From Takakia lepidozioides (Eukaryota > Plantae > Bryophyta), in contig CM060732.1 in the NCBI GenBank assembly GCA_030704615.1, positions 56,854,001 to 56,918,000 of the forward strand: DNA of 64,000 nt, given 5' to 3'. Numbering within the stretch: the stretch's first letter is position 1; every line of letters begins with the position of its first letter. The position numbers were made by a program, and so were the translations under genes. Below are positions 1-64,000 of this stretch, piece after piece. The notes beneath the pieces were generated by a model that saw nothing but the letters and a program-made list of their open reading frames with translations, was not told the origin of the DNA and searched no databases.

Positions 1-1052
1 ATAGTTGCTTCCGACCCAATGCCACGTACATTCCAGGATGTTAGGGAATAATTCATGGAGGATCAGGTAGCAAGCCCATGGGAAAACCATGATTCGAAGG
101 CTTGAAAATAGAAAGGCAGCACCCCGCAACACCACGTAAAGGAGATGAAACGAGTGCCACAAAGGCTTCCAAGGGCACAAAGCATGTTGCAAAAGATTGC
201 TTTCTTATAAAACTGAGGCAGGGCCAAGCACCTGTCCACCCTGAACAAATCCTCCGCATATTGAGTCTCTGAAGCAAAATAGACTTGAGGGCCAGACAAG
301 ACATCATAATGAAAGGCGAGGTCAGGCAAGGGGAACGTCTAGGGACATTGAATGGAACCAAATGGCATTTGTCGACCCCTACTTGTCTTAAGTAAGGCCT
401 TGCAGAGCTGAAGAGAGTGAAAAAGAGGGTGGCTCACCGGAGGGGGAGCTTGGAGAGCCAGATCCATCGGAGCCAGATTAGCCGAGGGAGATTCCACCTA
501 CATCGTGGAAATGACCATGAGGCCGTCGCTGGAGTGAGGCTTTACCAAAGAGGCAGCGTATGCTTTGGCTTTCTCAGCAGCGAACAGAAGCGTGTTACCC
601 TCTTGGAGTATTTCTGCCATCCGCTGCTTATCCCCTTGCAAGCCCACATCATTAGGAATGGAGTTTCCAGATAGCCACATCATGCTAGCAATACCTGCCT
701 CAAGCAGTCTGACTTCGGAGAGCCTCATGACAGGCAAGACCTGTACAAAGAAATCATAAGGAGCAACGTTTTGATAAAAGAGGAAGGAGCCAAAGTAAAT
801 TAATGTTTCTGCAGATAGAGAAAAGAGGGGAAGTTGGGAGGAGAAGATCTGCTTAACCTTGGAGATCATGAGGTCAATTTATTGAGAATCAATAAGAGAG
901 AAAACATCAACCTCCGAGATATATGTGTTGAGGAACATATTATCACCCGTCAAGAGAATTGAAGGTTTCCCGTCTGGAAAGGCAAAGATGATAGGGGTGA
1001 TTTGGATCTTCACTGTAACTGATCCCACCAGTTTGCCGCTGTCATTACGAAG

Positions 1053-3600
1053 TCATGCTGTCTCAGATAAATAAACATTCGAGAAAGACTTCAATTGATT
1101 CAGGCAATAGCTTGCCAAATTCGGGGGGATCCCTGCTTCAAGAAAAAAAGAAGTTGGCTTACCTTGAATTTGCCTCTCTGAAAGAAGGGATTTGGACGGG
1201 ATCTTGCAGTCGTGATCTGCACCCGAAGCGACACGACGCACTGTTTTTCCATCTCTTTTTGATGGGTGGGAGTCGGCACCGGGTGGAGGCATTGCCGGAG
1301 CACGTGGCACATTTGTGCTGACAGTGCATGAGGGCACCACCCGGGACCGTGCAAGACAGAACCCTCCCTCCTCCAACATGCTTATCTCGGTTGATGACAG
1401 TGACGTCCCAAGTTTCACAGGCCAAATTGCGGGGGGAAGGGGCTTCATTATCACCGAAGGACGAACTGTTCCCTTGACGCATCGTGCCATATCGTCTGGG
1501 CAGAACCAGAACTTGTGGTCCTTTGACTCCCCACTATGATAAGGTCGGAACAACCCTGTGAATGTTGGAGCTGGAGTCCCCTGGAGCCTTTGCATATTTT
1601 TTATTTGCATTTCTTGAAAGAGGGGGTCCGAATTGCCATGCAAGCCACTCTAGATCCTGGTGGGGTGCATTCTATATGCCACTCACTGTCAATGCAATCA
1701 GATTCATGCACCATGGACACCACCTCCTCCAATGGGATTCCTGCTGCTGTGCTTGCATGATCTGCACCTGCTCCACTGGAGGAGGACCCACCTGGGAAGG
1801 GGCAGGCACATGACTTAGTCTGCACTGGAGACACCTTTGGTATAGAGAAATTGACCCTGTCCGGCCGATGGGAATCTCCATCCGACCCTGGAGGAGTGTT
1901 CAATTTCATTTTGCATGATCCAAATCTTTCCTCGCCTTCCAAATGGGGGATCCTGGATTGCAAAGGGGAGCCTTCAGTGCACCTGTTCAGAGCTTTGACC
2001 ATCTTTGATGGGTCTCCGGACCTGCTCGTAGCCCTTAGCATCAACAAAGTCGTATCAGGGCCCTTGCCTCCGCCCCGTCCCATTAGAAAATTGCGGTACC
2101 TGGTTTGTTGTGTATGTGCCCGCACCATGTCATCAGCAGTGGCCACATACAAGTCACGTCATGCTTTGGTAGACTGCTGCATCCAGGCGTTGTGAACAGT
2201 CTCCGCCAAATTACAGGATGGCATGTCGGCCAAGTCCTCCAAGGACATGTCTTGTAGGAGGCATTGCATGCAAATGTGAGGAACGAAAGGAAATGGAAGA
2301 GGTTCTGCAAGTGACAATCCAACAACCCCAAACGAACAGGCACGATGCAAAGTGAAATTTGTGTTTTTGGGATTGAAGAGGCTTACTGTCGTCATGAAAG
2401 CTCCCCACTGTCTGAACATGAAGTGCCAGAAAACCAACCAGTCCTCCAACTCCTTCAGGTGGATACCAGTAGCAGTACCAGAGGAGAACCACCAAGCCCG
2501 GATTGCTTGGTAAGTGCTCTCAGCTTCTCCCATTGAGGTGACTTTTTTGTACTTGAGGCAGAGCCTTCTGTGCTCCAATTGAGTCGGGGCAAATGCAACG
2601 CTTTGTATGACGTGCCAGAGATTGACTCCAATGGACGGTCGACACTAGCGTCGAGAAGAAAGATGGACGTTATCAATGTTAACTATTGACGGACTTCATC
2701 AAACAGGTCAAAAGTGTCGCCGTGCACTTGCCAGCTATTTGAAAGCCTCCGGTATGAGGGTCATGAAGACATGGAATTGTCTGAATAGTATATACCTGAC
2801 GAAGGGGGATTGTCCAGGAGAGATGGTAAATCTGCCTTCTTGTTCCTCTTCTTGGTGGTTCTCGGATGGAGTTGCATAGGTCGCTCAAACTCATAAATAG
2901 GGGCCTGGTTTTGAAGCTTCTTAGTTCCTTGTGGATGTCCTATTCGTAGACTCGTTTGTTTGAAGCTGTTTGTCTCGTCCGAGTGCATCCACCTACGACT
3001 CCGGCCGTCATTAGGGAGTTCGCCATCACTCATGGGGGCAAGTTCATAGACGAGAGGACAGATCCTCCCACGGATGACATGCACCATAACTACGTCGACA
3101 GCAATGTGTGCTTGCGAAGGGGGAATGGGGTTCCTTGGAGAGGGGCGAGGGAGAGGAGCCCGACTTTCATTCAAACGATTGTGGAGCGCTGCACCTACAC
3201 AGACGCCAGAGTTCTGAATTTGTCAATGGGCAGAGGTTCGTCTCTTCAACATACACATTTCATGAGATTTGTTTGAGCTTGTACTTTCAGCACTTCCCAC
3301 CATTCCAAATGTGTCTTCAATGTCTGTTTCCTTCATTCTATTCCACTGCAGGTGCTTCGTACCACACTTGCAAGGCTAGTGCGCGACATCTCTTTGGGAT
3401 TGAAGGGGATGCCGAGATTTACAAGAACCTCCTGATGGGTTTGGGTGGACACACTTCTCAAGTCCTTCCGAAGCCCCTTCCCGGTGATATTGATACAGGG
3501 GAAACTTCCGACAAGGAGCTGGATTCCGACTTTGCCTGTGAGTAAGTTCAACCTGTGGATGCTTGCATTGTTGTTTCAATATCCATAATCACTGTTCTTA
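1053..3600 (-). pseudogene. Degenerate second MULE-like transposase remnant (frameshifted, core probably deleted)
   Basis: Minus-strand fragments HWSQSLARHTKRCICP (~2640-2585, off-frame), HRRLCLKYK..IRAWWFSSG..WLVFWHFMFRQWGAFM..PSCNLAETVHNAW (2159-2578) and YVATADDMVRA (1601-2152). These resemble the xxH and N-x-x-E-x-x-H regions of Mutator-superfamily transposases. Boundaries are approximate. Confidence 0.45.
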
Positions 3601-3937
3601 AGACAAAGTGCACATGGGAGACATCCTCTTCGTTGGACTTGTGCATTGCATCATTGTGTTCAAAATGGGTTTTTGTCGACTTGTACAGGAGTCCGCGTGC
3701 TTCCAATGACCCTCCAGGGCTATCACACCTATTTGGACTTCTTTCAAGTCCTCCTCGGTCTTACGTGCTACCTGTCTATGCGGAGGCACTCGCAGCAAGC
3801 ATGTCCGTTCATGGCACTCGCAGTCCACCCATCAATGGCCGTGGTAGAAGACGTGGTGTTGGGGCCAGATTCTTATCCAGCTCCCCGTGGCCTACCTTCT
3901 ATGACCTTCCAGCTTAGTCTCGTTTTTGTGCGCTCAG

Positions 3938-5968
3938 TGGCGAAAGCGAAAGCCATAGATGAGTCTTACGTGATGACCGAACTCAATCTGGGAACGCAAA
4001 ACCATATCATAGATCTTACAGAAGAGTCTGAGGAAGCAATTGCCGGTGGGTCTTCCATACATGTTCTTGATGTTTCCCAAGTCCATGGAGATCCGAACAC
4101 CCAGCCGGCTGTCCACCAGACTGACCAGCACACTGAACAGTGGACACATGGAAGGACTGCCGAGCAACCTGTGGCGGGGCAGCATATTGTCTTCATTGAT
4201 GAGCAGACTGAACCGCAGACTAACCAGCAGACTGCACAGGTCACAGATGGAAGGACTGACCAGGATGGCTCGGAGCGGCAGACTGCACAGCTCAGCTCTG
4301 ACTGCACAGTTCAGACTGCACGACTTGACCAGCACACTGCACACTTCACAAAGGGAAGGACTGACGACCAACCTACCACCGAGCACATTGCCCACATTGA
4401 GGAAGAGACTGAACCGCATAGTTGCCAGCAGTGTAAACAAACCTGCTGACCAGCCTCTGTTGCGAAATAGGGCGGCAGCGCTGCATTTGTCTGCTCTATC
4501 CAGCCCGCCTACAGCTATCCCTGCTTCCCAGGGGAGAGGCAAAGCCAAGAAGTGGACTGTCGTGGACCGTCATGGACCATGCTGAGGAGGTCGAGGATGG
4601 GTCCGAGTACCAAGAGACCGGCGAAGAAAAAGTCTGGCGTCTTTATGAACAAAAACCGCAAGCTGGCCTTGGACATGGACAAAGATGTGGGTCGTTTCTT
4701 AGAGCAGCATAGGTGAGTACTGTGCTCAGTCTCCTCGTCTGTCTTTGTCGTTAAGTGTTTTGCGCTCTGTTGTGGTCAGTCTGCACGTTGGTCAGTCTGC
4801 TGCTGGTTTCATCATCGTCTGTTGTGGTTAGTCTTGTCAGTCTGATGAATTGTTCAGCCTGTAGAGTGTTTGGTACCATGTTGACGTCAGTCTATTCAGT
4901 ACATGAGGCTTCCCGAAGGATGGTCTGCTCTGTGCAAGATGGGTGCTCGGTTTGGCAAAGCACATGCTCTGCACGTGAAGGCGGGTAATTCCATGCTGAT
5001 GTTTTTTGAAGGGGACCCACGGTTTGAATGCGGACTGTCGCCGGATGACATAAAGGCACTCCAGAAGGTTGAGTCGGAGTGCACATATAGACTCCTGGAG
5101 CTATGGTGTCGATTATATGAGAAGTCGGTTGAGGCTGCGTTCACCAACACTATTGTTGTTCTTCCAACGTCGACGTGGACGGAGTTGAAGTCATTGGGGG
5201 TGGGGGCAACATGAAAGCCTTCTGGAGGTCTTGAAAGGTTGCCTCAGCACTGAACGACTGGGCAAGGATTTGAAAGAGTGCGATTTCATTTTGGTGCCAA
5301 TTGGGGACGAGTAAGAACTCTTCCGAGTCTGCTGAGACTGTCTCATGAGTCATAGTCTGGTTTCGCAGTGTCGTCTTAACTCTGAGCGATTAAGTTGACC
5401 TCTGTATTTGTGCAGTGGACTGGGTTTGAAGATTGAGTCTGCTGAGTGCTGAGTCTGCTGAGTGGTCGGTCTGCTGAGTGTCAGTCTGCTGAGTCTGCCC
5501 ATCATGATTGTGCAATGACACCATGTTGTTTGATACCATTGCAGGGGGCACTGGAGGGTTTGTATCATCGACCTCCGCAAGGGCTGTTACACTCACCTGA
5601 ACTCTATCAGGGACTCGCATAAATGTCCTTTTGTTCTAGGGTGGATTCGGAAGCTTCATGCTGAGTGCTTAGGGTACTCGATGGACTCACCAGAGTGGCA
5701 TGAGATTGTCCAAGCATTTCAGTTCCACGCGCCTGATGTGCCCCAGCAACCATTCAGCTGGGAGTGTGGCTTTTACGTCATGTCATTCATTCAAGTGTTT
5801 TGTGAGTGGGTAAAAGTCAGAGCAAATGTCTCCAAGAATGCAAAGCCAGAGAGAGGAACACCTTTCACGAAGGACTGGTTTACTTTCAAGTTTGCACTTG
5901 GGCAGCGAATGCAGTGCGCCCAGTATATCGTGCGGGGGTTGGACAATGTAGAGAAACTGCTCTCATGA
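3938..5968 (+). pseudogene. TE-borne Ulp1/peptidase C48 (SUMO-protease-like) gene, 3' portion, disrupted
   Basis: A Q/T-rich low-complexity exon (~3938-4712) is followed by an exon (~4900-5270) ending DFILVPIGD|gtaag. The last exon, 5545-5968, reads GHWRVCIIDL...HLNS...VPQQPFSWECGFYVMSF, giving the His, Asn (for Asp), oxyanion Gln and Cys of C48 proteases. In-frame stop at 4447 and a frameshift near 5210. Confidence 0.75.
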
Positions 5969-6591
5969 GTATGATGTACTTGTCCTGTGAAGTCTATGTA
6001 CCGAAATAAAAATTGCGAGTCTTTTCGCTTACTATTCCAGTGGTGATGAGCACTTTTGTGTACTGTGGGTACTGGCATGTTTTGTAATGTTGTCACTAAA
6101 CTCAATGGACACAATGGTGTCAATTTTTCCATGCACTATGCACCCGAGTCTGCTGAGCTTGAATGTGCGAGCAGTACGCTGCCGAGGCTAGGACTGGTGG
6201 GTCTGGTACCTAGTCTGGTAGGCACCATGTCTATGAGTCCGCTGGGACGCTGGATTGGCATGAGTCGTTAGGGAGGTAGTCCACTGGAGCCTGTCCATTT
6301 TGAGTCTGCTGTTGTGGATGAGTCTGCTTGAGACTTAGTTTGTCCAGTAGTCTGGTGGAAGAGTTGCAGGGATGAGGTGGAAGTGTGGTGAGCAGACTTT
6401 TGGAGTGGGCAGCAGACTGACCAGCAGACTGGCTTACTGGCGCTCGCAGTCTGTTGACTGTGACTCTGTTGGGAGACTGCGTGAGTCCGTTGGGAGACTA
6501 TGCTTGGGAGACTGTGTGGGAGTCCGTTGGGAGACTGTGCATTAGTCCATTGCGGACTTGTATTTCAGAAAGGGACAATGCTACCAGAGGA

Positions 6592-6721
6592 ATTGCAGAC
6601 TTATATTGTCTTCTCCGTGACACCTACACGACGTGAAACCTTGTCTCTTTTCGAGGCATTGCAGACTTATATTGTCTTCTTCGTGACATCTACACGACCT
6701 GAAACCTTGCGAATTTTCGAG
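6592..6721. repeat. 66-bp tandem duplication at the transposase 3' end
   Basis: attgcagacttatattgtcttct(c/t)cgtgaca(c/t)ctacacgac(g/c)tgaaaccttg... starts at 6592 and again at 6658. Confidence 0.9.
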
Positions 6722-9700
6722 TATATATGTGTTGCAGGTGCAGGTGCAGACACCCTCTTGCTGGTTCTCCACAAAACCCTAGGCCGGGTTTTCCAGGCCT
6801 CCACGAAATCTCGTCTCCTTTTCAGAGACATGTTGTTGTTGTGGTTCAGAGGACGGAAAGCCTTCGCTGCCGCAGGGTGCAACATTCCAGCCGCACTTTT
6901 CGCCAGGATATCAACGAGCTGCCCTCTGCACATATGAAGAGCAGATCGGGCATGTGCCTCCAGGTATTTGTCATCACCTACAATGCGAAGTATGTCCGCG
7001 AATTCTTGTTCCATTGAGGCTGAGACCTCCAGAGGTGCCTCGTCGTAGGGGAAGTCATCCAGAGGATGTCTTTCCATGAACTGATTGGATTCGTCGTTGC
7101 CGCCGGCACCATTGCCCAAGAGCAAGTTAGGTAATCCTCCATGAATGGTTCCCAGCGCCGTGCCACAAGCGCGCACAAGGAGGCCATCCTGCAGGTCAGG
7201 GTGAAGCATCTTCAGGACACGGACCCGATGCTTGCATAAGTTTCCCTTCATTGCCTATGGGCACGTGCAACAACCCCAATCGCAATCAAGATTGTAAACA
7301 ATGTATGTTGTGCTGGGGTGGTTGCTGCTGAGAACATAGGCTGGTTCATCAGGACCCAAGGGAAGAGTAACACTCTCAGCAGGAATGTCTCGTGCCGCAA
7401 GTATAGAACTGGATATGTACTTTTCGTGTTTGTCATTTCTTATGAACCCGTGGGTCTTCAAATGGATTGCGTACCAGTAGTGTGTTAGCACACGGCCAGT
7501 GAGTTCCCATATAAGCCAGTCCACTCTACGACCACTCATCTTGCCTTTCCCCATGGCAAGTCTTGCCTTCAGATTTACATGGTATGCCTCAATGCTTGCG
7601 TTTGTGTCTTGGCTCGCATGAGGGACATGGCGGGCTGCTGTACACCACATTGCTATTTTGGGCTTCCAGTACTGTTCGATATAGTCAAGAAATTCATGTC
7701 CTTTCGGGTATTTTGACCTCATACGACGGATTCTCCTTGCCACCCACCGAAGCGTTTTTTTCTCGTTGCGTGGTCCTCCTCTACAGTACATGAGGTCTCC
7801 CATATCCTTCAACAAGTTTACAACGGTCACCGGATCCTTCGTTTTCTTGCATGATTGCTTCACCCATGCCTTGCGGACATGCCAAAGGCAGAGGAAAATG
7901 AGTACTCCTTCAAAAACAATTCTACACAACACACATGGTACACATTAGAGTCTTAGGATCGGACTGCAATGGTGGACTGCCGGAGTGGACTGTAATAACG
8001 ACGTGTATCAGCGGGCAGAGCCACTGGACTCGCCCAGTGGACAGTACAATGCCATGACGTCGATGTGCTGGAATAACCCCATTGGACTACCCAGTGGACT
8101 TCCCCATTGGACTTCCCCTAGCTAGGACTGGGGCAGCGAACTGCATTAGCGGACTGCCGAGCGGACTTGCCGGGGACTGCCAGCGGACTTGCCAGCGGAC
8201 TGATGAGCGGACTTGACAGCGGACTACCAGTGGATTTGCCCAGCGAACTGCCATCGGATTTCGCCACAGGAGTCTGCCAGTGGACTGTAGCAATGGACTG
8301 CTGCAGTGGACCTCGACAATGGACCGGTGTTGTGGACCAACAGACTTACCGAATAGCGTTGATTTCCACTTCGGCATCGTCCACAATGAAGGCATTGGGT
8401 CGCCAGCTCGGCAAATCTGCGAGGAGTGAATCGTGCAAGGCTCTCATCCACGGAACCAGGTCTCTTGTCCGATTCCTTGCGGATAGGATATAGACAACTG
8501 GTATACCGTTCAACCACTCGTCGAAGACCATCAACGTGTACAATGGGAACTGTTGGAATGCACAATGTAAGGTGGTCAGAGCATGCAAATTCTGCTCAGT
8601 TCTGCACGAGAAGACTTCATAAGAGTGATGAGGTCTGTAGCGGTTCACAATGGGTCTGCCTCTCGGTCTTCCGCAACGTACACAACCCTAAACATACAGA
8701 AAGGGTCAGCACACCAAATATTATGTGAATGTTGCATGGTACTATGCTATCATGCTCGTATAAGTCCATGGAATCGTTCGAATAGTACCTTGTCATAATT
8801 TGTCCCAAAGGTTGCATCACATGCAACGATACGGTCATATCCTAGTTCCAGCATTCGTCGTTTCTGCCACGGAGTCTGTATGCCAATAGTGAATGTCAAA
8901 TCTCCATCAAAATGCTCGAATATTGGCTCTAATTTCTCCTCTTGATAGAAAAAAATGGACGCAGGATTCTGGTCTCTCTACATGCACACACTCTCTGCAT
9001 CATCGGCGTGTTTTTTGAAGGTTTGCCACGCACGTTTCTCGGCAAGGTTGCGAACATCTTGCTCCAACAAGAAATCATCGCGGGTCCATGCATCGCCCAA
9101 GCCGGTGTTGTTCATCACGTGCTCTTTATGCTCCATCATGATTTGGGCGACCGACAGGCCTCGGCACAAACACTCGACGACCCAGGCTTTCAATTCCTCG
9201 CTAATGTGTGGTGCATAGGCGTGGCGGGTGTTCCTGAACTCTGTGGACTTCCCATGCGAGGGTTTCCCTTGCGCATCTGTATGCTCCATGTTGTTGTAGT
9301 ACGTGAGGACACAGATGTCAGGGGCGAGATAGCATTGTTGGACCTTGAAAGAGCATTGGCAACCACGTTTGTAAGACTCTCCATACTCCGACTTCTTTCT
9401 CCTTGGGCCTTTATGAGGGCAAGATGCTCCAGCACCCACAAGAGGTCCTCCACGCTTTTGTTTTGGATCCTCCACTATTGCCTTGTTGGTGCGCTTGTCA
9501 TCAGGACCGTAGCAGCATTGATACCTGGACAGAAAATTCTAAAATCGATATCCAACGACTTGAAGAAGCATAAAATCAGAGAACTCGTGAAACAAAAAAT
9601 GGCAACAGACATGTAATGAAACGTCAAAATGACTGAGGATGGTGCACACATAATACTGGATAGAAATGTGTTGGCTCTGGGTGCTTTTCGAGAGCCGGGT

Positions 9701-9972
9701 TCCACTTTAGAATGGACATTCACCCAAAACTGAGTGGGGTAGTTCTCCAAACTCTCCTCTCCCAGGACAAAGTCACCAACTCTATCCCAAGGTATGCAGT
9801 CCTTTTCAACATTCACTCGCACACCCATAAACCCATATTGCGTCTCACTCTTCCAATTGAGATCCTTCCTATTGAAGGGTCCTGGTTTTGTTGTTTGCAA
9901 ACATTGTCGAAGAGGCCGTATAAGCGGGCTTTCCGTGATCAGTATATCATCGGGTTTTGCTTCCACGTCCAT
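6667..9972 (-). pseudogene. MULE DDE transposase with SWIM zinc finger, 4 exons, two in-frame stops
   Basis: Exons 9972-9650, 9524-8789, 8549-8350 and 7921-6667 with GT-AG introns. Motifs: CCYGPDD, KRGCQCSF..HTDAQGKPSHG, D1 in CDATFGTN, D2 in FIVDDA, CLWH, E in TNASIEAYH, and SWIM CTCP*AMKGNLCKH. TAG stops at 8978-8980 and 7255-7257. Confidence 0.9.
7961..8345. repeat. GGACT motif array filling transposase intron 3
   Basis: About 17 exact GGACT plus single-mismatch variants, spaced mostly 11-12 nt in the core (e.g. agcggactgccg agcggacttgcc ggggactgcc agcggacttgcc agcggactgatg). Confidence 0.9.
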
Positions 9973-10116
9973 GCCCTATACAGTACAAAGGACACGCTTT
10001 TGAACATGCAAGAAACGCGCCGGAGTACAGGACACGATCGACAACGTGCCAGGAGAACAGTGCGCACGTTCGCGGCTGCTGGCAAGTGGCAGGCGGCAGG
10101 GATGCAGGTTTGAATT

Positions 10117-10523
10117 GCAGCCCTAAAAATGGAGGGCTCGGATGGGTTATGGGAATGGACGGTGGCGATCATGCGCCGTCAGCGGATTGGATGGCAGGGG
10201 ACTGGCGGACTGGCAGACTGCTGGGCAGCGGACTGGCCAGCAGCGGACTGGCGGGCAGACTGGCGGACTAGCAGACAGCTGGGCAGCCGACTGGCCAGCA
10301 GCGGACTGGCAGACTGGAGGGCAGCGGACTCATGGCCGGGGGACTGGCCGCGCGGCGGACGGGGGCGCGGGCGCGGTTGCTGCAGCCGCGCCCGCGGCTA
10401 GGCGACCGCGCGCAGCGGCGGGCGGGGCGGGCGGGGTGCTGGGGAGCCGGGCGTCCGTGCGCGGGGCCCACCGGCCACATCGCACGTGCCCATTGAAGAC
10501 CCTATTATCTTAAAATGAGAGGC
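10117..10523. repeat. Long GC-rich terminal repeat (TIR) of the MULE, copy A
   Basis: Near-identical to 24939-25317, from gcagccctaaaaatggagggctcgg to cttaaaatgagag(g/a)c. Contains (C/A)GACTGG sub-repeats. Confidence 0.92.
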
Positions 10524-11049
10524 GAGAAAAAGTCTGTTGAATTTCAGTAATTGCATGGAGACGGTGGTGATCATTGTTATATTTGATATTCGCTATTTTC
10601 CATGCACACTTCTTTGGCCGAATGAAATTGTACGGATGGGAAGACAGGATCTCCTGAGGTGCATGAGGTCGCTTCAGCGAGACACTTGGAGCTCTCTTCC
10701 AACCCAACTTACAGATGCAAACTGCAACGGAGTTGAAAAGAAGAAACTATCCTCAGGTTCCCTCAAAGAAGAATTGAGAAACCGACAGGAAGGGCAGGAG
10801 CAACAGCGAGAGAACAAAATGCAGAGAAGACAACAAGAAGCCCCCCACTAAAACTTAGCACGCTCAAGTCACTTTGCTAATTTGTTACGCATCCTCATCG
10901 ACTATTATTACCCTCGCCCACTAGTTTTGCTAATCCGCTAATGTGCAGTATAGGTAAGTTGGTGTTTACACTTTGCATTGCACTGCTCAGAAATTTGTGA
11001 AGGTAATTTTGATACAAGGTTACTTATTTATTGTTGTTGTGACTACCTG

Positions 11050-12140
11050 CGCATCAGTGTCAAAAATCGCTAATAAGCCCTCATGTGCCTTCCCCATGGG
11101 GTAGCTCCTGTGCCTCTCCTTTGCTTCTAATACCTCCTCAGATAACATCTTTCTTATTGAAAAAATTACGAAAAATAAATGGATGAATTTCAGGTTTATT
11201 ATGGATGAAAGTATATTTCACTATTCGCAAAGAGGAGCCATATGTGTCTAAGTTAGCCACTTGTTCAGTGACAATCTTCAAAAAATCGGCAGAGGAGCTA
11301 GACAACATAGTTCACGGCGATACCAAATGCTATAGAAAGGGGATTTTTGCTATAAAACTCACAATTAAGGAGGTACAACGATCTTTGCCCATTATGCCCG
11401 ATTCATCCGATACCAACGATGATATCGCCTAGTTTGGTTGTCCATCCACCTTCCACTATCGTGGACTCTATCGACCTGGATCCTGTCATCTCAGTTGCGA
11501 TACCCCAATCCAGAACGGAGCCAGTCCAGCGGAGAAATAAAGGGAAGTAAACTGGTCCGAAAATGGGCAATGACAAGATAGGACACCCCAAGGGGTCTCG
11601 ACGGAGAAGGGTCATGGCACTGACTAAGGGCTTGGTTCATTATGATATACTTAAAGACCTGGACACGTTGCAACCTGCTATTTCTTTGCGGCAGCTGTTG
11701 GCTATCGCACCTCAATGCCGGGCTTCTTTGCAGTCATCTCTAGTGCGGAAACAGGCAACAAATAACGACGTCCATGAAGTGAGTATATCCTCACTCAATC
11801 CGGATCCAGGTGCCCCCGTCCTAGATGTGACAATAGATGGCGTTGTTATTATTTTGGGGGGGGGTTAAAAGGGGACAGAGGCCCCAATTTATTGGCTCGT
11901 TTTTATTCTAAAGAGAAGACTACGCATCTGTGTCAAAAATCGCTAAGCCCATGTTTACCCAAGCATCACCTCCTCTCCTTTGCTGGAAACTCGTTCATGA
12001 TGTGGCTTCTCCAAGTAATACCTCTCTTAGGTTATATCTTTGGTATTGAACAACTTATGCGAAATAAATGGATGAACTTTCAAGTTTATTATGGATGAAA
12101 GTAGATTTCATTATTCACAAAGAGGAGCCATATGCGACTA
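11050..12140. repeat. Diverged ~200-bp direct repeat pair (11050-11250 and 11923-12140)
   Basis: Both copies share cgcatc(a/t)gtgtcaaaaatcgctaa and aaataaatggatgaa..tttattatggatgaaagta(t/g)atttca(c/t)tattc(g/a)caaagaggagccatatg. Confidence 0.85.
11400..11850 (+). mobile_element. Ty3/gypsy gag-protease junction fragment
   Basis: YDILKDLDTLQPAISLRQLLAIAPQCRASL...APVLDVTIDG resembles the segment just upstream of the aspartic protease in Ty3-type elements. It is truncated at a G-run before the catalytic D. Confidence 0.55.
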
Positions 12141-12689
12141 GCCGCTTGTTAAGAGAGGAGAGGGAAAAATAACCTATAAGAACCATAAAGGACAACAAGC
12201 AAAGGGGCAGCCACCTGAGATCCACCCGATCCCGAAAAGCCAGACATGGCCAGCAACCGAAGAACTAGTATAAGGGGCAGATCCCTTAATAGCAAACAAC
12301 AGAGCCTGTAGAAGAATTCATTTGTAGGTGCAACAGAAACTAAAACATGAGCCCAAGCCACCGTACGCTTGCTCCTCAACATTTTCAAAATTGAGATATG
12401 CATTGAGCCCGGGGCCGCGGTCCTTCTTATGACGCCAATTGATATCGTCGTCTTCCCCTTGAGTAGGCAGGGACCACATCTCAAGTGATCTGCCAACAAC
12501 TAGGGAGATCTCGGATCCAGCACGTGCCTCCTTCAACAAACCCATATTAATAGATGATTTGTCTCCAGCCCCACAGCAGTCGAATTGAGAAATGAGAGAT
12601 GGTTGTTTGTCTTCAGAGCATCTGCATAGAGCTAATTTCTGCACCCCCCACGCTTTCACACCCTCTATATTAGTAAATCGTTGTAGATA

Positions 12690-12900
12690 CGTTGAAGAGT
12701 TGCTAGTGCAGGTAGCAAAATGACATTGGAAAAAACAATGTTCAATGGATTTTTTATATCTATCATCACATAAAGCACAAAGAGATGGAGGGTCACGGTA
12801 TTGCCCCATGGGGAGGATCTTATGACATAGCCTCCATAAGAAACTCACAATCTTAGATGCTTTGATGCAAGAGAGCCAGACTTCCTTCCACAAGTCTTTC
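12690..12900 (-). mobile_element. LINE (L1-type) ORF2 fragment, zf-RVT domain
   Basis: WKEVW..KIVSFLWRLCHKILPMG..CALCDD..KSIEHCFFQCHFA matches the C-x2-C..H-x4-C zinc-binding region of plant L1 ORF2. Confidence 0.8.
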
Positions 12901-13129
12901 TAGGCAAAACTGGAATGAAAATTTGGCCATTCACGCAGCCACTTGTTCCTCTGAGAGGAACTATCCAAAAGGAGCGAGTAACTGTGAGAGCTCATCAGAT
13001 TATCATTGATTCCGTTTGTAGTCATCATGGCAAAAATCATCTTTTAATTGATTCAATGTTGGTCTTTGTTGTCATTAGCATTGTATGCCATACAACCTCA
13101 CACATGTGTAAGTCGATTTAGCATTGATA

Positions 13130-15660
13130 ACAAACAGCCCAAGAATGTATCTGTTAATTGTTTGTTGGAGCATTAGTGAAGGTGATAAATAGATGCACTC
13201 TCAAAAATATTGGATGGCGTTAACTTCTCATGGATGAAGTGATAACGAATGTCAATATGCTTCGTGTGAGTATGATCAATTGGATTCTTAATCGAGTGCA
13301 GCCTTCATTGTTAGCAAACAATGTAGCGGGTGCAACTTGGGGAAAACCAATTCCGTATATGAAACTTCGCAGCTATATTGCATGTTTAGTAGAGTTGATT
13401 GCAACAATGTACTCAACCTCTTTGCTCAATAGAGCAACCGTTAATTGTTTGCCACTATTCCAACTAATTGCGCCTAAGATGGATCATTTGTCATCCATGT
13501 TGCGGCTTCTCCATGTGGCCTACCCAGTCTACATCAGTATATCCTTATATTTGAAGCTAGAAAACTCAAGTGTAGGCTAAAAGCCAGTTTGAGCTCTTGC
13601 ATGCAGTCTGGCAGCTTCTCTAGAACAGATAAGTTTGCCAACATCTTCAGTGACTCATTTTTGTACGCACCTTGAAGGTTCATTTCTGGAAGGTCAATAA
13701 GGCCTCGAACCTTCCCACCTGAAGAAAGATCATTTTGTCACCACTTGCTCAATAGCGGTGCTAAACATGTGAGCAACACTATTCCGATCACTTTTGCAAA
13801 AGTAGGTCACATATTGAATCAATTCTTGACGAAGGTCATGCGCCGCTTTATTGCGATCTTCATCCTCTTTTCCCAGAGTGGTCAGACACCTCCGAGTTAG
13901 GTCATCAATATATGAGAGTTCAGCTTGAGATAAACCGTAACTGAACCACCCCGCTTCCCAAACAGATCTATCATCTGTCAAACCTTGCCTATGATGGTAC
14001 TCTCACAGCAGCGTATTATATGACATGTGCTCCATATCCTTGGCAAATACAGGAAGATAACTTGTGATGCCATCATTAAGACTTCTGTACTGTGCCTCGG
14101 AGCGGTGCATGAGAAAGGTGAGTCTCATGAGGAGAGACCCTGTGAGAATGTAGCTTAATGGTTGTAGCATTTTCTTTAAGGTCGGTGCATAAGTCATCAC
14201 ATATGATGATTAGGTCATCTACATATACAGCTATAATGATTACAAGTTTTTCCTGAAGTGTGAAAACACAAGGATCTGAGGTGCTTTGCTTGAAACCTTC
14301 GTACTTTGTCAATTTAAAGTACCAAACTTTGGACCCTTGTTTAAGCCCCTATAATGCCTTTTTTAACAAGCAAAACTGATCATCTTTACCTTCAACTATG
14401 AAATCTAATGGTTGCTTTATCAAATTTGACGCCGAAACCCTCGCCATGAGGTCGCACCATGATGTCCGGGTCCCGCACATCCCCGTGGACAGACCCTGCA
14501 TTCGGTAAATCGAACACACGTAACCTGTGAACCTTTTCCAATGCCTCTCTCACAGCCAATGAGCTCTTCTCTTGATCTCGCGTTGTTCCAACGATACGAG
14601 TGTTTTGCCATGGAAACCCCAAATATTCCATTGCAATCATTTTGAAACCCCCTGGTAGTTCCTTTACATCCAGTAATTCTGGTGCAAAGCCTACGCTGTA
14701 CCACGCTTGGTGCACCTAGAAAAATCAAATTTTTCTTCTTCCATATGTCCATTCAAAAATGCCTTTTTGACATCAAATAAGTGCACCTCAAAATCTCGGA
14801 TGGTTCAACGGCAAGTAAGATTCAAATAGTATCAAATCTGACTACTGGAGCGAAAATCTTTGAATAATCAATATCTTTGTTTTGAGAGCCACCAGCCTCG
14901 CCTTGTACTTCACAACTCCTCCATCATCATTTCTCTTGATTTTGTAAACCCATTTGCACCCCATATGGAGTCTCCTCTTAGATAGATTAGCCAGGACCCA
15001 CGCCCGTTCTCCTTCAAGAAATCCAGCTTATCTTATATTGTCGTCTCCCATTAGTGAGAATTTCCTTCTTCAACTACCTCATATAGAATATGTGGCTGAT
15101 CATTTGTATATGCAAGTTTAAATCCATGCACAGAAATTTGAGAATTGTATTTTACAAATGGTCTTAACAATGGAGTTTATCTCCTGAGTGGTATAGGGTT
15201 TTGGGGATCCTAAGGGAACTAATTTGCTACTGAATCATCAAATGAGGCGTTGATTACATCTAACGTCTTGTCAACATTTGGATGAGATACACACCATCGA
15301 TGATGTCACTATGCAATATGGGAGCATCATCATGGAAAGTTTGACATTCTTCCACCTAAGGAATGACAATCATATTGTTGTCTCCCGCTTCGTTGCACAT
15401 TAGGCCCTTAATTGCTATAATATACATGTTTGGCATGTTCATTGTAAACGAACCCAAGCAGTATGCACTTGTCAGCCTTGGAATCGAGTTTATCTCGTTG
15501 TTCTTTAGGCATTAGAACAAAAGTTATGTTGTCATATGAAGCTCTGATCAAAATATCTAGTCTTTTGACCCACTCTATGCTTCCGCTGGTGTAATGTCAC
15601 AAAACAATGAAATATCACTGACATTCTGGAGGTAGTTTGCTGTCACAACTAGTTAATCAT
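13130..15660 (-). mobile_element. Degenerate Ty1/copia pol (integrase end, RT, RNase H) interrupted by two foreign inserts
   Basis: Motifs in order: VTANYLQN (~15640), PKEQRDKLDSKADKCILLG (~15490), GCKWVYKIKR..VKYKARLV (~14930), DVKKAFLNG (~14760), L*GLKQ, SDPCVF..YVDDLII (14200-14312), GYTDVDW..GAISW..VALLSKEVEY (13400-13545) and TKHIDIRYHFI (~13250). Confidence 0.9.
14428..14723 (-). pseudogene. Protein-kinase-like gene fragment inserted into copia RT
   Basis: GFAPELL..PGGFKMIAMEYL...VHGDVRDPDIMV..VKFD spans the kinase hinge and catalytic loop. It is flanked by ATCAAATTT at 14419-14427 and 14724-14732. Confidence 0.7.
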
Positions 15661-16334
15661 ACATGAGTAGTCCACCATTTTTAAGCATCTTTTACAAACT
15701 GGAAGAAGGGAAAGAAAAATATGCATTATACACTAGAACGGAGTTGGTATATCAGGTCTGTTTAACCCATAAGCGCCCACCAGGCCCGTTTTGGGCCTCG
15801 CTTTTTGGTTTTTTGTCCTTGGATTTCTCAGATTTCAATCAATTGAGCCCGTTTTTTTTACAGCGGATGCCGCCCACTTGTCGGACAGGAATCCAATGAG
15901 CGATTGATGGGATTTTTTGGTTAGGGTTAGGATTTTTGGTGGCCAAGGCGGTGGGGTCTGCTTTGCGGCGTGAGAGCAGCTCTCCCGTGCTTTTTGGGCT
16001 CTCTCACCTTGCGTGTTTGTCTTCCTGGCCTCACTGTGCTCGTGTTTCGAGAGCTCTGCTGCGGCGTGTGTATGCAGGTGGCCGTTGCGTGGTGGCAGGG
16101 GGCCGTTGCCCATAGTGTCGTTGAGATTCCTACATTGTGGTTTTGCTTCATTACTACTCATCTTCATGGATAGCTGTTGCATTCATAAGACTACCTACGC
16201 TGCGATCTCCAGAGCATAGAGCATTTGTCGTTGTAGGTGTGATTGGGGAAGATGTGCGCAGCTTTGCATTGAAGATAGGACTCTTTGCTGAGAGGAAGAG
16301 AGGGTCTTGGGAGCACAATCGAGGCTCTCTGTGA

Positions 16335-17829
16335 GTGAATGCGATTCGGCGCATGCATCTGTTCATGTGGAATAGCAATTCGGCCCACCTGCCAGAGGTA
16401 AGTTGGTCGGGTGGGGAGTCTGGCCTGAATCTGCCTTTTGAAGATGAGGCAGACCCGATTGACTTTTTCAATTTGTTTTGGCCAGTCTCTATCATGCGGA
16501 GAATATGTGCAATGACCAACCTGTATGCAAGGACATTGAATTCGAATGGAAATCTGAAAGGGGGTAGATGGTGGTACCCGCTTACAGTTCGTGAATTGAG
16601 GGCCTGGATTGCTGTTCATATTCTTATGGGCATCAAGAAATTTCCTAATACTAGGCTGTACTGGAAGCACAATGATAGTTTCTTCAATTGCCCTTCTATA
16701 ATTCGCATCATGTTGCGCAACCGGTGGGAGAGCATCTTGAGATGCCTCCACCTTGTTGACAACAGAGATGTGGTCACTGATCCAAACGAGCCAGCATTTG
16801 ATAAGCTAGCGAAAACCCGTTGGCTTATAGATGCCCAAAATGACTGAACAGAACCTGTGTGTGGATGAGCAAATGGTGAAGTATAAAGGGAGGTATGCTC
16901 GAATTCAGCAGTACATGGCGAAGAAGCCTGTGAAGTGGGGCATAAAGTCATGGTGCTTGTGTGGGGCAACTTCTAAGTATGTTCACAAACTGGAGGTGTA
17001 TCTAGGGAAGGATGAGGGAAATGATTTGACGCATGGGTCTGGATATGGAGTTGTCACAAGGCTACTGGCCAGATTTGAAGGGAAGGGTCATATAGTAACT
17101 ATGGATAACTTCTTCAGTAGCCCTCTTCTTTTCTATGACTTGGCAGCCAAGTCCATCTTTGCTACTGGCACAGTAAAAACAGCAAGGGTGGGGTTTCCTT
17201 CTTGTCTTGATTTGGGAAAAAATGGTGAGAGGGGAAGGCTGGAATGGCGCATGCACATATCTGGTAAGTTGGCGGCCGTTTCATGGATGGACAGGAAAAT
17301 GGTGACCCTCTTGAGTACTGCCATCTCCCCTGTTGGTGAGGATTGTTCCATTGAAAGAAGACATGAGGGGGCTAGACGCCTTGTGCCAACCTCCCCCATA
17401 GTGGTGCACTATCAGCACCACATGCGGGGGGTGCATGTGCAGGACCAACTACGTGGCTACTATTCAGTTCAGACCCGTGACCACAAGTGGTGGCACAGGC
17501 TGTACTTCCACTCCGTGGACACCTCTTTGGTCCATTCTTATATTTTATACTTGGGCTGGATGGCAGCAAAGGGCCAGACGCCTCGTAGCCACATGCTATA
17601 CAGTTTAGCTATAGCTAAAGGACTAACGGAGGGGTGGGTTGCTCCCAGGAGAACAGTGATGCCAGGCTCAGACGTGCCCAACCCGGGTGCAGTTCACTTT
17701 TTCCTCAGAAGTAGTAGGAGGAGGAAGTGTGTTGAATGCGGTGTTCGCCAGAGGTACTTCTGTGCAATGTGTGGAGATCTTCCCATGTGCCTTGGACGTT
17801 GTTTTGTGCGGAGCCATAGCCTTCTGTGA
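16335..17829 (+). pseudogene. piggyBac transposase, frameshifted
   Basis: PIDFFNLFW..TNLYA..ELRAWIAVHILMG..YW..RWESILRCLHL..DKLAKTRWL, then a frameshift or deletion at ~16840. Continues VDEQMVKYKGR..KPVKWGIK, MDNFFSS, GTVK, WMD, MRGVHVQDQ (third catalytic D appears as H), KWW and the Cys-rich tail CVEC..CAMC..C..CF..H. In-frame TGA at 16332-16334. Confidence 0.93.
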
Positions 17830-18777
17830 TGCATGTGAGTGGCTGGTGGTTCACTAAACATTCTGATTGATTGCTCCTGTAGAGACGTGGAGACTCTTCC
17901 GAAAGGTGGAGTGTCCATGGGCTGGGTTGTGGCCTTGTGTTTGTTCCTCAACACTCTAACGTGCTTGGGGGTAAGTGCTTTCATGCTAGTTTTGAGCTTG
18001 AAGAGGTTTTACTAACTACTTTAGTGTAGGGAGTCGCTTGACAAGTCCTAGGATAGTGGGTCAATGGTGTGTGGGAAGTCTATGGTCACTTCCTAATGCG
18101 CAGGTGTATGTCTTGGCTGGTGCAGCACTCCGAGATCTGGTTATGGGTGCAGCCAGCTCCTGTGTGGTAGTTTTGTGATATGCCAATTTTGCGTGCAGGG
18201 TTTTGAGTGTTCTAGGCTGTAGTGGCAATTGTGCTTGGATTTTTGGTGACTGATCAGTTCGTAGTTAGTACTGCTGCAACAGAACATAACCAGCTCTGGT
18301 AGTATGATGCTAGTTTAGTCCTTGCCATAGTGTAGTGTGGAGGAGGCATAGTTGCATGTTCAGGTCTTGCTACAGGCATTTGTTATGAAAAGACTAAGTT
18401 GCCTTCATGTTCAGCGGGTGTCTGTGGTAGAGCAGGTTAGTGGTTAGTCCCCTTGTCAAGCGGGCGTGCACACAAGGGGGGGATCCTCCCCCTTGTGTTC
18501 ATGTGCAAGCTGCCAGTTGGGGCAGGTTACTGGGTTCAATTCCCACTCACACAATTGTAGGGCTATGTGCTTGGATGGGTGGGATTGTGGAATCTGTTTT
18601 ATGCTCGATGTTGCACATTGCTCAAGCCTACTGTAGCAATCACACGGGGGGACTTGCTGTATGTAAACCATGATTGGTTTTGCTGTACACCCTCAAGTAC
18701 AAAGCACCTGTCAAGTGGACAGCCTTTTCAATTCAGTAATCAGTGTTGTTTTGGGTAGCCCTCTTGCTGCAGTACTG

Positions 18778-18871
18778 TGGTCATTTTATGTGTGAAGGTC
18801 TACAGCCCTGTTGGTCATGGTTGATGGTCATTTTATGTGTGGAGGTCTACAGCCCTGTTGGTCATGGTTGA
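18778..18871. repeat. 47-bp tandem duplication in the piggyBac 3' region
   Basis: tggtcattttatgtgtg(a/g)aggtctacagccctgttggtcatggttga occurs twice. Confidence 0.92.
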
Positions 18872-19879
18872 AGGGTGCTCCTGCAAACATACACCAAACA
18901 AACACCAGGGCACGACTCAGGAAACAAAGGGAGCTACATGCAGGACTTTGTCATTTTTGCAGCACCCCAAATTCTCAAAATCTGACCCCCTCACATTTGA
19001 CCAGGTGTCAACACCACGATTTTTGTCCAAATCACTTTTTTCTTTTTGGGCTGGATGGAAGGACCCACCAGGATGAACATGGAGCAGTTTCAGCCCATTT
19101 GGTTTTCATCCCATCATTCAATTTTGCACTGGCGTAGAAAGTAAATGTAATTTTGTTGAGTGGGGTCCATTTTTGGACCCCACATTCAACAGTGGCGTTT
19201 TGGCGATCTCGCTCTGATTGGCCTCAAATTTGGTGTGTCCCTGCACGAGGTAGGTACACACCTAATGTGCAGTCAAAATCTTAAATTTTTTTGTTTTCAA
19301 GATTTTCTGAGATTTTTCCTGCGCAGGGGTCTTGTGACCGGCGATCAATTTTTCAAACTATGAAATGCTCTTTCCACTGCAAACAATTTCTCTTACTGAT
19401 TTCTTGAAACATACCCACTTACCAAAAGAGGGAGGCCTGAGACTTCTGGTCAGCTGAAAACAAAAAATCCATCCTCTCTAAAACCATATAATCTCCCATA
19501 TTTCACGGTGAAACAAGTTCATTTTGGTGAATGCAAGCAGGTACCAGGTGGGCACCTATGTATAAGGTTCATTTTTCTGGATGATCTTTGATAGATAGTT
19601 AGCCTCATTTTAGTGAGCATGGGTAGTAATTTTTAGGTGTCAAAAATTGAACCATGTAGGAAGTTAACCCCTAAAGGACGACGCGACCCGAATCGGGTCC
19701 CATTAGTTTTTTACCAGGCTCCAATTTGATAGTGGATAATAGTGGATGGAAGTGAACCCTCAAGATAAATTGTGGATGTCAGAGAGGAGCACGTGTGGGA
19801 ATTTACTGCACACCAAAAAATCATAAAGGCTCTGCTCCCTAGAATTTTTAGAAGTGCCAAGGGGTCAGAAAATCCAGTG

Positions 19880-22800
19880 TTAGAGCACCATTGACCTGCC
19901 TACGTGGCAGCCAAATGGGTCGTCGTCAGTGAATGTGCCTGGGGGAAAAGTGGACTCGGTCAAAACACTCATACTGGCAGATCCAAAAACATGTTGTTGG
20001 GAACTCAGCAGAAATTCGTCCACAGGGTCCCGGTGAGGCCAGTGCATCCGAGTCTGTTGCACAATCCAGGGAACAGACTGGCTGTTAGTCTCCTGGATAG
20101 TCTACTCGACCATCTGCTGAGTGGGTTCGCCAGTGTGCTCCACAGTCTGCTGAGGGGCAATCTGCTGGCTGGATTCGTCGGTCTGCTGTACAGTCTGCTG
20201 AGGGGCAGTCTGGTGGCCATGTTTGCTGGTCTGCTGCACAGTCGGCTGAGGGGCAGTCTGTTGGCCGGTCTGTTCTCCGGTCTGCTGCAAAGTCTGCAAA
20301 GTTCGCTGCCCGCTCAGTTCTGTTTGCACATACTGAGTATGTGTGTGCGGGGCAGTCTGCTGGGAGTGATCCGACCTATTACCCGGGACGGTCTGGTGCA
20401 CATGCTCGGTCTCCAGCACTTGGGCAGTCTGCCCACATGTGTCGTGGGGAATATGTTGTTTGACATTCTTGTGGCCAGTCTGCTGGATAGTCTCTCGAAC
20501 TCCTTGTAAAGCCAGGACAAGGTCCCTTGCACCTCTGGCAAAAGAGTCGAAAGCAGCCTGCACTTGCTTGTCTCCCAGATCAACTCGCCCTGCAACACAT
20601 GTTTATGCAAATGTGAACTTGTAAAAAAGTTGGCAAAAGAAATTGAGCTGAAACACGAAAGTTGCCCATAACATTTTACCTTCTAAGAGATTTCCGACGA
20701 GGCCAATGTCCTTGATTTGCCAGCACAGGCATGCTCCATCGAGATGAGCAATGGCGCCGATGCGGTCTTCAGTTGAGATCCCACACCACAGGACTTTGAA
20801 GACATTGGGATTCTGCAAAACAATGTCGAATACTGCTCGCTCCATCACCAATGCAAACCAGTGCAATGCGTCATCCACCACAAACTTCTGTGAATGGTCT
20901 GTTCCATGGAGTAAGTCCATCCTCAAACTATGCAGATCCTTCATCAACTTGTTGTATGAGCGGAAATTGTCAAATTGCATCCATCTGTGTTGTAGGAAGG
21001 AAGCTGCCATACGCTCAAAGTCCTCCTCAGTCAATCCGAACAAGTGCTTTCTTCGCACCCCAAAGGTTGGATGTGCCGGCATATGTCTGGGGTCTTCAGG
21101 CCGTGGGTCATCCATGAGAATCAGCTGCACAAGTAGAGGCGGCGCATTTTGGTCGCTTGTGGCTTCAATGGCAACAGCAGAGGCGGCTTTTAGAACATGG
21201 TTGGCTTCCTCAATAGAAAACTCCATGGAATAATGAAAGGGTACAAATGACCACCGGCGGTCCGCAACAATCCGGTGGAGCTCATTATGCCAATCCAAAT
21301 GGGGATTAATTTCTCCCACCCTAAGCCGGGGAAGTGTGAGGTCTTCAGCTCCGGGTCGAATTACCGGTGATGGCGATCGCCAAACTGCAAAAAACGCCGT
21401 GCTATGTGAGAGAAAGGCAGTCTGCTGGTCAGTCTGCTGGTCCGAAGTCTATTGGATGACAGGACTTCCCATTGGCATGGGCTGCATGATGGGCTCCTGG
21501 AGAGGAGTCTGCAGGATGACGGGCTGCTCGTTGGGAGTCTGCTCCGTTGGAGTCTGCTGGATGACAGGCTGCTGAACGGGAGTCTGCTGGATGACGGCCT
21601 GCTGAATGGGAGTCTGCTGGATGGCAGACTCGGCTGTCCCAAACGCATTCCCCCCTGACACATCTTGAATATGTAACGCCGCTATAGCAGCAGATGACCC
21701 ATGATACTTCAATAATATGTACTCTCGCACGCGGTCCACTTCCGCACGCACTGCAGTCGCTTGTAAAGGAGCATCATTGCTAGGTATCCGCCAAGCCTGA
21801 ATGGCCCTACGAATAGAAACACGTTCATCCTGGTACACGACATAGTACTTGGACGTCGGGAACATGGACGTGGACTCTATATTCACCTCATGCAGCGGAC
21901 TGGACTCACAGACCAGCAGACTGTAACGTGCGTATGTAGGGTGGAGGCAACTAGTAGACTATACCAGTGGACTGGACCAGCGGACTGACAAACGTACTCA
22001 GTAAGTAATGCAGCGATATAAAACAGACTAACTGACGAGCGGAGTGAGCCAGCGGACTGAGGAGAGAACGCAGCGGACTGACCAGACTGAATAGGCAATG
22101 TGACCCCCCGATGATGGACTCAAACAACACAGAGAACAGACTGGGCGGTCAGACTGACCATTACCTCCACTTCATCATTGTCATCTTCATCTTCAAAGCT
22201 GTTCAACCAGTTCTGTTCCGCCTGTCGGATGAATGTGCGTAGCAGACTTGATTGGGCAACTCTGTAGAAATAACGGAAGAAGTCTGGATCCCCAATTGGT
22301 GGGCACTCTGGTGGGAAAAGCCCAAAGTCAACGAGGCGCAATGTGCCAGGGCAGACTGGCCCTTCAGTGCTCTGTTGAGTTTTTGGTTTTGACCCTAAAC
22401 CGATGGCATGGGTCGCGATATTTGTGTAAGTCTATTGCCGAGTCTGGTCAGGCAAGTCAATGTCCACTGGACTTGTCACCCCTTCCAGGCCCTAAGCAGA
22501 TTCACTTTCAGTATCAGTACTGATGGTGTGGGTCTGCCGCCCAGGACGGGGTTAAGTCTGTTGCGTGGATTTTGCCCTTGCCTCGCGAGCAGACCTTGCA
22601 GCCTTCTCTTTTTTTTGCCTCTTCTTCTTTTGGGCCCCATCACTCAGTTTACGTTTTCCGGGAGCGTCCGGCGTTCCCTGCACTTGCAAATCCTCCATTG
22701 ACGGGCCACCACAATGGACGCCATACCGTGCGCGCACTTCGTCTAATTCCAAAGTGCGGGGATCAAGCACTGATCCGCGCAAGCGCATTGTGGCCTCTTT

Positions 22801-23100
22801 GACAATCAACATTTCTTTCAGTATCGGCCAAGGCTTGAAATCCCGTGGAATCATTGTAACAGTCTCCTTGCAACCCGTGTCAACACAATGCCGATTTAGT
22901 TGGATTTTGTCCTTGATAACCTCTTTACAGAAGGGACAGAAGAGCTTGTCCTTCTGCCAATTCGAGTTTTTGGGCTTCCGGGCGCGGAGGTCTACAAATG
23001 CTTCCACTATTTTATGATCAAACTCGTCTGGTGAGTACCAGTACCTTCGCTCCTTCTTCAGTCTGGTTTGGTGCACAAAATCCACCCAGTCCGCTCCACC
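19880..23100 (-). pseudogene. Multi-exon TE accessory gene(s) of unknown function with putative C2HC zinc finger and Q/T-rich tracts
   Basis: Co-oriented ORF segments 22552-23085 (FCPFCKEVIKDKIQLNRHCVDTGC and a basic NLS-like KRK..KKKRQKK), 22120-22341, 21449-21886, 20603-21319, 20102-20563 and 19880-20062. They are separated by intron-like stretches and a few stops. Confidence 0.55.
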
Positions 23101-24938
23101 TTCTGCAGAATGAAACGAAGGTGCAAGGACAATGAGCGACAGATAGAAGTCCTATGAAAAGACTCACCTTAAGCAAGAAGAGGACATAGAATGGAATGGA
23201 AACACCGCAGCAAGTGAGAACCTCACTGAGCCGATGAACTTCGAGTTGTTACGAAGGCGAGCGTGTTTGCGACGCTTCGCGGCTCACCGCGACTCTCCAC
23301 ACCTGGGGAAGAACGGTCGTCTTTCGTTACGGTGATGGAAACGCAAAGAGAAAAACAAAACAGTGCAAAACAGTGCGAAGAAACAGGCACGAAGAGAATG
23401 GAGTCGATCGCACAGGGAACATGAGAAGAAAGTAGAAGTAGAAGGGGGAAAGCGGGCATGGCACTGCCAACGTGCCGCGATTTCACAGGCACCAACTATC
23501 CGCCGTCATCGCATTGAATACGTCCACCGAACGAACGCATCGTACTAAATTCATCCACAGTCATCGCAAGTGCAGCAGACTCATTTCCCATCGGGCCGAG
23601 AGTCCACCGGACCGCCAGTCCAGCTCCCAGCACTCCAGCTTTCAGGCTGTAGGACTGGCATGGCCCTGCGCACAGTCCGGGCGAACTGGGGGGCCTGTGA
23701 AGCTCCTTGCGGACTATTCGCTTTGCTGAGGCGAAGCGGCTTCATATTGGAGGCACTTCCCTGCCAACGGAATGAAGACAAAAGAGAGTAAGGGGAGAAC
23801 AGAAAAGTCGAACACACCCATTGCGAACAGACTCGCGGCACAACAGACTGATGCATGCACAATCCAACAGACTGATATCCATAGAGGAGAACTGTCCAGC
23901 AGACGGACGTTTCGGCAGACTGGCAGGAGAACAAACCAAAAGACTGACCGGAGGGAAATAAGAAGTCAAACAAACTTAGTGCAACAGACTTCCGACACAA
24001 CAGACTGACAAATTCACAAGTGCGACAGACTGATATCCCAACAGACGGACTTCCAGCAGACCGCCTCCAAACTGACTGTTATGCACGCGATAAGGGGAAT
24101 ATCCGGAGCACTGACGGGCCAGCGGACCCACTGTGAACAGACTCGCGACACAACGGACCTCAAACATCCACGCGCATTTGCAGATGCAATTGTCTCAGCC
24201 TGGTCCGTCTCCTGGCAAATGCGACAATGTACCGATTCTGCACCTACTCCCGTCGTGGCTCAGACATCTGCATTCAGCAGGTGCGTGTGGATGTTTGAGG
24301 ACCTTACGACTGGATGGTGTTCCTTGACGACTCGAATTGTTTTTTTGTGCTGCCATCCCTTATATAATACCATGTGGATCCATCACAAAGCCGGGTTTCT
24401 TCAGATTCTCCACCCTTTTCCACAACTTATGCACGACGGATGCAAGCCGCTATACTTGGTCACATAAACAGTCCCATCGTCCGATACAAAATCTGCAATA
24501 CACGCCCCCATGTGCATACGTTTCCACCATTTTCGCGCCCATGTTACCCATGGGTTCCTTTAACGAACTAAACTTGTGAAGGCTCTCATGAGGGATGCAG
24601 TATGAAGGGGCTAAACGTATTATGACGGATCACAAGCAGAGGACGTTATCGACCACAGATGTCCACATTTTCCATATTTATGACATAGAACCAAACCATA
24701 AAACGAAGGTTCCCGAAAGCACAACAAGAAGACAAAAATAGTGGAAGCATATGTACGATGGTGGCTGTAGTGCCCATACAGTCTTCTCATGTTCAAGCAC
24801 ACGCTTCATCATCATCATGAACATCGTGCGCAAAAAAGGAACAGTCGCGTGCATGGAAACGCCTACCGCAAAATCGGACAACAAACAGCCGTCAAAAGAG
24901 AGCGGCCGGGATTTGGTGGGAAGATCATTGCCATTTTC

Positions 24939-25317
24939 GCAGCCCTAAAAATGGAGGGCTCGGATGGGTTATGGGAATGGACGGTGGCGATCCTGCGCCG
25001 TCAGCGGACTGGATGGCAGGGGACTGGCCAGCGGACTGGCGGGCAGACCGGCGGACTGGCAGACTGGAGGGCAGCCGACTGGCCAGCAGCGGACTGGCAG
25101 ACTGGAGGGCAGCGGACTCATGGGCGGGGGACTGGCCGCGCGGCGGACGGGGGCGCGGGCGCGGTTGCTGCAGCCGCGCCCGCGGCTGGGCGACCGCGCG
25201 CAGCGGGGGGGGGGGGCGGGGCGGGCGGGGTGCTGGGGAGCCGGGCGTCCGTGCGCGGGGCCCACCGGCCACATCTCACGTGCCCATTGAAGACCTTATT
25301 ATCTTAAAATGAGAGAC
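24939..25317. repeat. Long GC-rich terminal repeat (TIR) of the MULE, copy B
   Basis: Same sequence and same orientation as 10117-10523, but with different internal flanking DNA. Confidence 0.92.
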
Positions 25318-26199
25318 CTTTTTCTCAGGATTCTGTGGCCTATTATTACTCACTGTGAAGATGTTCGAGCGAGATGCAGAATTGACACCCAAGAAGATCT
25401 CATCGCCATTACTGCATTACAGTTCTAAAGAGTTGTGAAGGACTACTTCGGATTGTTATGGTAGGGGAAGCGGTTTGCATGCTGGGAATGGGAGTAAAGT
25501 GAAATGATGAGTGACCAATTTTCGTATTTGTTCGATTGCAGCAATCTTTGTTCGTTTATTGCTATTTTAAACGGGCTGATCGCTTTTGTGTCTGCTATCT
25601 GAAATTTGTCGCCTTTCTTTGCAAATCACTTTGGGTTTGGAGAGACAGGAGACTCCGGCTGAAGCCGGCATAAATTTCCCCTAGAAAGCTAGGGTACTGC
25701 CCCGGTTGTGGTTGGGGTTGGGGTTGGATTCTATTTGGGTTTGGACACTTAGGCCAAAGGCAGTCCAAGTCTTGTTGGAACTGTCCTTCTGCCTTGGGGG
25801 ACCTTTTAGGAGGTCCCATTGTTACTGAAGTTGGCGAGTGATTTCGTGATGTGGTTAGGGTTTGATATCATTGTCCAAATGGAAACCTGAGGCTGAAAGG
25901 GTCCGTCCTACTATTCCACAACTTGAGCTGGAAAGGGAGTGATATTTAATTCATGAAATGATAGCATCCGGGTTTGAGGTTGCAAGTCCCTTTCCCGCTT
26001 TGAGCAAGCAAGAGGCAAGGTGCCTTATTTGGCCTTTATGAACATACAATATGTATACCAACCGAGAAATATCTCTGTTATATTCCTTTGTCTGACCCCA
26101 AAGTCTCATGAAGTGTGCATGGTTAGGACAAGAACACTCATCTGTTACTCCCACTACAGGATCACACCGAGTTTCCAGTCACTGCCAATTTTACCAGGT

Positions 26200-27440
26200 T
26201 TCAAGCCTTGCTTCTGGAATCTCAATCGCGGCTGCCCTGTCATTGTCCATTGGCTATCCAACTCTTGCTGCAGCCCTCCCCCTTCTTATGAATACCTAGA
26301 AGAATGTGCTGGCTGAGGCCATGGTCCTCATCATCACGAGCAGGTGGCATATTCACAGCCTGGGAGGAGGGGAGATGGGGACCATGGCCTCAGACAGAGA
26401 AAGACTATGAGTTAGCGGATGACATGACGTTCACACAGTTAGGGGAGTCTGATGATGATATTGGATTCATTGGACAAGAGATGGAGAAAGATGCTGCTGG
26501 AGTTTTGATGGTGGCCAGCCACTCATTGTCCATTGGCTACCCAGCTCTTGCTGCAGCACCACTCTTCTTTTGTGAATGCCTACAAGAATGTGCTGGCTGT
26601 GGCTGTGGAGATGGGGTACTCATTCCCACAAGCCAGTCCATCAAGAGTACCTGAAGGGGCCAATCTTCTGTTGTCCTTGTTTAACGTGTTTTGGCACAAT
26701 GCTAATTTCCATCTAGTCTTCTGTTTGTATCTGTCTGTCAGTTCATAAGCCTGTGGAGCCATATGGCTTTTTAGTAGATAAAACGCGCACTCACCAAGAG
26801 GGATTTTCCCTGCAATCTCATGAGGTATGCATGACATAGCATAGGACAAGGACACTCAAGTTTACATTTAAAACTCTGTTCCTCACAGGATTCCCCCAAG
26901 TTTCCAGTAGCGTTGACAAAGATTTCAGCATGACGATTATGCACATTGTTGGAGGAGGGGGAATGGATGGAGAAAGATGACGAGTCAGGAGGATACTGGA
27001 TTCGCGCTTTTAAAGGAGTCTCATGACAACATCGGATTCAGTGGAAAGAGATGAAGAGAGTTACTGCTTGAATGTCAACTATGGCAACCCTCTCATAGTC
27101 TATTGGCGTCCTCATCTTCTTTGTTACTTCCTAAAAAGATGCGTGGAGACAGTACTCATTCCCACAATCTGACTCTGTCAAGGAGTACCTAAAGGGTTGA
27201 TTGTCCAATTTTCTCTTGTTATTCCTTGAGTTTTTTGTGCTTTGCATATGCACACTTGGTTCTCCATTTGCACATCTCTGCAGGTAGAGAGGCCTTTGTA
27301 AAGTTTGTCCAGTCACGCCCATGAACTACATCCTAGGGCCGTTTCTGCAGATCATAGGAGAATGTTAGTAAAAAGGTTTCCACTCAAGTTTGCTCTTAAT
27401 TCTGCCACAGGGTCCTTCCAAGTTCCCAATGGCAGTGACT
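26200..27440 (+). pseudogene. Three decayed tandem fragments of the RPP0 3' end (exon 4 end, intron, exon 5)
   Basis: Copies at ~26210-26315, ~26495-26656 and ~27065-27195 match the nucleotides for [46 protein letters not shown]. The acceptors cag|gattcccccaagtttccagtag (26889) and cag|ggtccttccaagttcccaatggcagtgact (27410) match the exon 5 start. ESDDDIGF-like tails are present. Confidence 0.85.
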
Positions 27441-29497
27441 CCAATGCGAGGATGACCTCAGTCACAAGAGAGAGATGACACTGTGGGAGGTTTTAAGGAG
27501 TGGACAAGCCAATTCACCAAATGTGCATACGTTGCGGGTTTCTTTGCAGCTTGATTGTCTTGGAGTATTCAAGAGTGTGAGCAATTGTAAAGGTTGAGTG
27601 TGCTGCAGGAATATATCAGGATCCCCACATGTCAATGTGCGTGCAAGCCCCCATTTGGAATTGGGGAGTGGATTGTTGCAGCCCTAGCATTGTATCAGCT
27701 CTAGTGATGCGCCTCAGCATCTGCACACATGTTTGTCCCCTTCAGAGGAGAATTTTGAGGTGAGAAATCTGAAGCTGTTTCAAAGCGAAGGCCCTGCATT
27801 CTTTGATGGCAATACGATCTTCCAAGAGATGGAAGCAGCAGTCTTTGGGTCCTTTTTAGCATGTAGCATCGCCTCTAGGCCCCTAGATCGACACTCTGCA
27901 ATCCCAAGATGTAGAGAGAGATTTTTTCCAGACAGTACCAGGAGTTTAAGCCAATGATCTGAAACATACACATGCTTTTGCAGGGCGTAACTATCGCACA
28001 AGAGAATCCTTTTACCTACTCCCCACAAAACTGAGCACTGACAGAGTCAGTCTGAGACCTCCGGACAACGGTATATGAGATTTACCTTGAAGTCATGGGG
28101 GGAGGAGTTAGCGCAGGTTGAAGGAGAAAATTGTGGCGCACAAGTGAAGCAGCTAAAAGGGGGGCAGGGAGTACAAGTTAGGCTGCTGTTGTTGCCATTT
28201 GGTCGGGTAAAGTTCTGAAATCTTACGCAAGTTGTACGAAATGAAATATTTCTCAAGCATTTTTTATGTGAGGATTCAGGAAGTTAGAAGGGTAGGAGCA
28301 TGGTCGGTTGTGAGAGGAGTTAGTTTGTGACTAGGGTTGGATCCGAGTGGATTGGATCATGCTAAATAAAACCTTGAAAAGTGAGGTGATGGATGAGCTC
28401 ACTCATCAGCGGATGATTCTCTGCAGTGGATCATGGGATTAGGTAATGAAGGCAGCCGACAGGACCCTAGATTGCAGGGAGAGTAAAGGCATCACCTCTC
28501 TGACCAGAGAGCGTGCCACATGGATTCTAGCCTGGTGTACATAGCCTACTTGTAGGAATTGTGACCAACCCTTCTGGAGCTGATGCGGCAAGGTCTGGCA
28601 GGTTGGCAGCTACTTACATTCTACTGGGGGCCAGATGATGCCATGATGATCAAGCAAGGCACGTGGGGCCACTTGATCTCTAGCATTCAAGCCCACAAAT
28701 CAAAATGTGAAGAAGGCGGAGTCAATATGTACTACAAGTCTGTCAGTCCGGAGGCACCAGGTGGGGCAAGCTGCAGGTCTGCCTGGTTGGTCACCGGCAC
28801 CGGTTTTCTAGTACCTACCCTTTTCAGACGCAGTGGAGGAGTATCAGCTGATCTCGAGGACTCGGAGCAGTTCCAGGTCGGCTCTATTTTCGCCGGCCCA
28901 GAGCTCAAATCTGAATCATGCCAATCCATCCTTTTCACATCACTTAATGCACTGCAGCTTTGACACCGCATCGTTGTGGGCGCCTCTGACCGCCGCAGAA
29001 GGCTGTTGTGAAGCATCACCTGTGATGCCCAAAAGCTGCCCCAGCCCTCCCTCTCTCTGTCTCCTGCTAGCTTTCCCTTCGTCTGTCTGTGCTGATGCTC
29101 AACCGCCTAAACGATAGTCCACCGAACTAACAACTGTGGAGGAGTCTTGGCTCGGACATTTTGATCGAATCGAAGATCGAAGCCAAGAATGACGCTCAGG
29201 TCAGGAATGAAGTCAGCTAAAATCTCTCGTTTCTGTGATCACTTGTGCTGCATGCAGCCACGATCCGTCAGTGCCACACAACAAAGTCAATATGCCTACT
29301 CATCAATCAGACACCCAACTGCCAAAACAGGTCTAGATTTCCGCACAGAATTTCACGACTTGTTGAAATCTATCGACGAGTTCTGGGGCACTTTCCGTGG
29401 CTCCTGCAAGAAATTGCTCTGAGAGGAAACCGCAGGGAGACACATACGGTTCAAATACGGTCAGTGGCGGCAGGTATGTACGTATGTACAATGGTCA

Positions 29498-29799
29498 CGT
29501 AAAGGATTTTGGGGGCAGATTATGCGTTTTATGAGGCAAATTAAAATGCAGAAGGTCGTCGCTCCACGCTGTCCAGGGTGCTGGCGCATTCTGCATTCAT
29601 AACCGGCAGTTTGACTGCCGTAATTCGGCTTTTTGACTTTGTGGCAGCTCATTATGGCCTGCAGCCAATCAGGGGCCTCGCATAGTCTGCCCCAAAAATC
29701 CTTTACGCCAGTTAACAGGCAGGGGTTGGCATATTATGCCTCCCCGTTCGCCATCGCTCACGGGGAGGCATAATATGCCAACCCCTGCCCGTTATCTAG
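29498..29799. mobile_element. Small non-autonomous element-like structure: 29-bp inverted repeats plus a 35-bp-stem hairpin ending in CTAG
   Basis: IRs at 29498-29526 and 29679-29707 (2 mismatches). Hairpin arms at 29713-29747 and 29760-29794 (34/35 paired, 12-nt loop). CTAG at 29796-29799 is followed by T. Confidence 0.5.
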
Positions 29800-32700
29800 T
29801 ACGTACCACTCGAGGTCCCATCCGTTGGAGATGGAATCTGTCAGCTTATTCATCATCATTCCACAGCATTTGTCATAGTAAGTCGACAGATCCCATCCAC
29901 AAAACGAAAGACAACCGTAACATAACCAGTCCGTCAGTGGAAGGATGGCAGCTCTGCAAGCATTCTGTCGGTAAAGGTACGCCGTCCATTATTCCATCAT
30001 TGTTCCGCATGTGCGAGAGGGTGTTGGAATATTTTAAATATTTGTGGCATGCAAGACTGGAGCACTGAGGCTTATAAACACGCCAGTGCAAACTTTGAGG
30101 GCAAACGTTATGGGATAAATGAGGGTGCACGTTTTTGTTCATTTAATGCCTCACACTCCCCCAGCTGTGCCTTGTGTACACAAATTAAATCGTCCATGGT
30201 CAAGTTTATGACGACAAACTTTTGAAAGATGGGCCTTGCTTGCAAGGTGGTTGACAAGTTGGGAGCTATGACCTTTCACTTATAATATCATATCATATCA
30301 TGTCAAGAGGGGGAAAAGGGAGAATACATTACTGAATGCGATCCCGGATTATAACAAGGAACAGTTTGTTTAGGCAAACACATGGATGTGCGCAAAGCGG
30401 TGGTCTTGAAGAAAGTTCCGGAGAAGGGACGACCCAAAGTCTAAACCGTCCCAACTGTCATCCACCTACTATCTCACATCTGAATCCATCGGTTGTTTTG
30501 AAAAGTCTCCCAAGGGAATAGAGAGCTTTGAAATGAAGTGGATGAAACCATTTCTACGGTTCTGTCCTGTCTGTGAGCTTCATCCTGGCTGTACATGGCT
30601 ATTGGAAAGTGGGTGATAAATAAATAATCTTCCTGAGTCAAGTGTTTTTATTGAGACCGGAAAGACACAGAATGATCATTTATCCAATTCAATCATTTGG
30701 ATGGTGCAAGTGAACTCAGTAACCATGTACTTCATTTTCCAACGTAATTACTTACATATATCGAATTCTGAACAGAACAATCCCAGCATGATGTGACTAG
30801 GTGACCTTTGCCCCCGATTTTATTTGCCTCATTTTTAAAGAACAAATTGACAGCACCCCTGTCACCTAACGGAGTCCCTCATCAAGACACTCGCCTGCTC
30901 CGTTAACTACCTAGAGACTAACCCCACCTAACGGACCTCTTGATGGCGATGTCACTGCCACCAGTCGTGCACAAACCGCAAACCTATTATCTTTTCAGAT
31001 AAATACATATAAAATTACCACCAATCCTTGTTACACCGTCTGCACTCATTGTTAGGAATATTTTTCCCTCTTTTGAAAAATTGAAAATAAAATAAAAATT
31101 GAGTGTAATTGTTCAAATGTTAGTTCATATAATGCCACCTGGTATATAGCCACTTTTCTAACCCTGCCACCTCGCTATTCTCGCCACGTGGGGCATGGGA
31201 TAGAAATCACATGTGGTCCCGCCTGCAATTTTGGAAAAATATCATAGGGTGCCTTTGGAACTACTATTATTTTTGAAATGTTGCCGGCACTAGTAAAGGC
31301 ATGCCCAGAAAGAACCAGAAGTGGATAGAATTAGTACGAGTAAGCTGCGCTGCACCCTGGAGAGGGCCTCCTGCTGATGGTAGTTTCGTCATAAAATAAT
31401 AATCCATCAATGGCACAGCCGGAGCCCCCTCTTGACAAAAGCCCCCTCCGATCCGAAAAGAGTGGTGGTTTCGGAGAACGAAGAAGAAAAACGTGACTGG
31501 TCCTCTTATGCTAGACCGGACGAAGCGAAGAAGAACTCTGACAACAACTGTCCCTAAAATACAAACGCGAAAACTTGACAGACCTTATTGAATCCTCTAG
31601 AAAAAGGTAACGGCCTGCAAAGTCCTTGGGGGGCTTATTATGGTCCTGGACCCTTCCACATAACTTATTTGTAGGTGGCAGTTTCTATTTGAGCTCCACT
31701 TTTGAACTTTCATGAGATTCAATCTCGGGCCTCATGGCAGCCTTGGGGCATGTAAGGGTTTTAATTTTTTTCCCTTCAATAATCTTCAATAAAACTCTGA
31801 AGGGCTTCCTCCCCTTTCAATTTGTAAAAACAAAACAAAATCGGCAATAAAACGTTTCCATCTACTGATTTTCCTGCCTACTCCACTTTTTCCACAAATA
31901 AAAATGAATGCCTGCACTAATCCTAAGGCCTATTAGCTAGTGAGCATGTAGTTGAGGGGTTGGAAGTTTTGTGCCTTGCCTCTGCATAACCAGGGTTCAA
32001 AGTGGCCACCTTCCAAACGAGGTATGTAGTTGCACGAGTAGTCCCTTGGGATGAAGAGACACCATAATTTGCACTTCCTTCCGTAGGCGTCATCTTTTTT
32101 CTTATACCCAATATGCCTGTAATGTTTACACAGGCTGCCCGTATTTTTACTCTTGCCCAACACAAAAAGACGGGCATGTGATTTGAACGGGCCTTTTTGG
32201 TCAGCCTCTTAAGTGGCCGCTGGGCTTTTGCCCATTTGATTTTTTTGGAGATTTGGGGCAAATATTTACTTGAAAAGGGGCAGAAACTGCTACCGATCAA
32301 TATTTACGTGTCTTGTAAAGTACCCGCCCATGAGATTCCATGGTTTGAGGAGCCAATGGTGGGTCCCAAAATCGTGGAGTCCCTTGGACGGTTGGTTCGT
32401 TACATTGTCGTGTATACTTACCAGCTGATATTTTTGCTTACATCATTTTCTCTTGCGGAGGGCAATAACCTCCAGCGCAATCGCCCGTAACAAACTGAGG
32501 AGGCCATTGTGCGAAAGGCCACCAAAGATATTGAATGAGACAATTGAAAGGGCTAAATATTTCTTGGATGTCCTTAGGGGCGCTCAAAATAATCATCGGC
32601 AAGTTTCCTCTATGTAAAGAAGCGCCCCATTTGGATTGTTTGGGCAACAATCAGGCCTACTGTCAAGAGGAGGCCTAAGTGAAAATGCCTCTGAGTTAAA

Positions 32701-35700
32701 ATGTGAAGCCTTTCTAACTATAGCCTGAAAATGTCCTTTACAGAAAAAGTCAACTCTTAATTGCAAAATAGTCAGTAGCCAGGTTTAGCCATCGTCAGGT
32801 ACCTGAATGAAATCCTGTTTGCATCCTACATCCAACCCGCTCGAAGTTTGTGCAATATAGATGGATGACGTGGTCGGTGGTCACTCACCCACATTCATTC
32901 CCTTTCTGTTGTCGTTCAGTAATCGGGATTCCATAGATGTTATTATGGATGAATGTACCGTGACAGTGTTTGGAAGGCCCCTTTAATAACCACAGATATT
33001 ACTGACCTCACGGACCTCATGTTTAGCTAAATTTGTGTGGCTGTTATGACGTTATGACCTCATGGAATGATTGTTTTGGAAAATTTATCCACATTTTTTA
33101 ATTTTCACATGTGTCGGTGAAAAGCGAGGGTGTTTATAGTGGGATGCAATGCACCCAAACATATTTGTTAACTTATTTATTTTATTAGGCTGAACACATT
33201 CTAACATTCTTGAAAATAAATTCAATTAATTTTAAAATAGTTAACAATTCTTTTCTGACACGATATTGGCTCATGCACAAGTGGAAAGAAAATTTTGATG
33301 AGGGGGCTGTTGATTTCAGCATGCTCTTCCTGGCATGGACAAGGAATACTTTTCAACGTATTTAAAGAAGTTAAAGGATGAATAATGTTGTACATGCAGC
33401 ACGTTGTTGGTGCTTACCTGTCAAGAGCGGGAGGTGCTGGAACCAATAACTGCCACCCTATTGCTCTATCAGGAACGCCATCAACCAATGACAATCTCAC
33501 TAACCCATTGTGATGGGCTTTCAAAGCAGCCAATCATATCTTCCTGTGATTATGACTCAGCAAAAGTAAGCATAAGAACATGACACTGGGAAAAAAAGAC
33601 ACTGGCAGTGGTCAAAAGTTTATGTTTTTAATGTTTCTAAGGGGCCCTTAGGAAAGAAAAACCGTGGACGCATTGCATATATCCCGAAAGGCGAGTGGCT
33701 TTGGGTGGAAGGTGCACACCTTTTTGACATGCAACATTTGGTTTGAACCCACAAGCACTAAAGCCGTTTATGCCTTTATGTTAAATGTTAAGAAAGATGT
33801 TCACTTGTTTGTGGCGGCATGGGAGAGAGAGAGAGATGACTCCGGCCAAAGCCGGTGTAATAAAAGAGCCACTTTCTTTCACCTTGCGACTACTTCCGGG
33901 ACTCGGCCCGGATGGACCACTACTTAGTGAGCACCCCAGCATCAAGGTTGGGAGGATCCACCGTCCAACTTCTAGAGAGTGGTTTCTTGAAAACTCCTGG
34001 GCAGAGGAGATCCGATCCTTCAAAATCCAACGGATTTCATCCAAATTGTTTTAAGAACTTTCCCACCGACTCATCATTGTCAATTGCTAGATTTTGAGGC
34101 TGTAGCAAAATTGCAAGTGTTTTAGACTTACCCTTCTTTTGACCGTCGGATTTGCAACACCCTAAAATGTAGTACAAAGCAGCTACACAAAAAACAACTC
34201 CAAATTTTTTGGGAAGAGTACCTGGAATAAAACTTCAGGTATTATATTCGGTCTGGTCGGTTAATAACCGGACCCTAGATCAGCCATTGCTACACCCCCT
34301 GCCGTCCGACCCATTGGCCTCCTCTTTTGACCTTAGGAACTGCTGCTAATATTTGGGACCCTTATTCTATACCTAGGTCAATAGTCAATACCTTACCTAA
34401 GCAGGTATTACAGGGCATGTCCACCCGGCCCCGACTGCTCTCTTCACTATTTAAACTTTAAACCCACATGCAAATTTTCCCGTCCCAATACAAGATCAAG
34501 ATGATAGATGAGAAATACCTCATTGTAATTGCGGCCATGTTCGACGATGAGGGTTGGAGCTAGTTTTCCTTACTCATGGTTCCTGAATGTATCTACAAAA
34601 TATGCATATGTAATGCAAAGGGCGTTATGCAATAGAATTTTCTTTTCTTTGGGAAAGCAGGTATGCATATATATTGTATTTTGGGTACCAGTTTATTTTA
34701 AATTTAAATTTAGTATTTATAGCCAGGTTGGATATTACCATTGGAATACCAGTCTGGTGACAACCATCCGCAAATAAAAAATCATGCTTCCCACGGATAT
34801 TCAATTTTTGTGAACTATGGAACCGGCTGATATTAAAAATTGAAAATATTTCAATATCCAGACCCCACTGGAGATTCCCCCAAAAAAGTACTTGGAACTT
34901 TTTTTTCCTTCACTAACTAAATCTTTAGAATTTCTCATGGTTTTTTTCTGAAATTGTTTGAGATGGTACCAGCTCACGGAAGTTCAGTTTTTTGGGCTCA
35001 TTTGCAAAAAGAGGGCTTGGGCATTAAGGGGGTAAAACATTACTAGTAGGACTTCCGATTTTTATTTTTATTTTTTATTTTATTTTTGTGTAAGCTTTGG
35101 GGTGTGAGATGGAGATGAATTCTCTCCACACTGCTAAGACTGAGCAAATGTGGGCTTTTCTGACTGACAGGGAGTTAGGTGGATATGAACTGGCACCACA
35201 AGAAGAACCGTAACACCAAAAATCAACGGTTCATTTAAATTCATGTCCATATGCGCACGCGTTGATTTCTCAGTAGTTCGCATGCTGATTGGGTCCATCA
35301 GTTTTAGCTGTGACTTTAGGTCGTCCGCTGATTTCCAATTTGACAACTTATGTTTTTTAGCATGACCATTGTGGCCTTATGGGTGGTACATTAGAGCCTT
35401 CCGCAAAGCTTATTTATTTATTTATTCTTGACTCTTCAATCCATTTAGGCCTTTCTTTTTTGTTGCGAGAATAAATAAATAAAATTGAGATAATGCTTTC
35501 GACAACCTACTTCAACATTGGTTGTTTGGCCTACCTACAATTTCAACGTGGGTCCAAGTCACTCATTGTCCAGAGTCATTTATTTATTTATTTATTTTTT
35601 CAGATTGAAGTTTGGATGGGGACACGTAGTAATAACACCGGAATATAATCGGATCCGGGTGGGGAAAGAAATAAACACTTGGTCCACACAAGCCGCATGC

Positions 35701-35874
35701 CGTGTCTTCTCCATCGACCGACCCAACGACACAAATGTTGCGACAAAATGATAAATGATTCGATGAGAGTACGTGAAGTACACAAGACATAACAATAATA
35801 ATAATAATAAGAGAGGTTTTACTTCCGGGCGCCATGCACCCTTCAAGCATCCCCTCCTCTTCATCCATGTACAT

Positions 35875-36276
35875 TCATCGCGGGATATACACGGTAACAG
35901 CTGGATAACCGCGGCGGTGAGCCAGGTCGACGAACGTATGGTACGCGTTCATCCATGGACCGTAAAGTTGACCGCGGTGGATGGACTGCGCGGGTTCGTG
36001 GATGATGCGGGGAGAGAGGGGGCTATAAAGCGCATGGAGCTCCGCGTACACTCGCTCGTCTCTCTTTTGTGCTCCCTGCAAAACAGGGATGCAGCCAGCG
36101 AGATCTGCACACATTTCTGATCGACTCGCAGTCTTGGAATTCGGTTGGAAGAATGTCTGTGCACGTGCAGTGAGATTGAGCAAGCGTACAGTGGATTTTG
36201 ATGAGCTGATGATGGAGGGTGTGCTTCCCTCTAGTTGAAGCTGGGGAGCTTGATTTTCTGGAGTTGAGGTCTGCAT
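35875..36276 (-). CDS. Hypothetical small protein (133 aa, or 79 aa from ATG 36114)
   Basis: ATG-initiated, GC-rich ORF with a CT-rich leader and an AT-rich downstream region. No recognised domain. Confidence 0.25.
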   Translation of the reverse strand: MQTSTPENQAPQLQLEGSTPSIISSSKSTVRLLNLTARAQTFFQPNSKTASRSEMCADLAGCIPVLQGAQKRDERVYAELHALYSPLSPRIIHEPAQSIHRGQLYGPWMNAYHTFVDLAHRRGYPAVTVYIPR

Positions 36277-38771
36277 GTGAAGGTGAGTGATGTCTTGGAT
36301 CGTGATCCTGGAAGAGCCTGGGTGGGTAAGGTGGAGAGGAGAAAGGGGGAGGTAGGCAGCGGGGCTGGTGTATGTCGGATTGTCTGGTTGTCATGAGACC
36401 AACCGGTCTTACACGAGTCTTATTACACCTAGGGATCAGCGTCGACAATTGGTAGATTTATTGCAGTTGGGGAAGTGGTCGCATTAACCATCGATAGGCA
36501 GGGATGATTCTCTAGCGAGAGAACTCAATTCTCAGAGCTTAGGGTCCATGGTGAGGGCCACAAGTCAAGCATTGATCGAGGAGAAACCACACCACTGCTT
36601 TAGGGTCGCTGCAGGGCCGCCGGTTTCAGCACCCTGGAAATTGCCTCCCTCTCTGGTACGCTCCAGAACTCAAACTCACGTAACTAGGGAGCAGGTTCTG
36701 CTTACCTTCACCCTGAATGTACAACTTAGATTGCAGCCTTGGCCCGTGCTACGTTCTTATCACGCTAGTGTCTGGTCTTCTTTCCGGATTGTGAGACATG
36801 TGACGGACTCCTACATCGGATAGGGCTTAAGTGAGATTGTCAATTTGTAGACCTCTTGAAACTCAGTTTGGTCTTGACAAGACAGATGTTTATTAGAAGC
36901 CTTCTGGAGCCCAACTCCCACCCTCCAGGGCTCAGAACAATGTGGTCTGAAGTCGGACAGGGAGTCAGCCAAATTAGTGATCCAGCTCGTAACCACTCAA
37001 CGGTCCAAATGCCACGCTAATTGGGAAGAGTCAGTTGCATTGTCACAATCTCCGGCTCTACTCTCAGAGAGGTGTCAGCAGCTGTGGAGTACGGTCCACC
37101 TTTCAGGCCTCCAAAACCTCTAAGAGTGGAAAGTGGGTTTAGGAGAGGATGAAGGACCCGACCACAGCACATTGCCGACAGGTATACACAGGAGACCTTG
37201 TACTTGTCGCTGAAGGGCTCAGTTGATACTGCCATCATACATTCTTGATTTGAATTTATGGATGATCACAATTTGGTGACGTCGTGATCATAGCAATTCA
37301 AATTATGTAGAATGGAATGCAAGCTCTTGTTTGTTCATGTGAGGCAAGTATTGAGATGTGTCAATTGTCCATGCATATACGTTTAGACGGGAAGTTGGGA
37401 AAGCTTCGCAGACACACTGAAATGACGCTGGCAAGACCACGGATCGAACGAGACAGAGAGAGAGAGTTCTAGAAAGAATTCAAAACCTTTGACACTCGCC
37501 GTTCCCTGCGGACGTTGTCCAGAACTGTGATTTACAGTACTTAGTCTGTCTTTGGATTTAACTCGGAACTGCGATAATGCTCGCTCACAAGGAGAAACGG
37601 AGAACGGAGAGAAAGAAAGAAAGGAGGATCTGAAGGACAAGAGAGCTCTAGCGAGGGAGAGAGAGGTGCTATTCACATGGAGGAGCGATGGTCAACAGAG
37701 TTGGGTTGGATTTTGTGCCCACAGCAAATCATTCTAATAAACAAGATGGGGTGGGGGTGGGGGCAGCTCTGCAATGGAAGATTCTAAAATTGACGTGTTG
37801 TACAAGAGCGGCGCGTGAGGCTGCCAGAAGACCGAAACTCCAGAGTTGCTCGGCCTATCGTGGCCAAGAAGCGTTGTGTTGCGTGTTGCATCCCTTTTCC
37901 ACAGACCCATAAATGAGAGAGGTAAGCTGTTTTTCATAATGGAGGGAAAAGTATCTACCCACGTGTTGCCTCCAGTAGGGCTATCAGGCCTTCTATCACT
38001 TGAGAAGTACCTCTCTGGAGTCTGCATACAAGCAACTGAGTGAAGAAATTTCTAAACATCGTGGTCAAGTTGAAATGAAGAAGATTGCAATCCCATCGAT
38101 CAATCTTGTGGTCCAAAAATAGTACTAAGACTCTGTCAAACAAAAAAAGTTTGTAACCCTGATTGTTTAAGATGGCTGCCCGACCTCCACAATCCCACCA
38201 GAGTCAATTGCTGCTTTTACTTACTGTACACTGCAATTCCTTAGACTGCAGAGATCATCCTGGATCGTAGATAGCCCTGGAGATCTAGATTCCAGAACAA
38301 GTTCAGCTGCACAAAGCTTAGTGTACATAGACATTGATCACCAACGGGTGAATAAGAGATTCTCCGACTTTTCTTAGTATGCTTAGCGCTTTCAAAACTA
38401 AATCCGACTTTTGGTGGGCGATTGAAAGGTGGCGCCGCAATGATATGTTTGTTGTGGTGTAGCTTCAAAAAGGTCGGAAGATTGGGTATTGAATGAGGCA
38501 GTGAAGAGGTTGTATTAAAGAGACGCGGGAAAGCTCGGCATTACTGCAGATGAGCGAGACGATTCTGCGCGTCGCACGCGATCATCCGCGCTTGCAGAGA
38601 ACACGGGATCCTTGCTTGACGAGTGTGGGTTAGGAGGCAGAGATTAAAGAGAGAAGAGAGGGATGTTTGTAATCCGAACAAGAGGAGGTCAATGTATGGA
38701 CAAACAGTGGGGTGTTTAGAGTGGGTGTTGGGGAATGCCAAAAAGGGTAGAGAGTGAGGGAGCGCCGCCAG

Positions 38772-40496
38772 ATGGTGGAGAAGACATCGTCTCTCTCCTC
38801 GAGAAGCGCAGCGCAGCTCTGGAGGATACCCAGCACGGTGGCACACAGCTCGGATGAGCTAGCGTGTGCGCAGACGTCCTCACCCTTTGCATCTCCTTAT
38901 GGAGAAGGATGGTTGGGCTGCCAGAGTGTGAGGGGAGGAGGGAAATCTCCTTCTTGCTCGCCACAAAGAGGGGAGGAGGTGTCTACATCTACCTCTTCAG
39001 TGGGGGGTGATTCAGAGAAAGGGGCGCGCAAGCGCGCGACCCCGGAGAGCGGGGAGCATTCTAGCCTCCAGGATGGATCGGGCATTTTGGGGAGTGAGCT
39101 GGCCTTTAGCCCTCAGGAGTTGGAGCCGGGGTCTGAGGGTCCTAGCAAAGACGATGACTCCCTCTCGCGGGATGAATTGAGTGAACAAGAGCTACAACAA
39201 ATTGAGGCAGCCAGCAGTACTTCTCCACCCAACTTGGGAGAAGCGCGCAAGCGGCCGAAGGGCGGTGGAGAGAAAGATACCCGACACCCAGTGTACAAAG
39301 GGGTGCGTAAGCGACCGTGGGGCATTTGGGTGACTGAAATCCGAAGACCCAAGAAAAAGACTCGCATTTGGCTTGGGTCGTTTGCAAATGCAGAGATGGC
39401 AGCCCGTGCCTATGATGCAGCTGCTCTCGCTCTCCGAGGACCAGCCGCGCTTCTCAATTTTCCTCATTATGCCTCCTCTCTGCCCCGCCCTGCAGATCTC
39501 TCAGACAAGTCCATTCAAGCCGCCGCCACTGCTGCTGCCAACGTGGGATTTTCAGAGTCCCCGCGGGGCCCGAGAGTCCCTGCTATGCGAGTGGGTTTAA
39601 GCTCTGCAGAGGGTTCATCACCGTCGAAGGTGGGCGTATCCCAGCTGCAGTCTGATCAGTCGGCCTCTGCATCTCTTGCCGGAATGCCCAGCAGTCCTCT
39701 TAGCACAGGGCTGGAAAGAAGTCCTGTATCCAATGCAGTGCCTAACTCTCCTCCGCGATCTGACTCGCAAAAACAGCTGCCTAACACGTCAAGTGGGCGT
39801 GTCTCTGCAACTCATCCAGCGCAGCGAATGAGCTCAGGTTCAGCATTGCCTTCAAGCCAGCGCAGGGCTGCGATCAGTAGTCCTACGACTAAGGCAGATA
39901 AGAGACCAGCCCGCGTTACATTGATTAATCTGAGTCCTGGGGCAAGTTCGATACGCAGTTCAGAGGCTGGATTCGTGGAACCAATCAGCAGTCCCCGGTT
40001 GAGATCTGGGGTCTCCGGGCACGAAGCAATTCCTGCCACATTGGCGACTGGAAAGGAAGGAAGGGAACCGCCATCACATGGAGGCACTATGAGTGACCAA
40101 AGTGCAACCGTCCAGTTGCCCGCTCAAAATCCCAGCGTCGTTGGACGGAGCACATGTAGCAACTTCACAGCTCATCAGCGCAATGGGCTGGACCACAGGT
40201 CCAGTGCGTCAGCTCAGCAAGGCATAACGGGGATCGAACAAAATGCAGGGAAGGGCTCGCCTTCGAACGCTGGACCTGCGGACTCAGTGCAGGGACCTGA
40301 ATCAGCGCCACAGGTTGCAGAGGAAGAACCAATGTATGTTGATGAGGATCTGATTTTTAATATGCCGAATGTGCTGGCAAGCATGTACGATGCAATGGGT
40401 CTTCCCCGCCCATTGATGGGGCATCAGGAACCAGGCAGCACAGATAGCAGTGATGAGGGTACTGCTGCTTGGGAGCCTCACTTATGGAACTATTGA
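38772..40496 (+). CDS. AP2/ERF transcription factor, DREB subfamily (TINY/CBF-like, group III), intronless, 574 aa
   Basis: AP2 domain [56 protein letters not shown], post-domain LPRP..SIQAAA, C-terminal [15 protein letters not shown] and terminal LWNY. First ATG at 38772. Confidence 0.95.
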
Positions 40497-41989
40497 GCTT
40501 AAATTTATTTGTCAACTGGGGTTGAATCTGTCACGTCGTTGCCATCTCCACTCTCTCGACCGCGCGGTTTCGATGACCTCTTGTAGCTAAAGTGGACAGC
40601 TCTGGAGTCGGACCGCTTGCTGCAATGCTGTACAACCCATATCATCGAAGGTACTTTTAACCAATCGACTTGCTATAGAAAAATCCACATGTGGATTCTC
40701 ACGTTTTTCGCTCATTGACCTGGATGATGGTCTACCGGAGCTTCTAACAGTAAGCTGCCTCCAAAATGTCTCCTCTTCATGAGCAGAATTTTTAATTCTT
40801 TTGCAGTTCAAGCGGGCGGGCTTGAAGTCAGAGGAGTCAGAGTAGTGAAGGAAATGTTGCTCATAAGGAGTGAGCTGGACTAAAGGATTGCCGGGCTACA
40901 GTTGACTGTAAAAGGACGAGGTTCAAAGGAGATTGCCAGTCATCGCTTGTATATCAGAGTGAATCTAGCTCGGAAAAAGATAACCCATAGGCCTCATGTG
41001 AGGGCACGATGATGAGTATAGCGAATATCTTTTGGTGTATATGTATGTGTAGTTTACCCTTCTGAACGCAATGCCCATTTCAAAGCTAAAAGGACTGTCA
41101 CTCCTGGCACTCCACACTGACGCTTCGTTGGAGAAGCTCTGGTAAATGGTAGGGAAGAGTTTTGTCTCCAAAAGAGGAAGTGCTGGAGCAACTCCACCAC
41201 TTGAGGTGATGGTTGGCTGGCTCGTTTCACTATCCAGCCAGCGCCCTCTTCTTTTTCTGGTCTGTCCATTGTACCAGGAAACATGTCCACGCGGCTACGC
41301 TAGTAAGCAAGGTCTAATGAGTACATCTCTTCAATTCACTCTCGTAACTTTGAGAGACTGCACAGTCAGGCATTGAATTCTGACATGGTGGAGGCTCTGC
41401 TGTCATAGAAGCTGGGGAAACTTTCTGGAGTTGAGGTCAAGCTCACCACCAGCTTGTGGGTGAAGGTGGTTTTCTTAGGTAATCCAGTCTTCCCGATCCT
41501 AATATCCGGGCACTGTAAAAATTATTAAACAAGTTTACAGCATCCACCCCTCCTGATCCTGAATGATTTATATTCATGCTCTAGAGGTTTCCAATTTCAT
41601 CATACTACACTTAGACAGCCACACCATATTTGTGCTCCTTGCACACCTTCGTTGCAGGCACTGGGAGGTTTCTGAGTGAGCTTCCTGATCTGGACGTCAG
41701 CCAAAGTTTCTTTGCTTCAAGTACTTCCTCTTGTTCCTTAAGCTCTTTGAGCTTCCCCTGCACGTTATGAAGTTGCTTTCCTTTCCTTACTTTTTTTCTC
41801 GCATCTTTCTCTCTTCTTTCTTCGAAAAATTGTATTGCCAAGCTCTTGACTAATCTGAAAAAGCAACTGTGTTTGCAGGGGTAACACCAATTAGTCGGAG
41901 ATGGAGACCAGCGGCCAGTTCAGCTCCTCGTGACCTCACTGGAATCCACTGAGAACTGCACACGCTTGTATACTAAAAATAAACGAAAG

Positions 41990-42311
41990 CTCTGATCTTC
42001 TCTCTGCAAATAGCTCCTCTATCTGTGTGGGTGCCCATGAATATCTCAGCTTGACCCTTGGCAGGTATGTCAAAACCATTCCACCGGAATCCATGAAGAA
42101 TGGTTCTACTAAACTGAACTAAAAAAGTTTCAAACACCCGGACATTTGGCCTCTGATCTTCTCTCTGCAAATAGCTCCTCTATCTGTGTGGGTGCCCATG
42201 AATATCTCAGCTTGATCCTTTTCAGGTATGTCAAAACCATTCGACCGGAATCCATGAAGAATGGTTCTACTAAACTGAACTAAAAAGGTTTCAAACACCC
42301 GGACATTTGGC
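41990..42311. repeat. 161-bp tandem duplication
   Basis: ctctgatcttctctctgcaaatagc...cccggacatttggc at 41990-42150 and 42151-42311, with about 5 substitutions. Confidence 0.95.
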
Positions 42312-43051
42312 CTGGGTCTCCATGTTTTAAAGTCTAGTTAATTGTTTGCATTAGGAGAATGTGCAGCTCGAAGTTTGTCCATGCAGTGCACATGGAAGTT
42401 TTGCACTTTAGTATGTTTCAAGCGAAGCCTTTGCTCAAATGGAATGCAGTCTTTGAAACACTCAAGATGAGCCTACCCGAGAGAAGTTTGTTTATGAAAG
42501 TTGTGTGGTCATGCAGCTGAATGTACTAGACCATGATGTATCAGTTTTCCTGTTAACCACCACCAACATGAATGCATCACACTTTGATACTATTACTTGC
42601 AAACATCCTTAGGAGGAGTGGTCAAGTAAACATCTACTCTGATTGCACAACAGTGATGGTCAATGTGGACTGATCTTATCTGGCTTATGACCACCTTCAA
42701 TCATCTTTCTGTCATTTTCCAGCGGCAATTTAATATGCCTTTGAAACTATCTTCCAACTCATAAATTCAGCCACGAAAGGCTTCATTCAATTGCCAATAT
42801 TATGCTACTTCACACTATCAAGTTCAAGTGTTAGTTACTGTGGCTGGCTCATAGCCGGAGATGGTTGGTATGTCTGTTCAGCCTGTTCTCAGGGAAGCTT
42901 GTGCTGGATTGGCAGGTTGAATGAGCCCCACACCAACACCCCCTGATTTGAAATAATGAGAGTGAATTGGTACAGAGGAGCTTGAAGCCATCACAAAATT
43001 CTCACTGGTGGCATTCTTGCTCAGAGCATATTTGTTTCTCAATTACATCGA

Positions 43052-43945
43052 CTACCTGTAATGCAGGTGCTTCACAACAAATCGTTGCACGTGGTATAGT
43101 TTCCACACACTGTTCTCAATGTCGCCAGCAATGCTAGTGATGAATTGATGGAGAGGTTCTGTTCTCTCCATCGAGATGAATAAAAATTTGTGGTAGAAGA
43201 TACTTTCAAGGGATCCCACAAAGGAGCCCACCAGGACATCCAAGAAATAATGACGGCCTAATATGATGCGGGATGTTGTGGTGGCAACGGCCCACGTGAA
43301 GACAATCCAAGCAATCAATCCTATAAGCAGATTTTCTAACACAGGCACAAAAGCTTTGAGAATTCTCACCTTTGCTTGAAACAAATCGGTAACAAATGGT
43401 ACCCAAATCCGATGAGATTGGTCCTTCCACATGGGGAGATTGAGTGAGAAAAATGTGACAACCATTAGTGCTCGTGTGGAATGCCCACTGGGGAATGACC
43501 AATGGCCATCAGAGCCGGCTATCCAATGGCCCCTGTTGTAGGATGGACGATTGCGCTTGAATATCTTCTTGATAATCCCAACACAGTTAAGATCAAACTG
43601 AAATGCCATACAGAGGTTGAAGAAGAACATGCGAACCTCAGGCGTAAGCCTCGAGGCTGGGGCCAGCCAAGTGGCCAGTGCGCAGGGAATCAAAAACGTT
43701 CCATCACCAGAAAACTCCAGTGACCTTAGAAATACGTAGAAAAATAGACCTAGCCCTTGATCATGCACCCACTGTGAAAATTTCTTATCAAATGCCACAA
43801 TTTTCTGGAGAACAGTTGGCTGCACTTCAGGTACTGCAAGAACAGGTTCAGACCTCAGGACAGGCTCAGATCTTTGGACATTTTTTTCGATTTGTTTCCT
43901 GCGCCTCCGTGATGGTGATGGTGATGATGAGGATCGCCTGCCCAT
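43052..43945 (-). CDS. PAP2-family lipid phosphate phosphatase (LPP-beta/PLPP6-like), single coding exon
   Basis: C1 KKIFKRNRP, C2 SFPSGHS, C3 SRIILGRHYFLDV and hydrophobic helices. First in-frame ATG at 43945. Confidence 0.92.
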   Translation of the reverse strand: MGRRSSSSPSPSRRRRKQIEKNVQRSEPVLRSEPVLAVPEVQPTVLQKIVAFDKKFSQWVHDQGLGLFFYVFLRSLEFSGDGTFLIPCALATWLAPASRLTPEVRMFFFNLCMAFQFDLNCVGIIKKIFKRNRPSYNRGHWIAGSDGHWSFPSGHSTRALMVVTFFSLNLPMWKDQSHRIWVPFVTDLFQAKVRILKAFVPVLENLLIGLIAWIVFTWAVATTTSRIILGRHYFLDVLVGSFVGSLESIFYHKFLFISMERTEPLHQFITSIAGDIENSVWKLYHVQRFVVKHLHYR

Positions 43946-46612
43946 GATGATGATGACAGCAGAGCTATGGAACAAGCCCTGCTACCCATAAGAAAAAACT
44001 GAAAGCACATGAGAACAATCTCCCGCACTCTGTCCCTAGGAATATGCCATGATCAGTCATACATCAACACAGTCTAACAGTTTGATGTGGGGGGAAGTGA
44101 GGGACAGGACAAGTTACGCTGCAACACCTCTTCCCTCTTTAGAAGGATAATGAGACAGAAAGACGGAAAGAGACTTCATAGCCCAATGGGCAGTCCCATG
44201 GATGTGTTAAATCTCTCTCTCTTTCTTCTTCATTTCATATGCGTCCTTATACCCACATTGGCTCCAAGAAAAATTAATCTCCCACACAATGATGCCCTCA
44301 AGAGTATGTCAAAGCCAGTGTTCACTTTGGAATGCTTCAGCCCCCCCCTGAATGCCCGAAGGTTCCACATGGAAGGCTAGAAGTTCTGGTTCAGGTGATA
44401 CATCAGAATCTGAAACCACACAACTTTCTGCAAAGAACATACTACTCCCCTAAGAAACGTATCGAGTTAAGAATTGTTAGCCTGAGTGTATATATCTTCA
44501 CCTTGTATGACTATAAGAAGGATTGAAGGACTTTCACTGAGGATAAAGCTAAGGGCCACACTGATTAGGATTACATTGCAAACAACACAAAGAAATTGTA
44601 ACCCTAAATTCCGACTTACCCCTAATTTCCTACCTTTTGCCCCTGATGGCTAGGACTTCAGTCAATTAATGGCATCATGATTATAAAAAAACCGTACAGA
44701 TGGTCCCAATGGATTTCCAACGGGGAAGACTAAACTGCCAACTTGAGGGTAGCTTGTATCAACATTTACTCTGGTGGACTAGATTATGGTTCCTACTTTT
44801 GGTGGGTTGGAAATGCCCATTTCCTAGCACCTTTCCATGTATGTCATGGCCTGCTTGAACTGCTTTCCTTTGCTCTAAAAGTTACGAGAGACAGGAACAA
44901 ACACAGAGATATATTCTGTCCTCGGAGAGCCCAGAAAAGTATGCAAGAAGCAAAACAATCAAACATCGCACTAGAAAACCAGGCCCAAATCGCTGCAGGA
45001 CGACAGAGCGCCACCTGGGTTCAAAACTAAATTCGTCTGCCAGGGATGAGCACCCTCCGAAGAGACGGCAGTATCTCCCTCTAGCATCATATACCAGGGC
45101 AGGAGACAGAGAAAGAGAAAGAGAAAGAAGCTTACAGCGCCCACACAGAGAGACGAAATACCTGTTGAAATGCAGGACGCAATTAAGGCAGTGCAACCGT
45201 TCTCCATCTTCACAGCAGGGGCTGATTCTTTAAGATGACCCATTAAGCCATGGCCTCAAAATCCCCTCATTCCAAACATGGATTGCCTATAGAGGTTCTG
45301 AGCTTCTTACAATCATCATTCACTCTCTGTATTTCTCATAAACTTAAAAGTCTCGTCTGAAACTTACACTTCAGAAACCACGCATCCAATGCCCGACTCT
45401 CACAGCCCAAGTAACCCTCCAGATGCCTTCCTGGAAACAAACACCCTCTTTGCATTGCCTTGGCTAAGCCTTCTCCTCTCTCTCCGATTTCAAAAACGCA
45501 AGCCCGCTGATGGGTTCGTTCACACAGATCTTAATCGATGCGACACTTGACCGGGTGACCGGTAGAAGCGAAGGGGCATCACTCCACTATCGTCGGTTGT
45601 TTTCGTTCATATTCCGTCGATAGTCTCGATTGAAAGTTGTTATTTCTTTGCATAGTGACTATTGGCTAGGTAATCGCTTGAAGTTACTATTTGCTTGCTA
45701 TGGCCACTGGCTATGAAATACCTTGAGGGCAGAGTTTCATAACACTTTTGAGAGAAATGTACAAAGAAGGAGAGCTTGGACAGTAAATTTGATCAAATAA
45801 AACTACCTGGCATGGCGGCTCACTATCAGGTCCTCTCCCCTAGTTGCTCCTTTAAATCTGCTTATTAATATGTTGATATCAATTTGGTTTACAGCCACAC
45901 GAGTTTCAAAGCTACAAATATTTTCACAAAAGCCTCTGGCCAAAGAGAAACACACGACTTCATGACAATGATTGGTTATAAGAGGTTGTGATGGCAAGTG
46001 TGAGTGTTCAAAGTGGTGCAGTTTAATGTATAAAGGTGAAACCAAAGATTGATTGTCCCTGCCACTTTTGTCTCCCCTTTCATTACTCCTAACATTTCAT
46101 ACTAGTTTGTGACGACACGATCGTTACAAATACATTGAAATGATTGTGGTCGTTGATCTCTTAACTCCTTTACATGTTACCATCTTGGCCATTGCCCAGT
46201 GATGGCTCCGATTCTTATCATGAGGTTTAGTGGAGCCATTTGGCTTGCTGCATGTGTCATAGGTTAAAACCCCAAGTTAGCATATAAATTAACGGATTTG
46301 TAATGCAAGGAGGTCGTGTTTTTGGTGTACAACTTGGTGTCCATTATTGTTCCAACTATACTTCCCCCATTTCTAGAGCTGCCATAGAGGAGTGCAGTAG
46401 CTGAGGCGAGTTCGATTTGAGCCTTTGGTTACTTTTTTGGTTTTATGTCTAGTAATCTACCACTGTTTGTCTAGCATTGGGTCCAACCCTAGGTATGAAT
46501 CTGATAGTAACTCAACGTCAATCTACCATACCAATAGGGTATCAGCCTGATCACAGCTATTACCCCGTCTATTACTATGTTTCCATACTATGTTTCCATA
46601 CGCAGCGCTACC

Positions 46613-46690
46613 GCACAATTCGCATTCCTTCCCCAGTTAAACCCATGCAATGCACAATTCGCATTCCTTCCCCAGTTAAACCCATGCAAT
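46613..46690. repeat. 39-bp tandem duplication (adjacent to a 13-bp duplication)
   Basis: gcacaattcgcattccttccccagttaaacccatgcaat occurs twice; tactatgtttcca occurs twice just upstream. Confidence 0.92.
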
Positions 46691-47460
46691 GCTCGAGGTT
46701 GCGCCAGTACAAAGAAAAACCGATACCTGCAATTTATTTCTGACTCTAGTGTGAATCACCTCACAATACACTATCTTAGGTTCAGGGATTTTTTATTGGA
46801 ATGAAGGGGATGATTGGTCCCAGTTTAGTAAAGGAAAATATCAAGCTTCACCACTGCCATTACCAAGTAGATTAAATGGCCAATTTCTTAGTTGGTTGTC
46901 CACGTTGGCCAATCCAAGACTCTCAAACATCTCTAATACTTGTTCCGTCGCATTGTACATGTCCAACTTTCTGTGTTCTATTTGGCCCCAAGTACAACAC
47001 CAGATCAGATGACCCATTGGGAGTTTGGCACGCTGCTGCACTCACTGAAATCTCAAGCGGCAATCTCCTTCGAAGGAAAGTATTTGGAGGTGGTTTCTAT
47101 TTCCGTGACAGCTTCTATATTTTGAATTCAGAAGCCTCCATAAGACTCTTCAGGGACACTTGGACTTGAGTTGAGAGGCACAGTGTTTGTCACTATGAAC
47201 ATTAGGCCCCTGGTATGAGAGTCCAAATCAACCAAAAGCCACACATACAAACACTCAGCCAGGAACACATGAAGTTGTTCAGAATGTGACAAGGAGATGT
47301 AAGAGGCACACACCCACACTGGATTCAAGGACGTCGATAAGTTCCACTTTCCAGCAGCTACCAACATAGGTGCACAAAAAGGAAAAACTTCACAGGCAAC
47401 GTGCCACTCATACTAGGCTCCCTAGATTTTAACAGGACCAGGTTGCAATAGATGCGACAC

Positions 47461-49923
47461 CTAATCAAACAGACTAAATCCCATGTCATCATCCGACTCG
47501 TCTTCTTTCTCCTTTTCTTCCTCCTTTTCGGATTCTTCTGCCGCTGGTGCAGATGAGGTCTCCGTGGCAGATGCAGTGACTGCCACTGCAAACTTGGTGG
47601 GATCCTGGAGTAGAAAGAACAGATTGTGATGAAGGTAGGATCATGGTGCTCTTGATAACCCTTTGAATGCACTATTTGCGTTAGTCAGAAACTGCTATGA
47701 GTTCACACCTATGAAGCACAAGAAAATGCTAAATACAGGCTGACAGGAACATGCAACAGAGAGTAGATACAAACAAAAGACAAGCACCAGGTGGGCAAAG
47801 TACACAATAAAGAACAGAAGAGTGGACATATAACCTTGAGGTACTCCTTGACTGAGTCAGCCTGCGGAAATGAATACTCGGTCTCCACAGCCACAGCCAG
47901 CACATTCTTGTAGGCATTGACAAAGAAGTGGGGGGCAGCAGCAAGAGTTGGGTAACCTATGCCCAAAGAAAGGGCTGCCACTGTGGAGATTCCAGCAGCA
48001 AACTTTGCCACCAGGTCCTCCTCCGTCAGATCCAGAACAGTAGGATCAAAAGCGGAGCCACTGTCATACACCATCTGAACAACAAGCCCATACGAAAATG
48101 GGCGGATACCCAGCTTGGCCAACAATGCAGCTTCTGAAGAACCAACCTTCTCTCCCTTCCGAATCAGTTCTACTGGGGCAATAATCTCAACCGTCCCCTT
48201 GTTAATCTTGGTTGGAATATTGAGCACCTGAGTTGGAACACCAACACAATATTTGATAAGCCATGTGTGCAGTGACATGTTGGACTGACTTCAAAGAACA
48301 TCTAAGAATCAGTGCCAACAATGAAAGGCTTCCGAATAAAAGTCAAAGAAACTTCACGTCCATTGACTGTGGCAAAGATGTGACTATCCATCCCATTCCA
48401 AGGTATACTCCTTTGTTTGACCATAAACCACATAAGCCAAACCAACCAGTTATACCTAGTTGTACAAGCAGAATGATATTGATAAAACAATGGAGGACAA
48501 GGATCTAACCTGGAAGAAAGAAGTCTGGGAGGGGTCCAACCCTGTGTTTCCAGGGGGAACCACCACATCAATGGGTGCCACCAGTCCAACACGGGCAGGT
48601 GCTCCAACCTGCCATAACAGATGAAATTCACATTAAGCAAATATTTGCATTCAAACTGCTAAGTAGACACAAGGGCCCACAGAGGCTGGAGCTGCCTACA
48701 GTAAGGAACCTTACTTCTTGCAGGGTTGTTGTTGATTAAGCACATGAAGCGGGCCTAATCATGAAGCTCCTCCGGATGATGGGGCGCTCAGCTATCACTA
48801 GGCAATAGATCAGCTTAGATTATGATTCTCAGCTGTGGCAAAGCTTGACATGTGTCCCTACACAGTGGGAACAAGGACAAATATTATTTTATAGCAGGTG
48901 GAGATGCCAAACTTCTTCTTAGGAGATCTACTCTCTTAAATCCCTCTCTGACACCTACACGCAGAAGTTTTGCAACTCTGCAATGAAGTCCAATCAAACG
49001 ACAAATCATTTAGCATTTACCTTGTATTTAGCAACCTCCTCCCGAACTTCCTTCAGGTCGCCCTTGGTAAATATCAGCCCAACATTACCCTGCCAGCACC
49101 CTTATCACAAGCTATCACCAGATGCTACTCCCACACAACAAGCATGCACAAGTGCCAGCACTTAAGAGAAATTGACAATCTCCTTCATACGGGTACAATA
49201 TTGGAAACTATAACACAAGTGTACCCATTCCATTGCTTCCATTAGCATCTTGATTTTTGGCAGCTGTGATATGCACAACCAAAACAATAACATGCCAGAG
49301 ATTCATATCATTACAAGTGAAACGATCCGTGACAAAGAGGACAAGCACAAAGGCTCTGGGCTTGCCATACTGCAAGAATTGCACATCTAAGTTGCACAGA
49401 ACCACATGGCTGCTCAGACATGATTTAGTGTTGGAACGGATATATTTCTTCAGCGCCCTAGTACAAGGGCTCAAAGCGAGCTGGGATTATCCGGGTCATC
49501 ATCGCAGCTTCCTGAAATACAATAAAGGTATGCGAAGGTAGCCAAGTACTCAAGAAAGGCAACTTTAAGTCTCCGGCGACAAATTCAGATAATATACACT
49601 CGTATAATATCGCCATGGCCTTTTCAAGCCGAACATGCACAGGGCTCGAAGCTTGCTGAACCTACCACAAGAAGAGGAAGAAGGTTGAGGTAGGCGTCGT
49701 TGCCGGTCTTCTCAGCCTGAATACGGATGGACCGCTTCATCATGGTGTTCTTCCCCATCAGCACCACCGACTCGGGCCTCAAGCCCCTGCGAATCCCCTG
49801 CAGCTGCGTGGACCCCACATTGTCAGCCGCGCACACCAACACCTGCGAGAACTCCTCCAGCAGATCACACAGCTTCTTGTCATAGGCAACCTTCTTCTCT
49901 TGCTTGGTGCCCTTGAACCCCAT
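47461..49923 (-). CDS. RPP0: 60S acidic ribosomal protein P0 (uL10), 5 exons, 320 aa
   Basis: Exons 49923-49666, 49089-49021, 48608-48510, 48227-47835 and 47604-47461, all GT-AG and in frame. Motifs [48 protein letters not shown] and C-terminal [12 protein letters not shown]. Confidence 0.98.
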
Positions 49924-50523
49924 CTTTCCAAGCTCCTTTCTTCACTCCGACAAAGAGAACTTTAGGGCTTCTTCGAAAAAGTTCAAACTGTAGCACTTTT
50001 CAGAAAAATTCTGACGAACAGTTGCAGCGGCGAACCACCTTGCAGACGACGTTAACCAACAGGGGGCCAAGCCTCGGGTATGACCCTGGCAAGGCGGGCA
50101 ACCACTGGCCCTTTAACCCCGTCTTTCCTCCGAGAGAGGAGAGCACAAAGCAAAGCAGCCTAGCGAAAGAAGGAAGAAGACGATGGTGGTTTAGGGCTTA
50201 TATCTTCGCTGGCTATTGCCGGTGTTACCACCTGCTGTAGCCGGTACCCTGGGCAGATATCGGCGACGAAGCGTCGTCGTCAATAGGACGGTAAAATATC
50301 TTCGACGAGAACGTCATACTTCCGTCAACCGAGACTAAGAATTCGAATAGCCTCTATGGAGGTAACTTTATCGGTGTTAGTAAGGGGAGTAAGTAGTAAG
50401 TAGTAAGTCGCATGTTTCTTTGCAGAGTTGTTTTCCCGCCAGACGCTGTGCATGTCTGTCTGTCTTGCTCTCGTCTCAAAACTTCCTCTCTGCAATTTTG
50501 TTGGTTGAAGCTTGAAGCCAGGG
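49924..50523. promoter_or_regulatory. Compact divergent (bidirectional) promoter region, RPP0 / CYPRO4
   Basis: The start codons of two head-to-head genes are 600 bp apart. Telo-box-like tttagggct at ~49960 and ~50190. Confidence 0.6.
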
Positions 50524-53500
50524 ATGGGGACCGCACAAAGCCGTGAAGGGAGGCTTGATTCAGACGAGGAGTCGGAGCCTGATTCGCCAACAGAAAGTTC
50601 GAGATCTTTGCATTCTCTTGGGGAGGAAACTCCAAGTGAGCACTTCAAGAGCCCCAGCTCTGTTACCAAAGATGAGCCAAACCTGAGTTCAATGCTGGGA
50701 TCCCTATCCTTGCATGCAATGGCAGAACCGCAACCACTGGTCAAACTCTACAAGCACATTGGGGGCAACAGTGCAAGTGCGCAGTGGGTTGTTGCTGACA
50801 AGCTGGTTAGCTGGGAGTTTGTGAGAGAGCATGATGAAGAGGATGAAGAGGAGGATGAGGATGAGAAATGGAGGGGTTCTACTACCGGGAATAAGCTTTT
50901 TAAGAGCTGGTTGTTGATAGTGGGCGACAAAATCAAGGCCAGGGTCGATGATGGCCTGCAAATGCACTTCATGGATGACCAGATGCGTGCAGATTTCGTA
51001 CGAAAGGGAGTTTGGGCACTGAAATTCCCGAAAAAGGAGAATTACGAGGACTTTGTGACAGAGTTCCAGAATTGCAGGTAATATCCCAATCCATGTTGTG
51101 GTTGGTGATCACAGGCCATTTGCTGTTCGTGTAATATGGAGCTTTTTGGGAAGGCATAGATGACAACAAGGAAGAGAGGGGGGTCTGCAGGGCTTAGGTA
51201 GCCTTTGTAATTCAGGTGGTCTGGTAAGTATCTATTTATTTTTCAGTTGTCTTCTCTGCACCTGCCAGACAGCATGCCAATGATGAATCATCGACTGGCT
51301 TGTCTGAGGTGTACCTGAACTTCCACTCTCTTTAAGTGCACTTGACAGTAATATGAACTTGTCGGGATTCTTTTCAGGTTTGAGAATACATACTTTTTGG
51401 AAGCAACTGAATCCAACAAAATGAAGGTATTTGGAAAGGATTTCATGGTGTGGTCCAAAGGCGAAGGGGAGGATGAGTCCATCTGGGAGGATGCAGAAGA
51501 GTCACTCAAGCAACAGACCTCTGCTGTAAAAGCCAAAGAGCTGAAGGAGACATATCATGAGCCGTCAAAGCTCAATATCCAAAGTTTAACAATGGGGGCT
51601 CTTGACCACAGTTTTCTTGTCAGTGATTCGGGACTTGATGTACTTTCCAATCTTCCGACTGGACTTCATGGAAAAGGTGTAACCATCCGTTTTCAAGAGG
51701 GTCATAAGGGGGGTACCTCCCCTTTTCTAACACCTAAGAAAGGCATGCTGATGAGAGGAGAAAGTAACATGATGCTACTTAGTCCAGCTAAGGATGGAAA
51801 GCCCCACGCAGGAGGGGTTAGCCAGCTGGATATTGGCACCGGAAAAATAGTCAGTGAATGGAAATTTGAGAAAGATGGTACTCCAATCACAATGCGTGAT
51901 GTTACAAACGAAAGCAAGGGCTCACAATTGGATGCTGGAGGGTCTACGTTTCTGGGTTTGGATGATAACCGGCTGTGCCGCTGGGATATGCGTGACAGGA
52001 ATGGAATCGTTCAGCAGCTTGGCAGCCCAGCTGCCCTTAACTGGTCCGAAGGCCACCAGGTACACTTGATTTATCTGTTGCCTCTTGTTACACTTGGGTT
52101 AGTTCGGCAATTGTATGTCTCCACTTGGAATAGTATTTACGTACTTACTTTTGCCCAGGTTTTGTCAGCTCTTCTGCTGCTTCATAATCAATCCTCAGTG
52201 GAAGTTGAAAGTTGCTGTCAGAGTTTCTGGAGTGTGGTGGCCATGGCCTAAATTTCTCCTGGATGTTTCCTGTGTATGAGCAATTAAAAAAAGCTCCAGG
52301 AAAGCAAGGTTAAATGCATATTCTTAAACAAGTCCAAAGACTTCATTCATTTCTGACCGTGTAAGTTCAACTGCTGTTCTTGCAGTTCTCCCGGGGGACA
52401 AATTTTGAGTGTTTTGCAACGGCTGGTGATGGGGCTGTGGTGGTGGGCTCCCGGGATGGAAAAGTGCGGCTATATGGGACGACGTCCATGCGTCAGGTGT
52501 GATTATGGCATTACAGTCCCTTCAATTGGCATAATTACTGTCTTCCCTATTGTTTGATGTTTGCACAAGGACTCAGATTTAGTGGCACCAGACTGCAGAA
52601 CTCCTCTGATGTTAAGTTTCTTTTGTCTCCTATCCTATTACAACGTTGTGTGGCAGGCCAAGACAGCATTCCCTGGACTCGGGTCCCCCATCACTCATGT
52701 TGATGTGACCTATGATGGAAAGTGGGTACTCGCAACCACGGACACCTACTTGATTCTCATCAGCACGGTGTTCAAAGACAAGGATGGTAAATCAAAGACG
52801 GGATTTACTGGCCGCATGGGGAATCGCATTGCTGCACCAAGGCTACTGAAGCTCAACCCTGTTGACTACCATGGTGGGCAGGCACAAAAATTTCACGGAG
52901 GTCAATTCTCTTGGGTAAGCTCCTGTAAAACAAGTTCAATGAGTATATTCCCCCCTCTCTTAACCTCTCTTTCACCTCTCTTGCTTCAACTGCCAACATC
53001 TTTCAAAGTGCCCATGAGACATGCCCAAAGAGTCTCTCTATATTTGCACGATTGTTTCTGGATAGACCCCATACACATTTTGGACAGGAAAGAATGGGAG
53101 GGAGAGCAGGAGGATGGGGAGAGATGTACTTGGTGTCCTATGGAGTTGTACTGTGTCATTAGATTTAGACAGTAGAACGGAGCAGAATAGCAGCCAGTAC
53201 CCATTGCTGATGGTTTGCTACAGTAGTGTAATGCGACCTCATAAATGAAGTTGGTTCTGACCCTCCATATCTCTGACAACCCGTGGCACAATGTATTTCA
53301 ATAATCTGCCCAAGAATTTTCCCAAGGAGATCCATAATACGATATTACAATTGTTGAGACTTTCAAAAAGATTTTCTTACCTCTGGTCACTATGGGGTGT
53401 CTCATTGGTTCAGGTTACAGAGCAGGGTAAACAGGAGAGGAATCTGGTTGTGTCAGTGGGTAATTTCACCGTCCTATGGAACTTCCAACTTGTGAAGGAT

Positions 53501-54021
53501 AGCCACCATGAGTGCTACAGGTACATATCCCGAGCTTCTTTTTGACAGTGTTGATAGACTGATTACCACTCAATGTTGTTATGGTCTAAGGTTTGTGTGC
53601 TAGCTTTAACAGCCCATGGAGATGTCAGACACATAGGCCTACATTGGAGATTACACTAGGTCCAGCTGCAACTTTGGCAAATGCCTAACTATATTGGGTG
53701 TCTAGGCACCTTGGTCTGAGAATTTGGCACGAAAACAAGCGACCATGAAAGTCTTTGCTACCAAAATGAAGCGGCACCAAAAGATGCATCTATTTAGCCA
53801 TTCTTCTTCTAACTCCCCTTGTGTTTCTTCTATCCTTGTGCATTGCTGACTACAGACATCAGACGGGCCTTAAAACATGCTACTGTTACAAGGTGGTGCC
53901 CAAGGACGAGTCCATTATCGAGAGCAAATTTATGCATGACAGATTTCTCCAGTCATGTGATACCCCAGAAGCTCCATTGGTCGTTGCAACCACCAGGAAT
54001 GTGAGCTGTTTCAACATATAG
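50524..54021 (+). CDS. CYPRO4: CYPRO4 / VID27-like WD-propeller protein, 6 exons
   Basis: Exons 50524-51077, 51378-52059, 52386-52496, 52657-52914, 53414-53520 and 53856-54021. Motifs [65 protein letters not shown] and [13 protein letters not shown]. Confidence 0.93.
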
Positions 54022-55186
54022 CTGGCAGCTGATATTGCTGCTGATGTCTATTAGTAGTTCTGTAAAGACATCATTTTTTCCTTTCTCGTTTTATCATTCT
54101 TAGTTGCTCATTCAATTCGCATTGGCTGTAGCTTGTAAGTGTTTTGCAGAGGTTTCTGGGTTTGAGGTCAAGAAAGCTTTGATACAATATTACACAAGAT
54201 ACAACATTTGTATCATGGAATGTCCAAGGACTTTCATATGTGACAAAGGTCCTTATCTTTCATTCGGTTCATTTGGTGCATCCAGTCACAATCCAAACCG
54301 TGCCTGATAGATGGATTAGAGTTCATTAATTCTGAATTGGACTTGTTTGGGCTGGTCATGAGGGGAACACTTCATATTCTTGGTACATTCTCCAAAAGCT
54401 AGCAAAGTGCCACCCATCAAGGGAAGGGGTTTAACTCCCAAGTCCTATCCAGGATTTCACAATTGCTGATTGCTACTTTCTGGAGTGATGCCACAGCTGT
54501 GAATGCTTCATAACCTTTGGTGCAGCTTGTCTTTGCTATTATCCAACCTTTTCTCGGGGCTAGTCAAGGAAATACGATTCATAATATTACTGAACAGGCT
54601 TTGCATAGATTACTCTTGCATCTTCCTTGTGTTGTCCAGAATTTCTGGGCTGTGAAGAAACTTGACTCTTGTCATGGGGTTAGCTGTGAATTGTGATCAG
54701 TAGTGGATGAACCTAGTTTCGGCCCACCTGTCTCCTTAGTCTGGGCATGGGCAGCATCTCCTGCTGACATCAGCATCTACTGATCACATCATATCACTAC
54801 AAGCATGGGCAGTTGTGTAAGAATCAGTCGCCTCCAGCACCAGCCAGTGCCCAGTAGCAGAGTGCGTAAACAGGGCCTGCTGTCTATATTAATGCTCCAA
54901 ATACTTGTGTAGAATATCTTGGCCATCGTCTTACTTATGTCATTCTCCTCGGGCAATGAGGTACCGAAATACACAGGAAATACAGCTTCTCAAAAAACAC
55001 AAAAGAATTAATTAGAAGCAGTCAAAATTCGGATCAGAAGATGTTGTACATTTAAACTTAGCCTTTCTTGTAAGCCACTTCAAAGAAAATTCAACAACCA
55101 CAAATCAATATGTGAGCCACCAATATTTCCTACTCTACAACCTCTATCTCACGGATATACAAGCAAAGATGAGGGAGAGAAAGAGA

Positions 55187-58100
55187 TCACATGTAATGAA
55201 CAGGGGCACCACCATTGGACGGCCCATGCATCTGCTGATATGGTGGCCCAAGATGAGGATTCGGAGGGCCTCCTAAGGGGAGAATGCCGTGAACCATCCC
55301 AGGGGGCTGGCCGACCATTGGTGCCATTGAAGAGAGAGGTCCAGGCATCCCACTTCCAGGGGGGCCTTGATAGTAGCCTCCTGGCGCCGGTGGTCCATGG
55401 TGTCCTTGGAGTACAGGTCTGCTCCCAGGAGGTCCACCTGGCAGCAGAGGACCACTGTAAAGCTGCTGCCCAGGCTGGGCCATGAGCTGAGGGCTTGATA
55501 CAGATTGGCCACTACTTTGATCATATTCCCACATCTGCTGATGCTGGCCAGCTCCCGGATCAGTTGGGGGAGGGCGGACCACTCCTGCTGTATACTGGGC
55601 CCCAGGGTACCCTCCTACACCGGTGGAGGCTTGCTGTACATTGTCAACAACAGCAGTGCCTACACCAGGTGCCTGGCCCAGAATGGGTGGCTGGACAGGT
55701 GGTACACCAGGGTTAGTGTAATCCCGACTCCTATCATTGCTTACCTGCACACATGACGTGGTTGCACTGCAGTCAGTCACCACCCTTAAGCTGGTGGATG
55801 AGAGAAGAGAACCTTTGTTGATCAAACTCCTTCCACATCAAGACAACTCGAACGAGATCAGGGGAGCTGGAAAAACTCCCATGTCAAATCTGAAGATATT
55901 TCTCGAAAGGTTTTCAAGGTCACAGCCTCGGATAGGCATTGAGTGACATCTTTGCAAGTAACCCAACCTGGAGGTTTTCAGACACTGCATCACACTGGCA
56001 AGGTCTGCAACATAAACGTCCTGACAAAAAGGCAATCATTTAACCTTAACTAGAAGTATCTGCTCAATCATATGAGCCTGCATGGGCATATGAAGGACAT
56101 GAGCGTGAAGTGTGCAGAACTGATGGCCTCAAACTTTGAAAATGGCACATGACAGGCAAACATGTGACCAAGCTCGTGAATTGCCACACAACTAGTTCCC
56201 ACCAACGCAACCAGCACTCGTGCCACCATGTCAGTCTCACGTTCTCATGCAACAAAGTTTCATGTTACAAGCATGGCTTCTTGCCAGACACCCAAATGAC
56301 AGACTCCTGTACCATGCTTTTTAGTGTCAATAGTGGTGAGGGTGTTCCTGACACAATACCCCTGGATATTCAAACCGACATCACTGGCTTTTGCATACGG
56401 TTTCTAAGAAAGCCATAGCAGTATATCTGCCTCAACAACTCGCTCACCATCAAGTGTTTCAGTTCTAATGAGCTACAGGAAAGCGTAATCCTTAATATGA
56501 TGCCATAGACTTTGTCATTCATCCCAGATCATCATCAGACCGTAATGGCAAAGCATCCCCCTGAAAGAGGTTGACATGTTGCCATCCTCAAGACAGGCGA
56601 TACACACTCTCTAGCCTACAGCCAGGAGAGGATGACATGCCAGTGTGAATCCTTTGAACTCAGCATAGCACCTTGTTCAAACAATTCAACGCCTGGACAG
56701 GCCAGCCTATCCTGAGGATATACATACCTATACCAAGGGGCACAATACCTTTACATTTAGGTCAGTGTGTCGAGAGTATGAAAGATGAAGCTTGCAGTAG
56801 CCACCATCGTAGATGCAATGCCCCTCGAGTGCCTCCTTGGCAGCGACAGCAGTTGGTATATCTGATCAACCACCCAATCTTTGCATTAATGTCCCAGATG
56901 CGTCATTGTATTCCTTGAAAGGACCTTAACAATGATGGCCACCAAGCATTGGTACAAAAGTTCTCATATTACTCACCCTCATGACCCTACCACCCTTCAA
57001 CCATAATGCAATCATCGGTAGGATGCTGACACAGCAGGTATCATTCAAATTCATCTGAATGGTCTAAGCGGCAGGCACATGAGCAGCCACCTCATCAACC
57101 TATTGTGGATGACAACCCCACAAAACATTGACAAGTTTGTTACAGGGCTTGCCAACCACCACCCCTCCAAAAGCACAGACTCACCTGAGCTAGAAACGGC
57201 GTCAAAAAAGGGTGATGTTAGGTAGGAGTACCTGGATACTGTATTAAAGCCTGAAAACCAGCACTTTTCTCAAATATGGCTATCTTTTGAACAGTCCCAA
57301 AAGCTGAGAAGACCTGGATCATGATGGAAGCAGGTCAATAGAACTGCTTTGCACAGTAATCCTTACAGTTGGCAGGCCTTTAAACTGTATGTAGGTTGTC
57401 TTTCACAGTAAGCACGATGATAGGGCCGCACCACAAGAACATAATGCAGACTAAAAGTTCAGTAACTAGTCGTCTATCTGAGTACCAGCCTTGCTAATAA
57501 AAATACAAAGTTTCAAAAGGCAAAGATATGATTCATCCAGATGGATTCAACTGCCAACCTCACAACAATGCTTTACCTCCACGCACCGAAGAGGGTGATT
57601 GGGCCAAGTGAGGATAAGTTTATACATATGCTTGGACATGAGAACATAAGGAGGAAACCAATGTCCACGAATCTTGAAAAGATAAAACCAGAGTAACAGC
57701 TCACCGTATGTAGGACATCCAGGGTGACAGCATACTGCATGTTCTCGATGGAGACCAGCAACACATTGCTTTCAGGCTCCCTTCTCTTTCCATCTGGCCC
57801 AATGCTAAACTGTTGCCAGCAGCTCAAACAGAGACAGCACAATTAGTTCCCAAAAGAAGCAATCTCAACTGCATTCCTACCTTCCAAACAGCCTATAACC
57901 ATCAAGATGCTACTTTTGCTCTCAACCATCTGCAAAAGGGTTCATGCAGAATAAACCTGACCTGGCCACTGCCATCGATAGCAGATGGGGCGACTGGAAG
58001 GTATGGATTGGTGTAGTCCCTGTGACAAAAGAGAAAGGTGATGAGTTGGTCTACTTTGTCAGACATATTTGAGAACCAGCAGTACACTTTCAATCACCTA

Positions 58101-60955
58101 CTGATGTACCTGCTTCGATGACTCTGAAACTTCACATTGAGGTCAACGTGCGCGGAGAATGATATTCGCAAGTGGCAAAGCCCCACATGATCTGGGAGAA
58201 GATACCTGTGGTTCACAAAGTACACAGTTGGTAAGCAGATGATCTTGATCACTTTCTAGAGGGATGGCTCAGGGAGTGTTGAGAATGACCAGGTCTTTCC
58301 TATAGAGGCAATGCTGTTCTAACAACCTTCAGTTGGGCAGCACCTAAAATCCACAAGGTTGAAAGGGTGGAAGCGTTTCCCGAAGAACTCAAGAACTCAA
58401 CAAAACAACAAGATTGACTAGTAACAATTGGAACGTCTCTAAAAAACCATGCCAGTGGAGCTCCTTACACACAGATCCCTATCTCCCAAAACATGCTGCA
58501 ACAACAATAGTTACCTTGGAATACTTCGCCCTTCAAGGGCTGATTTGGCTGCAGAAGCTGTATTTGCATCACTGAACTGCACCAGAGCCTGTGCCACAAC
58601 ATTTCTTGACAACTTCAGCAGATGACCGTAAGATAGAAACAAATGCCCATGAAGAGAACAAAACCTTGTATAAGACCAGTACAGAAAATGCCACTTAAAT
58701 GCACTTGCGTCAGCCCTGCTATATGAAGGTTTTCAATAACAGACACATTTGTTTCTGGGACTCAAAACCACACAGCTGCACTATGGCTTTGGTTTGACTC
58801 CCAAGGTTAGTAGAGTTTTCCAACTTCAAAAAATCTCATCACCATACAGCATAGTTAAGGAGGTATACCACCAAAGAACATCAAAATGGGTTTGAGTGTG
58901 GAATACAACCAATTGACAGCAAAGGCCTCTCACCATAATACACACCTGGAAGCCAGCGCTCTTCTCAAAGGTTGCAATTTTATGAACAAAACCAAAAGCA
59001 GAAAAAACCTGCAACAATTTGGTGTCACAGGATTAAGCCTTGCTTAGTGTATCACACCTGTCCTGTCAATCCCAGTTGAAAAATGTGTGAAAACCAGAGC
59101 CTTGCAATCCAATGACTTGCACAAATGTTGCCAAATTACACTGCGACTTGGGGCACTTCGAGGGAATCAGCATCCATTGACAGCCGTAAGAATGGAAAAC
59201 AACAATTGAGCTGGGATTTGTAAATCCATGCACACTTAAGTTGGAACTTTTGCAAATCTGTACACGGGAGTCAGTTTGCAATCCATTGACAACTAATTTC
59301 AGCTTTTGCAAATCTGTGCACAAGAGCCAGTCTGCAAAACTGATAACCTACTGTCTACAGATTATGTTGGTCGTTAGCTACATTCACAGTACACAGCACA
59401 CACAAATGCAAACACGGTAAACGGGCATTTCCTGACAGACTAGTGCCTCAACAAGAGACATGAAACGTAAGATACCAGACCCAGATCACACAGCCATTAC
59501 CATCGAGCTTGTGTCAGAAAAAGTGCTATTTCATTAGTGGACAAATAAAAATCCTTACATACAGGTCAGAGTGAGCTATAGACGTTCAGTTCAATCTATC
59601 AATCATGCTTCTGGTAGGACACAGAGATTCACCCCAAAAAGCTTGATTCCCCAACTACAACTCGGGACCTACGAGGAACTTACTAATACTGGTAAAGGTG
59701 TAATGGTGCACACAAGGTCAACCCTTGGCAAATTCCTGGCACAGAAATTAGCTTTAAAAAAAGTGGCAGGAGGGCTTATGGGGCTGAGGGAAAGACGAGG
59801 GAGAGATCACTGAGATGAATCCACATCAATCTCAAGTTGTCAGGGGGTTAAGGTTCAGAGGAGGAGGGTCGAGAGGCGAGGTTAAGCAAGGGGAGGATAA
59901 CAAACACACATGCGCTTTCTCCCCTGCAGCAGGCTGCCATCGAGGATGTGGCCGTCACATGGACCTGCTGACCCATGTAGTGTAAGTCAATCACAATCCA
60001 TGAGTCCACCAAAACCCCATGAAGTACAGCTGAAATTTCACATCATCAAGCTAAGCCTAAGTGAATCCCATTCTCAGTGAATGTGAAACCTTGTGACATG
60101 ACGTTCTAAATCTGAATTGTGCTTGGAGACACAGATTCACTTGCACGATTTTTCTGGAACCTTTTCCCAACCGCAACAATACTTATGTCGTTACTTAAAA
60201 GGAAGTTGACCTTACCAGATGCAAAACGTCAATGCTGACATCGCCAGCCTCTACGCCCTCAATAGTCACCAGCAGTACATTGCTGGCAACATCCCCAGAG
60301 TTTTTGGTGGTAACAATTTCTTGCCTGTTAGAGTACTGTAAGTATACAGTCTTCCCTCGCACTTGAGCTGGTTCAGAGGAAGATGCATAGTAAGACACCA
60401 TAGAAATTGCTTGGTTCAGTTCAGCCTGCAAGCACCAGATCGATTCAGCAAAGAAGCAAAGAGACACGACATCTCTCTCACAGTCGTGACTCAAGCGACT
60501 TCTCAGAAAATATCAAACAATTTGAAGCCAACCACAAGACAGCACATGCCATAAATTGGGCGTGAAGTTAAGGCATTAAGACATTATGCCAAAAGAAATG
60601 CTCAATCTCACAAACAGGAAACCCTAACGTATACCATTTGTGAATTACTGTACGCTCGGCAGAGTACAGGTACAACCTGAAGAGCGACACAGGGATGCAA
60701 CAAACCCGACATCTCGCAAGATAGCCCAAACAATCCATACAACGGCGAAAGTATTCAGCGAGCACTTACAAACTCTATGAATGCCTGGTTGTGGTTGGCC
60801 CCGACATTGACCTTGGTGTTGACAACTTTTCCAAACGGCTTGCACAGCTCGATCAGCTCCTCCTCACTACACTCCCAGGGCAAGTTCCTCACATGAAGCA
60901 CTTTGGAGGGCGGCTGCGTATACCGGAACTGTTGCTGCGACGCTGTGGAAGTCAT
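55187..60955 (-). CDS. PTB: Polypyrimidine tract-binding protein, plant PTB1/PTB2 type (3 RRMs + P/G/Q-rich tail), 10 exons
   Basis: Exons 60955-60770, 60425-60216, 59008-58946, 58588-58515, 58205-58110, 58019-57962, 57809-57705, 57313-57232, 56861-56749 and 55744-55187. Motifs QFRYTQPPSKVLHVRNLPWEC, VFSAFGFVHKIATFEK, EGHCIYDGGYCKLHLSYSRHTDL and NDRSRDYT. Confidence 0.96.
59684..59735 (-). other. Candidate PTC-containing cassette (poison) exon in PTB intron 2
   Basis: CU-rich tract, gctaat branch site, ttctgtgccag|GAA TTT GCC AAG GGT TGA (in-frame stop) and donor TATTA|gtaagt. The exon is 52 nt. Confidence 0.65.
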
Positions 60956-61114
60956 CTTGTTCAGCAACGCTCCCTGCTTCCTTCAATCTCCTCCTCCTCC
61001 TCCTCCTTCCAGTAAGCCTGTGTGACTTGTGCAGCGCAGCTGGATTGCACTACTTAGCGTGCGGTGATGCTCCTAACTGCCATGGAAGCACCGCGTCCTT
61101 CTGTGGAAAGCAAC

Positions 61115-61304
61115 AAACCCTAATCGTTCGGCCGGTCTATTGGATTTTTTTTTCCCCCAATAACAAATTAGAAGGTATATATTTTTATTTTTAGTTTTTA
61201 TTGTTAGTTACTGGGAGGGAAAGGCTGCAAGGGAGGTACGTAGAACGACAGGACTGATCAGGGCTGTCGTAGGGTCGCTTGGGATTGGGAGGGGTTTAGG
61301 GTTT
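61115..61304. promoter_or_regulatory. Two telo-boxes upstream of PTB
   Basis: AAACCCTAA at 61115-61123 and TTAGGGTTT at 61296-61304. Confidence 0.55.
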
Positions 61305-61668
61305 TTGTTTATGTTGGCGTAGGCAGCTTCATTTATGTGCTCTCTGCTTATGCCAAAGATTAATTGGCTCTTTATTGCTAAAGAACGGCGGCATTGGTGA
61401 ATTCGTCAGAGTCTGGTGCTCCCGTTCCTCCCTTATTGAATCTACAGTCAGATCACTCGAGCTCATCCACTCTTTCCAGCGCTTCGCGAGGACCTTCAGA
61501 TGTGTGCTTGAGTCGGGAACTAAGGGTAAGGAAAGGCGGGGGAGAGGAGGCAGAAAGGCGCCATCGATAGGCTAGCAGGACGCAGCCATATATTCCACTT
61601 CGGGCAAACGGTCAGTAGAATTCCAGTAGCCTGAGTTCTCTTCTGCAGAAAGGAAGCGGTGGGGTGGC

Positions 61669-61760
61669 TCTCTAGAGATTAAATTGTCCTCTCTAGAGAT
61701 GTCATGAAATTCAGGACATGAAATTGTCCTCTCTAGAAATTGTCCTCTCTAGAAATTGTC
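61669..61760. repeat. 16-bp minisatellite (aaattgtcctctctag)
   Basis: Three full copies and partial copies. Confidence 0.85.
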
Positions 61761-61916
61761 CAGCTAGGTTTTGAATAATTATATGCTAGCCCCAAATACC
61801 TCCGATGATTGCCACTCTACATCAATACTCCATATCTCATCAATGAAAATATAAAAGTCTTCATTGCCCTTTGAGATTATCTTTTCGTCTAATTTGATCT
61901 TCCAACTCATTTTTCC

Positions 61917-61942
61917 TATATATATATATATATATATATATA
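61917..61942. repeat. (TA)n microsatellite
   Basis: Run of TA dinucleotides immediately left of the MITE TSD. Confidence 0.95.
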
Positions 61943-61952
61943 GGAAGACAAT

Positions 61953-62604
61953 GCTTCTCATTGTTGAATAATTGGGAGTTCAAGGCTCGTGTGTGTGCCA
62001 GGCATCGGCCCATGCACGGACCTCAGGCCCCCTGGGTGGCCCCGCCGCGACCCATGACCTGGGCCCGGGTGGGTTTGCTGCGAAACTCGGCTTGGTGGGT
62101 CTGTCGCGAGGATGGGTCTGCGGCGAGGTAGGGTCTGCTGCAAGGTAGGGTCCGCAGGCCCTGACCCTAGGCGGCATTGGGGCTGACTGTGGCTGTTTTC
62201 TTAACAGATAAAAAAAAATGATGGGGTAGTAGCAAGAAGCGGGTAGTGTGATGGTTATATTGAGTAGTATTTATGAGGTTGTCAACTTTGGCTGCGCCAA
62301 ATGTGCGTTAATGATGGTTCCGGCTGGCGCTGCATGTGTATTAATGACCCCATTTTTTATGGGCGAGTTTTCCCGCAAAAAATTCTAAGTCTCGCGGGAC
62401 GGGCTGCGGCGCAACGAGCAGACCATTCAGTTCGACCCAAGACCCGCGAGCAGACCCGACCTACCAGCTGGGAGCAGACCCTACCCTGAGTGAGCAAACC
62501 CGGACCTGCCGGGTGGTCGCGGGGGCGCTCGACGTCCTTGCATGGGGCCGCTGCCTGGTGCACATGAGCCTTAAACTCCCAATTATATTTTTAAAATGAG
62601 AGGC
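61953..62604. mobile_element. Non-autonomous MULE / MITE (652 bp) with 9-bp TSD
   Basis: Perfect TSD GAAGACAAT at 61944-61952 and 62605-62613. Imperfect TIRs gcttctcattg..ataattgggagtt.aaggctc and gagccttaaactcccaattat..ttaaaatgagaggc, with inverted similarity extending inward. No coding capacity. Confidence 0.9.
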
Positions 62605-64000
62605 GAAGACAATAGCAATAATGAATCAATTGATGCATCTGAGTGACGATTTGTATTCTGGTTGGAATTGGGCAGTGTCGTCTCCTTTGGCATGCCCTTG
62701 TCAAATCCTCCCCACCCCCTATAACCTAGGAGTCATTATTGAATGTTTTAGAATGCTCATGACTGAGTAGTATGCTGATAACGTGATGGTGTTTGTAGCT
62801 ATGAGATTTAGGATTCGATTTTTGTTGGATTGCTAGTCACCCTGGTCCATGTCCTCCCATATGATGTCACCCCGTTCAGTGTAACTTTGGTGTCACTTTA
62901 TTTTTATACTTTTTATATTTAGTCAAATTTCATGACACCAAGTGGGAGATAGGCCGATTGGAGGGAAACTTCCATCCGCACCACTTCAGTGTCACTCCAA
63001 CCACTAGTGTCACGCTCATAATGTCACCCCATCCCATGTCAATCCTGTGTATGGTGTCATTTGCTTTTAGTGCACTCCAATCTGTGGCACTCTTGAGAGG
63101 GGGAAGGGAAGATTTGACATGCCAAAATCCGGCATATCGCGCTCTCAGAGATGGCCCCCTTGCATTAAGTTCTTCATCTTATTGCTACTATTTGTGGCAT
63201 GTGCGATTGAGCGCATATTAGAGTTATCCGTAAAGGGTCCAAAACTCGGCACGAGAACCCTGAGGTTGGCCAAAACTGGGCATGAAACTCAAAACTTAGG
63301 ACGTGAGGGTAAGAAGACACGGGACCAAACTGCCAGGACATAGGGAAATGGTCGTGGCGTACCAAACTTAGGCTCACTTTACAAATAACTCTATTGTACC
63401 ATCGTTTTACTGAGTATATACATACTTACATTTATGACATGTGTACCAAAAGACAATTGAAGGGCCAATATGCCAAAAAAAAAACTCAATTTGCTATTTT
63501 TCATGAATTTTAAGCGACAGAAAATACTTGAATGTCCAAATATGAAACCACCTCAATGCATCCCTACTTAATGAGGGCTTTCCAGCATCAAGACTACAAG
63601 CACTCTCTGGGGGATCTGAACGATGCTATAAAACAAAACAAACTACATTGCTTAGTAGGTAGATTACTTTCCGGAAATCTTTATTTTCAGTTTTTATTTT
63701 TTTCAAATCATGTGTTGATTTATTTAGTGTTGAAATGGATTTGGATATATATTTTTTAATTAAGAGGGAACAGGGCCCTCAAAATTTTATTGGATAACTA
63801 TGACATGAAGAGGAGTAAATCATCAAAATGAGGTACGCGACACATTGTATTAAAGCTTAAAGTTGAATACATTGTCATGGTTTTAGTCATGGTTATCTAG
63901 AATTACCTACTTCTAGTTAACTAGGACATTTTAGATAATTATATTTATATTTTGTGTGTTGGGACTTCATTTGGTCTCACATACCAAGTGAGGTGTCGAG

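Follow-up and report, generated by a model that had tools for sequence, protein, structure and literature searches.

A MULE in Takakia lepidozioides probably divided by an inversion that followed its insertion

The 64-kb stretch of Takakia lepidozioides DNA analysed here (hereafter, the window) probably holds one MULE insertion that was later cut through its helper gene by one inversion. An earlier note on this DNA had traced two element ends to a single insertion event, and that reading is supported by matching 9-mers beside the termini, the lack of partner ends, and the complementary content of the two halves. In this study, we describe the termini, the two halves, and the breakpoints, and then weigh the other ways in which this arrangement could have arisen.

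Terminal repeats

The following two repeats were found at the ends of the halves.

10117-10523 (+): terminal repeat 1, 407 bp, terminus at 10523, with many GGACTGGC/CAGACTG sub-repeats
24939-25317 (+): terminal repeat 2, 379 bp, terminus at 25317, oriented as repeat 1

In self-blastn, 10117-10521 and 24939-25315 aligned in the same orientation at 88% across 411 columns (E 2e-125). The MAFFT alignment, with a mean column identity of 91% over the aligned stretch including flanks, placed the mismatch chiefly in two indels, of 34 bp and of 6 bp (a G run). Both repeats were GC-rich. Similarity ended abruptly on the inner side (10116/10117 and 24938/24939) and also on the outer side (10523 and 25317); the abrupt loss on the inner side gives the two repeats different internal neighbours. 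These results confirm the earlier description of ~400-bp terminal repeats that point the same way and are unlike in their inner neighbours. The repeats are direct as the sequence stands, and become inverted only once the inferred inversion is undone.

A search of both strands of the 64-kb window that tolerated 2 mismatches or fewer located the 17-nt terminus at these two sites alone (expected 0.01), and no third terminus on either strand. Self-blastn revealed no inverted copy of the terminal repeat in the 64 kb. An inverted partner for each TIR, an observation that would have counted against the reading of the earlier note, was found in the window for neither repeat by either search.

Target-site duplication

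Each terminus is followed directly by one 9-mer.

10524-10532 (+): target-site duplication copy GAGAAAAAG, abutting repeat 1
25318-25326 (+): target-site duplication copy CTTTTTCTC, abutting repeat 2

One 9-mer is the exact reverse complement of the other (9/9 positions), as had been noted earlier, and each occurs once in the window. The match covers exactly 9 bp and extends not one base further on either side; its empirical chance for a fixed position pair was 6e-6. A 9-bp duplication falls within the MULE criterion of 8-11 bp, and its reverse-complement form fits one flipped end. Reading outward from the ends, reverse-complementary 9-mers at both termini are what one insertion predicts.

The empty site that had been predicted, ...ACAGAATCCT-GAGAAAAAG-TCTGTTGAATTT..., was correct as written. 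The TIR terminus and the predicted empty site each had 0 matches in the JGI metagenomes, a collection without plant genomes in which this result is uninformative. Neither at the empty site nor at the outer junction after rebuilding was any usable restored gene or repeat found.

Left body: transposase and protease

The left body (about 3.6-10.1 kb) contains two convergent genes, whose proteins were searched exon by exon.

6676-9975 (-): broken gene for a MULE (MURA-like) transposase, directed inward from the 10.5-kb end
3921-6000 (+): 3' half of the helper gene, with QTD/QQT repeats, a basic stretch, and C48 exons

The transposase exon at 7258-7944 (-) had 534 phmmer matches. PF10551 MULE was present in the full-length matches P0006 and P0044 (44-59 bits; cutoff, 27.6), just upstream of the part aligned to the window exon, and tblastn placed residues 16-721 of P0006 on 9526-6676. 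Pfam gave no significant match for the window's own transposase exon pieces; hence, the MULE identity rests on homologues. Homology of the exons at 9.9-6.7 kb (-) to full-length PF10551 transposases supports this gene as a MULE transposase, and is in line with the earlier classification of the element as a MULE.

In-frame stops were located at 8978-8980 and 7255-7257, the latter inside a CxC...CxH SWIM-like motif recognized by eye (~7270-7220, -). The same positions are read through in three relatives (L003-L005). Pfam yielded no SWIM match in the transposase exon pieces; the homologues matched the ZSWIM1-3 RNaseH-like family PF21056. The closest transposase relatives with DNA (L002-L006) showed 32-49% amino acid identity and had the transposase alone in common; their convergent ORFs had no significant similarity to the protease or to the right-half ORFs.

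The helper half begins with word-coded QTD/QQT repeats (4.1-4.45 kb, frame A), followed by a basic stretch (4471-4713) that resembles, by eye, a nuclear-localisation signal, and by Ulp1/SUMO-protease C48 exons (4885-5311 and 5534-5965). Pfam Peptidase_C48 matched 5534-5965 (+) over profile positions 95-187 of 217 (E 2.5e-11, 44.3 bits; cutoff, 20.7). The frames of the upstream C48-like exon (4885-5311) were read by eye.

Right body: putative 5' half of the helper gene

The right body was delineated from ORFs and their translations.

19951-24938 (-): helper gene, 5' half, with the region upstream

It includes a zinc-finger-like ORF (22555-23151, -) with weak C2H2/Di19 matches (E ~0.1), an unnamed domain (20606-21448, -), and QQT word-coded repeats at 21.45-21.62 and 20.1-20.3 kb. 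In-frame stops occur at 21449-21451 and 20102-20104. With 20606-21448 (-) as the protein query, one Logan contig was retrieved (L001, from SRR15431198). This contig represents another family copy, 96.7% identical to 20462-23302; it reads through the 21449 stop and ends at window position 20462, 550 bp short of the internal junction.

Complementarity of the two halves

Short words set the two halves apart from the rest of the window. GCGGACTG was observed 16 times against 1.18 expected, always within 5.0-10.3 and 21.9-25.1 kb. In the 64-kb window, the CRGACTG word was enriched in the left and right bodies only, and RGACT density was 14.2/kb in the halves versus 3.1/kb outside. Outside the terminal repeats and the short word, self-blastn and local alignment detected no similarity between the halves. 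They are non-overlapping and complementary in gene content, with the transposase and C48 protease in one and the zinc-finger-like ORF, unnamed domain, and QQT repeats in the other.

Flipping ~3.6/3.9-19.9 kb rebuilds a two-gene element of 12,028-12,329 bp, in agreement with the ~12 kb proposed earlier, and restores inverted termini and a regular 9-bp target duplication. It also puts the QQT/QTD repeats from both sides of the junction on one reading strand; the helper gene then runs from the zinc finger through the domain and these repeats to the protease, and converges with the transposase gene. In the intact element, the two halves would probably join at a single point.

Breakpoints

The putative breakpoints and the segment between the right one and repeat 1 are as follows.

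3590-3920: left inversion breakpoint zone, between outside DNA and the inner end of the left half; best estimate ~3.6 kb
19883-19950: right inversion breakpoint zone, between inverted flank and the inner end of the right half
10533-19912: former flanking DNA, inverted, ~9.4 kb, with word counts at background level

On the right, the composition change-point was sharp at 19913; the first RGACT word was at 19952, with zero in 19600-19900, and the helper-gene frame (-) was open down to 19883. On the left, the k-mer log-likelihood change-point was at 3606, RGACT density was 15.5/kb in 3590-3912 versus 1.7/kb in 3000-3589, and the helper-gene frame was open from 3589. From this composition, the left breakpoint more likely lies at ~3.59-3.64 kb than at 3913, within a range of 3.59-3.92 kb (~330 bp). 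Of the inverted segment proposed earlier (~3.9-19.9 kb), the right end therefore stands, and the left end was probably placed ~300 bp too far to the right.

Neither breakpoint has inverted repeats or inverted duplications. Local alignment of 3500-4300 with 19500-20300 gave a 34-bp inverted word-array match, 85% identical and 200-500 bp off the breakpoints, with a score of 33 against a shuffled maximum of 29. NAHR between inverted repeats is not supported, since this match, away from the breakpoints, is all that was found. The window contains no N bases. Together, the lack of breakpoint repeats and of N makes both recombination and misassembly driven by repeats less likely. Because the breakpoints are free of repeats, end joining is a more likely repair route than repeat recombination.

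Two other candidates at the breakpoints were rejected. A degenerate left terminus of the halves' own (GYCTC-RTTTT, at 3914-3933 or 19599-19618) scored 20 in alignment versus 21 +/- 2 for shuffled sequence, and the adjacent 9-mers were unlike either target duplication. Ends of piggyBac or other TEs were not recognized, with no TTAA and no matching inverted repeats. The ORFs beside the breakpoints (19895-20506, +, and 3589-4446, +) had no match in protein searches.

Proposed sequence of events

An autonomous-type two-gene MULE of 12.0-12.3 kb would have been inserted by cut-and-paste into the empty site given above, duplicating 9 bp. It would have had ~400-bp inverted ends, an inward transposase gene, and a convergent helper gene encoding the zinc finger, the unnamed domain, and the Ulp1 protease. 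Later, two double-strand breaks, one in the helper gene and one in the flank ~9.4 kb past one terminus, would have been rejoined with the intervening ~16 kb (~3.6-19.9 kb) flipped. The flipped segment would have carried one terminus, the transposase, the protease half, one duplication copy, and 9.4 kb of flank. Such a flip would make the termini point in the same direction and the 9-mers read as reverse complements. We infer the order of insertion and then inversion from this end and duplication signature, which dates the inversion after the insertion. The element is now immobile and dead, because its termini are in direct orientation, the helper gene lies in two pieces, and premature stops interrupt both genes.

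Alternative explanations

Direct termini with opposite duplications are common to a flipped single insertion and to a product of reversed-ends (alternative) transposition, and do not discriminate between them. In reversed-ends transposition, facing termini would be cut and inserted together at a nearby 9-bp staggered target, flipping 10.5-25.3 kb. Its products bear the signature seen here: direct termini that each abut one reverse-complementary new target duplication, where one of the two elements is enclosed by the inverted segment and the other lies immediately beyond it (PMC8225341). Alternative transposition has also been proposed for the Mutator-superfamily VANDAL21, as has a VANDAL5-linked inversion in Arabidopsis (PMC12312487). 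However, the route needs two elements, each with its untransposed end in the donor DNA, or a permuted precursor (protease-transposase-end, spacer, end-zinc-finger). In the 64-kb window, such a pair was not found; the other end is kept by neither half, and the two bodies complement each other instead of repeating the same content. One would have to assume either two further truncations, at points that match, or a permuted insertion without precedent, which brings the count to at least three events versus two for a single insertion followed by inversion. We thus consider reversed-ends transposition unlikely. Of the two mechanisms that the earlier note had offered, a later inversion is the more economical; reversed-ends transposition would require a circularly permuted or doubly truncated precursor. 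The broader proposal that the element's own transposition machinery made the inversion, either by reversed ends or by a transposase-induced break at internal word arrays, is similarly doubtful. These arrays are similar to the sub-terminal repeats found at the ends, at distances of ~200-500 bp from the breakpoints (~500 bp when the best estimate for the left one is used).

An assembly artefact, in which an intact 12-kb element with inverted ends had ~16 kb flipped by the assembler, would yield just the wholly ordinary structure that is rebuilt here. False inversions, however, usually lie between inverted repeats, and the only candidate is the 34-bp match, barely above the shuffled controls; the window has no gaps, and one breakpoint is in unique flank. 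This explanation seems improbable. Less credible still are two independent truncated family copies, inserted 15 kb apart in the same orientation, with the 9-mers matching by chance or through target preference. The family is multi-copy, as the copy in SRR15431198 shows, and A/T-rich targets are common. Against this, the exact match stands at the precise termini (P ~6e-6 per position pair) with both 9-mers unique in the window, and the truncation points of the two copies would have to be complementary. We regard this possibility as very remote, and retain one insertion followed by one inversion as the probable history.

Comparison with known systems

The maize p1/p2 inversions made by Ac/fAc through reversed ends have direct termini at both junctions, each beside one duplication copy (PMC8225341). 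The Takakia case resembles them in its direct-oriented termini and in being diagnosed from matching junction duplications (PMC8225341). Ac/fAc belongs to the hAT superfamily, makes 8-bp duplications, and involves two elements that each keep the other end, with loss of the spacer (PMC8225341). In contrast, only one element's worth of sequence is present here, and 2/4 junctions are away from any terminus.

As in the paracentric VANDAL5 inversion of the Arabidopsis chromosome 4 knob, a Mutator-superfamily element is found at a plant inversion breakpoint; the VANDAL5 and VANDAL21 cases have breakpoints at element termini, and two nearby copies are invoked (PMC12312487). Unlike those cases, one breakpoint here is inside the element, and nothing points to the transposase as the cause. 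The VANDAL5-associated knob inversion measures about 1.2 Mb. Flowering-plant MULEs that carry Ulp1 (Kaonashi/KI-MULEs, and VANDAL-type elements with accessory genes) have a transposase and a C48 protease within long TIRs. The moss element likewise holds a MULE transposase gene and a C48 protease gene; it differs in that its host is moss-like, that its helper combines a zinc finger, an unnamed domain, and the protease, and that the element as a whole is saturated with its own word.

The case is a tidy but ordinary structural rearrangement, and offers no new transposition biology unless the transposase caused the breaks. If it did, the inversion would represent a MULE-driven rearrangement that is fixed in a bryophyte chromosome and resolved at the sequence level. 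By analogy with Ac/Ds work, the direct-oriented ends could also serve as breakage substrates if active family members supply transposase. Direct ends with reverse-complementary target duplications can make a small fixed inversion detectable from sequence alone. In annotation, what look like two half MULEs and a divided helper gene (zinc finger/protease) should be treated as one dead element, and the inversion provides a structural marker for accession comparison.

Content of the putative inverted flank

In the inverted flank, an exact look-up of the ORF at 10555-10848 (+) found it not on record. A LINE-like zf-RVT remnant was located at 12318-12893 (E 3e-4, below cutoff). The flank also contains a piggyBac-type transposase ORF at 16831-17829, which matched Pfam DDE_Tnp_1_7 (E 1.7e-43).

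Terminal repeats and flanking 9-mers

A strong direct repeat between 10117-10521 and 24939-25315 was identified by a repeat search and self-blastn of the window (88% over 411 gapped columns, E 2e-125). The similarity starts abruptly at 10117 and 24939 and stops at 10523 and 25317, which gives repeat lengths of 407 and 379 bp. The DNA flanking both repeats, on the inner and outer sides, is unrelated between the copies. In the MAFFT alignment, the two copies differ mostly by one 34-bp and one 6-bp indel; averaged over the columns of the aligned stretch with its flanks, identity is 91%. Directly after the termini stand the 9-mers GAGAAAAAG and CTTTTTCTC, which are exact reverse complements of each other. 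The match stops at these nine bases in both directions, neither 9-mer recurs in the 64 kb, and the empirical chance of reverse-complementary 9-mers at two fixed positions is 6e-6. Followed outward from either end, these 9-mers form the footprint expected of a single insertion. These results confirm the direct-oriented ends of ~400 bp with different inner neighbours, and the reverse-complementary 9-mers after them, described in the earlier note. An inverted partner of either end, which that note had regarded as contrary evidence, was looked for in the window: the 17-nt terminus occurs at these two sites only (both strands scanned, up to two mismatches allowed, 0.01 expected), and self-blastn detected no inverted copy of the terminal repeat.

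Word distribution and gene content

The ends contain sub-repeats with the word CRGACTG (GGACTG/CAGACTG), which marks just two territories. GCGGACTG occurs 16 times, versus 1.18 expected, always within 5.0-10.3 kb and 21.9-25.1 kb; the density of the short form RGACT is 14.2/kb in the word territories versus 3.1/kb elsewhere. Beyond the ends and the word, no similarity between the left body (~3.6-10.1 kb) and the right body (19.9-24.9 kb) was detected by self-blastn and local alignment. The features of the two bodies and of the DNA between them are as follows.

Features of the two bodies and the intervening flank
3589-4446, plus strand: frame with QTD/QQT repeats built from the word, upstream of the protease
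4885-5311, plus strand: additional C48-like exon frames beside the Peptidase_C48 match
5534-5965, plus strand: Ulp1 protease (Peptidase_C48, E 2.5e-11), convergent with the transposase
12318-12893, minus strand: weak zf-RVT match (E 3e-4, below cutoff)
16831-17829 (region 16154-17829), plus strand: piggyBac-type transposase ORF, 332 aa (Pfam DDE_Tnp_1_7, E 1.7e-43, profile positions 125-348 of 349)
20.1-20.3 and 21.45-21.62 kb, minus strand: QQT repeats coded by CRGACTG
20606-21448, minus strand: unnamed 281-aa domain (ORF)
22555-23151, minus strand: zinc-finger-like ORF (weak C2H2/Di19 matches)

The transposase and the helper gene (zinc finger, unnamed domain and protease) were searched exon by exon, as unjoined exons. 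Exon 7258-7944 (minus strand) has 534 significant relatives, and in the full-length ones the Pfam domains MULE (PF10551) and ZSWIM RNaseH-like exceed the cutoff. Residues 16-721 of a 730-aa relative map to 9526-6676 on the minus strand (tblastn). The transposase gene is dead. In-frame stops interrupt it at 8978-8980 and 7255-7257, the latter within a CxC...CxH SWIM-like motif; relatives lack a stop at either position. In the right body, contig L001 (Logan, SRR15431198) provides a second copy, 96.7% identical to 20462-23302, which reads through the window copy's stop at 21449-21451 and ends 550 bp from the junction. CRGACTG also serves as coding sequence: QQT/QTD peptide repeats of the helper gene lie in 4103-4446 (plus strand), 20105-20313 and 21452-21620 (both minus strand), on both sides of the junction.

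Breakpoints and the intervening flank

The right breakpoint is sharp, with a composition change-point at 19913, no RGACT in 19600-19900 and the first word at 19952. The left one is fuzzy. The earlier note had placed the inversion at ~3.9-19.9 kb; its right bound holds, but its left bound, 3913, is probably ~300 bp too far right, because the change-point lies at 3606, 3590-3912 has element-like RGACT density (5 words versus ~1 expected), and the open helper frame reaches back to 3589. The inversion is thus probably ~16.0-16.3 kb in size. The breakpoints lack inverted repeats, inverted duplications and TE ends, which makes end joining after two breaks more likely than recombination between repeats. 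Homologue searches found no relatives on record for the ORFs adjoining the breakpoints. An exact look-up of a flank ORF (10555-10848, plus strand) and scans of JGI metagenomes for the terminus and the predicted empty site gave no match, which carries no weight because this plant is absent from those collections.

From 10533 to 19.9 kb, word density is at background, and the repeats present are of unrelated kinds. The ends and TTAA of the piggyBac-type element at 16154-17829 were not located. The zf-RVT match suggests a LINE remnant; a pair of 119-bp direct repeats (11128-11244 and 12016-12134, 86% identical, spaced 890 bp) adjoins it.

Reconstruction and alternative explanations

When the ~3.6/3.9-19.9 kb flip is undone, the ends become inverted, the 9-mers become a direct duplication, and every word-coded repeat falls on one strand. 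The rebuilt order is end, zinc finger, domain, repeats, junction, repeats, protease, convergent transposase and other end, totalling 12,028-12,329 bp. One MULE insertion would have come first, and the later inversion of this segment would have cut the helper gene in two. We consider this sequence of events the probable explanation, and the single split insertion proposed in the earlier note stands on the reverse-complementary 9-mers, the complementary bodies and the lack of another end in the window.

Reversed-ends transposition could have produced the inversion directly, since its products show this signature of termini and duplication too, as maize Ac/fAc demonstrates (PMC8225341), and alternative transposition has been proposed for VANDAL elements of the Mutator superfamily (PMC12312487). 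However, the facing ends in that route belong to two elements, and each of these retains its other end. In the window the halves complement one another and both lack a second end; the starting structure would have been either one element in circular permutation or a pair of copies with truncations at corresponding points. We regard it as unlikely, and insertion followed by inversion is preferred because it takes fewer events. An assembly artefact is similarly improbable: without repeats at the breakpoints, repeat-driven misassembly is unlikely, and the window contains no N. Two unrelated truncated copies whose 9-mers match by chance would be a most improbable coincidence.

As an event, the splitting of a dead MULE by a small inversion is ordinary. 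The split element helps annotation and can serve as a structural marker; its family, saturated with the word and equipped with a zinc-finger/protease helper, is a more interesting subject than the inversion.

Relatives and other repeats

Five transposase relatives with DNA (L002-L006) have the transposase alone in common with the window element. L002, from the Logan run that also holds the 96.7% copy (SRR15431198), represents a second MULE family, its transposase being 43-49% identical to the window exons. L003 (8.3-15.5 kb), L004 and L005, from ENA metagenome assemblies ERZ24794498, ERZ24794430 and ERZ24794432, contain one and the same 443-aa MULE transposase ORF, with ~41-44% identity to that of the window; their convergent ORFs of 476 and 304 aa, which have no Pfam matches, also agree between the three contigs. 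Their MULE was recently active in some eukaryote of those samples.

Short tandem duplications lie at 18778-18871 (47 bp x2, 98%), 41990-42313 (163 bp x2, 97%) and 46613-46692 (41 bp x2, 100%). A ~283-bp unit is repeated at 26208-27223, with an inverted copy, 80-82% identical, at 47806-48001.
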